DNA of 64,000 nucleotides, from the IMG/VR virus record IMGVR_UViG_3300027759_000051. The stretch is one strand, 5' to 3'. The stretch comes from a virus. Shown piece after piece: positions 1-64,000 of this stretch. The number at the start of each line of letters is the position of its first letter. Positions within the stretch are counted from its first letter, which is position 1. Position numbers and translations under genes: made by a program. The notes below the pieces were generated by a model. It was not told the DNA's origin. It saw nothing but the letters and a program-made list of their open reading frames with translations, and searched no databases.

Positions 1-121
1 GTCTTTCCAGGTTGCCACGACGCGGCCCACGACCCTTAAGGATGTCTCCGGTTACGCGCTCCTGCGGGAGATCAAGAATTGCATCTTGGGGAGCTTTTAT
101 CCTTATGTTTCTCTCGTACAT
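1..121 (-). CDS. Phage protein, 5' part only (runs off the window)
   Basis: ATG at 121 reads MYERNIRIKAPQDAILDLPQERVTGDILKGRGPRRGNLER with no stop before the window edge; continues the minus-strand operon. Confidence 0.65.
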   Translation of the reverse strand, partial: MYERNIRIKAPQDAILDLPQERVTGDILKGRGPRRGNLER

Positions 122-133
122 TTTTTCTCAGTT

Positions 134-448
134 CTATTTTTTTGTGTCAAGACTTGTTATAACTGGTAATCCATCTATCATTTTATCATCAATTTGATTT
201 TTCTTTAAAAGAAACATATTGACCCATTCTTTTTTCTTACTTTCCGTAGGCGGAGCCCAAAGAAGGTTGTGAAATGGTGATTTCATTATTTTGTTGATAC
301 CTGTTGTCTTGTTGACGAATGAGAAAAAATTAAACTCCATTACTTTGCCTGCGGCAGTTACAAGTGCACCGTCATTCTCGTCGGGACCGGCATCAATTAT
401 GTAGTAGAGCCTTCTATCTCCCACTGTCCCAACTAGCGTTGCCTTCAT
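134..448 (-). CDS. Hypothetical protein (104 aa)
   Basis: ORF coupled by ATGA overlap to the 303-aa upstream gene. Confidence 0.7.
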   Translation of the reverse strand: MKATLVGTVGDRRLYYIIDAGPDENDGALVTAAGKVMEFNFFSFVNKTTGINKIMKSPFHNLLWAPPTESKKKEWVNMFLLKKNQIDDKMIDGLPVITSLDTKK

Positions 449-1356
449 TTGTCCTCTTTTGCCATCTTCGCTGGTTTATTCATTTTTCCAATATCTTTTG
501 ATATTACTGCAGAGACTTCCCTTTTTATTTTGTTTATCAAAGTTTTCTCTACGCCATCAATCATGTTCGCTGATTTTTCGTATGTTCTTGGATCATCAAT
601 ACTCTTCCCATCTGGGCGATTGAAAAGAACGTAGCCAATACCAAGGTCTTCGTACTTTTTCTTTATATTGAGCGATGTTCTATATACCTTTAGATCTTTT
701 AATGATGGCGTAATCGGTATTGATTTGTTGTATTTATTTTTTAATTCATTTATATTTTGTTCTGATAAATTTTCATTCTTCATTATTGATTCAATGTCAA
801 TTTTTAAAACAACATCAGAAACTTCTGCATTTTCTGAGTCTTGAACGAGTCTGTCGTAAGAGTAGGAAATGCCCTCAATGTCATCGGAGTCAAACCCACC
901 AAGGATCTGTGCCTCTATGGGCTCGGTACCTTCTTTGTATTTACCATTTTTGTCTTTTGAAAGAGATTTTGTTAATCCAGAAAAATCTTTTTCAGTATAC
1001 GATTTAAGTAAACCTAATAATGAGTCAGCTATGTTACTTGCAGACTTTCTTCCATCGGAATTCACCAGCGCATCAACAATTGCATCGCTATCATTTGACG
1101 AGAGTGGGACAGTTCTTCCTCCGGTTTTAAGAGGATCACCTCTTGTGTAAGAAGTTCTATTTGCGGTGTCTTTCCTCAGGATCACTTCTATGTCACCCTG
1201 TGCTTCTATCTCTGGAGGAGCAGATCCAAAGCCCATAGGAGCGTCTTTGTGGACTAGGTAGCCCGACAACGGCCTTGAACTCAATGGGGTATCTTTCGGT
1301 ATCCCATTTCTCTTATTGAACTCTTGCCTTACGAATTCATCTGAACTTCTAGCCAT
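445..1356 (-). CDS. DUF3626-like (ADP-ribosyltransferase-fold-like) protein
   Basis: Motifs RPLSGYLVH, GDIEVILR, RTSYTRGD and IEAQILGG resemble DUF3626 RP.YG / RTTFT.GDS / EAQIHG. Confidence 0.5.
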   Translation of the reverse strand: MARSSDEFVRQEFNKRNGIPKDTPLSSRPLSGYLVHKDAPMGFGSAPPEIEAQGDIEVILRKDTANRTSYTRGDPLKTGGRTVPLSSNDSDAIVDALVNSDGRKSASNIADSLLGLLKSYTEKDFSGLTKSLSKDKNGKYKEGTEPIEAQILGGFDSDDIEGISYSYDRLVQDSENAEVSDVVLKIDIESIMKNENLSEQNINELKNKYNKSIPITPSLKDLKVYRTSLNIKKKYEDLGIGYVLFNRPDGKSIDDPRTYEKSANMIDGVEKTLINKIKREVSAVISKDIGKMNKPAKMAKEDK

Positions 1357-1603
1357 TTCTGTACTCTCCGAGAAGCTCTTCTATGTCTACGTTTGGATAT
1401 AGTTTTTGTGCTTCCTCTTCATCTATTTCGTCAATTTCTGTTGACCCAGTTATTAGTGACTTCATGACTTCACTTGTTTCAATTAGTTCGCCTTCGCGTA
1501 ATTCAAACTCGTCTAACGTTTTTTTTGCATCATCAAATATTAAGACCATAAGTTTTACATTATCTGTATTGTTTTTTACTTTTGTGAAAAATCTTAACCT
1601 CAT
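1349..1603 (-). CDS. Small acidic protein, candidate immunity protein for the upstream RelA/SpoT-like domain
   Basis: 84 aa, acidic, ATGA overlap with the stop of the 2338-aa gene. Confidence 0.55.
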   Translation of the reverse strand: MRLRFFTKVKNNTDNVKLMVLIFDDAKKTLDEFELREGELIETSEVMKSLITGSTEIDEIDEEEAQKLYPNVDIEELLGEYRNG

Positions 1604-4600
1604 GAAGAAACTCCCATTGTTTCCAATTCCCTGATTAGTGACTTTATGTCAACTTCTTGGAATGGCTGAAACTTTGTTTCTCCTATGCTGAGTAACTCGT
1701 CAGGCGGGTATGGAACGCCGATCTTGTTAGCCATTTGAACCATCTCATCATAAAGCTGACGGCGTTGTGCATTGTCTTTTGACTCCCTGTACGTCTCGTA
1801 CAGTTTGTGTATATCTTCTTTGTCTTCAACAGACTGTGGCGTGTGGAACTGTAATTCAAATTTTGTTCCGTCTGGGCCAATTGCTGCGATGTTTATGCCC
1901 TGATATGGGTCATCGCCCTTCCAGTAGTTTTTTATTCTTAGTTTGTATCCAGCGGCTTGTAGTTCTTCTACCATGTTCTTCACGCCGGAAACATATTCTT
2001 CTGGATCAAAAGCAGTTGTGTACCTGATTACGTCGCTCATTGACTCGGCGGCTTTTTGAGCATCGCCGCCATGTTCTGTATCTTTTTCATCAAGGATCTT
2101 GCGGACCAAAGATTTGAGTGCTTTTATTCTAAAGTCAAGACCACGCATTTCTCCTTCATGCTTATTAGCGAGGTCAATCAGTGTCTTTGTTATCTCTTTT
2201 TCTGCTTCTACTAGTTTTTCTCTTTGTGCAGTAGCTGCTTCAATAACGTCTCTTGGGGCGCCGGGTTTTGGTTCGGGGTTATCTGGCTCGATCATGTCGT
2301 AGCCACCGTGCTTGTACTGCACTTTTTTAATTGTTTTACCAGAAGATAGACCTGCCGACCTTCCGGGGGACGAGCCTCCCCTGCCGAATCCGTATTCGTC
2401 TTCAAGTTTCGCTAGGCTTTCTCTATCTTCTCTGCTCCATCCAGAAGTATCTGGGGCAACCGACATGAGGAAATCTCTTATTCCTGCGTCTTCTCCTGCG
2501 TACTCTTGTTCTCTGTCTGCGTCTTGCGAACGGTTGGCTTTTCCTCGCCCTAACTGACTAACGGTATTTCTGTACCAACTTGAGTAATCTGTTGATGCCT
2601 TCTGCTTGGGGTTGAAGTTTTTGGGCTGCTCCGCAGTTCCTTTTCCGAACCATCTTGACCTTGCGTCGTTATACCCAACTTCTCGTGCGCGAAGGAAATC
2701 TGGCGAGAACCTTCCGCCGACCTCATCTCGCTGACGTTCAATTGTGGTGAAACTCATATCCATTCCAGCTTCCCAGTCTGATATGAACTTTTCGTGTGCT
2801 TCGCGTTTTGCGTTCTCTTCTGGGTCTGGGAATTGACGCTCAAGATCAGGATCCCTGTTTGAGTGACGAGTTGTCTTGCGTCCAGAAGATAGACCTGCTG
2901 ACCTTCCAGAAGATAGACCTGCTGGTTGTCTGTCTTGAGTTCCCCACGGAGCGCTTGTCTCTCTCAAGTCCAAAACACGTGCTTGCATATTCTTGTTACC
3001 AAGAGCTCTATGCATAGCAACTCTGTTGTGTCCATCAATTACGAATATCTTGCCAGTTTCATCTATCAGCAGGTATGGGTCGTAACCCTCTCTAAACGGC
3101 TCTTCACCCGAAACAACCTTGTCTATGGAGGATCCCTTGAGGTGTGACTCCGTAGGGAGAATGTCTAGATCAAGATCAACTTTTGAAACAGGAATATCGT
3201 CCCACCCATCCCATGTTTTTGCTGACTCAACGTTGGCATCTTCGGTGTATTCGAGTTTCCAGTCCATCCCGTACTCGCTCATGGGGCGATCCCTGTTTGC
3301 CTTCAAGCCAGGAGACCTATCTGGTGTTGCTCCTTTTTTAATATCCCTAACTACTGGAGGACTAGAATTACCATCGCCTTTTCCTGATTTTGAAGCCATA
3401 CCAAAATCTGTGGCCCACTTGTTTGCTTCCCTGAGTATCTCGGATATTGGAGAGTCAACCACGATAACGTTTAGTTCAAGGTCGCCAAGTTTTCCATCGC
3501 TTAGGTCTCTTCCTACCTGAGCAGCCCATCTGTGGTGTCCGTCAATAACGTAGCCGTCTCTACTTACAAATATTGCTTCACCTTCTGGATCAAATTTTTC
3601 GTTTGTGATCATTCCCACTACTTTTGATCCAACTAACTCATTTTGCGTTGCTTTAAGTTCTGAGGCTTTTACCTTTTTCCTCTTTACGCCTATTCCTATT
3701 TTAGATAGGTGCTCTTCAAATGCTTTTGTTCCGTCAACTCCGCCCCCTTTGTCCTTTGGCAACTTGTCAGCATCAGAACCCGGAACTGGAGTACCACTGA
3801 ACTGTGGCATATTTATTCTTTCTATGCCCTTTGAATCAGAGCAGAACAAGTTTGTTCCCGGCACAGAGACTCTACATAGGTCATAGTTTGGAGCCTTGTC
3901 TCCCTTGCTCAAGGCATCCTGAACTATCTCGTTTAGTTTGTCAATCAATGTTGATACTTGGTCAACTGAATCAAGTTCAACTAATTTTCCTTCTTTTATC
4001 ATCTTCAGGGCATCATCAATTGATTCTGGCTTGAATATTTCTTCGCCACGGGAAGATACTGATTTCTTTGCCCCAGAAGAAAGACCTCTTCTTTTTTCCC
4101 TTCTTGTTCTGACTGCTGCTCTGGCGGCGTTCAGCTTTCCAAATGCCCAGTCCTCTGCGCTTGTGGCATCTATGCCTTTCATTAGCAAGGCAATCATTAG
4201 CAGGTCTTTTGTTCCTTGTAGGTTGTCTGGATCTGCGTTGTTCCACTCATTCCAAGCACTTACCGCAGTTCCGACTAAGCCTGAACTTAACCCAGAACTT
4301 CTTCTAGCAGAATTTTTTGCTTTTTGTTTTTCTATAACAGACGTTATTGCTTCAAAAAGTTCAAAAGAATCAAAATCTGCTTCGTTTTCTGGTATCGCTA
4401 CATCAAGTATGTCTTCAAGCTTTTTCTTTGTATCTAATTCAATTGTTCCATCTTCAACAAGGTAGTCAAGTTCGTCCTTAGCTAGTTCCCGCATAGCCTT
4501 TTTGCCCATTGATGTTGCGAATTTTTTAGACTCATCAGTAGTTAAAGTGTCAAGTGCGTCTCTTAATTGAGCGGCTAGTACATCTCTTCTTCTCTGTTCA

Positions 4601-7600
4601 TTGACAAATGATCTATCGCCGTAGCGAAGTGGTCTGCCGCTTGGCCCAACCATTACATCATCTAACTCTTCGCCAGAAAGTCTGACCCTCGGTCTCTTGT
4701 CTACTGAATTATGGAACTCAAGAGCTTGTTTGATTATTATTTCAGACAGTTCTTCATTTGACTTTGTTTTTAGCAATGTGCGGACTGATTCAGGTACGTC
4801 TGATTCGGATATTTCAATATCGTCGTCGCTTCCGCCGAACTGGAGAACGTCACGTAGCCTCTCAAACGTCTCGGAAGTGCGTGACTGTAGTTCCACTTTT
4901 CTATCTACCGGAGAAAGCTCCTCACCATATACGTCATCAAGTGGGTCTGGATCTGCTTTTGGTGCTCTTCTCTGTGGACTACTTGAAGCTTTTACTACAT
5001 CTATGTCGTCATTTATCTTTTTTGTTTTTGCTTCAATATCTTTTTGTTTTGTAAGCGGGGTAACGACAGTTGAAGACTTTCCTTCTTTTCTTCTCCTCGC
5101 AGCATGGGAGTTTACTGATTTCTCCAACTTCCTTCTTGTCCCCTTGGCATGCTGGTTTGGGTTTGGTCCTTCTTCGCCTATATTTGAGATCATTGAATCG
5201 AGTGACTGCATTGGGTCGTTTTGATGAACTATCTCAGCGATTAGAATCTCATTGCCATCGTCGTCTATTTTTGTGCCTACAATTTTAAGTTTTCCGGGAG
5301 GGAGCAGAAGTTTTTGCTCGTAGTCGTCTGGCTTATCTGAAGATAAATCGCTCCAGTGGGGGAAGTGACCCTTCTGTCCTGCTTGAACCCGAACCATTAC
5401 TCTTGTTGGCTTTTTCCCACCATCAGTAGGGTTGCCTTCCAAGGAATCAGCATTAAATGGTCTTTTCTTACCAAGAACTGAACCCGTAAGTATTCCATCC
5501 ACTATTACCAAATCAGCATCTTTTTTTGCACCTAGTTGATTCAAGTCAAGATCAAGCGTTGTCTCAATCTCAATTGCATCGGTAAGTTCCGACCTGTCAA
5601 TAAGTTCCAGAGATGGTATTAATATGTTGTCAACTTGACCAACCAAAGACCCAGTAAGTCTTGATGTATCGTCAACATCAGCGCCACTGCCGTCAGAGTA
5701 CATTTTGATGGCGCGACGATTTCTTTTGTTTATTGCCTTCGCAGCGCCAACTTGTTTTTCTGGATCTAAAATGTTTCCAATATCAACTTGCTCTGGATCT
5801 GCGAGTTGTGTTATTGCGTCACGCTCTTGTGGTGTTGCTGTTTTTAGAAGTTTTGCTCTTTCGTTTAATGCGTGCTCTTCTGCGTCTTTTTTACTGTTAA
5901 AAGTTTTAGGTTTTGGCTTTTGTTTTTTATTTTTTCCAGAACTAGTTAATATTGCATCAACTTTTTTATCAATAAACTTATTTAGAGAACTTACTGACGC
6001 ATTCTCGTCAGATTCGCTACGCCGATCCCTTATCGCTTGACGATACTTTCTTTTTTCTGCTTGAAGTTTTGATTTTAGATCTTCACTGATGCCATCCTGC
6101 ATGAGATCAACTTCTATCTCAGCAAGCCTGTTTAGTAGTTGTTCTTCTGTATCGTTATTGACATTATTGTTTATTTCTTCAATTCTTCTTTTTTCTGCAA
6201 TTTCAGATATTTCTTTATCTGATAGCAAGCCATTTTGTTCTCTCGCAGTTTTTAAAATGTCAGAAAAGCTATCCTTAAACTTTGAGTTTCCAGCTTTTTC
6301 GTATTCTTTTGCTATGTCACTGAAGTACGAAGAATCGTCAAGATTTCCATCTATTTTTGCTTTTTCTGCACTCGCTTCATGAGCGATTATCGCTTTAATT
6401 ATTTCATCTTCAGAAAGATCTGATGCTAGAGTTTTTACATCTTTTAGATTTTGTGATCTTCTGTCATTTCTTCTTTTTCTCACATCATCAATTGATGATT
6501 GATAATATATTTTATTTTTGGAAACTTTTGATAGCGGACTTGATCCAGCAGTATTGAAAACATCTTGCTCATATAGGTCATATTCTGCCCTATCTTCAAA
6601 AAATCTTCCATCAGAAACGTCATCCATCCACTCAAGCGCCCCATCAACGTCGTCGCCCCATATGAGCCCAGACATTCTTAATGCAAACAATTCAGCAGAT
6701 ACTTCCGCTGCTCGTATCCCTGGGTTTTCTACTGTTTGTGGATACGAGCCAGCAAGAAACTTAACTGAATCAGAACGACTCATAACGTTATTTATGGACT
6801 CAAGAAGATCGGGATCACTAAATGCATCAAGAACCGCTTCTGGTGTTATTTCTTCTACTTTTGTTATTCTTTTTTTATTTCCTTGGTAATCAAAGTATTC
6901 ATAGTATCCATTTGAATCAATTTCTGATTTTATTTTTCTTCCTACTGCGGTTATTTGCAGAGTATGTCCAAGTTCGTGGTACATTATGTGCCTTGCAAAA
7001 CCTTCGTGACCCAAGGCGAGGGCGGCAGTCCTGCGGGCTTCTAGTTGTGAGCTAACTAAGAAGTCGTTAGCGGCTTGTGCATTTTCTGAGTCTGAACCAC
7101 CTATTGCGTCAATCCTCATTCTTGAATACTCATCAAGGCTTGGCAACATTGCTTCTTGGTTGTCCATTATTGTTTCAAGGTCAATACCTATTGTTGAGTG
7201 CTCAAAACCAGAGCCGAAAGCATTTGCCCTTGCCTCATCAGGACCTTCTGGGTTCTTACTCCAGCTTAGTTCCCTTAAGTTTTTTCCTATATGGTCAGGC
7301 ATCTGGACATACGTATCAAGCAATGCGTCGAGCATTGATCTTTCTGTTGCGTACCATCTGTCAACATCTGCTTCAATTAACTGCTGTCTTTGATTGTCAG
7401 ACATTTTTGCCCAAGCTTCTGGGTTTTTGTCTCTTAATCTGTTTGATATGACTGATACAACTTCGCTGTAAGATTTTCTATCAGTAAGTTCTAATTCAAG
7501 CAATCCTCTTTTATTGAGTTCTTCAATTGCTTCTATCCTGTCGGCGTTAACTGCTTCTTTTTCTGGAGATGACTCTATTCCAAGTGAATCCTGAAGTCTA

Positions 7601-8616
7601 GAGACTCGCCGCTTTGATGCTTCAAGACCAGTTCTTGCCCTTTTTGCTCCACTGACAAACCAGCGAAACTCAGACGGTGTTTCCTCTACGGAAACATTCT
7701 CTAGATCTAGTTCTGGAGAATATGGGTCATTTCTATTCTTTGCCCTTGTCTGCTTTACTCCCCAGTGATTTTTCCACCACATATTGTTAAAGACGCGACC
7801 AGAAGAAAGTCCAGCCGTTTGCGGTCTTCCTCTTATTGCATCTCTTTCGCTGAGTTCAATACGTGACATTTCATCTGCCACGCCCGTCACTCTTCGTGCA
7901 AAATCTATTAGTTTCCCTGGAGAAAATCCAAAGCAGTTTGAACCACTTGCATCAGTAAATTGGTTTGCGGCAGGACTTCCTGGAGGGCACCTAAACTTGT
8001 TTAAGTCGTCAACCCATATACCTAGTTTTGCTGCTGCTCTTGCGCCAAGGCTCCCACCGGCAACGCTCCTACCAATATTCATTCCTGGTAATTTTTTAAA
8101 CTCAATAGATTTCTCCATTGGTTCACCAGACCAGAGCTTATAAGGATTTACCCGCTCTTCCGAGCCTTCAATAACTCCACCAGTCTTCGGACTGATCTTG
8201 TATTTACGTACACGGATTTCTGGTTTTTTTCTTTTTTCTTCTGCTTCTGGTTTTGCTTTTTCAACCCAGCCAAAGTTAACATCTTTTCTTGATTCGTTAA
8301 TTTTTGATTGTAGGTTTGGAAGCCACAGGAACGTTTTGTTTTCTCCGCCCTTTTCTCCCGGCTTGAATCTCACACCGTTTATATCAACTACACCAGGAAT
8401 CTCTCCGGTGTTGGTTCTTTTCTTTCCGTCTGAGTCTTTTGCACCAGGGAGTGCTTTGACTGCAAGATCTGCATTAAGGCGTGCAGATTTAATTGAATTT
8501 ATTACTGAGTTCTTAAAAGCTATGGCAGTCTCGTCAAAGTCTCTCATTTCTGAGAGAGGTGAGAAAAGACTAGGAGATAGATAGACTCTATTTTTACGGT
8601 GTCTCTTACCCGTCAT
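1600..8616 (-). CDS. Giant multi-module (polyvalent) protein: zincin HExxH, degenerate ART-like domain, 2x ParB/Srx, shared module, C-terminal RelA/SpoT-like nucleotidyltransferase
   Basis: YHELGH; YEQKLLLPPG; VIDGHHRWAA and VIDGHNRVA; RIKALKSLVRK, DVIRY, YQGIN, ELQFHT; six GLSSG motifs. Confidence 0.8.
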   Translation of the reverse strand: MTGKRHRKNRVYLSPSLFSPLSEMRDFDETAIAFKNSVINSIKSARLNADLAVKALPGAKDSDGKKRTNTGEIPGVVDINGVRFKPGEKGGENKTFLWLPNLQSKINESRKDVNFGWVEKAKPEAEEKRKKPEIRVRKYKISPKTGGVIEGSEERVNPYKLWSGEPMEKSIEFKKLPGMNIGRSVAGGSLGARAAAKLGIWVDDLNKFRCPPGSPAANQFTDASGSNCFGFSPGKLIDFARRVTGVADEMSRIELSERDAIRGRPQTAGLSSGRVFNNMWWKNHWGVKQTRAKNRNDPYSPELDLENVSVEETPSEFRWFVSGAKRARTGLEASKRRVSRLQDSLGIESSPEKEAVNADRIEAIEELNKRGLLELELTDRKSYSEVVSVISNRLRDKNPEAWAKMSDNQRQQLIEADVDRWYATERSMLDALLDTYVQMPDHIGKNLRELSWSKNPEGPDEARANAFGSGFEHSTIGIDLETIMDNQEAMLPSLDEYSRMRIDAIGGSDSENAQAANDFLVSSQLEARRTAALALGHEGFARHIMYHELGHTLQITAVGRKIKSEIDSNGYYEYFDYQGNKKRITKVEEITPEAVLDAFSDPDLLESINNVMSRSDSVKFLAGSYPQTVENPGIRAAEVSAELFALRMSGLIWGDDVDGALEWMDDVSDGRFFEDRAEYDLYEQDVFNTAGSSPLSKVSKNKIYYQSSIDDVRKRRNDRRSQNLKDVKTLASDLSEDEIIKAIIAHEASAEKAKIDGNLDDSSYFSDIAKEYEKAGNSKFKDSFSDILKTAREQNGLLSDKEISEIAEKRRIEEINNNVNNDTEEQLLNRLAEIEVDLMQDGISEDLKSKLQAEKRKYRQAIRDRRSESDENASVSSLNKFIDKKVDAILTSSGKNKKQKPKPKTFNSKKDAEEHALNERAKLLKTATPQERDAITQLADPEQVDIGNILDPEKQVGAAKAINKRNRRAIKMYSDGSGADVDDTSRLTGSLVGQVDNILIPSLELIDRSELTDAIEIETTLDLDLNQLGAKKDADLVIVDGILTGSVLGKKRPFNADSLEGNPTDGGKKPTRVMVRVQAGQKGHFPHWSDLSSDKPDDYEQKLLLPPGKLKIVGTKIDDDGNEILIAEIVHQNDPMQSLDSMISNIGEEGPNPNQHAKGTRRKLEKSVNSHAARRRKEGKSSTVVTPLTKQKDIEAKTKKINDDIDVVKASSSPQRRAPKADPDPLDDVYGEELSPVDRKVELQSRTSETFERLRDVLQFGGSDDDIEISESDVPESVRTLLKTKSNEELSEIIIKQALEFHNSVDKRPRVRLSGEELDDVMVGPSGRPLRYGDRSFVNEQRRRDVLAAQLRDALDTLTTDESKKFATSMGKKAMRELAKDELDYLVEDGTIELDTKKKLEDILDVAIPENEADFDSFELFEAITSVIEKQKAKNSARRSSGLSSGLVGTAVSAWNEWNNADPDNLQGTKDLLMIALLMKGIDATSAEDWAFGKLNAARAAVRTRREKRRGLSSGAKKSVSSRGEEIFKPESIDDALKMIKEGKLVELDSVDQVSTLIDKLNEIVQDALSKGDKAPNYDLCRVSVPGTNLFCSDSKGIERINMPQFSGTPVPGSDADKLPKDKGGGVDGTKAFEEHLSKIGIGVKRKKVKASELKATQNELVGSKVVGMITNEKFDPEGEAIFVSRDGYVIDGHHRWAAQVGRDLSDGKLGDLELNVIVVDSPISEILREANKWATDFGMASKSGKGDGNSSPPVVRDIKKGATPDRSPGLKANRDRPMSEYGMDWKLEYTEDANVESAKTWDGWDDIPVSKVDLDLDILPTESHLKGSSIDKVVSGEEPFREGYDPYLLIDETGKIFVIDGHNRVAMHRALGNKNMQARVLDLRETSAPWGTQDRQPAGLSSGRSAGLSSGRKTTRHSNRDPDLERQFPDPEENAKREAHEKFISDWEAGMDMSFTTIERQRDEVGGRFSPDFLRAREVGYNDARSRWFGKGTAEQPKNFNPKQKASTDYSSWYRNTVSQLGRGKANRSQDADREQEYAGEDAGIRDFLMSVAPDTSGWSREDRESLAKLEDEYGFGRGGSSPGRSAGLSSGKTIKKVQYKHGGYDMIEPDNPEPKPGAPRDVIEAATAQREKLVEAEKEITKTLIDLANKHEGEMRGLDFRIKALKSLVRKILDEKDTEHGGDAQKAAESMSDVIRYTTAFDPEEYVSGVKNMVEELQAAGYKLRIKNYWKGDDPYQGINIAAIGPDGTKFELQFHTPQSVEDKEDIHKLYETYRESKDNAQRRQLYDEMVQMANKIGVPYPPDELLSIGETKFQPFQEVDIKSLIRELETMGVSS

Positions 8617-8633
8617 CTGCGGGCCAGTCTTTC

Positions 8634-10196
8634 TTAGTTGGTGTCTGTGTCTGATTGGAGCAACTCAAACTCAACCAAAGATGCGATGAAACTTTCATCA
8701 ACATTCCCTGACTTCTTTGACATATCTCCACCCATAACCCAATTTGGTGGGATCAAGTTTTCTTTTCCAAGATCCTTGGCACGCTTCATGATGTGAAGTC
8801 TTGCTGCTTCTTTATCCTTGGCACGACCATAGGACTGCACCGCGTTACGCAAGTCTTCTTCTGAAGTTATTGGGTAAGATCCATCAGGAAGGGCCATTCC
8901 TTCCTTAGCAAGAGACATTCTCTTATCATCAGAGAAAGCTCTCTTCAAGGCGATCTCTGCTGCTTCAGCTTCAATCTCTTGTGCTTCCTCTGATTCGTAC
9001 TTGTCGTAGCCAAGAACTTCGCCATCAAGTGACACGAAAACATCGTATGACTTTCCATCTATTCCATCAATCTCTACAGCGTATGAGTCAACGCCTTCAA
9101 ATACGTCTGGCTCAACTGCGATTACTTGTCCCTCTATTGACTTGATTGCAATTTCAGCAGCATCAGAGAAACCAATAACAGTCATTCCACTAAGTGCTGA
9201 CTTTTGCTCAAAGACTGACTCGTCAAGTTTGTGGAAACCAACAACTTCTGCTGAAGTTCCATCAACGAAAACTTCACGTACTTGACCATCTTTTGTTTGA
9301 ACATCAACAACGAACATGTCAGCGGCAGCGGAGTATCCAGAGTCAATGACTATTCCCTTGAATTGTGATTCAACCAATCCTTCAATTTGAAGTAATCCGG
9401 GGAATCCTTTTTCTGAGATGCATCCACCTGGGCAGTCATCACATACTGCTGCGTTGCCGGGGTGTGTCTTTCTCTCAATTGCGCAAACGTATCCGTTTTT
9501 GCCAATTTCGGCAGCCTTCATACCCATTGATTCAATTCTGCGCTTACGCATGTCTTCGAGCATCATGGCTTTTTCTTCGTCCATCATCTCGTCGTCTTCT
9601 TCTTCATCTTCCATCATAGGCACGCCCATGCCCATGCCTTTTTTCTTCTTTGGCATCGTATTCATGCCGTACATCTTCTCTTCGCCGTACTCTGCTGCTT
9701 CAAGCTCTTCGTCTGACATTTCTGCCATCATGCCCATTGGCGATGGAGCATTACGCTTGCCCATGCCTTTTTTCTTAGGCATGCCGTGCATGCCCTTTTC
9801 TTCGGTCATTTCTTCGCCCATTTGCTCTGGAACATAAGGCAGTTTTCCGTACTTTTTCTTATATCCATCCCAGCCATACTGCTTGTAGTAGGACATCTTC
9901 ATCTCGTCCATGTCTTCTGGAGACTCAACTTCTTCTTCTATCTCGTCGGCTTCTTCGTCGCCTTCGCCGAGATAGATATTTACTTCGTTCTCATCTTCCG
10001 ACATCTCTTCATCTTCCATCATTTCCTTATTTTTGGAAATTGGAATCATTTTCATCTCAACTGGAGCTGCTCCACACTTTGCACATACCGCTGCGCCAGC
10101 CTTGTAGCCGCAATCGGTGGCTACTGCACCTTTTGCACATTTAAGGACATTTCCTTCTCCGTCAATGCTTAACATTGGTTTATTTTCAGTTTCCAT
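8634..10196 (-). CDS. Head-region protein with Cys motifs, Met/Glu/Lys low-complexity tract, PepSY-like repeats and a C-terminal ALPDGSYPI domain
   Basis: AAEIAIKSIEGQVIAVE...YAVEI...YDVFVSLDGEVLG is PepSY-like; SD AGGAG upstream. Confidence 0.6.
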   Translation of the reverse strand: METENKPMLSIDGEGNVLKCAKGAVATDCGYKAGAAVCAKCGAAPVEMKMIPISKNKEMMEDEEMSEDENEVNIYLGEGDEEADEIEEEVESPEDMDEMKMSYYKQYGWDGYKKKYGKLPYVPEQMGEEMTEEKGMHGMPKKKGMGKRNAPSPMGMMAEMSDEELEAAEYGEEKMYGMNTMPKKKKGMGMGVPMMEDEEEDDEMMDEEKAMMLEDMRKRRIESMGMKAAEIGKNGYVCAIERKTHPGNAAVCDDCPGGCISEKGFPGLLQIEGLVESQFKGIVIDSGYSAAADMFVVDVQTKDGQVREVFVDGTSAEVVGFHKLDESVFEQKSALSGMTVIGFSDAAEIAIKSIEGQVIAVEPDVFEGVDSYAVEIDGIDGKSYDVFVSLDGEVLGYDKYESEEAQEIEAEAAEIALKRAFSDDKRMSLAKEGMALPDGSYPITSEEDLRNAVQSYGRAKDKEAARLHIMKRAKDLGKENLIPPNWVMGGDMSKKSGNVDESFIASLVEFELLQSDTDTN

Positions 10197-10301
10197 GAAT
10201 TCTGGCTCCTAAGTGTCGTGCCGTAAAATTATACCTAAAATTTAGTCTATAAAAATAACTTATGATGAAAGAGTACCCTATTATTCGCTGAGAATAATGG
10301 A

Positions 10302-13300
10302 TCATTTCTTTTTTCTTGTTGTTGGTTTCCTTGTTGTTGCTGATCTCTTCTTTGGTGCTGGGCGTGATGCTTTTACGGCATCTGCCCTTTCCTTTGCTTC
10401 TTGCCTCGCTTCGTTGGCAATAGCGTCTGCTCTGTCTTGCGCTTCCTTGAGGGCTGGAACGTTCTCAATTATGTAATCAACGGCTTTTTGTGCAGATGTT
10501 GCTGCGCGCATCAAGCCGTCTGGATCATCTTTTAGCCTCTGTACCCAGAATGCGAGGTATTGAGCATGGTCTTCTCTCGGCTCAACAGTTATGTCAAGTA
10601 TTGACATAAGGTATGCCGTTCCAAGTTCTGCTATTAATTCCTCAAATGCATATTCTGACTCAACTTTGGGTGAACCCATGTTTGGCCTATCAAGACGACT
10701 GCTGTGCCCAGTCCAGTGAACTATCTCGTGGAGAAGTGTTCCGTAGTACCCCTCTGGAGATGAGAACTCCGAGAATGGCGGGATTACTATCTTGTCTTGA
10801 AGGGGGCTGAAGTATGCCCTATCTCCAGAATGGTTGAGGTCAATATTTAGAGCTTTAGAGATGTCATCAACATCTGTTCTTCTCATGTCCTCAGGCAATG
10901 CATCCTCAGGGTCGTATATTGAACGATCTATCCCTTCAACCTGATCTAAGTTGAAAACATAACTTTCGCGGAGTATTCCACGGCTCTCCGTTTTAAGTTC
11001 TCCTGGATTGTTCCTATCTTCAACTTCCCTGCCAACTCTTGAGTAGAAGATAATTGGAGTTCCTTTTTCTCCCTTTTTGACACTTCCACCCTTGCTCTTC
11101 CATTGGTCAAAAGAAGCCCATATTGGCTTTTCGTAGCCACCTTCCTGCTGGGCTATTGAGAGCATTAGTGTATTTATGCCTCTGTATCTGGCCTTAGTCG
11201 TGCCGTTTTGAGGAGTCATTCCACCCATGCGCCATGGCGGTGACCATCTTGTGCCATTTGCTATTGAATCTTCCATTTGCTGTATAACGCTCTTGGTCAA
11301 TGTCTGGTATAGCTCGTCTCTTCTTCCCGACGAAAGGGGGGCGCCATCGAGCCTTGCTGGGGTTGGAATGTCTGAAATATTTGAATATGCCTTTGGCAGC
11401 GATGGGTACTTAACGTCAACGCGTGCAGTCATTTTCCTATTCGCATTTCCATCTACATTTGAGAATCTTTTTGCGCCACTACTAAGCCCAGACGAAGGAT
11501 TTCCAAATATTTCATCGTACGTAAGGGATGGGAGTCCTTTTTTCTTCGCTGCTAGGTTGTATCTTTCAACCATCTCTTTTTTCTTAGAATCGGAGATACG
11601 TGATGCTTTTCCTGAAATCTTTATTGGCGAAGTAGGGCTAGCAGCCTTTGCTTTTGCTTTTCTTTCTTTCCATCTAGATATTATTCCATCTAGATCTTCC
11701 GACTTACTAAAGTTGAGAATTGCGTATGCTTTACCAACTCTGTTTTTCTCAACAACAGCCTTAAATCTCTCGTAAGCTTCTCCGGCCTGTGACATTCTGT
11801 CAAACTCTCCGACTTCTGGGCCAAATGCATCTGCGGCGCTCTTGATCACGCCACGGTCAATAAGGTGGTCAATATACTGCGATGGAACACCCTTCTTAGC
11901 CCAGTTGTTGAACCCTTGTTTGTCAATAACTAATCCTGTATCTAGTATTTTTTGCAAAACATCTAGTCTATTGTCTGGATCTGCCCCAAGTGCTTGAATT
12001 AGTTTACTCAATGGGAAGTTTGAACTCTCTAGTACAACACCTTGTGGAACCAGTTCCCCAGCATTTGCGCTAGGAGCTTTTGTTACCGTCTCGGCTCCAA
12101 TGACCACATCAGACAAATCGTCCGTGTATCCAAATGGTTCTGGAGATGGGTAAACGCTTCTTAGAATTTCCCCATCCTCAAGCAGTGCTCGGAATGAATC
12201 TTTTGCTCTATCTGAATCTCTTGATGTTTTGCCAATAGAAGTTATTGTTGTTTCTTCAGTGCTATCTATCCAGTAAGGAGAGTAGCCAAATCCCCATATT
12301 TGAGTACCAACTACATCTGGGTAGTCAAGGATCCCAATACGGCTACCAACTCCTTGGGATTCTTCGGCTGACTGGAATAAAGCTCCAGCCAAACCCCTAT
12401 CTTTTTCAGGGATTCGGCTAAGTTCTTGTTCGCTTATTACCGAGCTATTCACTCTTCCTTCAGTCAAGCCAAGGAAAATTGCCTCTGTTATTTTACGAAT
12501 ATCAAGTTCTGATACTCCATTACCTTCTGCTGTTATGCTTTCCAGTTCTTTAACTGAAATGTTCAAAGTCTTTGCTATTTGGCTGTCTGGTATTGATTTT
12601 CCAGTTTCGTCAACAAATAAGCTACGGATTTTTGCTCCATCCAGCAACCATTCTCCACCAGGAGAGTGCTCCAAGTTTTGCGTCATTGGTCTTGACTTTA
12701 TTTTTGAACCAATAAATCTTGTTCTTATTTTTTCTTTAATAAGATCATTCATTGGTGGAACATAAGTGCTTCTAGCCCCGGAAGACAAACCTCTGGAAAC
12801 GGTTAGTGGGAGTTGGGTTCTCCTGCTCAACCTGTTAGTTGGCGTTCCATCTCTTTGAACTAAATTAGTTGAAGAGTTTCTATTTGGTTTTCTGAAAACA
12901 GATATTTCTTCAAGTTTTCTTGGAATTGAAACAAGTCTTCCAGAAGTGTTTGGAGTTCCATCATTCCACTCCAGTGGCTTGATCCAGATATTCCTTCTGT
13001 CAACTCTTTCTACCGAGCCCCAGTCTTCTCCGCCAACCTGCACCATGTCGCCAACTTCTACGTTGCTACGTTCTGCTAGTGCTGCGCCAGATGAAAGTCC
13101 AGCTCTAGACCTATTTTCATAGGATCCTGGCCTGTTTCCAAATTCGTTATACCTGTCTGACAGCATACGTACTGCCATGTCTTCTTGTTCTTTGTCTCCG
13201 TCTGCAAAACTAAGCAAATCGTATGCAATTCTTTCGCGCATTGAAGCCAATTCTTCACGCTCATTAGCAAATGATGGTACTGATTCGTACTTTCTTCTAT

Positions 13301-13607
13301 ATCTGCTCTGTGCTTCTGAAACTTCTTTTGGCGTAGAGTTAAGCCTCTTGGCTATGTCTTCTGGAGTTAGTCCTTCGTAGCCAAGTAACCACATTTCACG
13401 GTCATTTGCGCGCTCTTCTACTCTTGCTGTTGCGCCAGATGTCCTTGAGGTACTTTTGCCTGAACTTAATTCTCTGTACTCGTCGGATGACGGGCCTGGT
13501 CTTCTTTTTCCTGGGCGTGTTTGTGCGCGTAGGATATCCCTATCCGCAAATTTCTGCCTATCTTCTTCAGACCAGGGGCGACGATTTGATACCTCGCCCC
13601 TTACCCT
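10302..13607 (-). CDS. HTH/SH3-like modules plus C-terminal ArdC-type antirestriction domain; probably the -1 frameshift extension of the protease polyprotein
   Basis: Frame is open 71 codons upstream of the track Met (13394), up to the slippery site; YRGINTLML, WASFDQW, VKKGEKG, VFNLDQV, LLHEIVHWTGH, YAFEELIAELG. Confidence 0.8.
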   Translation of the reverse strand, partial: RVRGEVSNRRPWSEEDRQKFADRDILRAQTRPGKRRPGPSSDEYRELSSGKSTSRTSGATARVEERANDREMWLLGYEGLTPEDIAKRLNSTPKEVSEAQSRYRRKYESVPSFANEREELASMRERIAYDLLSFADGDKEQEDMAVRMLSDRYNEFGNRPGSYENRSRAGLSSGAALAERSNVEVGDMVQVGGEDWGSVERVDRRNIWIKPLEWNDGTPNTSGRLVSIPRKLEEISVFRKPNRNSSTNLVQRDGTPTNRLSRRTQLPLTVSRGLSSGARSTYVPPMNDLIKEKIRTRFIGSKIKSRPMTQNLEHSPGGEWLLDGAKIRSLFVDETGKSIPDSQIAKTLNISVKELESITAEGNGVSELDIRKITEAIFLGLTEGRVNSSVISEQELSRIPEKDRGLAGALFQSAEESQGVGSRIGILDYPDVVGTQIWGFGYSPYWIDSTEETTITSIGKTSRDSDRAKDSFRALLEDGEILRSVYPSPEPFGYTDDLSDVVIGAETVTKAPSANAGELVPQGVVLESSNFPLSKLIQALGADPDNRLDVLQKILDTGLVIDKQGFNNWAKKGVPSQYIDHLIDRGVIKSAADAFGPEVGEFDRMSQAGEAYERFKAVVEKNRVGKAYAILNFSKSEDLDGIISRWKERKAKAKAASPTSPIKISGKASRISDSKKKEMVERYNLAAKKKGLPSLTYDEIFGNPSSGLSSGAKRFSNVDGNANRKMTARVDVKYPSLPKAYSNISDIPTPARLDGAPLSSGRRDELYQTLTKSVIQQMEDSIANGTRWSPPWRMGGMTPQNGTTKARYRGINTLMLSIAQQEGGYEKPIWASFDQWKSKGGSVKKGEKGTPIIFYSRVGREVEDRNNPGELKTESRGILRESYVFNLDQVEGIDRSIYDPEDALPEDMRRTDVDDISKALNIDLNHSGDRAYFSPLQDKIVIPPFSEFSSPEGYYGTLLHEIVHWTGHSSRLDRPNMGSPKVESEYAFEELIAELGTAYLMSILDITVEPREDHAQYLAFWVQRLKDDPDGLMRAATSAQKAVDYIIENVPALKEAQDRADAIANEARQEAKERADAVKASRPAPKKRSATTRKPTTRKKK

Positions 13608-13613
13608 TTTTTT
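13574..13613 (-). other. Putative -1 programmed ribosomal frameshift signal
   Basis: mRNA AGA AAA AAA GGG UAA (A_AAA_AAA at 13613-13607) followed after 5 nt by stem AGGGGCGA/UCGCCCCU; the -1 frame is that of the downstream ORF. Confidence 0.75.
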
Positions 13614-16600
13614 CTGTTACGTCCTGACGAGAGTCCACGCCCAGAATCTCTTCCAGACATTTCTCCGCTATCTTCACGCATTATCAAGTCGCTCTCAAGC
13701 CCAGCGATCCATCTCTTGAAAGAAGGGTCATTTGGGTTTGGGGACTTGCCTGTTTCACGCCTGTAGCTTGCGAACGCAGAAGCCCTCTCAGATGACGGAC
13801 GGCTCATGAATGAACTGTACATCCTGTCGGTTTCTGCCATGTCGGCATCAAGCAATGACTCACGTCTAGCGCTGTTCTCATCTGCGGCTATTGTGTCTTG
13901 CATCATCTCACGACGCCCAGATGAGAGGGAAGAACGTCGAGCGCTTCTTGGGTTACCAGAATCACTGAAGTTCATGTAGTTAGCAACCATGTCATTAACC
14001 TGTGCTGACATTTTACCATCACCAAAAAATGCAGCTTCCGATACTTCTTCTGCCAAATCGTCTCGATTGCTTCTATATTCATCAAGCTGTTGATTAAGTT
14101 CATTTACTCTTGAGTTTATTTCTTCAACCAATTTTGTGTATTCGTCTAGTTCAATGTCGCCTTCATCAAGATCCATTCTTGCTGACTCAAGTTCAAGTTT
14201 TGCTGCCTCAACTTCTCTATATGTATCCGGAATTAGTTCTCTTGCATCTTCTAAATCCTGAGACTTCCTGTCGTACCTGTCCTCAAACATTTCAACTTCA
14301 TCACGGATCTTTTGAATAAAATCATCAAGATCAGCAAGACTATCAACCGTTTCCGAACGTAATGGACCTCCATTATTTTTGTCAAAGTCGTATACGTCCA
14401 TTGCGTTTATTTGTCTTTGTACGTCTGGATTTTTTTCGTATACTGCTTTTACTATTTCTTCACGCACCTTGAGAGCATGTTCCAATTTTGCAAGTTGGTA
14501 ATTTCTTATTTCATCTCGATATGGTGCTGAGTTTTCTGCGTTTGGCATTACATATGAATACAGTTGTTCACCTGAAAATTCTTTTTCAACTTCTGGTGTC
14601 TCTGCCAAAACTTGAATAGCTGCTGTCCTGAGGGACGATTCGTTATTTGCATCAATCCTCTCGTAAGCATCGCCCATTGGCTCAAACTTCATTCCAGAAG
14701 ACATTCCTCTTGTTGCTGTTGAACTGTATACAGATCCAGCTACCGTTCCTACGTCTACGCCGTCGCTGTCACTTCTGCTGCGTCCAGAGGAGAGTCCCCT
14801 TGCGCTGCTTGGTGTTCTAGGCTTGCTAGGAACGTCAACATCTTGCAATGCTGCGTTGACTGCGTTTGTCGCTTCTGCTTCAAGTTTAAAGATTTCATTT
14901 ATATTTTCTTTTTCTGAAGCATTTAGAGCTGGGTCATTTGCTTGTAGTTTTGATGCAACTTCTTTATAGCGGTTTAATTCAAGTTCAATCTGTTTTGCCT
15001 GATTGAAAGCCAATACCCGTATAACGTTTTCGTCAGGTATCAAAGCAGCAACATCATTAAAAACTAAACCAGAAAGAATCTCTTCTGCGTCTTCATCATC
15101 TTTTGCTTGTCCGCTGTCTACGAGGACATTTACTAAATTCCAATCTTTTATTAGATCCTGCTTGGCATCTTCTACATCATAAAATGCACTTTCAGAACCA
15201 ATGTACTCGCCATCTTCATCAAAGTCTTCTGATAAATTTTCTTCAAATATTTCTCTTGCCGTAGATGCTAAATCCTCATCATCTACGTCATATATTTCCT
15301 TGAGCTTTGCGTTGACTATTTTATTATCTTCTGATCGCAGCGCTTCAAGATCTTTATCGGCAGTTTCAAACGATACTCCAGCTAAGCGTAGCTTTTGCTT
15401 GGCTAGCCTTAGTGCTTGAACATCTTTCATACGCTGAGTTGATGGGTGTTCTGCAATAAGATCACTTCTTCTAGAAAGTATATCTTTGTTGGTTTTTAAT
15501 GCAGTGTCATACTCTTGTGCCAGCTCAATTCTTTCTCTTCTTAGCCTTTGCACTTCTCTTGATGGAGATGGTATATCAGTAGCTCTTCTATCGCCGTCAA
15601 AAGTTTCAGGAGCTAACTCTGCTACTGAATCAAGAACATCATGTATCTGCAATGGCGTTGCATTAAACCTGTAAGCAAGTTCATCTACGCTTAGTCCACT
15701 ATGTGAAAAATCTTTAGCTATTGCTTCAGCAACTAATTGCTTTTTGTATTCCGTTTCGTCTTCACTCATCTGCCCAAACTGACGAATACGCTTTGGCTTT
15801 AGTTTTCCATCAAATGGCAATCCCATCCTAAAGCGCCTCGCAGCTGCAAGTCTTTGCACTCTGCCTGATATGGCAGGGCTTTTTTCTCCAGCAACAACTG
15901 GGTATTCGGCTAGGAGTTCTTGGTACGGGATTGTAACGTAGTCCCTCCAGAACATATCGTGGTCTTCTGCTGGTGTATCGGGAGTATCCCAGTTATGTGG
16001 TCGGGTTTTTGATGTTCCGTCATCTGGAGTGTCATAAACCCATTGTCCGGACTTTCCGTCCCAACGCGGCCTATGAGGTTCTCCATTGAGTTGTGCGTAA
16101 TCGCTTGGATCTCTCTTTGAAGGATCGTATTCCTCTCCGTACCTACCAGAAGACAGACCACCCCTGCCGTAAGGCCTATCAAGGTAGTCATCGTACGCAC
16201 TGGTCATTGCCTCAAGCGTGTTGCCATTAGCCATTCCTATGTACCGATTATGAATGGCATCACTTTCTTCCCAGTACCCAACTATGCTTGCTGCATCATC
16301 TGAAGAAACGCCATTTTCCTTGAGTGCGTTAATCGCGTCTCTTCTGAAGTTTGCTGAATAACCATATTTTGCTGGATTGTCTTCAAAGTCGGCTTTGGCA
16401 ATTTCTGGGTCATAATCACGCGAACCGGGTCGTTCGCTGTTTGCATTGTCTACGAAATAAATCTGCTCAATATTGGATCGTTCATTGTCGCTGAGTTCTT
16501 CCCATGAGGAGAATGGTTTACCTAGTTCTCTTCTTCCAGAAGACAATCCTCTTCTGCCTGAAGACATTCCTGCTCTGCTGTATGGGCCAGATGACGTGCT

Positions 16601-19600
16601 TTGCCTGCTTGCTCCAGGGATAAGTCCCTCTATTCTGTCAAGCCTGAATGTCCTATATTCACCGGACTCGCTATCTATGCCACCAAAGTAAAGAGCTCCA
16701 GCCTTTGACCGACGAAGAGAGTCGTAAATACCATTATCCGACTCTGCTCTGATCTCACGCATTTTGCCGTTGTACTTGAATGCAACCGCATCTGGGGAAA
16801 CAAACAAGTATCTGAAGTTTGCACCAATGTCATCGGTGCGGGCTGCTGCCTCTTCTGGGGTTATGTTTGCTGGGTCTCCTTGGCGTGGATCAATTCCTCG
16901 TCCAGAAGAGAGACCACCTTCACCTTCTAGGCCAGCCTCAAGTTCGGATGAAGTCTTTAAAAAGTTCCGCTGCTCATCTTCGGACATTGAATCTTCTATT
17001 GCTTGCCTGATGTCATAACTGTCTTCATCGTACGAGCGGTACCCAAAGTCGCCGGGGCGGTTTTTGTAGTCGGACTTATTGATGCCGTGGTTTCTTTCTA
17101 AATAATCCCAACCAGGGTCGTCGCTTAGTGAACTCGTAGTGTTGGTCAGTACTTCATATACTTCGTAACCTAGATCTTCAGTGGAAAATTCGTCTATTTC
17201 TTTCAGGCGCTCAGCCAATGGCACATCTTTGCCAAGGGAGTTGACGACAAGTTTTTCACCAGTTGGCTTTTTACCAGAAGACAGACCACCTTCTGGAATA
17301 AATATACCTCTAGTTGCGCCACTTTCATAGTCTCTTATTGACTTTTCAAACTGTTCTGGCGTCATATTTGCTCTGAGGGCGGTAAGGAAATCCTCGCCAG
17401 TCATTTCATCAATAGACTCTGATATATATGCTTCTTCAACTTCATCGCTTGATGGGCTGTAGTCACGTTCTGACCCACGTGATCCAGATGACTCAAAACC
17501 AAAATCAACACTGCCCGCATACGAGTCAAGTTCATCTTCATCCGGCATGCCACCATAAACGGCATCATAGATCTCTGCGTCACTCATCACGTCCCGTGCG
17601 GAGTTTGATGAATAGTCATACCAAGAGTTATCACCTGTAATCGTTCCGTCAGATATCAACTTCTCAATTACGTCTGCGTATTTTTTATCATTATCAGAAA
17701 GGTTTATATAAACTTCTTCTTTGCGATGATCGGGAAGTGCTGCAACCATCCTCAGTCGTTCTTTTAATTGCTCAGGAGACATTCTTCTACCAGAAGACAG
17801 ACCACCCCTGCCATACGGTCTATCAAGGTAGTCGTCGTAAGCACTGGTCATTGCCTCAAGCGTGTCGCCATTTGCATTTCTCAGGTAGCGCTTATGAATA
17901 GCGTCATTCTGTTCCCAGTTGGCAACTATGTCTCCTGCTTCATCTGAGGAGAGTCCAGTTTTCTTGAGTGCATTGACAGCGTCTCTTCTGAAGTTTGCAG
18001 AGTAACCATACTTTGATGGATTATCTTCAAAGTCTGCTTTAGCAATTTCTGGGTCGTAGTCACGTGAACCAGGACGCTCGCTGCCTGGATTATCCGCAAA
18101 ATACGTCTGCTCAATAGCGGAGCGCTCATTATTGCTGAGTTCTTCGTATGAGGAGAATGGCTTGCCTAGTTCTCTTCTACCAGAAGAGAGACCACCTCGT
18201 TCGGCATCCATTTCGGCAAGCATTTCAAATGCCTTCTCATATTCAGCGTCGTTTGTTTTGTTGTTTCTAAGCTTTTTAATTGTTGGGTGGTCTTCTTCGA
18301 GGACCCCTCTGTCAATCAGGAAATCGGCAAGTGCTTTAGGATCGTTTCCTGCTTCTTCTTCTGCGAGGTCTACCCAACTCTTTTTACCAGAAGAGAGACC
18401 ATCCCGCTGAATATCTGCGGCTAGAATTTCTTGCATTTTCTGTGCAACCAGTGAATTTGGCTCCCCATACTCATTGGTTAATCTATATCCCGGAACGCCC
18501 TCATTTGAAAGAGCTTCCCTTGCTCTTTGCATGATGGAGTCATATTCTGCATCACCAGAATTCGCCATCTCCTCAAGCCTGCGCTCGGCAGTCATCATTG
18601 CTCGATTTTTTGAGGTATTTCTTAGACTTGGGTCAACTGTCCGTTTAGGCTTTCTAGGCTTTGCGGGAATGTCTCCAGATTCATTAAAGCGAATGCCAGA
18701 AGAGAGACCGCCTCTACCGAATCCATATTCGCTTTCGAGTTTGGCTAGACTTTCTCTATCTTCCCTGGCCCAGCCAGAAGTATCTGGAGCGACGGCCATG
18801 AGGAAATCTTTCATTCCTGCGTCAATTCCTGCGTACTGCTGTTCTCTGCTTGAATCTTCCGAGCGGTTAGCTTTGCCTCGTCCTAATTGAGAAACGACGT
18901 CTCTGTACCAACTTGAATACTTCGTAGAAGCCTTCTGCTTTTCATTGAAGTCTTTTGGCTGCTTTGCTGTGCCTTTGCCAAACCAGCGTGACCTTGCGTC
19001 GTTGTAGCCAAGTTCACGACCACGAAGGAAGTCCTCTGAGAATCTGCCACCACGCTCGTCTTGCTGACGCCCAATCGTGGTGAAGCTCATGTCCATGCCA
19101 GCTTCCCATGCATCAATCAGTTTGTCATGCGCTTCTCTCTTTGCATTTTCTTCTGCATTTGGGAATTGCTTCTCAAGGTCACGATCCCTATTTGAGTGAC
19201 GGCTCAGATCTCTTTTACCAGAAGATAGAGCTCTCCTGTCTGCTGCTGGTTTCTTGCTTCCGCCTTTTTGCTTCTTGAATGCTGCTGTTGCGCGTGCTGC
19301 GTCAACGACGCCTCTTGTTCCGAAGTCATTGATGCCTGGAATTGCTGGTCTTTGGTATGGAGTTCCTTCTTGAACTAATCCGTCGTTGTCGCCGTCCCAT
19401 GCCTTTGGATTAAATCTTGCAGCCATTCCACGGCCAGCCCTAGCAGTACGTCCTGCAAGGTTTCTGCCGAGTGCTTTTACTGCGTTATTAACTGCTTCTG
19501 CAAAATCTTTATTTACGCCAGATGTGAAAACAATTCCACCATCATCAACATATGCTTCTGCTCGGTAGTAGTCAATGATTGGGTCAATTGCCTGCTTCAT

Positions 19601-21070
19601 CTCAAATGCATCTTTTTTAGTTACTGGCAAGTAATAAATTTCATTGCTTGCAGACTTTACGGAGTATTCGCCTATGCGTGTCAACTTGACTGAAGGCACA
19701 AGCGCATCACGCTTGCTCTTGACTGCATGCCTTAGGTCGCCTTTTACAAATACTTCTAGGTACTTGTCTTCAACCTCTTTGAGCCACTTGACTTCTTCTT
19801 CTTGCATTTCTTCTAAGACTTCTTGCTTCTTGATAGGGCTTACCTTCACTACGCCCTCTGGGATAACGGCGAAGCGACACTTGCCACCATCTTCCACTTT
19901 CAATGCAATTATCTTGCAAACACCATTGCCTTCATACATGACGCAGTTTGAGCATTTGACGCCAATTTTTGCGACCATGTTCTCCGCTGCAGGCTTATAT
20001 CCAGCCCAAACGCCGTTCGCATCTTCGTTGAACTTGCCGTGTCTTTTGGTTATCTTTATAAGGGCTTCAGCAAGATCTGCTTCTTCCTGAACCAACTTTG
20101 GCTTTCCTGCTGGCTTGCTTGATGAATCTTCACCAGCGTAGTCAATTTGAACAAGTGGCATCTGGTTAGGCATGCCACCTGGCAAGACCTGTGGAACAAT
20201 AACTGTCTGATTTGGATTCTGTGGAACCATTGGACGCGAAGGCATTCCCATTGGCATCATTGGTTGTGGTTGTTGTGGCATCTGGCCTGGCATTTGCATT
20301 GGCTTATTTATGCGCTGTGGAGCAGAGAACATATAGGTACCGTTGTCATTATGAAAACGACACTTGTATGACTCTTCTTCGTCTTCTTCGCCAGTGGTAA
20401 ATGTGACAGAGCCATCCTCAATGGACGAGATCTTTACTTTTGATCCAGTTTGCAAAGAAAGTTCTTCCTGCAGCTTCCTCTGAACTTCATCTTCTGGGAT
20501 GTTTGGCATTCCCTGCATCATTGGCATCATCATTGGTTTTACGCCATCTGCGTTTTTTACAGAAATTGTGCCAGTCAGCTGATTAGCACCGTGCAAAACT
20601 GGAGAAACTTCATAGAGTTCAACTTCGTACAAGATGTTTGCTTGTGATCCTTGGTCAAACTGTGCACGGAGAGTTTTGTATCCGATAGACCACTCTTGCT
20701 CTTCACCAAAAAATGCAACATTGGCGAATGCTTCTTTGCCTTTTTCTGAGTTTAAGTTGAATTGGACTTTCGCATAAAGTCCACCGATTCCGGCTGATCT
20801 CATTTTTGGTGGGAGGCGAGGATCGTTTGGCGGAACCTCATACATTTCAAGGACTTTACCTATTGGATCGTTCCAGTTATGACCCCATACAACACGTGGC
20901 TTACGGCGCAGAAGGCTCTTAGCAAATGCTCCAGTTGCGCATACGTCACCAACGGAATCCTTGTTACCTATACCAGCAACAAAACACTCAACTATTCCCT
21001 GTGCTTGGTCTAGATTTACCTGACCAGTGCTTGCTTTGTATTGAATATTTTGTGAGTATGTATAGGACAT
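13601..21070 (-). CDS. HK97-family prohead protease fused to a long GLSSG-punctuated polyprotein
   Basis: N-terminal NKDSVGDV..GAF, VVWGHNW..PIGK, EWSIGY, LYEVSPVLHGAN; 14 x[LM]SSG motifs; SD AAGGAG. Confidence 0.88.
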   Translation of the reverse strand: MSYTYSQNIQYKASTGQVNLDQAQGIVECFVAGIGNKDSVGDVCATGAFAKSLLRRKPRVVWGHNWNDPIGKVLEMYEVPPNDPRLPPKMRSAGIGGLYAKVQFNLNSEKGKEAFANVAFFGEEQEWSIGYKTLRAQFDQGSQANILYEVELYEVSPVLHGANQLTGTISVKNADGVKPMMMPMMQGMPNIPEDEVQRKLQEELSLQTGSKVKISSIEDGSVTFTTGEEDEEESYKCRFHNDNGTYMFSAPQRINKPMQMPGQMPQQPQPMMPMGMPSRPMVPQNPNQTVIVPQVLPGGMPNQMPLVQIDYAGEDSSSKPAGKPKLVQEEADLAEALIKITKRHGKFNEDANGVWAGYKPAAENMVAKIGVKCSNCVMYEGNGVCKIIALKVEDGGKCRFAVIPEGVVKVSPIKKQEVLEEMQEEEVKWLKEVEDKYLEVFVKGDLRHAVKSKRDALVPSVKLTRIGEYSVKSASNEIYYLPVTKKDAFEMKQAIDPIIDYYRAEAYVDDGGIVFTSGVNKDFAEAVNNAVKALGRNLAGRTARAGRGMAARFNPKAWDGDNDGLVQEGTPYQRPAIPGINDFGTRGVVDAARATAAFKKQKGGSKKPAADRRALSSGKRDLSRHSNRDRDLEKQFPNAEENAKREAHDKLIDAWEAGMDMSFTTIGRQQDERGGRFSEDFLRGRELGYNDARSRWFGKGTAKQPKDFNEKQKASTKYSSWYRDVVSQLGRGKANRSEDSSREQQYAGIDAGMKDFLMAVAPDTSGWAREDRESLAKLESEYGFGRGGLSSGIRFNESGDIPAKPRKPKRTVDPSLRNTSKNRAMMTAERRLEEMANSGDAEYDSIMQRAREALSNEGVPGYRLTNEYGEPNSLVAQKMQEILAADIQRDGLSSGKKSWVDLAEEEAGNDPKALADFLIDRGVLEEDHPTIKKLRNNKTNDAEYEKAFEMLAEMDAERGGLSSGRRELGKPFSSYEELSNNERSAIEQTYFADNPGSERPGSRDYDPEIAKADFEDNPSKYGYSANFRRDAVNALKKTGLSSDEAGDIVANWEQNDAIHKRYLRNANGDTLEAMTSAYDDYLDRPYGRGGLSSGRRMSPEQLKERLRMVAALPDHRKEEVYINLSDNDKKYADVIEKLISDGTITGDNSWYDYSSNSARDVMSDAEIYDAVYGGMPDEDELDSYAGSVDFGFESSGSRGSERDYSPSSDEVEEAYISESIDEMTGEDFLTALRANMTPEQFEKSIRDYESGATRGIFIPEGGLSSGKKPTGEKLVVNSLGKDVPLAERLKEIDEFSTEDLGYEVYEVLTNTTSSLSDDPGWDYLERNHGINKSDYKNRPGDFGYRSYDEDSYDIRQAIEDSMSEDEQRNFLKTSSELEAGLEGEGGLSSGRGIDPRQGDPANITPEEAAARTDDIGANFRYLFVSPDAVAFKYNGKMREIRAESDNGIYDSLRRSKAGALYFGGIDSESGEYRTFRLDRIEGLIPGASRQSTSSGPYSRAGMSSGRRGLSSGRRELGKPFSSWEELSDNERSNIEQIYFVDNANSERPGSRDYDPEIAKADFEDNPAKYGYSANFRRDAINALKENGVSSDDAASIVGYWEESDAIHNRYIGMANGNTLEAMTSAYDDYLDRPYGRGGLSSGRYGEEYDPSKRDPSDYAQLNGEPHRPRWDGKSGQWVYDTPDDGTSKTRPHNWDTPDTPAEDHDMFWRDYVTIPYQELLAEYPVVAGEKSPAISGRVQRLAAARRFRMGLPFDGKLKPKRIRQFGQMSEDETEYKKQLVAEAIAKDFSHSGLSVDELAYRFNATPLQIHDVLDSVAELAPETFDGDRRATDIPSPSREVQRLRRERIELAQEYDTALKTNKDILSRRSDLIAEHPSTQRMKDVQALRLAKQKLRLAGVSFETADKDLEALRSEDNKIVNAKLKEIYDVDDEDLASTAREIFEENLSEDFDEDGEYIGSESAFYDVEDAKQDLIKDWNLVNVLVDSGQAKDDEDAEEILSGLVFNDVAALIPDENVIRVLAFNQAKQIELELNRYKEVASKLQANDPALNASEKENINEIFKLEAEATNAVNAALQDVDVPSKPRTPSSARGLSSGRSRSDSDGVDVGTVAGSVYSSTATRGMSSGMKFEPMGDAYERIDANNESSLRTAAIQVLAETPEVEKEFSGEQLYSYVMPNAENSAPYRDEIRNYQLAKLEHALKVREEIVKAVYEKNPDVQRQINAMDVYDFDKNNGGPLRSETVDSLADLDDFIQKIRDEVEMFEDRYDRKSQDLEDARELIPDTYREVEAAKLELESARMDLDEGDIELDEYTKLVEEINSRVNELNQQLDEYRSNRDDLAEEVSEAAFFGDGKMSAQVNDMVANYMNFSDSGNPRSARRSSLSSGRREMMQDTIAADENSARRESLLDADMAETDRMYSSFMSRPSSERASAFASYRRETGKSPNPNDPSFKRWIAGLESDLIMREDSGEMSGRDSGRGLSSGRNRKKG
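16145..16549 (-). repeat. Internal duplicated module, copy 2 (405 nt, GLSSG to GLSSG)
   Basis: RRELGKPFSS(W/Y)EELS...YDDYLDRPYGRGGLSSG matches 17789-18193. Confidence 0.9.
17789..18193 (-). repeat. Internal duplicated module, copy 1 (405 nt)
   Basis: Same length and highly similar protein and DNA to 16145-16549. Confidence 0.9.
18695..19231 (-). repeat. Module shared with the 2338-aa gene (2338-2895)
   Basis: RHSNRD.DLE.QFP..EENAKREAH...WEAGMDMSFTTI...REDRESLAKLE.EYGFGRGG present in both genes. Confidence 0.9.
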
Positions 21071-21165
21071 GCGAATAACTCCTTTGGTTATGAAACGATA
21101 ATAAACGAGGAAATGGTCGTTACAAAGGAAGTATTAGCAATTTATTGATGTTTTACAGAAATGGT

Positions 21166-23253
21166 TTACTGAAACATTCTTCCAAATGTCCACGCTCTGC
21201 GTGATTCGTCTTCGGCAACTTCAAATCTCTTCCGCGCCATGACGTTTGCATAGTGAGAAACTACTAATTCCCTAAATGCTGATGATCTTTGCTCTTCTCC
21301 TGCAACATTTAAGGATGTGAACATTGATTCTGAGATTTTGTCTCTTGTTTCTTTATTTATTTCTTTTATTCTGATCATCTGGGAACTTACTTGAGCCTGA
21401 ATATCTTGACTAGAAGCCCACGCTTTAGCGCTCTTGGTGTCTTTGTTTGTGACTTCTTTGTGCGCATCTTGAATAATTGCCGCAATGACTGGCTTTATGT
21501 CTTCATCCATCTGGCGATCCCATGTTTCTGACTGAAATATGGAGTCAATGTCTAGAGTTCCAGCAAAGAGTGATTTTTTAGCCTTTGCTCCTGAGATTTT
21601 TTCCAGAACAACACGCTGTTGTCTCTCTACAACTCTTTCAATGCTTCTGTTCAGAATCTCTTCCCACCTGTCAAGATCCAACTGCTCTAGCGATTTCGTG
21701 CCAGGGACTAGTGGTATTGGGGAAAACTGTTCTTCTTCTTCTTCTTCTTCTGGCGGAGCTGTCGCTAAGGTTGTTTCTGGTGGTGACTGCTCTGGCGGAA
21801 CTCCCAATGGTGGGGCAACTGCATCTTGAGGCATTGTTGTTTGAGCAAGTGCTCCAGCCATTGTGTTTGGATCAATCGGCTGCTCTCCGCCTGGCATGCC
21901 AGGAGGCATTCCCATTACTGGAGGCATTCCCGGCATTCCGGGAGCACCTGGTGGCATTCCTGGGGCACCTGGAGGCATTCCTGGAACTCCGCCTTGCTCC
22001 GCAGCAGGTGGTTCCATCTTCTTCTTTGTATTTGCAATCGGAATGAGGTTTGGATTCATCAATAGCGAGTCCGACAAATCGCTTTCTGTCTCTTTGCGCC
22101 CAGAACCATATCTGTATTCGTTGTTTGATATGAGTCCAGCTTGGAACTCATCCATCAAGTATCTTCTCTGCTCTTGCTTGTAAAGCATGATGATTGGGAC
22201 GTTTGATGTGTCAAAGTCTAGGTAGTAGTCATCGTCAAGTTCATCAAGCCCCCGCTCAAGGATCTCAAGATGAGGAAGCATTGTTTCCATCCAGAAAACA
22301 CGAATCTCTTCGGCTGCATTGCTGAAGGTTCTGCCAGCAGCGTTTCCTATTACGGATTCTGGTACACCGAATGATGCAAGTATTTCTTCTTTTGTTATCT
22401 GCCTCATCTGCATGTATGCAGCATCTCGTGGGCTGGCAGATGTGTCAACGTAGTCAACGCCATCATCAGATGCGATCACAGAGGTGTACCCAGTTCTAGA
22501 CAGGTTTCCCCTGAAGCGACTCTTGAGTTCTTCCTTGTCATCGTCGTCAATTTCGCCACGGAGAACTAAAAGTCCACCTGGTCTTCCGTCGTTGAGCAAG
22601 TAGTTTCTATTGTAGAGCTTTGCTAAGTTTTCTATTTCAATCGCTACTCCACATGCTTCTAGCGGAGTCAACGAAAGGTAAGGATCGAGCGGGTGAGGTC
22701 TGCGAATCCACAGAACATCCTCAGGTTTTAGAGTAACTTTTTGTCCATGAGGCATTTGAACCTCAAATCCAGAAACGAACTTTTTTGCATCTGGAATTGG
22801 AGCCGTAGATTGAGGCGGAAGAAGGTTCAGGCCGACAATGCCGCCATCACGTCCCCGCACCTTCTCTATAAAGACACCACGGGTACCAAGCAACAATTGA
22901 GCAGAAACTCTATATCTAAAGATAAAAGAGTTTTCACCGATATTTGATTTATTGTTCAGAACTTCAAGAAGCCTTGAGTTTTTTGCGCCCTTACCAGAGA
23001 GTATTTCCCCGTCTGGCGAGTTATCTTTTCTCAGTTGTATTGGAAGTCTTGCTTGGTTTCCTGCAATAGCGTCAATACACCTAGCAACCCAAGTGACCTT
23101 CTGCATGCCCTCTTTGTATGCTCGCTCAATATCCCATGAGTCCCTATATGGTCTTCCTGAATAGCCGGGGTTGTGAGATATTGGAGCACCAGGCCCAAGA
23201 TCTTTTGATTCCGCCCCATTTATAGATTTATCACTACGGGAGTTCCATGCCAT
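21166..23253 (-). CDS. Portal protein (HK97-like) with Pro/Gly/Met-rich linker and C-terminal extension
   Basis: WVARCIDAIA, LSLTPLEA, NYLLNDGRPGG, EILASFGVPESVIG, TFSNA, GLISNNEYR. Confidence 0.88.
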   Translation of the reverse strand: MAWNSRSDKSINGAESKDLGPGAPISHNPGYSGRPYRDSWDIERAYKEGMQKVTWVARCIDAIAGNQARLPIQLRKDNSPDGEILSGKGAKNSRLLEVLNNKSNIGENSFIFRYRVSAQLLLGTRGVFIEKVRGRDGGIVGLNLLPPQSTAPIPDAKKFVSGFEVQMPHGQKVTLKPEDVLWIRRPHPLDPYLSLTPLEACGVAIEIENLAKLYNRNYLLNDGRPGGLLVLRGEIDDDDKEELKSRFRGNLSRTGYTSVIASDDGVDYVDTSASPRDAAYMQMRQITKEEILASFGVPESVIGNAAGRTFSNAAEEIRVFWMETMLPHLEILERGLDELDDDYYLDFDTSNVPIIMLYKQEQRRYLMDEFQAGLISNNEYRYGSGRKETESDLSDSLLMNPNLIPIANTKKKMEPPAAEQGGVPGMPPGAPGMPPGAPGMPGMPPVMGMPPGMPGGEQPIDPNTMAGALAQTTMPQDAVAPPLGVPPEQSPPETTLATAPPEEEEEEEQFSPIPLVPGTKSLEQLDLDRWEEILNRSIERVVERQQRVVLEKISGAKAKKSLFAGTLDIDSIFQSETWDRQMDEDIKPVIAAIIQDAHKEVTNKDTKSAKAWASSQDIQAQVSSQMIRIKEINKETRDKISESMFTSLNVAGEEQRSSAFRELVVSHYANVMARKRFEVAEDESRRAWTFGRMFQ

Positions 23254-23258
23254 ACTTT

Positions 23259-23438
23259 TTACTCACGACCCAAGATATAACCGAATAGGCCGCAGGAGAT
23301 ACCCGCGGTTATTAAACCAGCTGGCGCATAGATTAACCCAGCGCCAATTCCACTCAACAGTATAAATGAACTCATTAGCAAATAAGCGAAGGTTGACCGA
23401 TTAAACTTGATTAGCAGTGACTGCAGGATTTTTCGCAT
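23259..23438 (-). CDS. Small two-TM membrane protein preceding the portal (59 aa; not in the ORF track)
   Basis: MRKILQSLLIKFNRSTFAYLLMSSFILLSGIGAGLIYAPAGLITAGISCGLFGYILGRE; ends 5 nt before the portal ATG. Confidence 0.7.
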   Translation of the reverse strand: MRKILQSLLIKFNRSTFAYLLMSSFILLSGIGAGLIYAPAGLITAGISCGLFGYILGRE

Positions 23439-23489
23439 ATGCTACACAGTAGCCTAATGCAGTGGCTTGTGGCGTAGGAGATAAAAATA

Positions 23490-24797
23490 ATGACAACCGA
23501 TTGGAATAAGGTTCTTGAATATCTTCAGCCAAGAATGCCACCGTTTTGCCCAGAGGAACCATCAATAAACCAAAAAGTTTTTTTACGCACAAATTCAATT
23601 GAGGGATTATTTGGCGGAGCAGCAGGTGGTGGAAAGAGTTCAGCATTATTGATGTCTGCTCTGCAGTATGTTGACGTTCCTAGCTATTCAGCGATCCTTT
23701 TTAGACGTACCTTTGCCGACCTCTCGCTTCCCGGCGCACTCATGGACAGATTTAAGAGCTGGATAAATCTTTACGACGATGTCCACTGGAATAACAACAG
23801 TTTCGTGGCGACTTTCCCATCTGGGGCAAGAGTATCCTTTGGGTACCTAAATAACGCTGGGGACTATCTTCGTTACAAAGGTTCAGAGTTTCAGTTCATA
23901 GGAATGGACGAGGTTACGGAAATACGAGAATCGGACTATAGGTACATGTTCTCCCGTCTACGTCGTCCATCATCTGGTCCGCTTGCCAAGGTTCCACTCA
24001 GAATGAGGGCAGCATCCAACCCTGCCCCAAACTGGGTTAGGCAAAGGTTTATTGTTGAAGGGTTGGCAGAGGGAAGGATATTTGTCCCCTCAAAGTTGAC
24101 CGACAACCCCGGAATTGACGCAGCATCATACCGTCAAGCACTTTCCGCCCTTGACCCGATAGAGCGAAGAAGGCTCGAAGAGGGAGACTGGTGGTCAACT
24201 ACTCTCGGATCGTTGTTTGATAGGACTGCTTTCGTTATTATTGATAACAATGAGATTCCTCAAATAACAAGTTCCGCAAAAGCAGTTAGATTTTGGGACT
24301 TAGCGGCAACTGAGCCGTCCCATTCAAACCAAAACCCAGACTACACGGTTGGGACTTTAATGCTATTTGACCAAGGCATTGCTTATGTTCTTGACGTAAA
24401 GAGATTCAGGCTAAAAGGCGATAAGGTTGAGCACATGATTGCTCAAACCGCTTATGAAGACGGGCATGGAGTTCCAATAAGAATTGAACAAGAACCAGGG
24501 TCGAGCGGAAAAGCGTTGATGGATCAATATGCTCGCTATGTTGTCCCTGGATACGACTTTGGTTCAACTAGGCCTACTGGAGACAAGACAACAAGGGCTA
24601 GACCTTTCGCTGCAGCAACCGCCAATGGAAACGTAAGAGTTGTTCGTGGGCCGTGGCTCACTGACTGGCTAGATGAGTTCTCAAGCTTTCCAGAAGCATG
24701 TGATCACGACGACCAAGTTGACTCCGCCGTTGGTGCATTTACTCATCTTGCAGGGTTGGGGTTGCCACAAAGAAGATCAATCGCTATAGTGGTCTAA
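23490..24797 (+). CDS. terL: Terminase large subunit
   Basis: Walker A GGAAGGGKS, Walker B FIGMDE, motif III ASNP, nuclease RFWDLA and HDDQVDS. Confidence 0.93.
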   Translation: MTTDWNKVLEYLQPRMPPFCPEEPSINQKVFLRTNSIEGLFGGAAGGGKSSALLMSALQYVDVPSYSAILFRRTFADLSLPGALMDRFKSWINLYDDVHWNNNSFVATFPSGARVSFGYLNNAGDYLRYKGSEFQFIGMDEVTEIRESDYRYMFSRLRRPSSGPLAKVPLRMRAASNPAPNWVRQRFIVEGLAEGRIFVPSKLTDNPGIDAASYRQALSALDPIERRRLEEGDWWSTTLGSLFDRTAFVIIDNNEIPQITSSAKAVRFWDLAATEPSHSNQNPDYTVGTLMLFDQGIAYVLDVKRFRLKGDKVEHMIAQTAYEDGHGVPIRIEQEPGSSGKALMDQYARYVVPGYDFGSTRPTGDKTTRARPFAAATANGNVRVVRGPWLTDWLDEFSSFPEACDHDDQVDSAVGAFTHLAGLGLPQRRSIAIVV

Positions 24798-24826
24798 GTA
24801 TAAGTAATTAGCAAAAAGGAAATATT

Positions 24827-25369
24827 ATGGACACGGAAGATTTTATTAGTAACTCTATTATTGAAAATCCAGTAGAAGCAGTAAATGCTCTACGGAAAGC
24901 AATAGTTAAAATTGACTCAACATTTACCGCTTTTACAGAAACAAACCCTAGCGTTTCTGAAACTGCAGGAATTTTGCTTGAGTTGAACCTTGCCAAGAGA
25001 GATCTCGCAATGGTTTACGACTCACTGAGTGCGTCTTTCTCGCGACTCATGGAAATTGAAAACAGCACAGAGGTTGAACTTGATGGCGGTGCGACTATTG
25101 AGAAAAAGAGTTCTTATGATCGCAAGGGATGGCAACATAAAGAACTTGCCTCTGCTGTCGTTGATCGCATTATTCAGTATTCGGTTGATATGGACACTGG
25201 AGAAAACTTAAAGAGCTCGAGAGAAGTGGCACTCGAACTTCTCAACTATTGCGCACCTTCGTATTGGAGAGTAAAAGAACTTTCCTCAATAGGGATCAAT
25301 GCTGATACTTATTGCGAAACAGGAGATCTCAAAACATCAATTATAGTTAGGAAAGGTAATAACCAATGA
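24827..25369 (+). CDS. Hypothetical protein in the recombination cluster
   Basis: 180-aa ORF with SD AAGGA, coupled to the next gene. Confidence 0.7.
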   Translation: MDTEDFISNSIIENPVEAVNALRKAIVKIDSTFTAFTETNPSVSETAGILLELNLAKRDLAMVYDSLSASFSRLMEIENSTEVELDGGATIEKKSSYDRKGWQHKELASAVVDRIIQYSVDMDTGENLKSSREVALELLNYCAPSYWRVKELSSIGINADTYCETGDLKTSIIVRKGNNQ

Positions 25370-26049
25370 GTAATGAAATTATGAAGCAATTAGCGGAACC
25401 GTTTGCTCCAGAGATGGAAAAAACAATGTCAAAGGGTGGGACACGACTCACCTATATCCCCGTAAGTGAAGTTATCAACAGGCTGAATAAGGTTCTTGGT
25501 ATTGATAAGTGGTCTTTTGAGGTCATCTCGTGCAGTAGGGACGCTATGGATCCAGAGTACATCGTTGCTCACATCCGCCTTTCGTGGATGACTAGCGACA
25601 AGTACACAGAAAATTACGGCCCAGTAATCACAAGGGACGGTATTGGTGGTCAAAAGATCAAGCGCACAAAAGCTGGAGACATTGTTGACCTTGGCGATGA
25701 GATGAAGGGTGCTATGTCTGATGCACTCAAGAAGGCAGCACAGACTCTGGGCGTTGGTCTTTACCTTGCTCGTTCTGACGATGCTATGGATGCAGAAGAT
25801 ATTGCAGAATCACCCGCTCCCGTTGTTGTTCAAGACAAAGAACTTGCTGAGAAGTGGGATCGGTTTACTTCCATTGTTAAGGATTTCAGCAGTGAGCAAA
25901 AGGCTGAACTAAATAACTACTGGATTGCAAATGGTGAGGGAAATCCAAAGCCAACAAAATCAACAGCAACACACCAAAGCCTAGATTTGCTTGTCGCAGA
26001 GTCGGTTCGCATCTCTTTTGGCGGTGAGTATGCAAATAGAGCAGATTAA
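25366..26049 (+). CDS. Rad52/22-family (Sak-like) single-strand annealing protein
   Basis: LTYIPVSEVINRLNKVLG..WSF, KGAMSDALKKAAQTLGVGLYL. Confidence 0.85.
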   Translation: MSNEIMKQLAEPFAPEMEKTMSKGGTRLTYIPVSEVINRLNKVLGIDKWSFEVISCSRDAMDPEYIVAHIRLSWMTSDKYTENYGPVITRDGIGGQKIKRTKAGDIVDLGDEMKGAMSDALKKAAQTLGVGLYLARSDDAMDAEDIAESPAPVVVQDKELAEKWDRFTSIVKDFSSEQKAELNNYWIANGEGNPKPTKSTATHQSLDLLVAESVRISFGGEYANRAD

Positions 26050-26812
26050 TCTAACTCCCCCACCTCATCTTTCGGTTTCTTCAATACAGACATATCAACA
26101 GTGTCCATTAAAGTTTAAGTTCAGTAAAATAGACTTGATCAAAGACGCACCAAATGAATCGTCAATGCTTGGAAACTTCGTTCATGATGTTCTCGAAATG
26201 CTTTATAAGCAAGAAAAAAATTCACGAACATTAAATTTGGCGAAGTTTTACGCAAGGCAACTATGGGATGAGGTTTGGTTTCCAAACGTGCAAACCCTGA
26301 TGCTCAGCGAAGAGAAAATTCGCCTATTCAGGTGGAATGCTTGGTGGTGCATTGAGAATCTTTGGAGACTAGAGAATCCAGAATTAATAGTTCCGCTAGG
26401 TATTGAACATGAAGTAAATGTTGATATTGGCGGAGTAAAAATAAAGGGATTCATAGATAGATATTCACAAAGTGAAGACTCTTTGATGCTTACTGTAAGT
26501 GATTACAAGACTGGCAAGACTCCTAGAAAAGAATTCCAAGATGATAAATTTTTTCAACTTAACGTATACGCAAAAGCGCTGTCCGTTTCAGGGGTTGGAT
26601 ACGCAGATCACTTAGAACTTCTATACCTAAAAGATGGTGTCAGACTGAAGCGAGACATAAGCGAAAAGGGAATAGAAGAAGCTGTAGAAACAATACAGCA
26701 AGTTAAAAGTGATATAGATAACAGTTGTTCAACTGGAAATTTCCCAGCAGTAAAGTCAGTCCTTTGTGGCTGGTGTAGTTATAAACCTATTTGTCCGAAA
26801 TGGAAAAAGTAA
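26030..26812 (+). CDS. PD-(D/E)XK RecB/Cas4-like exonuclease with Fe-S cysteines
   Basis: LSVSSIQTYQQCP, GNFVH, GFIDR, DYKTG, QLNVYA, CGWCSYKPIC. Confidence 0.85.
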   Translation: MQIEQINLTPPPHLSVSSIQTYQQCPLKFKFSKIDLIKDAPNESSMLGNFVHDVLEMLYKQEKNSRTLNLAKFYARQLWDEVWFPNVQTLMLSEEKIRLFRWNAWWCIENLWRLENPELIVPLGIEHEVNVDIGGVKIKGFIDRYSQSEDSLMLTVSDYKTGKTPRKEFQDDKFFQLNVYAKALSVSGVGYADHLELLYLKDGVRLKRDISEKGIEEAVETIQQVKSDIDNSCSTGNFPAVKSVLCGWCSYKPICPKWKK

Positions 26813-27318
26813 TGATAAATGATGATGCATTCGCAGAAATGGTTGCAGAAGAAGTTAAGAATAAACTCCACTCTTCTGAGAAGAAAATTCTTCTTCAAGA
26901 AGAGAACTGGGATAGATGGAAGCAGTGCTTGCTTGCGCTGGTTGACAATCTAGAAGAGCAGATTTACAACATTGAGAACGACGCTGCTCATGACAAAATT
27001 AGATATGAGGCAATGGGTGCTGATGGGCGAAGATTAGCCAAGGAAGCAGCACAAGCTTACAATGGTCGTAAATCAAAGATCGGCAGATTTCTATTCCACG
27101 TAAATAAAAGACTTGACCAAGTAACAGGAATGATGGAAACCGGGAAAGTTATTGAGTCTGACGGATGGATAGAAGCAGAGTTGCTGAAGAAGGCAATTAT
27201 TCGTCACCGCTCAATGCTGCGTGATTACGATCTTGAAGAGACAGCAATTGACAGGGCTCTATGGAGTACACTTGACGGTAGTTGGAAATTTGACGAGATA
27301 GATCCGTCATCACTATAG
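26812..27318 (+). CDS. Hypothetical coiled-coil protein
   Basis: ORF coupled (TAATG) to the exonuclease. Confidence 0.65.
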   Translation: MINDDAFAEMVAEEVKNKLHSSEKKILLQEENWDRWKQCLLALVDNLEEQIYNIENDAAHDKIRYEAMGADGRRLAKEAAQAYNGRKSKIGRFLFHVNKRLDQVTGMMETGKVIESDGWIEAELLKKAIIRHRSMLRDYDLEETAIDRALWSTLDGSWKFDEIDPSSL

Positions 27319-27326
27319 ATCCCAAC

Positions 27327-27683
27327 ATGGAGGCATCCATGCTGAACAGGAAAAAACCCCTCAAGCAAAAAAGTCAAATTAAAAAAAGATCTAAAAAAAC
27401 AGAAGAACTGTACAAACAGCGTCGTCCCTTTGTTGAAAAGATACTGAGAGAGCGACCACTTTGTGAAGCATGCAAAGTTTTTGCGATACATGATGAAAAA
27501 GTAACATTTAATCAACATATGAGCAGAGATGTTCATGAGATCATCCGCAGATCACAGGGCGGATCAATCCTTGATGAAAATAATGTTCTTGCTGTTTGCA
27601 GGCCGTGCCATGTGCGAATTGGTAATTATCCACAATTAGCATTTGATCTTGGACTAGCCAAGCACGGATGGGAAAATAATTAA
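27327..27683 (+). CDS. HNH endonuclease
   Basis: CEAC...DVHEIIRRSQGG...NVLAVCRPCH. Confidence 0.8.
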   Translation: MEASMLNRKKPLKQKSQIKKRSKKTEELYKQRRPFVEKILRERPLCEACKVFAIHDEKVTFNQHMSRDVHEIIRRSQGGSILDENNVLAVCRPCHVRIGNYPQLAFDLGLAKHGWENN

Positions 27684-27846
27684 TACAACTATTACTCCTT
27701 TCTGTAAAATGAATAAGTCTAAACTTTTTTACTAGGTACCTAAAGCAACGCTAACTTTCGAGAACAGAAAGGCAAGGTGGTCCAATGTCTAGTGGATTTC
27801 TCCACGGCAAGGAAGCTCGGGTCTCATAGGCATATTGAACCTATAA

Positions 27847-27904
27847 CCAAAAGCCACAACCGCTGGTTTGCTCTGCAGGCACCGGCGGTTGTTTGCTGTT
27901 TTGG
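27847..27904 (+). terminator. Long stem-loop, probable intrinsic terminator or structured RNA
   Basis: ACAACCGCTGGT/ACCGGCGGTTGT stem extended by CCAAAA/TTTTGG; T-rich 3' side. Confidence 0.55.
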
Positions 27905-27963
27905 GACGAAAATTGATATAAAATGTTTATCTGGGCGCGCCCAAACCCTTAGGACCGTTACAG

Positions 27964-28003
27964 ATGCAGAAGCCGGGAGATTAAATTCTTCCGGCTTCTG
28001 CAT
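27964..28003. other. Perfect 13-bp inverted repeat
   Basis: ATGCAGAAGCCGG...CCGGCTTCTGCAT. Confidence 0.7.
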
Positions 28004-28019
28004 GTAGTAGGTTTGTTTC

Positions 28020-28550
28020 ATGAACCTCATGGGGCTAGACCTCTCATTAACGTCTACTGGTTATTGCATCAATGAGGAACCTTCTGTCATAAAAACAAAA
28101 TTTAAAGGGGCGGAAAGACTTTCAGTTATCTCTAACTTGATACTTGAAGCCGCCATTGGAAAAAATGTTAATTTAGTGCTAATTGAAGGTTATGCATTTG
28201 GGGCTAGGAATAGTCAGTCGCACAGCATTGGCGAACTTGGAGGGGCGGTGAGGATGAAACTCTGGGAATCCAAGATCCCATTTGTTGATATCCCACCAAC
28301 GTGCAGAGCAAAGTTTGCAACAGGAAAAGGTAATGCAAGCAAGAACGAAGTCATCTCTTCAATATCTGCAAAAACTGGAATTGTTTGGGCTGGATCTGGA
28401 GCAGATGATATGTGTGATGCTTGGATTCTTGAGCAAATGGCTATAGCGAAACTTGGTATTTCAAGATATGATTGGACGCAATTACAACTATCTGCCCTAG
28501 ACAGTATTGAATGGGGACTACTGAAGGAGATTGATATTGAACAGATCTAA
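28020..28550 (+). CDS. RuvC-like Holliday junction resolvase
   Basis: GLDLSLTSTG, LIEGYAFG, KFATGKGNASK, DDMCDA. Confidence 0.85.
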   Translation: MNLMGLDLSLTSTGYCINEEPSVIKTKFKGAERLSVISNLILEAAIGKNVNLVLIEGYAFGARNSQSHSIGELGGAVRMKLWESKIPFVDIPPTCRAKFATGKGNASKNEVISSISAKTGIVWAGSGADDMCDAWILEQMAIAKLGISRYDWTQLQLSALDSIEWGLLKEIDIEQI

Positions 28551-28875
28551 TCCTATTAGCCAAGTTGACGTAGAGTCGGAAATTCTCCGTCTTTTGGATG
28601 ATCTAGAGAGGGAAACTGAGGCATTTGAAACCCTCGCAGTTGATTCCTCAAAAAAAGAAGCTCTTTACAAATCAAACTGGGCTAAAGAATATCTTTCGGC
28701 AAAAGGATCAATCAAGGAAAGAGAGGCATGGGCAGACTACAAGATGGACACCATTGCCTATGACCTAAAAATAGCTGAAGCGCTAACCAAGTCAAAGCGC
28801 GAGAAGCTGCTAAGTCTCAGAACGGCGATTGACGCCATGAGAACACTAAACGCTAACGTAAGGGCTCAGGTATGA
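28531..28875 (+). CDS. Helical protein, possibly UvsY-like recombination mediator
   Basis: Coiled-coil ending IDAMRTLNANVR; context only. Confidence 0.45.
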   Translation: MILNRSNPISQVDVESEILRLLDDLERETEAFETLAVDSSKKEALYKSNWAKEYLSAKGSIKEREAWADYKMDTIAYDLKIAEALTKSKREKLLSLRTAIDAMRTLNANVRAQV

Positions 28876-29165
28876 AATTTATAAAAAAGAATAAATCACT
28901 ATTCCCAGAGAACTTAACAAAACATTGGGAATCGGCAGCGCACAGAAGATACTCAAGTATGAACGACGACGATGTTTGTCCATGGAATCTAAGTCCAAAG
29001 ACAATTGATGAATTCGTACTAGCATGCGATAAGCGCAATGAGTGGCACAAGAGTAATGCCGGAGACCATCGCTATTCTTGGTGGTCATGCCTATTGACGC
29101 ACGACTTAATGGAAGACATCGCAAGAACATTAAAGGAAGTTAAAGATGCCCAACGGAATACATGA
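28872..29165 (+). CDS. Hypothetical protein
   Basis: ATGA-coupled 97-aa ORF. Confidence 0.55.
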   Translation: MKFIKKNKSLFPENLTKHWESAAHRRYSSMNDDDVCPWNLSPKTIDEFVLACDKRNEWHKSNAGDHRYSWWSCLLTHDLMEDIARTLKEVKDAQRNT

Positions 29166-29925
29166 GTCGTTAAAAAACTTATCAGTTGAAGTTAATACGC
29201 TTTCTCCGCTCGATGGTAATCCAAGAATTGGAGACGTTGATGCGATCATGGCTTCATATAAAGAATTTGGTCAATTAAAGCCGATAGTTGCCAAAAAAAA
29301 CGACGACGGAACAGCAACAGTAATTGCCGGAAACCATCAATTAGCTGCCGCAATACAACTTGGGTGGGACAAGATTGCAGTTGTTTTCATTGAGGCTGAC
29401 GACAAGAGGGCGATTGCTTACGCTATTGCTGACAACAGAACCATGGAACTCGGGTATACCGAGCCAGAGTTGCTTGAGAACATGTTAAATGAAATATCTG
29501 ATTACTACCCAGAGTTACTGGACGGTCTTGGCTGGGACGAGTTTGACATGGCAGAGATTGAGCAATCTTCACTGCGTGAAGGTTCTGAACTTTCCACCAG
29601 TGGAGTCTACTCAACTCCAGTAATGGTTGACCAAAAACCAAAGTTTGACGATCCCGTAAGACTTCACGTAGAAGAAGACGAGGATGGCGATAGGAAAATA
29701 GTTGCTTCGCCCGGAATGGATCACAACGATATAGCAATCAGGGGTTCAACGATAAACTCACCTTCGCCACAGGCTGTCGTTCAGTACACATTAGTGTTTG
29801 ATAACACGGATCAGCAAGCAATTTGGTATGACTTCATAAGGTGGCTAAGGAATGATCCAGCAATTGTTGGGTCAACAACCGCAGAACGCTTAGTTGATTT
29901 CATACAGGCACGCACAGAGGTATGA
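29146..29925 (+). CDS. ParB/Srx N-terminal domain protein
   Basis: NPRIGDVDAIMASYKEFGQLKPIV, VIAGNHQL.AA, AIADNRT. Confidence 0.8.
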   Translation: MPNGIHESLKNLSVEVNTLSPLDGNPRIGDVDAIMASYKEFGQLKPIVAKKNDDGTATVIAGNHQLAAAIQLGWDKIAVVFIEADDKRAIAYAIADNRTMELGYTEPELLENMLNEISDYYPELLDGLGWDEFDMAEIEQSSLREGSELSTSGVYSTPVMVDQKPKFDDPVRLHVEEDEDGDRKIVASPGMDHNDIAIRGSTINSPSPQAVVQYTLVFDNTDQQAIWYDFIRWLRNDPAIVGSTTAERLVDFIQARTEV

Positions 29926-31064
29926 CAAGACAGAGAATGTTCCTTGACATGACATGTGTTGAGGCTGCTAGGCAGAGAATAAGACACGTATACGATACTT
30001 TTGACACCGTATGCGTTCAGTTCTCTGGAGGCAAGGACTCAACAGCAGTTATGTACCTCGCAAAAGAGATACACGAAGAGCGTGGACTCGGCCCGGTGAA
30101 AGTTATCTTCAGAGATGAAGAAATGGTTAGTCCAGCGACAATCAAGTATGTTGAGAAGGTTCGCAATTACGACTGGGTTGACATGGAATGGTATTGCCTT
30201 CCATACCCAGCGGAGATATGGATACTTGGAACCAGAGTAACAACACTGCTATGGAGTAATGCCAGAAAAGAACAGGGAAGGCTTGTCAGAGATATTCCTG
30301 AATGGGCAATTACTGGAGAAAACTTCGGGCTGACTCATGATGTCTCTCTTCCAGAACAGACTGATTACTACACCATGCAGGGAAAGACTGGAAACGTAGC
30401 TTTCATCACTGGAGTTAGAGCCAGTGAGTCAATGGTTCGCTACAGGTCATGCGTACAGAAGTTACACGAAAGCTACATAGTTACTCCGTACAAGTTGAAG
30501 CGCAGTATTCCAATGAAGTTCGCAAAGATCATTTACGACTGGAATACGAATGATGTATTCAAGTATATAATTGATGAGCATGACGCTGACTTTTGTGAGT
30601 ACTACGAACTGGCTGCAATGACGGGAAGTAATACAAGAATTGGCATTCCTCTTCACAGCGTGGCGATTAGGAGAATAGGTGACGTTGTGGCAACTGAGCC
30701 AGAATTCTATGATCGCCTCTTCGAGTGCTTCCCTGACATTGATGCTCAAAAAAGATGGTGGCCTGATTTTGATATTGAAAAACTTATTTTAAAGTATTCG
30801 GAAAAAGGATTTGACGGAGCATCTGCGTTCATCAACGATTACTTAATTGGTGACAGGAGAAAAATGGAGGCCAAGGCTTATGTCGCCAAGTTTAGGAAAA
30901 AACACTTTGAGAGTCCTTCCTCTTACCCGATAAGTTGGCTAATAAGAAACCTCGCCTTAAATGATATAGATGTAAATTCACCAAGCCCAGTCGGACCTGG
31001 AACTAGGGCTTATACCGTTCGTGAAATGGAAACAGAGAAAAGTAATGAACATCCCGAAGATTGA
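29922..31064 (+). CDS. PAPS-reductase-family (IbrA/DndC-like) PP-loop protein
   Basis: QFSGGKDS, FRDEE, GVRASES..R, IYDWNTNDVF. Confidence 0.82.
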   Translation: MTRQRMFLDMTCVEAARQRIRHVYDTFDTVCVQFSGGKDSTAVMYLAKEIHEERGLGPVKVIFRDEEMVSPATIKYVEKVRNYDWVDMEWYCLPYPAEIWILGTRVTTLLWSNARKEQGRLVRDIPEWAITGENFGLTHDVSLPEQTDYYTMQGKTGNVAFITGVRASESMVRYRSCVQKLHESYIVTPYKLKRSIPMKFAKIIYDWNTNDVFKYIIDEHDADFCEYYELAAMTGSNTRIGIPLHSVAIRRIGDVVATEPEFYDRLFECFPDIDAQKRWWPDFDIEKLILKYSEKGFDGASAFINDYLIGDRRKMEAKAYVAKFRKKHFESPSSYPISWLIRNLALNDIDVNSPSPVGPGTRAYTVREMETEKSNEHPED

Positions 31065-31602
31065 GATTGTGCCCATTGATGAATTAGTCGTCCCTAGTTG
31101 GAGAGCAACTCACACGCTGAGACCAAACTTGCTGACAGTTTCAGCCTCCTTGGTAAAGTACGGGTTCATACAACCGATCCACGTTATGAGCCGTAAAAAC
31201 ATAATTATTGACGGCACGGAAAGGGTGAACCTATGCATGTCGGTAAAGAAACTATCTGAAATAAAAAGCAGTGGTATACCAGTCATTTTTCATGACATAT
31301 CTGAACAAGAAGCAATGATGATGCACCTTCAGTTCAATAGGGGAAATGGAAACATCGTTGCGAAGAGAATGTCTTCAATAGTAAGGAAGCTGTACGTTTC
31401 TAGTGCATATACAGAAAAAGACTTCAATGAAATGCTTTGCATGAAGAATTCAGAGTTTAGTTTAATGCTTGACGGATCTATTTTTAAGAATAGAAAGATA
31501 CAGGAACACAACTACTCAAGGGCGTGGGTTCCAGTAGAGGCTCCACCTGGCACGATTGACAATGGACCCTTCATAGAGAAACCGCCAAATGACGATAGGT
31601 GA
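31021..31602 (+). CDS. ParB-like (IbrB-like) protein
   Basis: SLVKYGFIQPI, IIDGTER, LQFNRGNG. Confidence 0.72.
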   Translation: MKWKQRKVMNIPKIEIVPIDELVVPSWRATHTLRPNLLTVSASLVKYGFIQPIHVMSRKNIIIDGTERVNLCMSVKKLSEIKSSGIPVIFHDISEQEAMMMHLQFNRGNGNIVAKRMSSIVRKLYVSSAYTEKDFNEMLCMKNSEFSLMLDGSIFKNRKIQEHNYSRAWVPVEAPPGTIDNGPFIEKPPNDDR

Positions 31603-31621
31603 AAGTTAAAAAAATTGAAAA

Positions 31622-31630
31622 TGCTATAAT
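31622..31630 (+). promoter_or_regulatory. Extended -10 promoter element (TGCTATAAT)
   Basis: TGnTATAAT in the intergenic gap ahead of the neck/tail operon. Confidence 0.5.
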
Positions 31631-31664
31631 CTTCTCTACCGACTATCATTAGAGGAGCAAATTT

Positions 31665-32168
31665 ATGCCTGGATTGCGCTATGGCCCAGACATTACGGAT
31701 GATGCGGCATCGTTGATGATTTCCGAAAACAAGATGAAAGCAAGGCTTCGTGCTGCGCAGAATCCAAGAACTCAGCAAACCATTAAAGCAAGACTTGCAA
31801 GACTCAATCAAACTACTCAGGATGTTTTCGGCAGTAGGGAAAACAGAAACAGACTTGCGCAGTATTCAATTGGAAATGCTGGCTATGCAAGGGGAAACAG
31901 GACTAGCGGAACAAGAAAAGCAATTAGGAGTCCATTGGGCGGACCTGCGCAGAAAGCTGGGAAAACAGGGTTTAGAGCTCGTCCCGGCATAAAGAGATCG
32001 GATGGATCACTTTATAGGCAGGCAACCGCAAGGGCTAAAGAAAACGCAGCAGAATTCAAGAAGTCAGTTAGCGCATCAAGCAGGCAGCCATCAACAACTA
32101 GGGCCAAGGCAAAACAATCAGTTGCTAAAAAAGCTCAGGCTGCCCGCAAAACTCCAAGAAAAAAATAA
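31665..32168 (+). CDS. Very basic Arg/Lys/Ala-rich protein (possible DNA-binding core protein)
   Basis: Composition; SD AGGAG. Confidence 0.6.
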   Translation: MPGLRYGPDITDDAASLMISENKMKARLRAAQNPRTQQTIKARLARLNQTTQDVFGSRENRNRLAQYSIGNAGYARGNRTSGTRKAIRSPLGGPAQKAGKTGFRARPGIKRSDGSLYRQATARAKENAAEFKKSVSASSRQPSTTRAKAKQSVAKKAQAARKTPRKK

Positions 32169-32184
32169 ATAGGCGGATGCAAGA

Positions 32185-32832
32185 ATGATAGTGACAAAAG
32201 CTGAATTAACCAATTACATGGACATCAAGCTTAGTTTGCGTCAACAGGACGCTGCTGACCTTATTCTTGCAGGTCTCCAAGGCGAATTGGAAGCATATCT
32301 TCGCAGACCAATAGAGCCGCTTGAATTTGAAGAGGAATATAGACTCCCCTCAAATCAACACGGAGTTCCGATGGGGACCTTCTTGAGTACAAATACCTCA
32401 AACCAATACTCTGACTCATTTTCAACAAACCCTGTTGACTCAATGATTTACGCAGAACCACCAAAAATGATTTATTTGAGAAACTCTCCAGTCATTGAAG
32501 TAATTTCGGTTACCGTAAAACCAGTACACGGCACACTTAGAACGTTAGTTGTTGATGACGACTACGTCGCTCATAGGTTTGGCCTTGAATATTTCTATGG
32601 TTTTGAGAATGACTTGGTCACCGTAAACTACACCGCTGGGCTTGATGGAGGTACGCTTCCTTTCCTCAAATTACTTATACTGCGCGCGGCATCACGGGAA
32701 ATGCAAAACCTGCATGATGACGTAGTTGGCGTAAAGGATCTCGAAACACGTAACGTTGGTCCGCTTGTAACTGGATTCCTTGACACGGAACTTGCATCTG
32801 TAAGCAGGTATAGGAGAAGGCGAATAGCATAA
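32185..32832 (+). CDS. Head-tail adaptor
   Basis: ELEAYLRRP, LRNSPVIEVISV, VTVNYTAG; position before neck genes. Confidence 0.7.
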   Translation: MIVTKAELTNYMDIKLSLRQQDAADLILAGLQGELEAYLRRPIEPLEFEEEYRLPSNQHGVPMGTFLSTNTSNQYSDSFSTNPVDSMIYAEPPKMIYLRNSPVIEVISVTVKPVHGTLRTLVVDDDYVAHRFGLEYFYGFENDLVTVNYTAGLDGGTLPFLKLLILRAASREMQNLHDDVVGVKDLETRNVGPLVTGFLDTELASVSRYRRRRIA

Positions 32833-33305
32833 TGGCTCCCCCCATTCTAATAACTCTCACCATTGACATTGATGAGACGATGGACAATATAAAAGACATT
32901 GAGAAAAGAAGTAGAAACTTCTCTCCCGTATGGAGATGGGCAAAGAGAAGCCTAGAAAGGTCTTTTTCTGAGAACTTCCGTGCTGGCGGTTCCTTAGTTG
33001 GTGGATGGGATCCGCTTGACGTTGGTTATTCATCGTGGAAGACTGAACATTTTCCCGGTAGAGGCAAATTGCGCGTCAGTGGCAAACTTTTCCGTAGCAT
33101 ATCAAGCCTTGATGGTGGAGTAAATAAAATTGAAAAGTTAAGCGCTACATTTGGAACAGATGTAGAATATGCAAAATTCCACCAGTATGGGACGACGAAA
33201 ATGCCATCAAGAAAAATAGTATTTGAGCCTGCTGGATTTAAGCGTGAACTCAATAAAAAAATGGTTGACTATGTTGTCAATGGTAAAAAAAGCATGGTTG
33301 ACTGA
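32832..33305 (+). CDS. Virion morphogenesis protein (Mu gpG-like)
   Basis: WDPL, SGKLFRSI, GTDVEYAKFHQYGTTKMPSR. Confidence 0.8.
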   Translation: MAPPILITLTIDIDETMDNIKDIEKRSRNFSPVWRWAKRSLERSFSENFRAGGSLVGGWDPLDVGYSSWKTEHFPGRGKLRVSGKLFRSISSLDGGVNKIEKLSATFGTDVEYAKFHQYGTTKMPSRKIVFEPAGFKRELNKKMVDYVVNGKKSMVD

Positions 33306-33952
33306 TGCCGCTTTCTTCGTATCCGCTGATGCATGGTGCTCAGTTTGCTAAATCATATGTTAACAATTATTTTAAACAGGACATACCGGTCCGCATTGTT
33401 GATTACAGAAATGGTTGGCAGGTTGACGACATAAACCTACCCACCCCAGAGGAATTCTTGGTTTACGAGCCGATAGCAATTGACTCTTGGCCGACCGTAA
33501 TAACCGTTGCAATATCAACAAGCCAGCTAGCAAGGCTTGGATTTTCTGGCCCAGATCCCCTCTACAGGGTTGCCTATCAAATGAGAACATATGTTTGGGT
33601 TAGGTGTGAAGGATCTGAAGAAGTGACGATTATGAGAGACAGGCTCACAACTGTATTGAGAGCAGCCCTTCTTGATTATCCGTGTCTCAAAGCTTACGAC
33701 GAGCGTGAGTCGTTCAGGGTAAGCATAGATGAAGGAAGCCTAAGGGAAGAGTTCTCAGACATCACGCTACTCAAGGGAGACAGGATGATGGCTGGGGCAT
33801 ATCTTGGCTACACTCTTGAAATTGATGAGATTGTATCACGTAAGCCAATTGGCACACTTTCCGAGATACAGGTTGATATCGTTCCTCACTCCATGAGCGC
33901 ATCCATCAACGTTTCTGGCAGTGTTTCAAGCCCTGAAGTAGTCGTAAATTGA
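33305..33952 (+). CDS. Neck/tail completion protein
   Basis: Size and position between the neck gene and the sheath. Confidence 0.55.
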   Translation: MPLSSYPLMHGAQFAKSYVNNYFKQDIPVRIVDYRNGWQVDDINLPTPEEFLVYEPIAIDSWPTVITVAISTSQLARLGFSGPDPLYRVAYQMRTYVWVRCEGSEEVTIMRDRLTTVLRAALLDYPCLKAYDERESFRVSIDEGSLREEFSDITLLKGDRMMAGAYLGYTLEIDEIVSRKPIGTLSEIQVDIVPHSMSASINVSGSVSSPEVVVN

Positions 33953-34082
33953 CAATATATTTACAGGAACCCTTTTATTATATTCTTTTTGATACAGTTG
34001 CATCAGATAAACCTCTATCATCTGTACAATATAATTCGTTAGGCGGGGTCAATCCCCAAGACAAGATTTATAGGAAGGTCTC

Positions 34083-35573
34083 ATGCCAGGCGTAGTTATC
34101 TCCACAGCAGTAAGAACGGGTCCTTCATCGGCAACGGTTCGCGAGTCATCACAGCTTTTCGTTGTTGGACTGGCAGAGCGCGGTCCATCCGATGAAGCTG
34201 TCCTAGTACAAAGCCTTGCCGAATTTGAAAACATATTTGGCGGTTTTTTTCTTTCAACATCGTACCTTCACCCAACGGTAGAAACCTTCTTTGAAGAAGG
34301 TGGAACTCAGGCTTACGTAGCACGCGTTGTTGGCTCATCCGCAACGACTGGCACAAGAGTATTGCTTGGAACTGCCTCAGCATCGGCTACCACCGTAATG
34401 ACGATTGATGCAACTGGCCCGGGCTCTTGGAGTTCTAACGTGTCGGTTACCGTTGAGCATGTTGGTGCATCTTCCTTCAAGGTAAAGATTCTTTACTCTT
34501 CTGTTGAGGTTTACAGCACCGGAACAGTCACTAGCCTTACTCAAGCAGCTGGAAGAATCAATAGCAGCACAATTGCTTCACGTTACGTAGTGGCAAGTGT
34601 TGCTAGCGGTCAGACTGCTCGCCCTGCCTCTGGAACACTTGCCCTTTCTGCTGGTGATTCAAACCTTGGAACAGTTGCTAACTCAACCTATATAACTGCT
34701 CTTGATCTTTTCAATGATGCTCTTGGTACTGGTGCTGTATGTATTCCAGAAGTTGAGAATGCAACAAACAACACGACATACACTGTTTCTGAAGCATTGG
34801 TAACTCATGCAAACGCAAACAGCAGAATTGCAATCCTGCATGGAGCGATAGACGATACGTCTGCTGAAGTCATTGCAAAAGCTGCATCAATCCAGGCTGA
34901 CGATAATGCTGAGCATGCAGCAATCTACTACCCATGGGTTGATGTTCCAACAACAACTGCTGGCGTTACTCGTAGAATTCCACCAGATGGCTATGTTGCT
35001 GCTAAGAGGGCACTTGCCCACAACCAGTCCGGCCCACAAGTGGCTGCAGCTGGCTTGATCTCTGCATCAAGATTTGTTTCTGGTATTGCTACGGAGATCA
35101 ACAAGACCACTGGCGATGCTCTCGATGACGCATCTGTCAACGCAATAAGAATCATCCAGAACTCTGTAAGAATCTATGGTGCTCGTTCGCTTTCATCAGA
35201 CACAGATAACTTCAGATACATAACTACTCAGGACATCGTCAATCATGTTGTCGTTGAGGCACAGAGATCACTGGAAGACCTTGTGTTCGGTGTGATTGAC
35301 GGCAGAGACACAATCTTTGCTGCAATAACTTCAAGGCTCATATCAATTCTTGCCCCAATGCGCGATATTGGTGCATTGTTCCAAGCATTTGATGCTAATG
35401 GTAAAAAAATTGACTCTGGGTTCACGGTTAGGTGCGATGCTGCTCTTAACCCTGTCTCTCAGCTTGCGGGTGGAACCGTGAAAGCAAAGGTTGGCCTTCG
35501 CACAAGTAGCGTAGGCGATAAAATAGAGGTTGAGATTACCAAGTCTAACCTCACGGCAACTGTCGTTCAATAA
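34083..35573 (+). CDS. Tail sheath protein
   Basis: MPGV start, GLAERGP, FFEEGG..AYVARV, AAIYYPWV, IPPDG, VNAIR, IYGARSLS. Confidence 0.92.
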   Translation: MPGVVISTAVRTGPSSATVRESSQLFVVGLAERGPSDEAVLVQSLAEFENIFGGFFLSTSYLHPTVETFFEEGGTQAYVARVVGSSATTGTRVLLGTASASATTVMTIDATGPGSWSSNVSVTVEHVGASSFKVKILYSSVEVYSTGTVTSLTQAAGRINSSTIASRYVVASVASGQTARPASGTLALSAGDSNLGTVANSTYITALDLFNDALGTGAVCIPEVENATNNTTYTVSEALVTHANANSRIAILHGAIDDTSAEVIAKAASIQADDNAEHAAIYYPWVDVPTTTAGVTRRIPPDGYVAAKRALAHNQSGPQVAAAGLISASRFVSGIATEINKTTGDALDDASVNAIRIIQNSVRIYGARSLSSDTDNFRYITTQDIVNHVVVEAQRSLEDLVFGVIDGRDTIFAAITSRLISILAPMRDIGALFQAFDANGKKIDSGFTVRCDAALNPVSQLAGGTVKAKVGLRTSSVGDKIEVEITKSNLTATVVQ

Positions 35574-35587
35574 CGGAGGAATGACTA

Positions 35588-36055
35588 ATGGCAAAAGTAT
35601 CTCAAAGGCAAGTTCTCGGGAGCATAGTTCCAGTTGACACACTAAAACACCCAAAGTGGACTGGATTTAAGTTCGCTCAAGTTTCTGGTGGCGAAATAAC
35701 TGCTTCAGTAGAAAAAATCTATGAAGGCGGAAAGTTGCGCCCAACAGTAATCTGTGCACCATCAGAAATAGGTGACATCACGCTTACTGCACACTATGAC
35801 GATGAAAGAATTGGTTCTGACACAGCAAGCGGAATAGCAGCAAAAATAGCTGACTTGCGCCCACTTGTTGGAAGAGCGAAGTACAACGTCACGGTAGAAA
35901 CTTTTGACTGCGACCTCGCTGTTCCTGGTACCGACAGAGTTTATGCAAATGCTCTCTTGGTTGGCATAACTGAGCCAGACGGCGACTCTTCATCTGGTGC
36001 TCCAGCAACCTTCGCTTTGACCTTTGCGGTCGAGGACGTTGAATCAGGCGCTTAA
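35588..36055 (+). CDS. Tail tube protein
   Basis: 155 aa directly after the sheath; FAQVSGGEI, DITLT, EPDGDSSSG. Confidence 0.75.
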   Translation: MAKVSQRQVLGSIVPVDTLKHPKWTGFKFAQVSGGEITASVEKIYEGGKLRPTVICAPSEIGDITLTAHYDDERIGSDTASGIAAKIADLRPLVGRAKYNVTVETFDCDLAVPGTDRVYANALLVGITEPDGDSSSGAPATFALTFAVEDVESGA

Positions 36056-36125
36056 TACTTTCTGCGCTTTAAAAATCTGCTCGTAGTTCCACTAAGCGCA
36101 ATTTTGCTGTGCTAAGTTTCCGACT

Positions 36126-36665
36126 ATGACAACAGAAAATAACTCACTCTATACTCCAGAAGAGCCAGCAAAAACACCAAAACAACCTGTTTTGGCAAAG
36201 GCTCCTGCTGATGAAACATTGTTGCAGAAACTGACCAGTACGATCAATAAAAAAGTTGAACGTCAGGCTGTCCACATAGATGTTCCAGAACGTCCCGGTG
36301 TAAGCATCAAGATTAGCCCTAACATTACTCAGAATCAGATGCGCCAGTGGAGAAAGAATGCTGGTGAGGATTCAAGAAACGGTATGGACGCAACAAAGTT
36401 TGCCTGTTCCGTTATTGGTCATACAACCGTTGGTATCTACATGAATGGCGAAGAAGTATTTGACGAAGATGGCAATGAATTGACATTTGCTTCTCCGTTA
36501 GTTCTCAAGATGACCGAAACGACACGACCACTTCCAGACTGTGTTCGTGAATTCTTTGGGGTTGACCCTCATATTGAGGCTGCCGCTCTTGCAATCCTTG
36601 ATGCTTCTGGCTACTCAGACACGGTGGAAACTGTGGACCCTACGAAGGAGTCTTCAGCGATCTAG
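36126..36665 (+). CDS. Tail assembly chaperone (gpG-like)
   Basis: Lies between tube and tape measure. Confidence 0.7.
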   Translation: MTTENNSLYTPEEPAKTPKQPVLAKAPADETLLQKLTSTINKKVERQAVHIDVPERPGVSIKISPNITQNQMRQWRKNAGEDSRNGMDATKFACSVIGHTTVGIYMNGEEVFDEDGNELTFASPLVLKMTETTRPLPDCVREFFGVDPHIEAAALAILDASGYSDTVETVDPTKESSAI

Positions 36666-36835
36666 TTGAGGACTCATCCGTAATTACGGCAGCTCGTCTT
36701 GGAGAATTATTTGGAACAGATCCAATAAGGCTATTAGATTGTAGCGAAAATGAATGGTTAATACGTCTAGCTTGTGCTACAGTAATAAGTAACGACCGCG
36801 AAGAGCAAGAACGTAAGGCAAAAGCCAAGGGGTAG
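36602..36835 (+). CDS. Tail chaperone -1 frame extension (gpT-like; no start codon of its own)
   Basis: -1 frame reads ..FSDLVEDSSVITAARLGELFGTDPIRLLDCSENEWLIRLACATVISNDREEQERKAKAKG* and fills the gap to the tape measure. Confidence 0.65.
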   Translation, partial: CFWLLRHGGNCGPYEGVFSDLVEDSSVITAARLGELFGTDPIRLLDCSENEWLIRLACATVISNDREEQERKAKAKG

Positions 36836-36886
36836 AAACCCCATTCTTACACTCACGTGATTTTCATAAAATCGTGGAGCTCGCAA

Positions 36887-39800
36887 ATGTCAGATTCGCA
36901 TGTAGAAGTAAAACTTGATGCTGATATAGCTGGCTTTATAGCCAACATGAAGCGCGCTGAGCGCGTAATGAAGAGCTTTAACCGCCAAGAGAATAAGATG
37001 CTTGCTGGTGGCGGTATGAATTCATACCTATCCCAGATGGACAAGAAGAATGTAAGCGTTAAGAAGTCTTTTGACTCACTTGACCAAGGCGTAAAAATGC
37101 TTGGAACCGGACTTACTAAGTTCCTCGGCGTTGCGTTAAAAGGGACAATACTGCAAATGGCCGCAATGGGTGCTGCAATGCTTGCAATTCACGCTTCATT
37201 TGTCGTCGGGCAGGGACTGGCTAAGCTCTATGCGGGAGCAATGAAACTTATTTCCGGTGGAGCCGCTGGTCTAGTAGTGATTCTTGGGACAGTTGCTGCA
37301 GCAATGCGTGAACAGCAGGCAGCAATGTTTTCATTCTCTGGAGGCGGAGCAAAGCAATTCGGATCTGGAACAAACCAAGCAAGAGTAGCAATGCGTGCCC
37401 TTGCCACTGATGCTGATCTTGCTGGTCTTGGAATGAAGAACATTAACAAGACATACGCCGCAATGGCCAAAAGCATGAACTCAACGCAGATTCTTGGTTC
37501 AAAGAACTCAATTAAGGCATTGTTTGACTTTGGAGCAGCTGGTCAAGATCCAGCAGCTGCAGCAGAAAAAATTGGTGTTGTTGTTGAAGCATTGAATAAC
37601 TCAAAGAAGAGTTTTGGAGATGTTCAAACAGCAGCAAAGGCTCTTGGTCCGCAAATGGAAAAAGCCATGAAGGATCTTGGAATAAAAAGCAAAAAACAAT
37701 TCCAAGAAGCATTGCTATCTGGAGAACTTGCCAAGAGTGGTGGAGTTTTTGGTCAGTTTGCTGAAGTAAACAATACCTTGATAGGGAGAGTTAAAACATT
37801 TTTTAATCTTGTAAAAGAAGAATTTGCTGATTTTGGTCAAAAGTTTTTGGAACCAGCAAAAGTAGCAATGCAGAAAGTATTTAGAATAATACAAACAAGC
37901 ATAATGAAACTTACTGGCGAACTTGATTCTTTTGGAACAGGTCAATTCTTTGATGGTCTAGTTAGTGTAGTTGAAAAAGTGTCAAACTTTTTTGTTAATG
38001 TTGTAAGAAAATACCTTCCAGACGCAAAAACAACAGTTTCTGGAATGAGTGGAAATTTTGAGAGAATGGCTAAAGGTTGGCAATTCATTGTTGACAAACT
38101 TCGTCCGTTTATTGAGGGTGCAAAGGTTCTAGAGCAAGTATTTGTTCCAATTTTTGAAGTAATAAAAGAACAAGGTGCAAAAAGTTTTGGAAAGTTTAAC
38201 GAAGAACTTGTAGCAAACTCAGCAGCATTTGCCGACATTGGAGAAAGATTTGCTGGATTGATAGAGGCTGCTTTTGAAGTTGGCAGAACTTTCAGAGCGA
38301 TGATAATAGACTCTTTGCCATTCCTGAGTGACGTTGTTGCTGGGTTAACAACTTTGCTAAATCAGTTAAATGGCGTAAAACAAATATTTGGAAATATGTT
38401 TGGATCAACTGGTGGTCTGATGGCATTCTCCGTTATGGCTAGACAGATGAAACAAACGCAGGGTGGGATTATGGGAACGGTTAAGGGGACAATGACCCTT
38501 ACTCCGCATACTGTTGTCATAAATGCTCCAGGCGCCCCACCAACAACGCTAACCGCAACCCCGGGTGGTGCTCCGAATAGATATGGAGGCGCAGGTACGG
38601 CCCCTGCTGGAACTGGTACTCCACCACCTGGTGGGCTAAGCTCCGGCAAGGCTCCAGTGTTTGCTCCACCCATTGCTTCACAGGCACAGCCAGCACCAAC
38701 AAAGCAGTTAATTGCTGGAAAATCAAGATCTAGTTCTTTACGTTTTTCTTTTGGTGGAAGACAGCAGTATCAACTTCCAGAAAATCAACTCTACAGCCAG
38801 ACAACCGGACGAACACTAAGGGGTGAAACCAGAGGAATGAAACTACGCGCCTTGCGCGGAACAGCTGGTGGTACAGCACTTCTTGGTAATAAACAACTTG
38901 GAATAAGTGGTGCCGCAAATGGCATGGGTGCAAAACTTGGCGTTGGCATGGGTCTTTCAATGCTCTCTCAACGTGCTCCAAAAGAGATGCAAGGCTCGCT
39001 CGCTCTTGGTGGAATGGTTGGAATGTACAACCCTATGGCTGGATTGGCTATAGCCGGTCTTGGTGGTGCTGCTAGCGCTAGGAACCCAGCTACCGGAGCG
39101 CTGGCTGGTGGTGTTGGTGGTGCTGCTGCTGGAGCAATGGTCGCAGGTCCAGTTGGAGCAGCAATAGGCGGCGCCCTCGGTGCTCTAGGTGGTGCACTTA
39201 TGGGTGCTGCAAATAAATTTAAAATGGAAGCAAAAGAAGCAAAAGAAGCAATAGATACATCAATTGAAAGACTCAATCTTGAAGCGATAAGGGACGTTGG
39301 CAATAGGCTGTATGCAAATATTCAGGCAGTTAAAGAAGGGCAACTAACTGGAAATTCACAAAGCGCAATGGGTGGTTTTAATAAACAGATAAATAGGCAG
39401 TCAAACACTGTCCTGAAAGCAGCAAGAGCCATTCAGGAAAATTATAAATTATTTACTGATGAAGAGATAAAGGCTGGAACTGGTGCTGGAAGTGCTTCTG
39501 ATGCAAGAACATTGATGAAACTTAAAGACAATCCAATTCTTGCACAAAAATTTAAAATGAGATATAAAATTGGCGATGAGAATATTGGTAACAAAACAAT
39601 AGGCGAGGTTGAAAATTTAGTAAAGACAAATGCTGGCCATGAGTATAAAACTCTTTTGAAAGATGTTGAAATAAATAATAATACAAATAAATATGGTGGT
39701 TATAAAATATCCAAAAATGAAAGTAAAAAAATAGACAAGAATGCAACAGTAGCTGCCGAAAATCTTATTAAATTAACAGCAGATCAATTTAAAGCAAGTG

Positions 39801-41308
39801 ATTTGTCAGAAAAGCAATCAAAGTTAAGAATTAGTAATCTTCAAGCGATGACTGGCAAAACAATCGCAGAAATTGAAGCGTTGGCTTACGAAACAGGAAC
39901 GCCACTTTATAGCGCAACAGTAAAATATAAAGACATTGTTGAACAACTTGGACTAACAACAGTAAAGACTGCAGCACAAATGAGGCAGTCTAATACCGAC
40001 ATTTTATTAACTGCTGGACAAATATTTAAAGACATAATAAGCCAAAAAGAAGGCGTTAGCATCACTAACGAAAAAGCAGAGGCAATGCGCGTTCAGCTTG
40101 CAAACGGAACAGCAGAATCAACAGATGTTATTAAATTTCTTGACGACATGCAGGCACCACTTCTTTCAAAATTTGGTGGTGATCCAATAAAAGTTGTTGA
40201 ATCAATGATGACCGGACTGGGAACAATTGCTGAACCAGGTAAGCAATTCCAAAAAGGTGGAGTTTTTGAAAATATAGATCCAAAACTATTCTTCACGCCA
40301 GAAGTTCAGAAAGCTCTTCCCGACTTTTACAAAGAAGCATTGAGTGGCTTAACAGATGGATCAGCAAGTCAGATAATGACAATTCTTGCTGATCAGAATA
40401 AAACCACAGATAAAAATTTACTGATGGATAAAATAAAAAATCTACCAATAGATCAGCAATTGGCATTTTTCCGTGGAGTTCAGGGCACTACAACATCTCT
40501 GGAGGATACAGCAAATGGGCCAGTTAGAAATATAGCAGTACCTGGGTTTGGTGGAATTTCGGGAGGAGAGGGTCAGGATACATCAACTGCATTCCTCAAG
40601 ATGCTTGGCCTTCCTTCAATGACTACTGGAACATTATTCAAAGATGGAACAGCAATTGATAATGTAGTAACCAACCTAGACACATACTCAGCAGAAGTGC
40701 AAGCATTAATAACAGCCAATGATGAAAAATTTGGAAAACTATTTGCTGGGATAAATGCTAGACCAGACTGGATGGGTCCAGATGCTCTTAAGAAAGTATT
40801 CATAGAGGCTGGAATCATAAAAAATGACACCAATACACCGCGTGGTCAAATGGTTGGCGACACGACATCGAGCAGATTGAGTCAGACAATGGCTCGTCAT
40901 TCCTCAATTGACGGAATGCTGACAGGAAAGAGATCAGTTACTTCCGCATACAGAACAACTGGTCTTGGATCAATAAATTCAGACCACGTTACAGGTAGGG
41001 CACTAGACCTAGTAGGTCCGAACCTCGGTCAATATAAAACGCTCACTGATCAGGCTGGTGGTTTTGCTGAGTTCCATGGACGCGGAGGAAGCAGACATCT
41101 GCATGTGGTTCCAGGACCTGGAGCAATGGGTGATACAACTGTTCCATCATTAACGCAGAGGCCAATGGCAATGACTCAATCTGGCGGTGGTGGTTCAACA
41201 AACTATTACACATTCCAGATAACGGGCGGTAATGCTTCTCCAGAAGAGATAGCAAACAGAGTTATGGCAAAGATAAAAGATAATGCAAGAGCCGAGATGG
41301 AGCGCTAA
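36887..41308 (+). CDS. Tape measure protein with C-terminal peptidase M15-like domain
   Basis: Long Ala/Gly helical protein; TSAYR, SDHVTGRALD, HLHV; one GGLSSGK motif. Confidence 0.88.
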   Translation: MSDSHVEVKLDADIAGFIANMKRAERVMKSFNRQENKMLAGGGMNSYLSQMDKKNVSVKKSFDSLDQGVKMLGTGLTKFLGVALKGTILQMAAMGAAMLAIHASFVVGQGLAKLYAGAMKLISGGAAGLVVILGTVAAAMREQQAAMFSFSGGGAKQFGSGTNQARVAMRALATDADLAGLGMKNINKTYAAMAKSMNSTQILGSKNSIKALFDFGAAGQDPAAAAEKIGVVVEALNNSKKSFGDVQTAAKALGPQMEKAMKDLGIKSKKQFQEALLSGELAKSGGVFGQFAEVNNTLIGRVKTFFNLVKEEFADFGQKFLEPAKVAMQKVFRIIQTSIMKLTGELDSFGTGQFFDGLVSVVEKVSNFFVNVVRKYLPDAKTTVSGMSGNFERMAKGWQFIVDKLRPFIEGAKVLEQVFVPIFEVIKEQGAKSFGKFNEELVANSAAFADIGERFAGLIEAAFEVGRTFRAMIIDSLPFLSDVVAGLTTLLNQLNGVKQIFGNMFGSTGGLMAFSVMARQMKQTQGGIMGTVKGTMTLTPHTVVINAPGAPPTTLTATPGGAPNRYGGAGTAPAGTGTPPPGGLSSGKAPVFAPPIASQAQPAPTKQLIAGKSRSSSLRFSFGGRQQYQLPENQLYSQTTGRTLRGETRGMKLRALRGTAGGTALLGNKQLGISGAANGMGAKLGVGMGLSMLSQRAPKEMQGSLALGGMVGMYNPMAGLAIAGLGGAASARNPATGALAGGVGGAAAGAMVAGPVGAAIGGALGALGGALMGAANKFKMEAKEAKEAIDTSIERLNLEAIRDVGNRLYANIQAVKEGQLTGNSQSAMGGFNKQINRQSNTVLKAARAIQENYKLFTDEEIKAGTGAGSASDARTLMKLKDNPILAQKFKMRYKIGDENIGNKTIGEVENLVKTNAGHEYKTLLKDVEINNNTNKYGGYKISKNESKKIDKNATVAAENLIKLTADQFKASDLSEKQSKLRISNLQAMTGKTIAEIEALAYETGTPLYSATVKYKDIVEQLGLTTVKTAAQMRQSNTDILLTAGQIFKDIISQKEGVSITNEKAEAMRVQLANGTAESTDVIKFLDDMQAPLLSKFGGDPIKVVESMMTGLGTIAEPGKQFQKGGVFENIDPKLFFTPEVQKALPDFYKEALSGLTDGSASQIMTILADQNKTTDKNLLMDKIKNLPIDQQLAFFRGVQGTTTSLEDTANGPVRNIAVPGFGGISGGEGQDTSTAFLKMLGLPSMTTGTLFKDGTAIDNVVTNLDTYSAEVQALITANDEKFGKLFAGINARPDWMGPDALKKVFIEAGIIKNDTNTPRGQMVGDTTSSRLSQTMARHSSIDGMLTGKRSVTSAYRTTGLGSINSDHVTGRALDLVGPNLGQYKTLTDQAGGFAEFHGRGGSRHLHVVPGPGAMGDTTVPSLTQRPMAMTQSGGGGSTNYYTFQITGGNASPEEIANRVMAKIKDNARAEMER

Positions 41309-42879
41309 TGCCTCATAACTACGCAAACAACAGGCTTCCCGATTACCTTGAAACCCCAAACTTAATCACCCCTCCTGGTACGTATTTTTTTAAAGAAGTC
41401 AGAAGACTTCAATCAACAGCAACGCAACCACTATCTCGGTATCCCGGATACCCAATATTCCATTTCTATAAGCAGATCAGAGAAGGTGGATCAACCGTAG
41501 AGCAGAGAGTTGATGACCTTGAGTTCTGGCAACCAGTATCTACTCTTCCTTACGTCCGTTACGATATAGATGACGAATATACAATATCAAATGCAAGAGA
41601 TATAGAAACTCCGTTAGCGTCGGATGGCAATACTGGAAGAAGACTCTGGACGGAAGATTGGTTGCCTTTTACGCATAGGTTTGCTGGTGGCAAAATTTTT
41701 ATTGCTACAAACAAATTTGCTGATATTTTTGGATCTAATCAAAAGAAAAATCCTTATGGATATAATTTAATACGTCTATGGGTTCTACACCCAGATTATA
41801 GTAATTTTTCTTTTATTGACGACGAGGGACAAAGAAGAATTTCTTACTTCTACTTACACCCTTCGTACAGTCAAACAGGAACAAATATTTTTTGGAATTT
41901 TTCTTTTTATGCGATACCCAAAAACTTAACATATTCACTATCCACACTAGAAGAAGTAAAAACTGCACAAGAGGATATTGTTTCTGAAAACTCAATATCA
42001 AATTATGTTGTTACGTCTGACTCGGTAAGAAGATCAGTTGTTGAAAGTATTGCAGAGTATGCATATAAATTTCTTGGAAAGACTCAAGAACAATCAGTAA
42101 AGTACGCAAACACGGTTGTTAAAAAACTCACGAATAACAACGGTGACGATATTATCCGTCGCCCATACGATAACGGACTTGCAAAGAAGACCGTAACGGT
42201 GACAAGAAGCACTTTTGGCGGAAGATCTGGGTACGTATCACCAGGGGTATCCGCAAATTCTAGTTCGCAGCCACAGATAGTTCAGCAGTATCGCGTTGAA
42301 GGAACCGGATCACCAGTTACAAATAGACACATATTTCAGTTTAAGCCAAACCAGGTAAGTTACTCGGGAATGGGTTCAGAGTGGACGGAAATACCAAGAA
42401 CTGGAAATGTTCCTTTAGTTGACTGGAAGAGCTACAAATTGCTCCAAGTAACTTTTCAATTTCTTGTTGCTCCTGATGATAATGGAAGCCTTGATGACAC
42501 AACGGATGGGAAAAAAATAACACTATCTATTGATGACAAGATAAGAACATTAAGGAAAATGGCAGTTACGCCTTATCCTGTTTATGTTCTAGGCTTTGAC
42601 GAGATACTTGCACAGCAGATGCGCTTTCCATTTAATGCTGGTCGTGGAGTTGAGTTTATAATTGCAGAATTTAACGTAACTTCACTAATGAGGACCGACT
42701 CTGGTGAAATAAATAGGGCACAGTGCGACATGACGCTAAGAGAAATACCTATTGACAGCGTGAAGCTTATTGACTTTCCAAAAATATCATTCCAAGGAAT
42801 TAAAGTTGAAAAAAAGAAGAAAAAAGGTGAAGAAGATACTGGTAATAACCTCTGGGACACTAACGACGTAAAACCATAA
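41308..42879 (+). CDS. Baseplate/tube-initiator protein with N-terminal extension
   Basis: C-terminal FKPNQVSYS...EIPRTG..PLV...RAQCDMTLRE; follows the tape measure. Confidence 0.55.
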   Translation: MPHNYANNRLPDYLETPNLITPPGTYFFKEVRRLQSTATQPLSRYPGYPIFHFYKQIREGGSTVEQRVDDLEFWQPVSTLPYVRYDIDDEYTISNARDIETPLASDGNTGRRLWTEDWLPFTHRFAGGKIFIATNKFADIFGSNQKKNPYGYNLIRLWVLHPDYSNFSFIDDEGQRRISYFYLHPSYSQTGTNIFWNFSFYAIPKNLTYSLSTLEEVKTAQEDIVSENSISNYVVTSDSVRRSVVESIAEYAYKFLGKTQEQSVKYANTVVKKLTNNNGDDIIRRPYDNGLAKKTVTVTRSTFGGRSGYVSPGVSANSSSQPQIVQQYRVEGTGSPVTNRHIFQFKPNQVSYSGMGSEWTEIPRTGNVPLVDWKSYKLLQVTFQFLVAPDDNGSLDDTTDGKKITLSIDDKIRTLRKMAVTPYPVYVLGFDEILAQQMRFPFNAGRGVEFIIAEFNVTSLMRTDSGEINRAQCDMTLREIPIDSVKLIDFPKISFQGIKVEKKKKKGEEDTGNNLWDTNDVKP

Positions 42880-42880
42880 T

Positions 42881-45238
42881 ATGGAAATTAAATCTTTTCA
42901 AGACAGAAATAAAGCCGGGAATATATCAATTGCTGATATAGGTTCTGCTTCTTTGACTGAAATTAATAAACTAGTTGTTTCTATCCGTATTAGCTACTCA
43001 ATGTCAATGGCCTCTGAACTCCAATTCACAGTTATTGATCCAGACTTTACGATGTTAGCCAAGAACTACTTCCTAATTGGAAGAAGTGTTATATACACAT
43101 CTCAAACGCTTGGGACGATTGACTCTTTTGAATATTCAAAGAAAAATCAAAGAAATGTATCAAACATTGATCAACTTTTTGAAATAGCAAGAATAGATAT
43201 TTCCGAAAGCCCTGGATCCTCTCCTCAAATCAGGATTACTTGCTATCCACAAGCCATACAGCAAATGAAAAGAGACAAGAAACCAAGCCAGATAACTGCG
43301 AGCGGAAGCAATTTTGTTGTTCAGGCAGCAAAAAAGTACGGACTCCAAAGCGCTGTGCAAAAAACTTCAAAAAAACAAACAATAAATAAGGCTTCTGGAA
43401 CAAAGCAGGCTGAGTCATTATGGGATGTTCTATCTCGTCTTGCTACTGACTCCAAGTTCGTCGTTTTTGAAGTAAATGGAACTCTTGTTTTTGCAGCTCA
43501 AGAATATATATTGAATAAATGGGGCACAAGTTCTGAAGAAGTTTTTGAATGGGATAAGAAAAAGAAACAAGCAGTACCTAAAATAAAAAAATACGTGCCG
43601 CTACGGTACCCAAGCGTTTCAAGATACGGAACAAACGGGGAAATAATTGCTCCAGACTTTGAAATACTAAGCTTACCAAACTTGGAGTTTTCAGATAACG
43701 ATCCATATGAAGGGCGTGGGTCTTTGAACCTCGCTAGAAGAAATGCAACGCAACTAAGACCTGGTATGACGATAGACATAACTGGAATCCCGCAGTTTGA
43801 GGGGAAGTACTTAATAGAAAGCGTTTCTTTTGATGACCTTTCGCCAGATCCAGTAAATATAACCTTCAGAAAGCCAGAAAAAGATCCAACGAAGATAAAA
43901 AATCTTAGAATTGGTGTAAGGACAAATCAAACTAATGAATTCCTTGGTAATGACAAGACTCAAACAGGCCCATATGGAAAGCTATCAAATAAAAGCAGAA
44001 AAATAATTCCAGATGCAGCTCGTTTACTTAACTTAACAACTGGGACTACCGAGATTGACCAAAAACTTCCTTCAAAAATATACCCTCTCCCATCCCCATT
44101 TAAGCAAACACTGTACCCAGTTGTCCCAAAAAATTTATCAGCATTTGTTATTGAGTATGGAAATACGGAACTATGGGGACGCCCAATATTTAAAGATGAG
44201 TCAGGAATATATCCACTTGACACAAGAATAGTAAGAGTTAATAGTACGGAAACAACAATATCACCAGCACCAACTATCTCTTTTAATTATTCTGGAAATA
44301 TTGACTTATTTACTAGACCGGGAGTTCAGAACGGAGATTCAGTATCTACTGTATACAGTTACGGTTTTTACGATAGTCAAATTAAAAAAGAAGTTTTAAT
44401 ACCTACGGTCATATGGCTCAACGGAGAAGGTGTGCTAGTCAGCAACGAAAAAGCAGTTGCGCACTATTACAAGTATGGCGAACATCTAGGAATATTTAAT
44501 ACTGCTGCTGAATCTACTGCCATGGCTCTCCTGATACACACACAACAGGAAGAATATTATGGTGGAACCATTGGTACGTATAACGCTGCCGTAGCTGCAT
44601 CTGGAAAATATATACTCCTTCCAGGCATCTACCTTGATGAATCATCACAGATAAAAAGACAGACTACGGATGAAGAAGCCTTTTCTCTTTATCAAGAAAA
44701 TGAAAAGCACCTTGGAAAGTTTAAAACACCAAGTCTTGCCAGCAATTATAAAGATTTTCTTGATATTCAGCAAATACAAATACTTAAAAATAGATTCCCA
44801 CCTCCGTTCATGGACTTCCCAGAGAGTTCCCTATATCCACTGCCAAGTGCAGGAGAACAACTTAACTACCCTTTCATGGGGAGTGGATTAATCACTGAAG
44901 GCAACATAAACCTATACACAGTTGCTACAAAGGAATTCCTCACAGCAGGAAAAACATACCTGCATTTACTTAATCCAGTAGTCAAGTATCCAGTAATCGA
45001 GGAGGGTGTAAATGGTGGAAATCCATTTGCCTTAGTCTTGTCAACAATATGGAACATAGATGGATTAAGCACCTCTTTGAATACAGAAAAGGCATATAGG
45101 AAATACCTCGCTGATGGACTTTTTCTAGCAAAATGTGAATCTGTATTTGATGCAAACATTTATAGAAGATTAATACTTCATCAGCAGTTGATTACGTTTA
45201 ATGAGCGTTTTCCGGGATTGGGCATAAATGTCACGTGA
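42881..45238 (+). CDS. Baseplate hub (gpD/gp27-like) with three C-terminal repeats
   Basis: ESLWDVLSRLA, LRPGMTIDITGI..FEGKYLIESV; repeated GN..L...A...Y....(H)LG.F module. Confidence 0.7.
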   Translation: MEIKSFQDRNKAGNISIADIGSASLTEINKLVVSIRISYSMSMASELQFTVIDPDFTMLAKNYFLIGRSVIYTSQTLGTIDSFEYSKKNQRNVSNIDQLFEIARIDISESPGSSPQIRITCYPQAIQQMKRDKKPSQITASGSNFVVQAAKKYGLQSAVQKTSKKQTINKASGTKQAESLWDVLSRLATDSKFVVFEVNGTLVFAAQEYILNKWGTSSEEVFEWDKKKKQAVPKIKKYVPLRYPSVSRYGTNGEIIAPDFEILSLPNLEFSDNDPYEGRGSLNLARRNATQLRPGMTIDITGIPQFEGKYLIESVSFDDLSPDPVNITFRKPEKDPTKIKNLRIGVRTNQTNEFLGNDKTQTGPYGKLSNKSRKIIPDAARLLNLTTGTTEIDQKLPSKIYPLPSPFKQTLYPVVPKNLSAFVIEYGNTELWGRPIFKDESGIYPLDTRIVRVNSTETTISPAPTISFNYSGNIDLFTRPGVQNGDSVSTVYSYGFYDSQIKKEVLIPTVIWLNGEGVLVSNEKAVAHYYKYGEHLGIFNTAAESTAMALLIHTQQEEYYGGTIGTYNAAVAASGKYILLPGIYLDESSQIKRQTTDEEAFSLYQENEKHLGKFKTPSLASNYKDFLDIQQIQILKNRFPPPFMDFPESSLYPLPSAGEQLNYPFMGSGLITEGNINLYTVATKEFLTAGKTYLHLLNPVVKYPVIEEGVNGGNPFALVLSTIWNIDGLSTSLNTEKAYRKYLADGLFLAKCESVFDANIYRRLILHQQLITFNERFPGLGINVT

Positions 45239-45554
45239 ACCACAGATAATCAGACGCGATAAACCGACAAGGAACCAAAGAGAATATGGTTCTTTTTATA
45301 ACGGGGTAGTTTCTTCCGTGAGGGACGATGGGCGAATTAGCGTAAAGATACAGGAACTAGGGGTGACTATTGGGCCGGTGATGCCTCTAAATACTGGCGA
45401 TAGTAACCATATGACAAAAGGAGACACTGTAATATGCACATTCTCCGACCAGTCAAGTTCGAGTCTTATCGTATTCGGCTCGGTGTCAAAGATAATTGAT
45501 CCATTTTCGGTAATTCGGGATGAAAAAATAAGACTATTAATGGAGGTGTGGTAA
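45228..45554 (+). CDS. Baseplate spike OB-fold protein (gpV-like)
   Basis: FYNGVVSSV..DGRISVKIQEL, KGDTVICTF. Confidence 0.65.
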   Translation: MSREPQIIRRDKPTRNQREYGSFYNGVVSSVRDDGRISVKIQELGVTIGPVMPLNTGDSNHMTKGDTVICTFSDQSSSSLIVFGSVSKIIDPFSVIRDEKIRLLMEVW

Positions 45555-45622
45555 TGGAGTTGTCATTTCCTAGTATTGTTATAAATAGCAAAAAAAATAC
45601 ATTCAGCAAAGTAGTTTCATAA

Positions 45623-45925
45623 ATGGACACAATAAAATTTCCAATAGAATTTGACTCTTCTGGTTTAAAGAAACTAGAAGATGGCGGAGCCGACTATTAC
45701 TCCCAGATGCTCACAATTGCCCTACTTACTGAACCACATACATTGCCATTTTCGCCAAAATTTGGTGTTTATTCTCCAGAGTTTTCAGAATTTGACAAGA
45801 ATCTGTTTGTTCTCAATGCTGCAAGGTTTGTTCCAGAAATTGAAATAACTTCGCTATTAACAAATTCTGAAGAAAATGGAACCGTAAAAACTACATTCTC
45901 ATTCGTGATTAAGGAACAACAATAA
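45623..45925 (+). CDS. Baseplate wedge protein (gp25/gpW-like)
   Basis: IKFPIEF, LLTEP...PKFG; size and position. Confidence 0.65.
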   Translation: MDTIKFPIEFDSSGLKKLEDGGADYYSQMLTIALLTEPHTLPFSPKFGVYSPEFSEFDKNLFVLNAARFVPEIEITSLLTNSEENGTVKTTFSFVIKEQQ

Positions 45926-47388
45926 TGCCTGCTGACTTCTCTGAATATATAGATCTCACTCCATTTGACGTTCAACCGGGAGAGATGTACTTAAACGCAA
46001 TCAACACTGCTCAACTTGCTCTTCCTGAATTCAACCTAAGGGTAGGTTCTCCAGAAGATGCCATATTCCAAGCCATGGCATATTTGAGTGCGGTTAACGT
46101 AGCCTCAATAAACCGCCTTCCAGCACGTCTCATGGCTGGAATACTTTCAATGATGGGTGTACAGAGATCAGAGGGGATCCCAGCCGAACTAAACTTAACC
46201 GTTACTGCCGACTCGTATGATGGAACAACCGTCCCACTTGGCACACTTTTTAGCTTTGAAGCAATATTTGAAGATGAAGTACAGGAATATGTATTTGAGT
46301 CTACGGAAGCAGTTTCAATACCGGCAGATGAATCACCAGGAGCTGGCGATCCATACCCAAGCGCCACTGTTCCAACGCAGTGCGTAAATTCTGGGTTCAT
46401 AGCAATAGTCAATGAGGGTACCGAATTAAACATTCTAAGTTCTGGTGTTTCAGTAATAAGCGCAATCGCTACCAATTCTTTCTCTAACGGAATTGATGCT
46501 GATTCGGACTCAGACTATCTAGCCAGATCAGTTTCTTTCCTTTCTTCTTTGACTCAAGCAAACTGTAAAGCTAACCAAGTTGAGTCATATATAGCCAGCA
46601 ATTACCCATCTATCGTAGGAAGGGTAAAGGCTTACGACCTGACATATGGGGACGAAAACTTAGGAAACATAAGTACTTATAGAATCGGCTACCCTTTAGC
46701 AAGTCAATCGTCTTCAATAGAATGCACATTAAGTTTTAGTTCACCTCACTCGTTTAATATTGGTGAAAAAATACATGTTGGTGGTATAAGTAATAGGTTC
46801 AACTCAGTTGGAACAAATCTTTATGAAATTACAGATTCTGACGAGTCAACCATAACTTATTTGCTTGGTGGTTCATCTACGGCTTCAACTGCTGTACCAA
46901 GCGGAGCATCAGTGACAGTTGGTGAAGATGTTCCTGGATATGTGACTGTATTTGTCTACGGGTATAACGAGTTTGTTTCATCTTCAGACAAGAACTTGAT
47001 TATTGCAGATGTTGCAAATAGATCTGTTGCTGGGCTAACTTTTGAAATACTTGATCCAGATATCTTATCTCTATATGTAGAGGCTGACGTTGTTGTGAAC
47101 TCAGCATATGACCAGACTCCGTTGCAGGAAGCAATAAATAATGCGGTAATTGACTATCTGAGTCCATTGAAGTTTTCCTACAATGAAGACAGGGTCAGAA
47201 AAAATCAACTGATAGCACTGATAAGTCAAATTCCTGGTGTTATCTATGTTGAGTCATTGCAGATTTCCCCAAATGGAAGCGGATGGCTTCCACAAAATGA
47301 TGAAGATCTTATTTTCCAGAATAAAGGTGCCCTGCCTTTAATTGATGACGAAGATATATCAATATCGTTTACAGCAATAGTGGTTTAA
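45925..47388 (+). CDS. Baseplate J-like protein
   Basis: GTTVPLGT, NGIDADSDSDYLAR, PGYVTVFV, ISQIPGVIYV. Confidence 0.8.
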   Translation: MPADFSEYIDLTPFDVQPGEMYLNAINTAQLALPEFNLRVGSPEDAIFQAMAYLSAVNVASINRLPARLMAGILSMMGVQRSEGIPAELNLTVTADSYDGTTVPLGTLFSFEAIFEDEVQEYVFESTEAVSIPADESPGAGDPYPSATVPTQCVNSGFIAIVNEGTELNILSSGVSVISAIATNSFSNGIDADSDSDYLARSVSFLSSLTQANCKANQVESYIASNYPSIVGRVKAYDLTYGDENLGNISTYRIGYPLASQSSSIECTLSFSSPHSFNIGEKIHVGGISNRFNSVGTNLYEITDSDESTITYLLGGSSTASTAVPSGASVTVGEDVPGYVTVFVYGYNEFVSSSDKNLIIADVANRSVAGLTFEILDPDILSLYVEADVVVNSAYDQTPLQEAINNAVIDYLSPLKFSYNEDRVRKNQLIALISQIPGVIYVESLQISPNGSGWLPQNDEDLIFQNKGALPLIDDEDISISFTAIVV

Positions 47389-47389
47389 C

Positions 47390-48895
47390 GTGGCACGTGT
47401 AATAAACCGTCTCTCAACATACGACGCGCTTCTCTCTGTTGACCCATCTTCTAGAGTTGCAATTCCCCTATCTGGTCAGAATGTTTACCAGTCTTCGAGC
47501 GCAAACTTCATAAACGGATCAGCATCACTCTTTTTAACTGCCCCCGCCTCTGGTTCTGTTGCTATATCTGCTGGTGATCGCATATCAATTGTCGGAAATT
47601 CAAATTCATTTGAGAGCTACGGATCATTAACTGGCGAGAGGCTGGTGCAGGCTGTTGGGACAATTAGTTCACTGAAATTTGTTGTGATAGATGCTGACGC
47701 TTACGCAATCTCAAGACCCACGGCTGTCGGCGCCTCGGCTGACGCTCAGGTTAGAAAAGTATATTCACATTCTTGGGATGTGAATGCCACAACCCAGACA
47801 GTATCAAGCAACTTTGAAAATCTAAGTCGTTATGTTTTAAGAATTATTCCAGAAGACACAACTACCGACATAGTTATGACACTTAGTAACGTTCAGTTAT
47901 TAGCAAGCGATACTGGAAGATTGTTTCAGTTTAACGCCAAATTAAAATCGGAATCAAAAATAGACGTTACTAGCAAGCTTGCAGAATCTGGTGAACTAGC
48001 AGGTCAGGTTGGGGTTTCAAAAACACTGTTTGGCGGAAGGTACGCAGCAATAAGAACAAATCAGCTGACACCATTGATTGGCAACTCTGACTATATATAT
48101 GTTGATATTCAACTGACGATAAGTGGTCATTCCGGTGAAGATATCTACTTCACGCTTCCAAACTTGGTAGATGAAGAAGTTTTTTACGAAAATTGGTTTG
48201 TTCAAAAATCAAGAAGTATTATGCCAGACTTCTATTGGGACTATGATTACGATCAAGAAAATCCTAAGAATCCATTTTTTAAACTAATAGACGCAATGAT
48301 GGTTGTGGCTAACCAAACAAGAGAAGAATATTTTAATAATATTCCTTACGAGAAAAACGAAATTGATTTACTTTCTGAACAAATTAATCCAGAATTTAGA
48401 TCAAATTTAGTTGATCCTTTCTATGTCAAAAACGAATACATTCCTTGGCTGTCGCAGTTTAATGGGGCAAAGATAAAAAGAAACATAACGCTTGCAGACG
48501 GAAGTAGACTTTTCCCAAATACTGCAACAGAAAACGAGTACGCAAGGTGGCAGTTAAATACTGGCTTCTACGGATTGAATGCAGGGACAAGAGAAGCTAT
48601 AATAGAATCGGCACGTCAGGCTCTTATCTTCACAAAAGATGGGACTCAGCCGACTAGGGCTGTTGCGCTGTCAACTGGATATGGCGGAAACGTATTCTCC
48701 ATACGCATACAGACACTCGTCAACGAGACGCCAGACGTAACTTCTGACGGTGAGAGTAGTTACGCAATCTTGGACGCTATTGAGCAGGCTCGCCCACTTG
48801 GGTACAAGATCATTCATACCGCCGCTGACGTCTTTGAATTTACGCTTGGCGACTTTACTTTAGGGGTACTCGGCTCAGTCGGGCTTGGTTCTTGA
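47390..48895 (+). CDS. Baseplate/tail protein I-like
   Basis: YIPWLSQFNG, AGTREAI, ARPLG in the C-terminal part. Confidence 0.6.
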   Translation: MARVINRLSTYDALLSVDPSSRVAIPLSGQNVYQSSSANFINGSASLFLTAPASGSVAISAGDRISIVGNSNSFESYGSLTGERLVQAVGTISSLKFVVIDADAYAISRPTAVGASADAQVRKVYSHSWDVNATTQTVSSNFENLSRYVLRIIPEDTTTDIVMTLSNVQLLASDTGRLFQFNAKLKSESKIDVTSKLAESGELAGQVGVSKTLFGGRYAAIRTNQLTPLIGNSDYIYVDIQLTISGHSGEDIYFTLPNLVDEEVFYENWFVQKSRSIMPDFYWDYDYDQENPKNPFFKLIDAMMVVANQTREEYFNNIPYEKNEIDLLSEQINPEFRSNLVDPFYVKNEYIPWLSQFNGAKIKRNITLADGSRLFPNTATENEYARWQLNTGFYGLNAGTREAIIESARQALIFTKDGTQPTRAVALSTGYGGNVFSIRIQTLVNETPDVTSDGESSYAILDAIEQARPLGYKIIHTAADVFEFTLGDFTLGVLGSVGLGS

Positions 48896-48966
48896 TGATG
48901 TCAATATTTAATGTATTTTTTAACAATATTTCAATGATAAACTGTTTTTATATGGGAGTATAAATT

Positions 48967-49893
48967 ATGCCGATTAAAAAATTTGTAGATGCGGAAATCC
49001 TGACCGCAGATGAAGTAAATACATATTTGATGGATCAGACCGTTGTTGTCTTTGAAAACGCCGCGGCGAGAGATGCCGCATTTTCCACAGTAAACGCAGC
49101 CCTCCCAACCCGCGGTGACGGTGGCAGACTTTGCTATCTGAAAAACACTGCTGTAATCCAGTACTGGAACGGAACCACTTGGGTTGACTCGTCTTCGTTT
49201 ACCACGCCAGATGACTCAATAACTAATGCAAAAGTAAATACAAGCGCTGCAATAGCACTCTCAAAACTCGCATCTGGCACATCTGGTCAGATAATCGTTG
49301 CAAACTCTTCTGGAGTGCCTACATACGTAACCCTCAGTGGTGATGCAACAATCTCCAATGCGGGCGTTGTCTCAATTGGGGCAAATAATGTTGCTCTAGG
49401 AACCGATACAACCGGAGACTATGTTGCTTCACTTGTTCAGGGGACGGGCTTAACAATAACCAATAACTCCGGCGAGGGAGCAACTCCAACTATCTCAATC
49501 GGTCAGGCAGTGGGAACCGCAAGCAATGTTCAGTTTGCAGCCATCACAGGTTCTTCAGCGTCAGTCACGGGAAACGTGGTTTATCACATAGGAACAGCAT
49601 CGGTAGCCTCTGGTGGGTCGCTTTCCTTATCCGAAAACGGTAAGTTTGTTGAACTCACTGGCAATAGTGCCACGCTGACGGTTCCCAACATAAGTTGGAC
49701 GCCTGGCTCTCAAATAACCGTTATGCAAATGGGGACAGGTTCTGCAACCATAACCTTCACGGGAGCAACCGACATAAAAGCCGAACCGCGAACTTCAGCC
49801 AGTGTTATCACCTTTAGGACGCAATATTCAAGCGCTACGCTGATAAACCGCGGTTCAGCCGACTGGTACGCCATAGGCGATTTGAAGGCCTAA
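48967..49893 (+). CDS. Tail fibre/adaptor protein
   Basis: ILTADEVNTYLMDQTV.VF, fibre repeats, C-terminal RTQYSSATL...IGDL. Confidence 0.65.
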   Translation: MPIKKFVDAEILTADEVNTYLMDQTVVVFENAAARDAAFSTVNAALPTRGDGGRLCYLKNTAVIQYWNGTTWVDSSSFTTPDDSITNAKVNTSAAIALSKLASGTSGQIIVANSSGVPTYVTLSGDATISNAGVVSIGANNVALGTDTTGDYVASLVQGTGLTITNNSGEGATPTISIGQAVGTASNVQFAAITGSSASVTGNVVYHIGTASVASGGSLSLSENGKFVELTGNSATLTVPNISWTPGSQITVMQMGTGSATITFTGATDIKAEPRTSASVITFRTQYSSATLINRGSADWYAIGDLKA

Positions 49894-49895
49894 TC

Positions 49896-51344
49896 GTGGC
49901 ATTAGGACCGCTATCTCAGCCAGGCGCTAGCGCAAGGCTTCCAACAGCCCCAACGAGCATTTCTGCCACGGCGGTCTCGGGTGGGCAAGCAACTGTATCC
50001 TTCGTGGCGTCAACCAACCCAGGCAAGGGTTCCGGGAACTACGTAGTTACTTCATCTCCTAGTTCATTTACCGCAAATGGTGCTAGTTCTCCCATAACGG
50101 TAACTGGATTGGCTACTGGTACTGCATACACATTTACGGTAGTGAAGCAATCTGGGTCGGGAATAAGTTCTGCAACTTCTGGTGCTTCTGGCTCGATTAC
50201 CGCCTTTGTTCCACCAACTTTTGGCACTCAAACAGGGACATCAACTGCTACTGCCCCAAGCACCTCAACTACGGGTATTTCCAACGTATACACAACAACC
50301 GGAACTCTCAGTTATTCTCTTGGCGCTGGTGCTGCATTTTATGACTATTCAAGGATTTCTGGAACTGCGGTTACGCCGTCTGGAGACTCGCTAAGTGGTC
50401 TTGCTGAAAATACATCACACGAATGGCGTGTCAGAACAACAAATACTTCATCAACTTTTGCCTTAACCACAAGAGTCACCCCAAACGGAAGTACGACAAC
50501 AGTTGCAGTTGAGTACGGAACCTCCGGGAGTTACGGTTCTAGCGCTGGTTCAGTAAGCATAGGCGCAGGGATATCTGAAGTCACATCGTCGTGGAACCTT
50601 GGGTCCAGTACTTCAGCGACCATATACTGGCGCGCTACGGCAACTTATGCTGGTGGAGCTTCAGTGCAAACAACTGGGACAATAAGTAGAGAAGTTTCTG
50701 TTTATAACGGTAACTCTACTGGTGCATTCATTACCTACACCAGTCGCACATACACCAACGATGCTACTTCAATGAGCATTACAAAACCATCCTACGGAGC
50801 AAATATCCCTCTTGAATTCTGGCTTACGGGTGGCGGTGGTGGTGGTGGAAATACTTCTAGCGCCCTTGGCTATGGAGGTGGGGGTGGTGGAGCAATAACT
50901 ACAGCGAGTGCACTGACACATACATCTGGAAATATAACAATATCGCGCGGTGCCGGAGTGGCGGCTGGCGGAACCGGTGGAACTACTTCGTTATCGTACT
51001 CTGGTGGAACATACACCGCTGCTGGAGGAAATCCAGGAACTGGAAACTTCCAAGGCGGAAGCAGTGGAAATGGCAATGCTGGGCATCTAGGCAGTGGAAT
51101 TACTGGAGGCGGTGGTGGCGGTGTAGCGGGTGCTGCTACGAATCTTAACGGCGGCTCTGGAAATACGTTTGTTCAGCACTCAGGAGGCGGTCCCGGATTC
51201 TACGATAATGGATTTGGCTCATTCGGCTATGGTGTCTACATATACAGCGCCGAAGGAAACTCTGGCGCTGGTGGCAAGGGCGCTGGCGGCTCTGGCGCTA
51301 CAGGGTATTTCAACATAACATATGTCGGTCCAGCAAGAAACTAG
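49896..51344 (+). CDS. FN3-like plus glycine-rich receptor-binding/fibre protein
   Basis: PTAPTSISAT...ITVTGLATGTAYTFTV; GGGGGG tracts. Confidence 0.65.
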   Translation: MALGPLSQPGASARLPTAPTSISATAVSGGQATVSFVASTNPGKGSGNYVVTSSPSSFTANGASSPITVTGLATGTAYTFTVVKQSGSGISSATSGASGSITAFVPPTFGTQTGTSTATAPSTSTTGISNVYTTTGTLSYSLGAGAAFYDYSRISGTAVTPSGDSLSGLAENTSHEWRVRTTNTSSTFALTTRVTPNGSTTTVAVEYGTSGSYGSSAGSVSIGAGISEVTSSWNLGSSTSATIYWRATATYAGGASVQTTGTISREVSVYNGNSTGAFITYTSRTYTNDATSMSITKPSYGANIPLEFWLTGGGGGGGNTSSALGYGGGGGGAITTASALTHTSGNITISRGAGVAAGGTGGTTSLSYSGGTYTAAGGNPGTGNFQGGSSGNGNAGHLGSGITGGGGGGVAGAATNLNGGSGNTFVQHSGGGPGFYDNGFGSFGYGVYIYSAEGNSGAGGKGAGGSGATGYFNITYVGPARN

Positions 51345-51355
51345 CGAGGGATATA

Positions 51356-51766
51356 GTGCCATCATTTTATTTTGCACAAATTGACAGTGAGGATAACGTC
51401 ATAAATATCCTTGCCTCAAATGAAGACTGCGAAGATGCGGAAGTAGATTTAAATTCTTTAAAAACAATTTTCCCTACAGATATATGGGTTCAAACATATC
51501 GGGAAGTAGAAGGCGTTCGCTTTGCATCAATTGGTGGAAAATACGACAGTGAAACAAACTCTTTTATTGATAAAAAACCCGAAGAATACCCTTCTTTTGT
51601 ATTGAATAACGGTGGATGGTATCCACCCATCCCTAAGCCAGATAAATATACGGCAGACAATTGGCCACTTGAAAATGGGGAATATACTGACGCTCATGCA
51701 TTTTACTGGGATGAGGAATCGCTATCTTGGAAAATTATGATTTTCAGGCCAGATAATGATATTTAA
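51356..51766 (+). CDS. Fibre-associated small protein
   Basis: FAQID..NVINI, WVQTY, FASIGGKYD, PPIPKP, WDEESLSW; typical partner of Gly-rich fibres. Confidence 0.6.
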   Translation: MPSFYFAQIDSEDNVINILASNEDCEDAEVDLNSLKTIFPTDIWVQTYREVEGVRFASIGGKYDSETNSFIDKKPEEYPSFVLNNGGWYPPIPKPDKYTADNWPLENGEYTDAHAFYWDEESLSWKIMIFRPDNDI

Positions 51767-51980
51767 GCGTACAACCGGGAAGAACCATAAAGTATCGCCG
51801 CTTGACCTCGTTAAGAAAGATACCGACTTTGCTCCAGTTGAGATTCAAGAATCACGCTACTCAGTATGCACTGATTGTGACCGCTTGACCAAGACAACCA
51901 AACAGTGCAAAGAATGCGGTTGCTTCATGAAACTCAAGGTGAAGCTAGCTGAGGCAGTTTGCCCACTTAATAAGTGGTAA
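51756..51980 (+). CDS. Small Cys-rich protein (CxxC..CxxCGC..CP..W)
   Basis: RYSVCTDC...CKECGCFMKLK...CPLNKW. Confidence 0.7.
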   Translation: MIFKRTTGKNHKVSPLDLVKKDTDFAPVEIQESRYSVCTDCDRLTKTTKQCKECGCFMKLKVKLAEAVCPLNKW

Positions 51981-52319
51981 CTAGCTCTCTTCAATCCCGT
52001 TAAAAGTAACGGATACAGACGCTCCACCGGAATTAGAGAAAACAACAAGTTTCTCAGAAGCGGTTAAGACCAAGGAAGTATTGAGAAGAATCGTTTCTTT
52101 TGCAGATATTGGGGCATCAAATACGAAGCAATCTGCCTCATTTAGTGTTGAGTCACTCGACCCAAGAACGCCAATCCTGAAAGACGCAGGCGATACGGTT
52201 GAGGTGTTGCAAGCCATCACCTGTTTAACTATGGCGGTTGTAGCTAATGGAACGGTATAGGCAATAGACGCAGAAGAAATCATTGCTGGCCCATATAGGC
52301 GTTTTGGCGTTATTGTCAC
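51981..52319 (-). CDS. Small beta-rich virion-type protein
   Basis: YTVP..TTAIVKQVMACNT, LVLTASEKL. Confidence 0.6.
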   Translation of the reverse strand: MTITPKRLYGPAMISSASIAYTVPLATTAIVKQVMACNTSTVSPASFRIGVLGSSDSTLNEADCFVFDAPISAKETILLNTSLVLTASEKLVVFSNSGGASVSVTFNGIEES

Positions 52320-52427
52320 TGGAAAACCTCCATTAAGAACTTTATTTTACTATTTAAATACCTTCAAAAGCATCATTTCTTAGTCTTTGTTTTTAATAGT
52401 TGCAACATTTTACCCATGCCTAGTTGA

Positions 52428-53242
<815 letters not shown>

Positions 53243-53243
<1 letters not shown>

Positions 53244-54085
53244 TGCGAGGGCGAATAGGGATATTTGCAATCAAAATTTCGGCTACGGTGCCTAACGCGC
53301 CTGCTGCTCCTACGGTTTCTCAGGGTACTGGCGCAAATACAACGGACACTTTTACCTGGGTAGCCCCAGCAGCCAATGGTGCAGCAATTACTCAGTACGG
53401 CTACCAGACAAGCACCAACAATGGCGCTAGTTACAATGCCGAGGTTACGACAGCAAACCTCACCTTAGGGATAGAAACTGCCTATTCAGCGATTTCCTAC
53501 AAACTAAGAGTCAGGGCTTATAACTCTGTTGGTGCGGGTCCTTACAGTACAATTTCTACTAACGGTACTGGTGCTTGGGCGTTGGGTGCTGTTTCTCAAT
53601 CACAGAGTTGTTCACAAAGTTGTTCACAAGGTTGTTCTTGTGGTGCTTGTGATTGTGGTTCAAACAATGGTACACAAACAGGGACACAAACAGGTACACA
53701 AAGCAGGACATGCTATACTTGGACTAGGTCAGGTAGCACAACTTCAATAGCCTATAACTCTAACGGAACCACTGCTTGTAATGCTACTTACGGTGCATGT
53801 GGTTCATTTGGTGCTTGTGGTTCATTTGGTGGATGTACGGCTTGTTCGGGTTGTGGTACATGGTCTGATGTTTCACAAGATTATGGTGCTGGAACAATTT
53901 GCGACACAAATGGTGGTGGTTGTGTGGCAATGTATTGGAATGGAAGCGTATTTGCCTACTCTGCTTATTCAAACGATGCTGTTTGTGGTCCAGGTAATTG
54001 GGAAAATAACTTTTACATTGTTCAAAGATGTTCTGCAACTGGCGCATTGCGCTACAGGGCTGGACCTTTCTGCATAGAGTCATAA
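53243..54085 (+). CDS. FN3 domain plus Cys-rich protein
   Basis: VPNAPAAP..TWVAPAANGAAITQY..RVRAYNSVGAGPYS; numerous Cys. Confidence 0.7.
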
Positions 54086-54096
54086 AAGGAGGGAAA

Positions 54097-54354
54097 ATGC
54101 AAATTATAAGCAAAGATGCTTGGCTTGAATGGAGAAAGAAAAACATTGAACGTCAAGAAACTGGTGTAGTGCGACCTTGGGATTTTATAAACCCAGATAC
54201 CCAATTTGCGCCAGAAGAAGAACAAGACCGTAGATACTCAATATGTTCTGACTGCACCCATTTAACAGCATTAAAAACTTGTACGCATTGCGGATGTTTT
54301 ATGCCAAACAAAACAAAGTTGTTACATGCTAAATGTCCAATAGGAAAATGGTAA
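54097..54354 (+). CDS. Small Cys-rich protein, paralog of 51756-51980
   Basis: SD AGGAGG; RYSICSDC...CTHCGCFMPNK...CPIGKW. Confidence 0.72.
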   Translation: MQIISKDAWLEWRKKNIERQETGVVRPWDFINPDTQFAPEEEQDRRYSICSDCTHLTALKTCTHCGCFMPNKTKLLHAKCPIGKW

Positions 54355-54356
54355 AC

Positions 54357-54476
54357 GTGATTAGCGTTATCACTTGCACGTACAACACACCACCCGATGT
54401 ACTAGCCCGAACATGGGCATCCCTTAAAGCACAGACCTTCACCGATTGGGAATGGGTGGTCAATCCTGTTTTTTAA
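54357..54476 (+). pseudogene. Truncated GT2 glycosyltransferase N-terminus
   Basis: MISVITCTYNTPPDVLARTWASLKAQTFTDWEWVV, then runs into the convergent gene. Confidence 0.7.
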
Positions 54477-55527
54477 TTTCATACCATCCAGCACCCCAAA
54501 GTGTCTGTAGACGGTAGAAATACTTTTGATACATTAAGCCAACAGCTTCTAATCCGTAGCGTCCCTTGGAGTACTCGCTAATTGCTTTACGGTCAAGAGT
54601 TTTGACGTTCTCGGCGGCATCTATAAACTCTTGCAAAGTGTGACACCTAAACCCTGTCATGCCGTCAATAACTGTTTCCGTGAATGCGCCCCAGTCAGTA
54701 GAGATAACTGGTGAACCACAGGCCATCGCCTCAACAGCTACCGTGCCAAAAGGCTCCACGTAAAGAGTGGGGGTGAATGTAGCGATAGCCCCACCCATTA
54801 GTTTGGCGCGTTCTTCTGTACCCACTACTCCGACGTATTCACCGTATTCGGGTGGAGTTCCCTGCCCGGCGATGAGCAGGCGCTTCCCGAGCAATTTACA
54901 CACATCTACGGCGATCTGATACCCCTTGCGGTCAATCAGACGACCAATGTACAGATAGTAATCTTCTGGCGTTTCTTGTAGCGGAAAGTCTTTAACGTCA
55001 ATGTAGCTCGGTATTACCGTGTCATAGAACTTACCATCGAGTGCGTGAGGGTCGGTTACCTTAGACCCGTAGCAAGAGTGCATCCATGCGTAGGACTCAA
55101 ATACTTTGTAGTCCGCAAATGACCCGCCGTACCCAATGCCAAACTCTACGCTAATCGCTTGTGGAAATGCGTCGGCAATTGGCTTAGAGGCATAGCCAGC
55201 GATTAAGCAAATAAAGTCTTTTTTTTCAAATCTGTTGCCAATTTCTCTAATGGCATTTCCGTTAAAAGTCCTCCAATGGGGAAGGTTCCAGTCAAAAGAA
55301 GCTGCTGAGTAGTGATTGTTGCCTACAGCGCCTAAGCGCTGTTCTTCAGTAATGCATGTAATGTGCTCGTCACATGGTGCCTCATTGAACTCACCTCCAT
55401 AGAGGAATACGGCATGCCCGAGATCCTTCATCATGATGCAGAACTTGCGGACTTTCTCCGTGTAGGCACAAGCCGTGAAGTCTTCAGTCGTGTTTGTGTG
55501 CGGGAGGGAGACTACATGAAAACGCAT
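54460..55527 (-). CDS. Glycosyltransferase (GT-B, GT4-like)
   Basis: YLYIGRLIDRKG, EPFGTVAVEAMACGSPVISTDWG. Confidence 0.88.
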   Translation of the reverse strand: MRFHVVSLPHTNTTEDFTACAYTEKVRKFCIMMKDLGHAVFLYGGEFNEAPCDEHITCITEEQRLGAVGNNHYSAASFDWNLPHWRTFNGNAIREIGNRFEKKDFICLIAGYASKPIADAFPQAISVEFGIGYGGSFADYKVFESYAWMHSCYGSKVTDPHALDGKFYDTVIPSYIDVKDFPLQETPEDYYLYIGRLIDRKGYQIAVDVCKLLGKRLLIAGQGTPPEYGEYVGVVGTEERAKLMGGAIATFTPTLYVEPFGTVAVEAMACGSPVISTDWGAFTETVIDGMTGFRCHTLQEFIDAAENVKTLDRKAISEYSKGRYGLEAVGLMYQKYFYRLQTLWGAGWYEIKKQD

Positions 55528-55529
55528 AT

Positions 55530-56138
55530 TTATTTCTCCACGGCAAGAACTATGCTGTCAACGCAGGAATGGACTTTTGATGTTGCGTACATCTCGTACT
55601 TTAGCCCTGTTTTATCAAAGTAGTCTTTTAATTCAGAAGAACGTTGCTCGTAGCTGTCCATGTTGTAGTTATCAAAAAGAATATCTTCAATCATATAAAT
55701 TCCGCCATCTTCAACAATGTCAAACATATTTTCAAACGTCTTGATTGTCAGTTCAACGATATGCGAAGCGTCGTCAAGAACAATGTCAACTTTTTTTCCA
55801 ATTAGCTTCTTTAGATGCTGCAGAGTATTTGGATTTTTTTGATCAATGAAATACGTTTTGATTTTGCCGCGCTCAAAGAGAAGGTGCTCTTTTATATCTG
55901 CTCCATAGATATCAGCGTCCGGAAACGTCTCCGCCCAGGCAAATAAGTCAGTGTGCTGATTGTCGCCTAAGAACAAACCTATTTCCAGAAATGATTTTGG
56001 AGATCTATGCGCAAGAAGGTGCGAATACACTTCCTCATAGCCGTGGTGAGAAGACTTGTCTGAACCAGCAGCAGTAAACTCTAAAGAAAGTTTTTTAGCA
56101 AAGTTTTCGTCGTATGAGTATTCTTTATGTAGTTTCAC
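55530..56138 (-). CDS. Class I SAM-dependent methyltransferase
   Basis: GSDKSSHHGY, FLEIG, YGADI, DIVLDDASH, GGIYMIED; likely GTG start at 56138. Confidence 0.78.
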   Translation of the reverse strand: MKLHKEYSYDENFAKKLSLEFTAAGSDKSSHHGYEEVYSHLLAHRSPKSFLEIGLFLGDNQHTDLFAWAETFPDADIYGADIKEHLLFERGKIKTYFIDQKNPNTLQHLKKLIGKKVDIVLDDASHIVELTIKTFENMFDIVEDGGIYMIEDILFDNYNMDSYEQRSSELKDYFDKTGLKYEMYATSKVHSCVDSIVLAVEK

Positions 56139-56139
56139 T

Positions 56140-56526
56140 TTAGAACCACCAGAAGTGTTTAAGGATTGAAAGTGATGCAAGAACAACCCAAGCGCAGTTA
56201 AACAAAATAATTGTTGGGAGCGTTTTACGAGTTGAAGTCCAAATAAGAGCGACGCTCGAGATAATGGCAAAGATATAGAGCCACCAGAACTGCTTGCCGA
56301 GAAGTAGGCCGGGAAAAATAATTGCAATCTTGGTAGTAAATCCCCATGCTTCTACTGTATTGACACGGTTCCAATACTTCTTGGAACTCATTGTTTTGAC
56401 GGCGTTGAATACCTTGTTGTTAATTTTTCGTTTCTTCATGTTGGCCGTTTTGTAAGTTTCCCCAAGCAAGTATGACAAGTCTTCAGCTGCAACATTTTTA
56501 TTAGTTTTCGCCATCCGCTTCATCAT
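56140..56526 (-). CDS. Small membrane protein (start may be 56391)
   Basis: Three hydrophobic segments in the C-terminal 83 aa. Confidence 0.6.
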   Translation of the reverse strand: MMKRMAKTNKNVAAEDLSYLLGETYKTANMKKRKINNKVFNAVKTMSSKKYWNRVNTVEAWGFTTKIAIIFPGLLLGKQFWWLYIFAIISSVALIWTSTRKTLPTIILFNCAWVVLASLSILKHFWWF

Positions 56527-57277
56527 TTTCCCTTCGTTTCTGTCTGTAGAACAACGTGGGATCTTTTGCTTTCATCAAAAGTTTTCCTGTTCCGCCGTTT
56601 TTGACTAAATTAAAAAGAGATTTATTACCCCAAACCAGTGTTTCAATTTCTGCGTCTCTTCTTATTGGAAGCATGTGCTGGAGCGGTGTTCCTTCCGGAA
56701 TCATGAACTCTTCTCTGGATCTAATATTTAGCACAATATGAATTTGATGATAATAGTCTGAATGTACAATTCCGGGAACAACCGTGTATCGAGGGTCTGG
56801 CTCGCTAAGAACTGGCAGTGCAAGCAAAGATGTACCCTTTTCCGTTACGTACCTCCACGGGGATACGAGTTTTGGAAAATGAGATTCTGGAAGTTCTCTA
56901 TCTTTCGTAAAAGGACACTCCCCTGTCATTTGAAAAGGAAATCCTTCAACTTGAAATCTAACTTCTTCGTCAAACTGATCCATTTTGAGGTCAAAAGTTT
57001 TACCATCCACAGACGGTCTGACATAGATATTTGACCATGCAGGGATAGTAAAACCGCTTGTCATGTAGTCGTAGTTTCCTTGGCATCTCCTAAAAGAATC
57101 TTTACCTTTGGGAAGTTTATGAAACCAAGATGGAAGGTTGCTTTTATTAAGGTATGGAGGGTTTTTTAATAAGCGATTATCCATCGGAATGATAATCACT
57201 TCACCTTTTTTAGCCTTTGGAATGTCAGAATGAAATAAAAATTGTTTATATTTGTATTTGTCGGAGCGCTTCCGCAT
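56501..57277 (-). CDS. Conserved phage protein (DUF6065/dUTPase-fold-like)
   Basis: PSWF, RRCQG..DYMTSGF.IP, SPW...T..G.S, PGIVHSD, GTPL.H..P. Confidence 0.5.
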   Translation of the reverse strand: MRKRSDKYKYKQFLFHSDIPKAKKGEVIIIPMDNRLLKNPPYLNKSNLPSWFHKLPKGKDSFRRCQGNYDYMTSGFTIPAWSNIYVRPSVDGKTFDLKMDQFDEEVRFQVEGFPFQMTGECPFTKDRELPESHFPKLVSPWRYVTEKGTSLLALPVLSEPDPRYTVVPGIVHSDYYHQIHIVLNIRSREEFMIPEGTPLQHMLPIRRDAEIETLVWGNKSLFNLVKNGGTGKLLMKAKDPTLFYRQKRRENDEADGEN

Positions 57278-58709
57278 GATCTACCTTTGTGTGGCTTGAT
57301 TGAAACAATTTTGCTTTGAAAACTTCTTGTTTTGTTTCTTCTTTTATGTTGTACATAGAAATCATGCGTTCTGCTGCGTCTCTAGATAAAAGCTTTTGAC
57401 CTTGAGCAACATGGTAAAGATGCGGCATTATGAACATTTCGTAGTTATTGGTCTCCACATCGTAATATGAGGGAGATCTTTCTTGCCACAAGTCCAACAA
57501 TTCTTGAAGATAATCTGGCACCTTCATCTCCTTTTGAGCAAGCCACATAGGAGAGTCTGTTCTGTCAGAAATATAGTGAAGAGATATCATTGCGAGAATA
57601 TTCTCCATCATTGTGTTCATTTTTTTATTAAAATTCTTTTGAATAGAAACACAGCCTGGTTTATAGCTTTGCAAGTTTTGCACTAAGCACCTTACTTGCT
57701 GAATTGTTCCGCCAATAGATGTTGCCTCAATAGGTTCTACGAACGCAGAAGCCAGACCAATAGCAACGCAGTTTTTGATCCACATTTCTTTTAAGTGACC
57801 TGGATCAAATTTAATTGACTTAGCAGGCTCTACTTGAAAGCCAAGAAGCTTTGAAACCTCGTCAATTGCTTGCGTCTCAGTGCAGTGGCGAGAAGAGTAC
57901 ACGTAACCGTTTCCACGTCGCTCTTGGGTGGGTATTTCCCAGACCCAACCACTAGACATGGCTCTTGCTCGAGTGTACGGTCTTATTTCCCCTGATGGAT
58001 CCGATTCTGTAGGGAAAGCTATTGCTGAATCCATCTGTAGGTACTCAGAAAAACTATTCCATTCCTGATGCTTCATTCTAGATATCAGCACTCTCTTCAT
58101 TCCCGAAGCATCTATCCAAAAATCTGAAGCAATCTTTGTTTTGTCATCTAGGAGTACCGACTCAATGTCACCAGTTGCGTTGTTGCAAGACACGTCTATT
58201 ACGTCTTTATCAATAAAAACAACGCCTCTTTCGGCTGCAATACGAGTAAGGTAATTGTTCAACTTAAACGTATCAAAATGAAATTGATTCACCAATCCAT
58301 GAGGATTCGCTGAACTCACTTTGTTTTCAATCATTGACCTTGGGCCAATATTTTCTGTAAGAGTTTTCCCTTGGGCAACAAGACCGTTGTAAAGAGAATA
58401 CGTTTCAAAATAAGTTAATCTTTCAGCAGAACTTACGCTGTGGAAGTAGTCGGGGGTGTGGTTTGTCCAGTTTTCAAACCTGATTCCGTTTTTGTGAGTA
58501 CCAGCCGTTTCGTTTAGAACCTCAACAACAGGAAGTTCACACATCTCCATAAAAGTTCGCCAATGCTCAGTTGAGCCCTCTCCAACGCCAATAATCCCAA
58601 TTTTGGAAGAGTAGATGATATTTATCTCAATCAAGGGAAAGGCTTTTTTCAAGATTAAAGAAGCAATGAGTCCAGCGGTTCCGCTGCCAACAATTGTTAT
58701 TTTCTTCAT
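57246..58709 (-). CDS. Flavin-dependent (tryptophan) halogenase family protein
   Basis: GSGTAG, GVGEGST, THKNGI, WVWEIP, FVEPIEATSI. Confidence 0.88.
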   Translation of the reverse strand: MKKITIVGSGTAGLIASLILKKAFPLIEINIIYSSKIGIIGVGEGSTEHWRTFMEMCELPVVEVLNETAGTHKNGIRFENWTNHTPDYFHSVSSAERLTYFETYSLYNGLVAQGKTLTENIGPRSMIENKVSSANPHGLVNQFHFDTFKLNNYLTRIAAERGVVFIDKDVIDVSCNNATGDIESVLLDDKTKIASDFWIDASGMKRVLISRMKHQEWNSFSEYLQMDSAIAFPTESDPSGEIRPYTRARAMSSGWVWEIPTQERRGNGYVYSSRHCTETQAIDEVSKLLGFQVEPAKSIKFDPGHLKEMWIKNCVAIGLASAFVEPIEATSIGGTIQQVRCLVQNLQSYKPGCVSIQKNFNKKMNTMMENILAMISLHYISDRTDSPMWLAQKEMKVPDYLQELLDLWQERSPSYYDVETNNYEMFIMPHLYHVAQGQKLLSRDAAERMISMYNIKEETKQEVFKAKLFQSSHTKVDHAEALRQIQI

Positions 58710-59809
58710 TCTGTGCAGAATTTCTTTCTTATGGTGTTTACGATGCTCACGTTACCAAAGTTCACCATCGCGGGTGAGTCCATTCCAACATTTTTTCCTG
58801 AGATAGCTTCTTCAAAAGCTTCTGTTCCTAAAACCAAAGATGCTTGGTACATTTCTTCATCAATAGTTTTCAGCTCTTCTTCTAGGATGGAACTGTTTAT
58901 TGTGAATTTAGTAGGGCTATGCAGCAATAGTGAATTAAGAGTTCTGTACCTAAGCCTGCTTTTGATCCACTTTTTTACCTTTTCTGGAAGAACAACATTT
59001 TCTCTATTGTAAATTCTGCAATCTTCTGGGTTGGTGAGATAGCTGTACACCGACATGTTGATCTGATTGTTCCTGATTTCATCAAGAACATCCTCTGTCA
59101 TACCTGTCTTTTCAATGAAGATATTTGCCTTAACTGCCTGCGGTTCTGTGTTCAAGAATGGTTCCTTTGAAACACCGCTCCACTCCTCGATCATCTTGAG
59201 GCATCCGAATAAAGAACTTGACCATGAAGTAACCACTGGGTAGTCACCAAAACCTAAACCATTCTTGCTCGTGACCACGACTAAATGGCAATCACCAAGC
59301 ACAGAAAGGATTGTGGTAAAACTTGTAACATTTCTGTCATTGACTTTCTCTTTATCAAAAGCATAAGAATGAACGCCATCTGCTGAGTTTACAAAACCTC
59401 TTGGACCGGTGGCATCTTTGTCGCAGCGCCTTTTCATGTCCATTCCTATTTTATTTTTATCTGACACCTCTAGGCTAGGGAAGTGGACTGAGTTGAAGAA
59501 AGCGATAGTTCCGTTGTGGACGTAGTCAGTCGCCTCTATATACTCGTAGATGTTCTCATAGCATTGGTAGTCAATCAATTCTTCTTTTGTTTCATTCTTT
59601 GCAATGTAGTTAAAATCTGTCCCTACTTCATTCATGCTTTTGAACGCAACAAGGATGCCAGAATCTGTAGTGTATTTATCGTAATCAAGATACTCAATTA
59701 GGCCACCACTTGTGTACTGGTAGAGTTTGAAATCTTCAACAAATGTTGTCAAATAAAAAGATTTATAGTTAGACGGATCTATGTTATTGATATCTATCAT
59801 GAGTACCAC
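58706..59809 (-). CDS. Hypothetical protein
   Basis: 367-aa ORF coupled within the operon. Confidence 0.65.
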   Translation of the reverse strand: MVLMIDINNIDPSNYKSFYLTTFVEDFKLYQYTSGGLIEYLDYDKYTTDSGILVAFKSMNEVGTDFNYIAKNETKEELIDYQCYENIYEYIEATDYVHNGTIAFFNSVHFPSLEVSDKNKIGMDMKRRCDKDATGPRGFVNSADGVHSYAFDKEKVNDRNVTSFTTILSVLGDCHLVVVTSKNGLGFGDYPVVTSWSSSLFGCLKMIEEWSGVSKEPFLNTEPQAVKANIFIEKTGMTEDVLDEIRNNQINMSVYSYLTNPEDCRIYNRENVVLPEKVKKWIKSRLRYRTLNSLLLHSPTKFTINSSILEEELKTIDEEMYQASLVLGTEAFEEAISGKNVGMDSPAMVNFGNVSIVNTIRKKFCTE

Positions 59810-60399
59810 GTAACTAAACTGTATTTAGTCCCATTCACTACTGGGTGAGCGATATGCGAGTAAGGGAAATTTGATGGAAATAAGACAACAGAGTTTTTTT
59901 CTAGTTTAATGGTTGTATTGAAATAAGGGAACTCAAGTTCTCCACCTGAAAACCCGTCAGACAGGCTGGCAACCATACTTAGGACTCTTTGATTCTCTGG
60001 AGCGTGGTCGTGGTGCATGTGATACTCCGCACCGTCTTCATATTTCAACAAAGAGTAGCCAGAGTCAGAATTGAGAACAAGACTCCATGAATTACGATAG
60101 TCCCAAATGCATTCATCAATTGGCTTTATAATGTCATTCACGAGTTTCTCATGCAGGTTTTTTATGTCTACGTTTTCTGTTTCTGCCAGAAAAATGTTCA
60201 CGTCTAGCCCCAAAGAACTTCTGTACTCGTTTCCGTACTCACTTCCCTCGGTTGTTGATGGCTGCCACTCTACGTAAGGCCATTCTTTTTTTGTTTCATC
60301 CTCAATCAGACCAATAACGTCGCCTACATCAATTGCGTCTTTGTATATCCAAAGGCATGGAACTTTTTCATTTTTTTCAATAAGCATAAAAATCTCCAA
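59797..60399 (-). CDS. 2OG-Fe(II) oxygenase (prolyl-4-hydroxylase-like)
   Basis: YHMHHD, GGELEFP, LFPSNFPYSH, GTKYSLVTW. Confidence 0.88.
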   Translation of the reverse strand: MEIFMLIEKNEKVPCLWIYKDAIDVGDVIGLIEDETKKEWPYVEWQPSTTEGSEYGNEYRSSLGLDVNIFLAETENVDIKNLHEKLVNDIIKPIDECIWDYRNSWSLVLNSDSGYSLLKYEDGAEYHMHHDHAPENQRVLSMVASLSDGFSGGELEFPYFNTTIKLEKNSVVLFPSNFPYSHIAHPVVNGTKYSLVTWYS

Positions 60400-60790
60400 T
60401 CTGCTCTACGCACTCATTAACACGAATTTCAAAAATATTTTTCCCAATTTTATACTCATTGAATGAAAATCTAATTTTATGGTTTTCTTCGTAAATGCTT
60501 TTTATTAGAATGCCATTTACGAAAAGTTTTGTATTGTTTTTTAGGATAAAAAATTCATTTTCGTAGACCATTCCCTGATGAGCTCCAAAAACAATCCTCT
60601 CATGCAATATGGAAAAATGAATAACTCTTGGAATGTTCAGTAGCTGAACCTTACTCCTATTGAATTCTAATTTTTCTGTATTAGAATTGTCACCTATAAG
60701 AATATTTCTCTTATATTTAACAGACAATTCTTTAGCTTCTTGAATCATTGAATCATTTGGGCAATAGATAATTCTATCCAAACTAGCCAA
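60377..60790 (-). CDS. Hypothetical protein
   Basis: Overlapping ORF in the operon. Confidence 0.55.
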   Translation of the reverse strand: MASLDRIIYCPNDSMIQEAKELSVKYKRNILIGDNSNTEKLEFNRSKVQLLNIPRVIHFSILHERIVFGAHQGMVYENEFFILKNNTKLFVNGILIKSIYEENHKIRFSFNEYKIGKNIFEIRVNECVEQIGDFYAY

Positions 60791-61016
60791 GGCTCTCTAT
60801 TTTTGTATTTATGAAGTTAATTTTATTAACGAGATTGGTTACACTTCTGTAGTTAGCCTGAAGAGAAGCGTCTTCTGGCTCCTCATATGTGTCAAGAGAA
60901 AAAGTTTCGGGGTCAATACCCAGGTAAGACAACATGGCGTACAGCTCCGACAAGAATCCAGTCAGTGTTTGATTACAAATCTCTTTTTTTCTTTCATTGG
61001 TTATTTGAAATTCCAT
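60783..61016 (-). CDS. Hypothetical protein
   Basis: SD AGGAG, 77 aa. Confidence 0.6.
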   Translation of the reverse strand: MEFQITNERKKEICNQTLTGFLSELYAMLSYLGIDPETFSLDTYEEPEDASLQANYRSVTNLVNKINFINTKIESLG

Positions 61017-61023
61017 AATTCTC

Positions 61024-62568
61024 CTATTGATTTAAGACTAAAGCCAACAACCCAGATGAGGCACTCGTTCCGCCTGTTACGCTTGTTGTTGGCAAACCAG
61101 TGCTTGTTTCCGTTACGATTACTATACCGCCTCCGCCGCCTGACTTCCCAGCAGTTCCAGCAGTTGTTGATCCCGCAGCACCTGCAGTTCCTGCAGCACC
61201 TCCAATACCTCCAGCGCCCGCAGTTCCTCCAGCACCCCCAGGGTACGAAGCATGACCAACGTGACTTACCGTTCCAGCAGGTCTAACCCAGTATTGCTGA
61301 TGGTCGTTGTCGTGGTGAGTTCTTGTATAATAGTCGTGAACTGTACCTTTTGAGTAGTGGGAATAGTGGGGGTAATGTAGCACGGTATTGTAATTTCCTC
61401 CGTGGTGACTTCCTGTATGTGCTTGAGCAGTGCCACTATGATTGCGATGATTTGGCGATGTGTGAGGTATTGAGTTTTGGAGACTATAACTAGCAGTAGG
61501 TTCAGCATTATGATGGTCGCCATAGTGGTGGGGATAGTGGCCAGCAGCGTGAGACGGGTGGGCAGTATTCCCGTGAGTGGCGGTAGCACTATTATGCACG
61601 TGCCTGTACGTATGGCCGTGCAGGGGATGATACGCGTATGGAGTATGACTACCATGCGGTAAGTTCGGTGATGCTACTGATCTATGATGCCCTGTGCCGT
61701 CGTAATGAGCGGCGCCATCGGCGTAATGAGCAAGCGATGCTGTTCCGCCAGAAGTTCCAGCAGATCCGTTTGCTCCAGGGGTTCCAGCAGAACCAGCAGA
61801 ACCAGCGGATCCAGTTGCTGACGCACCACCCGCTGTGCCTGTTTCTCCATTTGCAACAATGCTTCCTGTTCCTGTTATCGCTCTGGCCACAACAACAACA
61901 ACTCCGCCTCCCCTACCACCAACACCTGCAGCAGCAGCGGGGGGAGTTGTTCCAGGGGTTCCAGGAGTTCCGCTTGTTCCAGAAGATCCATCGGTTCCAG
62001 CGGTTCCTGGTGCTCCACTAGTTCCTGGTGTTTTAACCAAGTGACCAGCACCTCCAGCACCTCCAAGGGTTCTAGGAGTTGCTGCTCCGCCTGCTCCGCC
62101 AGATGTTGCGGGAGTGACTGTTCCCGCAGCGCCAGAAACACCTCCTGCTCCACCAGTAAGTGGTCGCACCGCTCCAGCATTAGAAACATCTGCAGCCCTG
62201 ATTACGCTTTCTATGCTATTTAAGATATAGCTGTTTGCAAGAGTAAGGCTTGATGAGTTTTGAGCATTTCCGCCTATTGAGAAAGTTGGAACTACTCCTA
62301 CGCCAGAAGTACCGGGTACCGTTCCTGGAGACACTGTTACACCGGAACCAATACCTAGTGTTCCATTAACGGTCAATGTGCCTTTTACAAAAACTCTAAA
62401 CCCATTAGGATTCAAGGTTATTCCCGAGTCAATGGTTAAGTTGTTGTAGTACATATCTTCTGACAAAGATGTGTTCACAGATATGATGATGTTGCCGTCT
62501 AGTCCTGATCCATAGACTGCGTCATTACCAAGACTTGAGACACTTTGTTCGTATCTAGATATAGCCAT
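61024..62568 (-). CDS. Gly-rich fibre-like protein with a His-rich insert
   Basis: YGSGLDG, YNNLTI..G.TLNPNGFRVFVKG; G-rich tracts flanking about 160 aa with more than 30 His. Confidence 0.7.
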   Translation of the reverse strand: MAISRYEQSVSSLGNDAVYGSGLDGNIIISVNTSLSEDMYYNNLTIDSGITLNPNGFRVFVKGTLTVNGTLGIGSGVTVSPGTVPGTSGVGVVPTFSIGGNAQNSSSLTLANSYILNSIESVIRAADVSNAGAVRPLTGGAGGVSGAAGTVTPATSGGAGGAATPRTLGGAGGAGHLVKTPGTSGAPGTAGTDGSSGTSGTPGTPGTTPPAAAAGVGGRGGGVVVVVARAITGTGSIVANGETGTAGGASATGSAGSAGSAGTPGANGSAGTSGGTASLAHYADGAAHYDGTGHHRSVASPNLPHGSHTPYAYHPLHGHTYRHVHNSATATHGNTAHPSHAAGHYPHHYGDHHNAEPTASYSLQNSIPHTSPNHRNHSGTAQAHTGSHHGGNYNTVLHYPHYSHYSKGTVHDYYTRTHHDNDHQQYWVRPAGTVSHVGHASYPGGAGGTAGAGGIGGAAGTAGAAGSTTAGTAGKSGGGGGIVIVTETSTGLPTTSVTGGTSASSGLLALVLNQ

Positions 62569-62570
62569 TT

Positions 62571-63362
62571 TTACACCTGTTGAATATAAATTGAGGTTCC
62601 TGCGTTTGCGCCTGTTACATCAGTAGAGATGGATGCAGGAAGTGCAGAAGCAGACGATACAACGATAATGACACCGCCTCCACCGGGGGATGTTGCAGGG
62701 GCTTTGATATAACCAGTTCCAGAAGATGGTCCAGAAATGTAACGAGCAGCAAGGATTACTACTCCTCCACCAGCCTGAGTAGTTCCTCCAGCGCCTCCAC
62801 GCAGGAATGTGGGACCACCAGAAGCAGTAACTGAGTAACCAGTAACTGCTTGCTGTGCAACTCTAAAGTACTTGGTTCCGCCCTGAGCGGCGGTTGGGGC
62901 TGTTGCCGTGTATGTGGCTGCTGCGTTTCCACCAAGACTGCATGTAACAGATGTTCCTACGCTTCCCGTAGTAGAACCGCCTTGGGCAATAGACCCAGCA
63001 GTAGAAAATCCAGCAGTGTACCCAATAACTGAGTTGTTGTTTAACTTTAAAATACCTTTTACAAAAACACGGTAACCATTAGGTTCTAAGCGCACGCCTG
63101 CGTTAATGGTTAGATCATTAAAGTAAACATCTTGTGTTAGGGAGTAAACGCTTGATGAGGGAACAATAGTTGTGGAGTCACCCAATGTAAGAGTGGTGGT
63201 TCCATCTAATGTCTTATCACCGTCGTAACCGTTTCCGTAAACAATGTCTGGGCTTTCGTTGTAGTAGGAAACCCAGTATGAGCCGTCCCATTGCCAACTT
63301 TTAGAGCCAACAGTATAAACCTGATATTGATAAGGAGAAGCAGGAAAAGTAATTGCTGGCAT
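62571..63362 (-). CDS. Gly-rich fibre-like protein, paralog of the downstream gene
   Basis: ITFPASP..WQWDG..W N-terminus; YGNGYDG, FNDLTI, PNGYRVFVKG. Confidence 0.65.
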   Translation of the reverse strand: MPAITFPASPYQYQVYTVGSKSWQWDGSYWVSYYNESPDIVYGNGYDGDKTLDGTTTLTLGDSTTIVPSSSVYSLTQDVYFNDLTINAGVRLEPNGYRVFVKGILKLNNNSVIGYTAGFSTAGSIAQGGSTTGSVGTSVTCSLGGNAAATYTATAPTAAQGGTKYFRVAQQAVTGYSVTASGGPTFLRGGAGGTTQAGGGVVILAARYISGPSSGTGYIKAPATSPGGGGVIIVVSSASALPASISTDVTGANAGTSIYIQQV

Positions 63363-63364
63363 GA

Positions 63365-64000
63365 CTAGTTATTCCTATAGCCATACACACGGACTGTTCC
63401 CGTGATCGTCCCCGAAACAGGAATCAAACTAATGCCGTCAAAACTTGTAGATGCTTTCATAACATTGGATTGGTTACGAATATAAGCCTCCCCGACCATT
63501 GAACCATTTTGTACAAGCATCCCTGTTTTTGCAGTCTCAAATGGACTATATATAGTAATGTCAAAAAATGATAAGTCTGTTAAACACATTTGTCCAAGGT
63601 CACCTATGTTTTGGCTAGTTGACCTTACTGCGCTAACCGTAGTTGAATCTGCCACAAGTGCTTGATTTCCGTAGTTTAAAGTTTGATTATCTGTGCCTGA
63701 TGTTCTCAAACGGTATTGCAATGCAACTTGACTGGAACTTGTTATTGATATCTCAATTTTATAGTTTTGATACAGCGCAGAGAAGCACCCGTTGATACTC
63801 GCTGCTGACGCTGCTGAAAAAGTTACCGTACTGGAGGTTAGGGTTACGTTTGTGCCCGCAACAGAAGTAGGTGTAATCAGTTCTAAACCTGTTGGGTTCT
63901 GCGCAGGGCTATTAGGAACAACCCATGCTGAGCCGTTCCACACAAGCAAACGGTTCGTATCAGTCTCGTAAGTTGTCTGACCAGTCCACGGCGCAGATGG
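63365..64000 (-). CDS. Tail fibre-related protein, 5' end outside the window
   Basis: Frame open to the edge: PSAPWTGQTTYETDTNRLLVWNGSAW...GTVRVYGY. Confidence 0.65.
   Translation of the reverse strand, partial: PSAPWTGQTTYETDTNRLLVWNGSAWVVPNSPAQNPTGLELITPTSVAGTNVTLTSSTVTFSAASAASINGCFSALYQNYKIEISITSSSQVALQYRLRTSGTDNQTLNYGNQALVADSTTVSAVRSTSQNIGDLGQMCLTDLSFFDITIYSPFETAKTGMLVQNGSMVGEAYIRNQSNVMKASTSFDGISLIPVSGTITGTVRVYGYRNN

Follow-up and report, generated by a model that had tools for sequence, protein, structure and literature searches.

A recurrent short tag between the modules of giant polyproteins in a phage head-gene block

Polyvalent proteins of phages and conjugative elements were described by Iyer, Burroughs, Anand, de Souza, and Aravind in 2017 (PMC5512222). 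Their processing by peptidase domains was proposed, and assemblin-like peptidases are found in a few of them (PMC5512222). Related systems are IPI-III and Alt with gp21 in T4, and those of phiKZ/SPN3US with gp175/gp245, in which the cleavage products remain in the head and are then ejected into the host (PMC5694885, PMC7411985, PMC10052503).

Here we analyse 64,000 nucleotides of DNA from an uncultured phage of lake type (IMG/VR record IMGVR_UViG_3300027759_000051), called the window. Sequence comparison supports the presence of modular polyproteins in its head-gene block, with a prohead protease at their head and a short tag between modules. The consensus of the tag in the window is R-[RAG]-G-L-S-S-G-[RKA]-[RK]. 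An earlier note had read these genes as polyproteins that are loaded into the prohead and cut at GLSSG. The reading as modular cargo of the head block held up, while packaging, cleavage, injection, and the identity of the reader are what we infer.

Polyproteins of the head-gene block

The gene order is portal, S78-headed D, scaffold-like B, and A.

21166..23253, minus strand: portal protein, 695 aa, first gene of the block (PF04860 Phage_portal, E 1.5e-48)
13601..21070, minus strand: polyprotein D, 2489 aa; body aa 1-614, then 13 variable modules; 14 tags
20564..21001, minus strand: S78 prohead serine protease domain, D aa 24-169 (PF04586, E 8.4e-11, above the cut-off)
10302..13610, minus strand: C frame, ~1102 aa, 5 tags; ~70-72 codons without a start codon of their own, then a 1030-aa ORF
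10302-13394, minus strand: ATG-started ORF of C, 4 tags; the fifth (13458-13469) lies upstream of the ATG in the same frame
8634..10196, minus strand: B, 520 aa, acidic, Met-rich, scaffold-like; 0 tags
1600..8616, minus strand: polyprotein A, 2338 aa; conserved body aa 1-1442, then tagged variable modules; 6 tags
6607..7566, minus strand: zinc endopeptidase-like domain, A aa ~351-670; HELGH at aa 547-551 (6964-6978)

D is conserved over aa 1-800 in 80/80 relatives retrieved, and the remainder is shuffled. Its S78 domain also matches the head maturation protease family phrog_80 (E 1.5e-26). H64 and S128 do not vary among 33 sequences, and the domain is 79-94% identical across lineages with different tag versions. 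In complete relatives, an HK97-type capsid gene lies ~24 kb downstream of the protease start. B had no match in Pfam or PHROG. Its C-terminal DGSYPI...GRAKDKEAA has a counterpart at the C-terminus of Gordonia phage DalanDe gp27, annotated 'capsid maturation protease'. The B-like ORFs of all relatives examined contain 0 tags.

The body of A carries a different protease-type domain. All of 27 homologues keep H547, E548, H551, E638, and E642, and HExxH is also present in short-clade homologues. The AF2 model of this domain (pLDDT 77) resembles the anthrax lethal factor catalytic domain most closely (1yqy_A, Z 9.8, 185 aa, rmsd 4.2); PPEP-2 matches with Z 6.3. This model-based match to lethal factor indicates a shared fold only. 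Pfam and PDB profile searches returned no relatives at the sequence level, and a search of cultured phages found no A-like zinc domain.

Most modules of the window have no known family. Modules with a confirmed or weakly supported identity include the following.

10497..11315, minus strand: ArdC module, ssDNA-binding ArdC-N plus MPTase-PolyVal zinc peptidase; a tag directly before it
2917..4083, minus strand: ParB/Srx-like module, A 1512-1900; two VIDGH[HN]R motifs at aa 1692 and 1861
1699..2229, minus strand: small alarmone synthetase (RelA/SpoT-type), last module of A, after the tag at aa 2090

Among the domains named earlier, ArdC and RelA/SpoT were confirmed. The ArdC module matches PF08401 (E 1.1e-29), PF18818 (E 1.8e-37), and the ArdC structures 6sna/6i89 (E 2e-48). 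The synthetase matches 8vx3 'SaSAS' in the PDB (E 5.6e-16, aa 2130-2306) and phrog_2859 (E 9e-53). The WYL-like and ParB-like identities are weakly supported by profile scores, with WYL borderline at 20.8 bits against a cut-off of 21.8 and the ParB pair below the cut-off (ParBc_2, E 0.037). The modules of one relative include Zeta toxin, RNase T, and sigma-70 region 4.

D and C are proposed to be joined by a conserved −1 frameshift site, with two adjacent signals.

13607..13613, minus strand: slippery heptamer A_AAA_AAA, six codons past the last D tag
13574..13601, minus strand: GC-rich hairpin, 8 bp plus 1, beginning 5 nt after the heptamer

The hairpin has an MFE of -23.2 kcal/mol (z -4.1), and 0/200 shuffles fold as well. 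Five independent assemblies share the identical heptamer and the whole signal, and one of them is just 81% identical in C. Within the ~70-72 gap codons between D and C, the window and the relative L107 show 8 synonymous and 2 non-synonymous differences; in other relatives, the segment lies inside continuous ORFs of ~3500 aa. A -1 shift at the heptamer would extend a fraction of D into a D-C product of ~3590 aa and would set the dose of the ArdC-bearing extension.

Position, codons, and conservation of the tag

The tags of the three proteins are located as follows, all on the minus strand, with those of D given from L codon to G codon.

19217-19228, 18695-18706, 18386-18397, 18179-18190, 17789-17800, 17273-17284, 16901-16912, minus strand: first seven tags of D
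16556-16567, 16535-16546, 16145-16156, 14783-14794, 14693-14704, 13916-13927, 13622-13633, minus strand: last seven tags of D
13458-13469, 13086-13097, 12777-12788, 11475-11486, 11325-11336, minus strand: five tags of the C frame
7798-7809, 4279-4290, 4072-4083, 2905-2916, 2881-2892, 2338-2349, minus strand: six tags of A

Translation of the three minus-strand ORFs recovered [L/M]SSG at all 25 positions listed by the earlier note (14 in D, 5 in the C frame, and 6 in A), each of which was given there as the lowest position of the x-LSSG pentapeptide. The count against a shuffled background that the note called for gave 25 sites observed and ~0.3 expected by chance. Residue shuffles of the D, C, and A proteins had means of 0.14, 0.07, and 0.11 sites per protein and a maximum of 3. 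The rest of the window proteome (~14,900 residues) holds 3 sites against 0.8 expected, and among these only the copy in the tape measure protein has a linker-like context. One pair of tags in D reflects the duplication of a segment within the protein (aa 961-1090 and 1509-1638, 82% identical).

The tag sits in linkers that are poor in hydrophobic residues and of low model confidence. The hydrophobic fraction is 0.186 at tag flanks, against 0.276 for comparison (p 1e-66). All five tags of C fall in coil segments with pLDDT <50 (AF2 with a shallow alignment, mean pLDDT 54), and the 45 residues following tag A270 are disordered in the AF2 model. The ends of homology blocks lie <=5 aa from a tag in 25% of cases vs 5% at random. 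In one relative, with 84-92% identity in C and A, D differs by gain, loss, and duplication of modules, and the breakpoints in D are 1-4 aa from tags. A tag is found just ahead of the ArdC module in 11/12 non-redundant relatives, and again 1-50 aa past it in 9/12. Tags mark the sites of module exchange, duplication, and deletion among related phages. One tag per domain is not the rule, since several long modules (A 270-1442, D 1639-2092) combine two or more domains and have no tag inside.

The serine codon pairs differ between copies (TCT TCT, AGT TCA, AGT AGT, TCG TCG, and TCC TCT), as the earlier note had observed. From this variation it concluded that selection acts on the peptide, but codon use at the tag is skewed. 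TCT makes up 69% of tag serine codons and 22% of those elsewhere in the same window genes; the shares in relatives are 52% and 21%. The tag DNA is therefore under some constraint or reflects common ancestry. Given this bias together with the breakpoints at tags, part of the conservation could be at the level of DNA or recombination. Tags within one gene also have flanking codons in common.

Related viral contigs number >595. The tag is retained among homologs, recurring in >500 related viral contigs, and it takes lineage-specific versions: [RK]-[LF]-SSG, [ST]-L-R-S-S-G, G-L-[ARS]-S-S-[TS], and [LF]-[SA]-S-R-G. Non-redundant giant ORFs hold 272 [LFM]SSG sites with full ±8-residue context, or 299 when this context is not required and the window is included. 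When A is aligned with homologues of 54-57% identity, the aligned tags are 100% conserved, and their flanks are less conserved than the interiors of modules.

One further copy lies in a tail gene.

36857..41308, plus strand: tail tape measure protein, 1483 aa, one tag; downstream of the sheath gene (phrog_23)

Its tag is GGLSSGK at aa 594 (38636-38647). In the same region of the tape measure protein, relatives carry the version of their own lineage, namely ARFSSGA, ALSSGK, AGLASST, or ALRSSGA. Since this copy covaries with the lineage's tag version, something reads the tag in trans; the sequences thus support a signal read in trans. From these comparisons, we regard the tag as real and functional.

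Candidate readers of the tag

At a probability of roughly 0.6, our favoured explanation of the whole is that the tag is a cutting signal for a phage protease. D (or D-C) and A would be 'polyvalent' cargo polyproteins of the head-assembly block. Each begins with a conserved N-terminal body that includes a protease-type domain, S78 serine in D and zinc endopeptidase-like in A. Strings of exchangeable modules follow, such as ArdC with its zinc peptidase, alarmone synthetase, ParB-like, WYL-like, and many orphans. The modules are joined by disordered linkers with one common tag, G-L-S-S-G-[RK] here and [LFM]-x-S-[SGR] in general. A phage-encoded site-specific endopeptidase would recognize the tag and cut the precursors into ~25 separate proteins, and the same enzyme would cut the tape measure protein. 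Through targeting by the body, the precursor would reach the procapsid; the pieces would thus be carried in the head and delivered to the next host along with the DNA. Since all cassettes share this short terminal sequence, the tag also provides the breakpoint at which they are exchanged.

Neither candidate protease, S78 or the zinc domain of A, could be tied to the tag. The zinc domain is at least as good a candidate as S78, and we tentatively place it as the reader, well short of an even chance. A slightly smaller share goes to the S78 protease, which would read the tag in the procapsid, in cis or trans for D and in trans for A, much as gp21 of T4 and gp175 of phiKZ cut internal head proteins. 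Every family member has S78 in its most heavily tagged protein, with the enzyme as well as the tag core (L/F and Ser) frozen throughout. [LF]-x-S plus a small residue fits the assemblin-fold habit of a hydrophobic P3, any P2, and a fixed P1. Cleavage motifs are L/I-x-E in T4 and V/L/I-x-A↓S in herpesviruses, and the HK97 gp5 site F-N-K↓S104 has a comparable form. The candidate maturation site of the capsid protein is L-[ST]-S-R in most lineages, and in five genomes Q-L-[ST]-S-R closes its coiled-coil leader. The specific assignment of cutting to the prohead protease, as first suggested, was nevertheless not borne out. B, as the scaffold-like protein the canonical substrate of such an enzyme, is tagless in every lineage; the capsid column of G006 reads F-N-Q-A, while its tag is G-L-A-S-S-T; a covarying tag is present in the tape measure protein, which is assembled outside the head; and S78 is near-invariant, the domains of L046 and L069 being 94% identical although their tag flanks differ. 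Because B lacks the tag and the capsid match is partial and confined to some lineages, the usual signature of a head-protease code (T4, phiKZ) is missing. The ArdC-linked MPTase-PolyVal peptidase is a very improbable reader, though autoproteolytic release by such domains was proposed for polyvalent proteins in general by Iyer et al. (PMC5512222). It is present in the window and five tag-using genomes (four complete, one 79% complete), but is itself a movable, tag-flanked cassette of varying position. The 91%-complete G006 has the full tag system but lacks this peptidase, which was also not found on the L008 contig (~30% of the genome), whose 3188-aa protease ORF has 10 tags. Together with the share of the zinc domain, those of S78 and of this peptidase make up the 0.6 and are not additional to it.

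A strictly conserved linker motif could also serve another purpose than cleavage. The tag may be a junction code, a flexible linker with microhomology for exchange, duplication, and deletion of cassettes, with the giant proteins acting uncut; we give this about one chance in four. It would account for the rearrangement breakpoints between close relatives, the TCT share of 52-69% against 21-22%, and the common flanking codons, and there is precedent in the N4 virion RNA polymerase and ArdC/TraC1, whose delivery involves no cutting (PMC5512222). It fits poorly with the tape measure protein, which is no cassette array yet bears the tag version of its lineage at a comparable position, and with codons that differ between copies while the peptide is invariant. 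For a bare linker there is no need to keep Leu/Phe and Ser unchanged between basic flanks in hundreds of phages. Less probable still is a reader other than a phage protease, either a host protease acting on ejected chains or a binding partner for threading through the tail; the latter is considered because all tagged proteins (tape measure, D, and A) are expected to leave the virion. Tags are indeed confined to proteins for which an exit through the tail is plausible, and lineage-specific versions could track different hosts. Against this, the tag matches no known host signal, and two conserved phage protease-type domains lie within the tag-bearing proteins themselves.

Comparison with known systems

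New here are the lineage-specific tags, the covariation in the tape measure protein, the second conserved zinc domain, and the D-C frameshift join (A_AAA_AAA plus hairpin) with its extension. Like the polyvalent proteins (PMC5512222), the window proteins are giant multi-domain proteins adjoining portal and terminase genes, with ArdC-N, MPTase, ParB-like, toxin-type, and other conflict domains and predicted packaging and delivery with DNA. In that account there is no recurrent cleavage or junction tag, whereas the window proteins are tagged and the assemblin-like peptidase is the N-terminal head of the chain.

With T4 and phiKZ/SPN3US, the family shares one short motif in many head-internal proteins, which in those phages is cut by the morphogenetic protease. 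Those phages differ in their T4-type proteases, in a motif ending in Glu (L/I-x-E, A-x-E), and in substrates that are separate genes with propeptides and not long strings of unrelated modules. Their scaffold and capsid carry the shared motif, unlike the tagless B and the partial capsid match in some lineages here.

Gordonia phage DalanDe gp27 (Bendigovirus; ON755184.1) and related proteins of actinophages contain an S78 domain at 41-43% identity. DalanDe gp27 is a 1633-aa multi-module protein encoded directly upstream of an HK97-type capsid gene, and its acidic region and C-terminal DGSFPI...GRAKDKEAA recall B. It differs in having the protease in its C-terminal third and no repeated tag. Lethal-factor and Pro-Pro endopeptidase gluzincins share HExxH and a downstream Glu with the zinc domain of A and cut defined sequence motifs; the likeness is by fold only.

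Gag/Gag-Pol and similar polyproteins also combine a protease and functional units in one chain with short cleavage sites, which are putative here, and use a slippery heptamer and downstream hairpin for a longer, rarer product, which is predicted here. The window differs in coming from a tailed dsDNA phage whose units are accessory or effector cassettes that vary between close relatives. The likeness is one of strategy only, not of descent.

Tagged genes and their products

The G-L-S-S-G tag ([L/M]SSG) is found between the modules of several long proteins, which are encoded in the window together with the packaging genes as follows.

23490-24797, plus strand: TerL
21166-23253, minus strand: portal gene, directly upstream of D
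13601-21070, minus strand: D, polyprotein of 2489 aa headed by the prohead serine protease domain S78
10302-13394, minus strand: C, ATG-started ORF of 1030 aa in the -1 frame after D
8634-10196, minus strand: B, acidic, Met-rich protein of 520 aa
1600-8616, minus strand: A, second polyprotein of 2338 aa, followed by small ORFs

The contractile sheath and the tape measure are encoded on the plus strand, as is TerL. The window does not include the HK97-type capsid gene, which complete relatives have ~24 kb downstream from the start of the protease; the capsid protein of relatives has a leader of roughly 100-160 aa.

Translation places [L/M]SSG sites exactly where the earlier note had counted them, with 14 in D, 6 in A, and 5 in the frame of C. 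Four of the C-frame sites are in the ATG-started ORF, and one (13458-13469) is upstream of the ATG in the same frame. The consensus of the window tags is R-[RAG]-G-L-S-S-G-[RKA]-[RK]. The tags are far above chance, as a shuffled background gives means of 0.07-0.14 sites per protein and a maximum of 3. In the remaining ~14,900 coded residues of the window, three sites occur where 0.8 would be expected. Hydrophobic sequence surrounds two of them, and the third (GGLSSGK) is in the tape measure (1483 aa), within a Pro-rich stretch.

The S78 domain occupies the N-terminal start of D (aa 24-169; PF04586, 42.7 bits vs. a cut-off of 21; phrog_80, E 1.5e-26). H64 (GHNW) and S128 (EWSIGY) of this domain are unchanged in 33 sequences and, by analogy with the family, are presumably the catalytic residues. 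The S78 domain of the relatives is most similar to that of actinophages. Low-complexity sequence rich in Met/Pro/Gly is seen after S78 (D aa 176-310) and at the portal C-terminus of relatives (PGMP repeats).

The modules named in the earlier note differ in how well they are recognized. ArdC and the RelA/SpoT-type module have clear sequence matches. C contains a complete ArdC, in which the ssDNA-binding ArdC-N (PF08401) precedes the zinc peptidase MPTase-PolyVal (PF18818), and 290 aa of this module align with PDB 6sna/6i89 (E 2e-48). A ends with a small alarmone synthetase module (aa 2130-2306; PDB 8vx3 'SaSAS', E 5.6e-16), which gave no match to the Pfam RelA_SpoT profile. WYL is only borderline in profile search, and the proposed ParB pair is below threshold, although two VIDGH[HN]R motifs and a sub-threshold ParBc_2 match suggest ParB-like domains in A 1512-1900. 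The remaining modules of D-C and A are orphans. When the whole library was searched with D 600-1700, there were 24 matches, nearly all of them giant proteins of the same phage family, and three of the 24 are small stand-alone homologues of single modules. D also contains a tandem-like duplicate of one module with its tags, aa 961-1090 (17801-18190, minus) and aa 1509-1638 (16157-16546, minus). The two copies are 82% identical in both protein and DNA, and the module is not duplicated in the close relative L107.

B is probably a scaffold-like partner, since it is acidic and Met-rich and its C-terminus (DGSYPI...GRAKDKEAA) also ends gp27 of Gordonia phage DalanDe, a 1633-aa 'capsid maturation protease'. 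In gp27, this motif comes after an S78 domain and an acidic stretch. The fuller form of the motif, DGSYPI..L.NAV.SYGRAKDKEAA..HI..RAK.LG...L.P..W (B, 8634-10196, minus; gp27, L086 5635-10536), probably represents a conserved tail with which the protease/scaffold system docks to the capsid or portal.

D and C appear to be connected by frameshifting. D stops six codons past its last tag (...GLSSGRNRKKG-stop), where the minus strand reads AGA AAA AAA GGG TAA. The A_AAA_AAA at 13607-13613 (minus) is a perfect X_XXY_YYZ heptamer, read as AGA AAA AAA in the D frame. A hairpin with an 8-bp GC stem (-23.2 kcal/mol, z -4.1) starts 5 nt after the heptamer, within the usual 5-9 nt spacer. The -1 frame is open for 72 codons into the ATG of C, contains no ATG, GTG, or TTG in this gap, and encodes one tag and a module that is found within the continuous ORFs of relatives. 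Compared with L107, the 70 gap codons have 8 synonymous and 2 non-synonymous differences. The identical A7-GGGTAA-hairpin and the 207-nt spacing are present in four more assemblies from ENA and JGI samples (five in all), which were located through protein look-ups, and in one of the four the C protein is only 81% identical. Exact searching of IMG/VR and of JGI metagenome contigs with the cassette gave no match. Assembly error is unlikely because the same A7-hairpin is found in the four other assemblies. Slippage during transcription of the A7 run is also possible. A conserved -1 frameshift cassette at 13545-13613 (minus) is the likely connection between D and C, and the predicted products are D (2489 aa) and D-C (~3590 aa).

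Elsewhere in the window, a flavin-dependent tryptophan halogenase is encoded at 57246-58709 (minus; PF04820, E 3e-104), with a 2OG-Fe(II) oxygenase (59797-60399), a group-1 glycosyltransferase (54460-55527), and a weak methyltransferase match (55530-56327) as neighbors; such a cluster of tailoring enzymes is unusual for a phage. A PAPS-reductase-like gene (phrog_2302, E 2.6e-74) lies between two ParB-like genes at 29146-31602 (plus), an arrangement typical of phage DNA-modification or anti-defence modules. The collagen-repeat protein at 52443-53243 (plus; PF01391, E 4e-19) is probably a tail fibre component.

Tags at module boundaries and across the family

D is collinear with its relatives only in the first ~800 aa, and further modules are reordered, located in other proteins, or absent. 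The ends of homology blocks have a median distance of 17.5 aa from a tag vs. 78.5 aa for random positions, and 25% of them are within 5 aa vs. 5% at random. The position of the ArdC cassette varies from 825 to 2934 in different polyproteins. A tag is found just before this cassette in 11 of 12 non-redundant relatives, nine of which have another tag 1-50 aa after it. Related contig L065 has its variant tag version both before and after the cassette. In L107, C and A are 84-92% identical to those of the window; D differs by gain, loss, and duplication of modules, with breakpoints 1-4 aa from tags. Terminal cassettes differ among A homologues that are at least 91% identical.

The tags themselves are well conserved. 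In homologues of 54-57% identity, the tags that can be aligned are 100% conserved, and their flanks are less conserved than the module interiors. Hydrophobic residues are depleted in the flanks (0.186 vs. 0.276, p 1e-66). The earlier note had placed the motifs in interdomain linkers, and the modeled parts fit this. In the AF2 model of C 1-800, which is based on a shallow alignment and has a mean pLDDT of 54, all five tags are in coil of pLDDT <50 between better-predicted blocks; this region was modeled in place of D 600-1700, whose alignment is too shallow for folding. The model of A 271-900 (pLDDT 77) shows disorder in the 45 residues after tag 270. However, not every domain boundary is tagged, as seen in the long stretches A 270-1442 and D 1639-2092.

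Variation of the codons between copies had been taken as a sign of selection on the peptide. The peptide is indeed conserved, but the choice of codons is biased: TCT accounts for 69% of the tag serine codons vs. 22% elsewhere in the same genes (window, 25 tags), and for 52% vs. 21% in relatives (L001-L080). No tRNA genes, as a possible cause of the bias, were found in the window. The TCT bias together with the breakpoints at tags suggests that recombination between cassettes may homogenise the linkers, or that the linkers are under selection to permit it, in addition to selection on the peptide.

A protease-domain search of IMG/VR identified >595 contigs, including some complete genomes of 148-172 kb. 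Most relatives have the protease at the head of a single uninterrupted ORF, which is 2900-3560 aa long and carries 4-16 [LF]SSG sites. The motif is present family-wide, with 272 sites in non-redundant giant ORFs when the full ±8-residue context is required (299 without this requirement, window included), and the usual form among the 272 is [RK]-[LF]-S-S-G-[RKA]. A clade with shorter protease ORFs is without LSSG and has its own tag versions, namely [ST]-L-R-S-S-G (L069/G007), G-L-[ARS]-S-S-[TS] (L046/G006), and [LF]-[SA]-S-R-G (L065). All tag versions fit [LFM]-x-S-[SGR]. In the genome G006 (91% complete), its own version occurs 14 times and is confined to the tape measure and four giant ORFs of the head region.

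The central site of the tape measure is GGLSSGK in the window, ARFSSGA in G003, ALSSGK in G004, AGLASST in G006, and ALRSSGA in G007, and these sites occupy roughly corresponding regions of the alignment. Since the motif of this non-modular protein changes in step with the lineage version, the comparison of sequences argues for a common trans-acting reader of the tag and against a mere linker or recombination scar. A second tag is located near the N-terminus (aa 42-58) in the tape measures of G001, G003, G004, and G006 (L095-L098), with none there in that of the window.

Candidate readers of the tag

The tag is best explained as the cleavage site of a phage endopeptidase. The earlier note regarded S78 as the enzyme that cuts it. 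The chain with the most tags is the one to which S78 is fused, and both the enzyme and the L/F...S core of the tag are nearly frozen. In having a hydrophobic residue three positions ahead of a small one, the tag resembles the sites cut by assemblin-fold proteases, as in HK97 gp5 (F-N-K before S104), and the cleavage rules of the T4 and herpesvirus proteases likewise fit this habit. Moreover, Q-L-[ST]-S-R is present at the leader end of five capsid proteins. However, the same capsid column in G006 is F-N-Q-A, while the tag of this genome is G-L-A-S-S-T, which weakens the case for S78 as the reader that rests on the capsid 'QLSSR'. B-like proteins contain no tags in the lineages compared, the tagged tape measure is not a head protein, and different tag flanks accompany S78 domains that are 94% identical. 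We give S78 a fairly low probability as the reader, close to and only slightly below that of the zinc domain in A described below. 'ELSSRT' after the protease domain of the short clade was also considered as a self-cleavage site and was rejected, because the window has ELSLQT and the motif is missing in most lineages.

The ArdC-linked MPTase-PolyVal is another candidate; five genomes that use the tag encode it, and four of these are complete. However, it is itself a mobile cassette and is absent from G006. Its presence or absence was rejected as a discriminator, since phylogeny and the other HExxH domains of G006 both confound it. A putative zinc endopeptidase-like domain in the body of A, which the earlier note did not mention, can be put forward tentatively as a possible reader. 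Its HExxH (A 547-551 in the window: H547, E548, H551) and two Glu residues ~90 residues later (E638, E642) are invariant in 27 sequences. They lie in the conserved tag-free body of A, and HExxH is also found in short-clade homologues. The domain is universal in the family. It is much more divergent than S78, with 29-37% identity between LSSG lineages. The best structural match of the A-body model is the catalytic domain of anthrax lethal factor (1yqy_A, Z 9.8, 185 aa, rmsd 4.2), and a further match is Pro-Pro endopeptidase (6fpc, Z 6.3). Both are sequence-specific endopeptidases. A Foldseek search of the PDB with the whole 630-aa model, a Pfam search of the 27 A-body members, and a PDB search with the A-body profile gave no match, and tblastn of the A body against cultured phages gave no homologue. 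A zinc enzyme with a hydrophobic S1' pocket would be well matched to a site in which basic residues come before Leu/Phe. The predicted complex of S78, the zinc domain of A, and a 38-aa double-tag peptide scored 0.00 without controls and is evidence neither way.

A second HExxH (AITIHELGHFFDS, aa 2856) is seen in a cassette position of the A-like polyprotein of G006 (ORF 34594-43716, L101-L102), and related contig L074 has one at aa 1384. These extra HExxH motifs suggest that more unclassified zinc peptidase-like cassettes circulate in the family.

A proposed polyprotein strategy and its relation to known systems

We give a probability of roughly 0.3 to the following overall reading. A large family of tailed phages would use a true polyprotein strategy with an evolving cleavage code, two protease-headed precursors, an extension dosed by a Gag/Gag-Pol-like -1 frameshift, and a dedicated, previously undescribed zinc endopeptidase with a specificity that co-evolves with the tag. 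The tag would free ~25 injected effectors and act as a universal plug through which phages exchange effector cassettes. The same enzyme would process the tape measure, forming one processing system for all virion-leaving proteins. Here, we infer cleavage, packaging, injection, and the efficiency of frameshifting.

Should the tag prove to be a cleavage signal, this family of >500 environmental contigs of up to ~170 kb would show that a polyprotein-plus-frameshift economy, otherwise linked to RNA viruses and retroviruses, is open to dsDNA phages as well. The tag would then be a simple rule to delimit dozens of unknown, independently folding effector modules. These modules (anti-restriction, alarmone-synthetase, toxin-like, and nuclease-like) would probably be delivered at the very start of infection, and their common short cassette end would explain the quick reshuffling of arsenals. 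It would also provide a new pair of site-specific protease and tag, and a natural way in which foreign proteins could be loaded into capsids.

The D-C and A genes agree with the definition of phage polyvalent proteins (Iyer et al. 2017) in having several unrelated conflict-type domains, and they belong to the phage subtype in that the portal/terminase packaging genes adjoin D. Packaging and processing by a peptidase have been predicted for polyvalent proteins, in which rare assemblin-like peptidases are 'always' at the C termini (PMC5512222). That paper describes no tag, in contrast to the tagged arrays seen here, and no account of the tag or of tagged phage polyproteins was found in the literature that we searched. 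With one defined site and two candidate enzymes, the old proposal of polyvalent processing would become directly testable if the tag is indeed cleaved. Motif-directed processing of head cargo is known in T4 and phiKZ/SPN3US, where scaffold and capsid have the motif in common (PMC5694885, PMC10052503). However, their protease is of a different type from the one here, and the code is not common to the head proteins in this family: B-like proteins have 0 tags, and the capsid has L-[ST]-S-R in five genomes and F-N-Q-A in G006. The predicted pair of D and D-C is similar to the short and extended products of Gag/Gag-Pol.

Follow-up and report, generated by a model that had tools for sequence, protein, structure and literature searches.

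A probable site of programmed -1 ribosomal frameshifting in the gene for the head-protease polyprotein of an uncultured tailed phage

Introduction

How is a reading frame translated that lies behind a prohead protease gene in another frame, ends in an ArdC-type domain and has no SD-like sequence ahead of its annotated start? This question is raised by a 64,000-nt stretch of viral DNA (IMG/VR record IMGVR_UViG_3300027759_000051; the window), which derives from an uncultured phage that encodes a tail sheath and has a genome of about 150 kb. No tRNA genes were found in the window. An earlier note on this DNA had proposed that the protease polyprotein is extended into the ArdC reading frame by a -1 shift at an A_AAA_AAA heptamer, a proposal which is supported by an invariant site, by a bridge that is coding in the -1 frame and by relatives in which the junction lies within one single frame. 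It is hence considered probable that the head-protease polyprotein gene of this phage contains a programmed -1 ribosomal frameshift site.

The protease polyprotein and the ArdC reading frame

All features of the two reading frames and their junction lie on the minus strand. ORF1 (13601..21070) encodes a polyprotein of 2489 aa whose zero-frame translation ends at position 13601, and its gene comes after the portal gene, that is, in a head-gene context. Its N-terminal part (residues 24-169, ~20564-21001) matches the S78 prohead protease domain (PF04586, E = 8e-11, 42.7 bits versus a curated cut-off of 21) and the PHROG head maturation protease family phrog_80 (E = 1.5e-26), and by these sequence matches ORF1 is assigned to Peptidase S78 as a predicted HK97-type prohead protease. 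ORF2 is annotated from an ATG as a protein of 1030 aa (10302..13394), and every database copy was found to start it at this internal Met. Read as a -1 extension, ORF2 starts at 13607 (AGG) and comprises 1101 codons up to the stop at 10302, whereby the fused product amounts to 3589 aa, precisely as had been estimated earlier. The C-terminus of the extension carries an ArdC N-terminal domain (~10953-11315, PF08401, E = 1e-29) followed by an MPTase-PolyVal zincin domain (~10497-10871, PF18818, E = 2e-37), both scoring above their cut-offs, and the same region matches phrog_7245 (E = 1e-82). According to Pfam and PHROG the unit spans 10497..11315, which identifies the ORF2 region, as judged from sequence, as a putative polyvalent protein with an ArdC-N plus MPTase unit. 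The cargo had previously been labelled as HTH and ArdC: the ArdC label was borne out, while the HTH label was not, as the module following the bridge matched LuxR/GerE-type domains only below threshold in Pfam and weakly in Foldseek. A second giant protein with GLSSG motifs is encoded at 1600-8616 and has a start of its own, so that proteins of this kind do not obviously need to be fused to the protease.

The slippery site and its predicted hairpin

ORF1 ends with the codons AAC AGA AAA AAA GGG TAA (stop at 13603-13601), which place the slippery heptamer A_AAA_AAA (13607..13613) in phase with ORF1, and the ORF1 product ends six residues past its last GLSSG linker. The earlier description of the site, including its location just behind the last GLSSG, was reproduced at all positions. 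Upstream, the -1 frame opens only after a TAA at 13617..13619. As the window for a shift is bounded by this TAA in the -1 frame and by the TAA at 13603-13601 in the 0 frame, it comprises just 13 nt, CAGAAAAAAAGGG, which is the sole overlap of the two frames (in the 0/-1 relation) and in which A_AAA_AAA is the only in-phase heptamer. In-phase heptamers are frequent across these Lys-rich genes: nine X_XXY_YYZ motifs lie in phase within ORF1 (about one per 277 codons), giving a chance of approximately 1% for one to fall inside the 13-nt window. The heptamer by itself is consequently weak evidence; joined with the other features it is not weak. With regard to an SD-like enhancer, an optional element known from dnaX, an AGGA is located 8 nt upstream of the heptamer (13625-13622); it forms part of the recurring GLSSG motif, namely of its Ser-Gly codons TCA GGA, and is hence not specific to the site. 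A point against the frameshift is that, in E. coli, A_AAA_AAA slips less than A_AAA_AAG.

Five nucleotides downstream of the heptamer, folding predicts a stimulatory hairpin (13574..13601) with the G+C-rich 8-bp stem AGGGGCGA/UCGCCCCU, one additional inner G-C pair and a 12-nt loop. This stem and its spacing had been noted before, and its folding energy was found to be -18.3 kcal/mol (z = -5.1), a value which none of 200 shuffled sequences equalled; the hairpin is a prediction from one invariant sequence, as it shows no changes among the six haplotypes described below. No supported structure was found in the 43 invariant nucleotides past the hairpin (z = -1.8), and a candidate pseudoknot between the hairpin loop and a downstream GAUAUC was rejected, as 17.5% of shuffles did as well. 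A search of Rfam returned no relevant family, no T-run follows the hairpin and no promoter-like site was found in the bridge.

Conservation within the clade

The comparison within the clade was based on 12 contigs with DNA sequence (from ENA, JGI and Logan assemblies), which represent six haplotypes with a divergence of up to 13%, and on two further contigs known from gene calls only. In all of these, the ORF1 stop, a 206-nt gap and the ORF2 ATG are the same. The arrangement of A7, GGG, TAA and hairpin is kept in 6/6 haplotypes and 12/12 contigs, meaning that the heptamer and hairpin, whose conservation in related genomes had been proposed as a check, are invariant throughout the clade, and a continuous ORF was found in none of the 12 contigs. 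That 12 contigs retain A7, stop, hairpin and 206-nt gap argues against a homopolymer error. Across 1406 nt, the six haplotypes differ at 251 sites, none of which falls into a block of 85 nt (13531..13615) that begins 2 nt before the heptamer. This is the longest invariant run in the 1406 nt, the next one measuring 33 nt, and a run of 85 nt was not attained in any of 20,000 random placements. The site is carried by this one clade only.

The bridge as coding sequence

The ORF1 stop is separated from the first ATG of ORF2 by a bridge of 206 nt (13395..13600) which is open in the -1 frame only. ATG, GTG and TTG are all absent from the 71 codons ahead of the first Met (13394), in which the motif ELSSGK occurs; the product of these codons is a conserved basic module (RRPWSEEDRQKFADRDILRAQTRPGKRRPGPSSDEY..LSSG) which is single-copy in the window. 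Among the six haplotypes, the 16 variable sites of the bridge distribute over the -1-frame codon positions as 2, 2 and 12, the corresponding counts being 21, 13 and 86 for ORF2 proper and 31, 22 and 62 for ORF1 in its own frame. In L003, the bridge changes are eight synonymous and two non-synonymous ones when read in the -1 frame, while the other frames yield 0-1 synonymous changes and contain stops. The bridge thus evolves as coding sequence of the -1 frame. That the 71 codons read as protein had already been recognized, and both the third-position bias and the homology to single-frame relatives substantiate this. Likewise, the ORF2 Met had been described as having no evident SD: no SD-like sequence was found upstream of its ATG, whereas an AAGGAG precedes ORF1 and an AGGAG, at 8-9 nt, the following gene. 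In the structure model, the annotated Met falls within the first helix of a helical module.

Relatives with one continuous polyprotein

As comparison set, 80 portal-related IMG/VR loci with a portal identity of 61-71% were used. Wherever the end of the polyprotein is visible, it is encoded by a single ORF of 1939-3208 aa with the next gene directly after it, and in other loci the polyprotein ORF is still open at >3300 aa where the locus ends. The same ArdC-N plus MPTase combination and homologues of the middle part of ORF2 reside inside the protease polyprotein ORF of these relatives, the continuous polyproteins with ArdC inside measuring 2900 to >3300 aa, and the trans-frame product is collinear with their single-frame polyproteins. 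The predicted junction ..GLSSGRNRKK|RVRGEVSNRRPWSEEDRQ.. was found by tblastn to align through the join, the matches being single in-frame stretches in L010, L014, L004/5, L039, L052, L017, L065 and others, and the bridge is 55-67% identical to the homologous protein module. Given single-frame relatives and a coding bridge, the split is deduced to be derived and clade-specific, with the downstream part still being translated within the polyprotein. At the homologous site the continuous-ORF relatives lack this hairpin; as several of them possess other strong predicted folds there (e.g., L004 with -38.5 kcal/mol over 111 nt), they are not claimed to be free of structure.

Beyond these loci, a curated phage collection contained no DNA relatives and gave protein matches to the ArdC domain only; the nearest cultured portals are those of actinophages, with an identity of about 40% and a different head-gene layout. 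No match was obtained when IMG/VR was searched with ORF2 as a single protein or with the upstream DNA pattern, nor when metagenome contigs were scanned by protein alignment and by the same pattern. A search for longer, fused homologues returned only a distant S78-helicase polyprotein and none from this clade, and a further protein search was swamped by low-complexity candidates to the extent that even known relatives were not returned.

Alternative explanations

The same 3589-aa fusion would arise if RNA polymerase stuttered on the A7 (a T7 in the template) and thereby added an extra A to some of the mRNAs. As the product is identical, transcriptional slippage accounts equally for a bridge that is coding, for the conserved A7 and for the collinearity seen with the relatives; moreover, slippage of this kind is classically associated with A-runs, examples being Thermus dnaX and IS elements, and two relatives (L039 and L029) have an in-frame A9 at the same linker. 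However, seven A's are few for bacterial RNA polymerase to slip on efficiently, the A-run is in the exact phase required for tandem tRNA-Lys slippage and the conserved hairpin sits at a spacing typical of ribosomal frameshift stimulators, while we know of no role for a downstream RNA hairpin in transcriptional slippage. Transcriptional slippage is hence regarded as unlikely, and a ribosomal slip is favoured over a transcriptional one.

Alternatively, a fixed A8 to A7 mutation may have split the ancestral gene, with no fusion being made and ORF2 being translated independently from the ATG at 13394 or from a non-standard codon in the bridge. The relatives do indicate one ORF as the ancestral state, which a single added A would restore, ORF2 is intact and under purifying selection, and the ATG is the start given to it by all gene callers. 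What speaks against a mere split is that the 206 nt ahead of this ATG evolve as coding sequence in the ORF2 frame, with 12 of the 16 variable sites at third positions, and have retained their similarity to the homologous protein module of the relatives. In addition, the sole near-cognate start in the bridge, an ATC at bridge position 66-68, is located downstream of the conserved PWSEEDRQKFAD residues, ORF2 has neither an SD nor a promoter-like site, its ATG lies inside a predicted helix, and both the 85-nt invariant block and the hairpin would be left unexplained. A split of this kind is therefore judged quite improbable.

Less probable still is phase variation at the DNA level, in which replication slippage would interconvert A7 and A8 such that some genomes encode the fusion: homopolymers are mutable and A8 would give the exact in-frame fusion, but A7 was present in 12/12 assembled contigs from different samples (assemblies hide minority variants), no fused clade protein occurred among the longer homologues (in a search crowded by low-complexity candidates) and the conserved hairpin is unaccounted for. 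That the true sequence is A8 with one continuous 3590-aa ORF is very improbable, for although homopolymer length errors are the commonest source of apparent frameshifts, A7 stands in the window and recurs in 12 other contigs, which come from three pipelines and different runs and represent six diverged haplotypes.

Proposed mechanism

For a programmed ribosomal frameshift, the suggested sequence of events assumes that most ribosomes would read AGA AAA AAA GGG and stop at the TAA, yielding the 2489-aa product, whereas some would pause at the hairpin and slip one base back on A_AAA_AAA, after which 1101 codons read in the -1 frame would complete the 3589-aa form. The long form would accordingly be the minor product. 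Its extension would supply two modules, one basic and conserved and one helical and HTH-like, as well as further modules bounded by linkers and the ArdC-N plus zincin peptidase unit. Both forms would enter the prohead, where the N-terminal protease would cut at the GLSSG linkers, and the shift would thereby set the amount of ArdC-type cargo relative to protease.

A more far-reaching reading is put forward tentatively, its chances being placed somewhat below even: a tailed phage may have independently arrived at the retroviral Gag-Pro-Pol solution, whereby the prohead protease polyprotein gains its ArdC, peptidase and DNA-binding cargo only by frameshifting, the efficiency of which would set how many copies each head takes up and injects together with the DNA, and the site would be of recent origin, derived from the Lys-rich linker of a once-continuous gene.

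Comparison with known systems

Closest in anatomy are the -1 sites of E. coli dnaX and of the IS3/IS911 type (A_AAA_AAG plus stem-loop), which share the in-phase all-A Lys-Lys heptamer, followed at 5-6 nt by a G+C-rich stem-loop, as well as a stop in the zero frame right after the site and an overlap of few codons. Differences are that the heptamer described here ends in A instead of G and that the only AGGA upstream of it, a candidate SD-like enhancer, lies in the recurring SSG codons; furthermore, the shift shortens the dnaX product, whereas here it would lengthen the product by 1101 residues, and the genes come from unrelated families.

For tail chaperones and some capsid proteins of phages, programmed frameshifts are textbook knowledge. 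The lambda tail assembly chaperone G/GT and the T7 capsid proteins 10A/10B likewise belong to the late structural operon of a tailed phage, in which two overlapping ORFs yield, as a minor form, a virion-assembly protein with an extended C-terminus. In contrast, the gene considered here encodes a prohead protease fused to polyvalent cargo, the extension is far larger and the site is limited to a single young clade, G/GT being conserved throughout the tailed phages. The earlier note had known of no frameshift on a protease polyprotein, and our literature search likewise found no report of one within a prohead-protease or polyvalent-cargo polyprotein.

By analogy, the arrangement would follow the logic of retroviral and totiviral Gag-Pol (Gag-Pro-Pol), in which a capsid-targeted protease polyprotein is extended by enzyme domains in a fraction of translations. 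In Gag-Pol these domains are packaged and then freed by the protease, steps to which packaging and GLSSG cleavage would correspond here. There is no homology between the two, however, the present case being a bacterial DNA phage whose cargo is an anti-restriction protein (ArdC) and not a replicase. The site itself is canonical, and its Gag-Pol-like setting seems to be without precedent among phages.

Polyvalent proteins of phages and conjugative elements are likewise multi-domain giants with an ArdC-N plus MPTase unit, encoded beside portal and terminase genes. They were predicted to be packaged and delivered along with the DNA, and assemblin-like peptidases were described in them at the C-terminus only, with frameshifting not being mentioned (Iyer et al. 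2017, PMC5512222). Unlike in these proteins, the S78 protease is N-terminal here, and the ArdC part would be reached by recoding.

Implications

One practical consequence is that gene callers, by starting ORF2 at an internal Met, miss both the 71 codons of the bridge and the fusion. If the proposed frameshift is true, the locus would represent an evolutionarily young case: as the gene is still unsplit in sister lineages, its history could be retraced from an A-run of Lys codons through the loss of one A to the gain of a hairpin, and it would offer a view of the birth of a recoding signal. It would further constitute a bacterial analogue of Gag-Pol, in which recoding is tied to the dosing of virion-packaged counter-defence proteins.

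Anatomy of the predicted shift site

On the minus strand a portal gene (23253..21166) precedes the gene of the 2489-aa polyprotein (ORF1, 21070..13601), for which profile matches identified an S78 prohead protease at the N-terminus. The 3' end of ORF1 reads AAC AGA AAA AAA GGG TAA, and the -1 frame possesses a TAA at 13619-13617 followed by 1104 open codons as far as 10302. As this TAA and the ORF1 stop delimit the overlap of the two frames, it is confined to CAGAAAAAAAGGG, within which the in-phase A_AAA_AAA (13613-13607) is the sole slippery sequence. Five nucleotides 3' of the heptamer a hairpin was predicted, in which AGGGGCGA pairs with UCGCCCCU (13601-13574), the folding energy being -18.3 kcal/mol for the hairpin alone (z = -5.1) and -36.2 kcal/mol for the 121-nt context of the shift site (z = -3.7). 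The earlier note had described the same arrangement, and sequence inspection recovered all of its elements at the positions reported there. In-phase heptamers are not rare in such Lys-rich genes, nine of them being present in ORF1, and taken alone the heptamer amounts to only a ~1% coincidence. The product of the -1 frame ends with ArdC-N and MPTase-PolyVal domains.

The earliest ATG/GTG/TTG of the -1 frame is the annotated start of this downstream gene (ORF2), ATG 13394, which is located 71 codons past the shift point. This Met had been noted to lack a Shine-Dalgarno sequence (SD), which was borne out, as opposed to AAGGAG for ORF1; this motif and AGGAG of the gene after ORF2 show a spacing of 8-9 nt. 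Neither a promoter-like site in the gap ahead of ORF2 nor a T-run after the hairpin was found.

Conservation and coding signature

The curated phage collection yielded no relatives, and the large protein database gave two ORF2 homologues (96% and 81% identity), via whose cluster members further contigs were reached. The resulting clade sample comprises 12 contigs with DNA (ENA submitters, JGI and Logan assemblies, from different runs) and 2 with gene calls only, and in every one of these the upstream gene stops 206 nt before the ATG of the ArdC gene. The 12 contigs represent six distinct haplotypes, whose divergence from the window reaches 13% of sites, whereby AGAAAAAAAGGGTAA and the hairpin are unchanged in 6/6; the conservation check proposed earlier for heptamer and hairpin hence found both invariant. 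ORF1 length ranges from 2489 to 2879 aa across the clade, the junction being fixed nonetheless. As the junction was kept at such distances, the split has persisted over considerable divergence.

Variability was analysed over 1406 aligned nt of the six haplotypes, 251 of which are variable. The longest invariant stretch (85 nt, 13615-13531) starts 2 nt ahead of the heptamer and ends 69 nt beyond the stop, the second-longest run being 33 nt, and a length of 85 nt was attained in 0/20,000 random placements. The shift site is under extra nucleotide-level constraint beyond coding. The 43 invariant nt past the hairpin gave a local fold z of -1.8; a pseudoknot at the shift site was tried and not supported.

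Upstream, within ORF1, variable sites fall on codon positions 1/2/3 as 31/22/62 in the ORF1 frame, and in ORF2 proper as 21/13/86 in the -1 frame. The start-less 206-nt bridge between both genes, outside the invariant block, holds 16 variable sites, distributed 2/2/12 in the -1 frame. Compared codon by codon in the -1 frame, the bridges of the window and of the relative L003 differ by 8 synonymous changes and 2 that are non-synonymous; read in either of the remaining frames they show 0-1 synonymous changes and contain stops. Owing to this third-position bias and synonymous excess, the bridge is taken to be translated in the frame of ORF2.

The predicted bridge product is a strongly basic module of ~50 residues (RRPWSEEDRQ.FAD....RA.T.PGKR.PGPS.DEF; 13452-13607, minus strand) flanked by GLSSG/LSSG motifs. 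It is single-copy within the window, and at least 15 relatives carry it in their polyproteins, one stretch per locus, with 40-67% identity (e.g., L010:16410-16586, L014:15059-15208, L039:15023-15280, L078:14498-14635). In the window's clade the frameshift is the only route to this module.

Proposed frameshifting and its alternatives

Programmed -1 frameshifting at A_AAA_AAA, as proposed in the earlier note, is the best-supported explanation for the joining of ORF1 to ORF2, considering the conserved site, the coding bridge and the single-frame junction of relatives. Transcriptional slippage on the A-run would yield the same protein but is less favoured, as the run is short, and its exact phase and the conserved downstream hairpin both favour the ribosome. 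An independent start of ORF2 conflicts with five observations: the bridge carries a coding signature, it is homologous to protein of relatives, start codon, SD and promoter-like site are all absent, the invariant block would be left unexplained, and a structure model of the module after the ELSSG linker places the annotated Met (residue 23) within its first helix (residues 10-28; pLDDT 63-79, model mean 70). A homopolymer error as cause of the split is excluded for practical purposes, since the A7/hairpin junction is kept in six haplotypes from different assemblers and runs.

Distant relatives and the ancestral state

An IMG/VR portal search returned 80 loci with 61-71% portal identity, in which one uninterrupted protease polyprotein ORF comes after the portal gene. 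In loci that include its 3' end, this ORF comprises 1939-3208 aa, with a homologue of the 520-aa gene of the window immediately after it; many other loci show more than 3300 codons and no stop before the fetched DNA runs out. ArdC resides within the single ORF (e.g., L018, L014, L010, L039, L007, L078), as do homologues of the ORF2 middle region, the module order not being that of the window.

The most direct evidence for an unsplit ancestral state comes from the predicted trans-frame junction, ..GLSSGRNRKK|RVRGEVSNRRPWSEEDRQKFADRD.., which aligns across the join with single in-frame stretches of these continuous ORFs, for example GLSSGRNR--RTQG--SKRRPMSDADRQAFADG in L010, GLSSGR--AKRTVGEVARRKPFTEEERQAFRDG in L004/5, a further match in L014, and alignments reaching ~35 residues further upstream in L039 and L052. 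With one A added, the window gene would read through without a break (N R K K R V R G E V), as in relatives, and hence the split is derived and clade-specific, located at a Lys-rich linker right after a GLSSG motif. The continuous ORFs of L039 (15131-15142) and L029 possess an in-frame A9 (CGT AAA AAA AAA GGA) homologous to the window A7, a tract which could easily gain or lose a base. The GGGGCGA/TCGCCCC hairpin is absent from the homologous site outside the clade, where some relatives show other predicted folds.

Comparison of module order (L018:4191-13391, L014:6539-16440 and L010:8118-17290 versus window 10302-21070) located ArdC mid-polyprotein, upstream of the basic module, in relatives and at the far C-terminus in the window. 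Linker-bounded modules appear to have been shuffled among lineages. Within ORF2, the stretch 12362-12460 (minus strand) shares only 38-63% nucleotide identity with L003, its flanks showing ~85-90%; it overlies a 15-pair terminator-like inverted repeat (12421-12385) and possibly represents a linker that is hypervariable or prone to indels.

Neighbouring genes

The 520-aa gene after ORF2 (8634-10196, minus strand) encodes a product which matched no Pfam or PHROG family; its homologues in relatives open with a Cys-rich stretch (..KCAKGA..CG...G...CGKCG..). Ahead of it a promoter-like motif (..GTTATAATT.. / ..AGTATAATTTTACGGC..) is conserved in many relatives, between polyprotein and 520-aa homologue (L004:20852-20950, L007:13254-13350, L048, L073, L078, L082). 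The window retains its TTACGGCACGA..AGGAGCC portion upstream of 10196, and no such element precedes ORF2. The 2338-aa gene (1600-8616, minus strand) begins 17 nt past the stop of the 520-aa gene, in the -1 frame and with no AGGAG-type SD; 'head morphogenesis' PHROG matches of its product are limited to ~230 C-terminal residues. Among the proteins scanned no major capsid protein was identified. The nearest cultured portals belong to actinophages.

Mechanistic and functional implications

The suggested mechanism assumes that ribosomes terminating at the TAA would yield the 2489-aa form, ending 6 residues past the final GLSSG, while a 3589-aa form would arise when two tRNA-Lys slip in tandem on A_AAA_AAA, with the hairpin 5 nt downstream as stimulator. 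Based on gene position, the S78 domain and published polyvalent-protein ideas (PMC5512222), the long form would be the minority product, the protease moiety may bring both forms into the prohead, and the GLSSG linkers may serve as cleavage sites.

With its all-A heptamer, stem-loop and nearby stop the signal resembles those of dnaX and IS3. In biological logic the nearest cases are phage G/GT and T7 10A/10B, where the minor product is a lengthened version of an assembly protein, and retroviral Gag-Pro-Pol. Literature searches turned up no account of frameshifting in a prohead protease or polyvalent protein, and the polyvalent-protein survey describes assemblin-like peptidases at C-termini only and does not mention frameshifting (PMC5512222). 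Hence, the shift signal is canonical and its gene context appears to be new. A distant 2789-aa protein (P0004), retrieved in a search for longer homologues, carries AAA_30/UvrD-type helicase domains in addition to an S78 prohead protease, and thus protease-plus-enzyme-cargo polyproteins may be a wider theme. On the same grounds as for prohead entry, the shift would set the dose of ArdC-type cargo, a functional implication which is attractive, if unproven.
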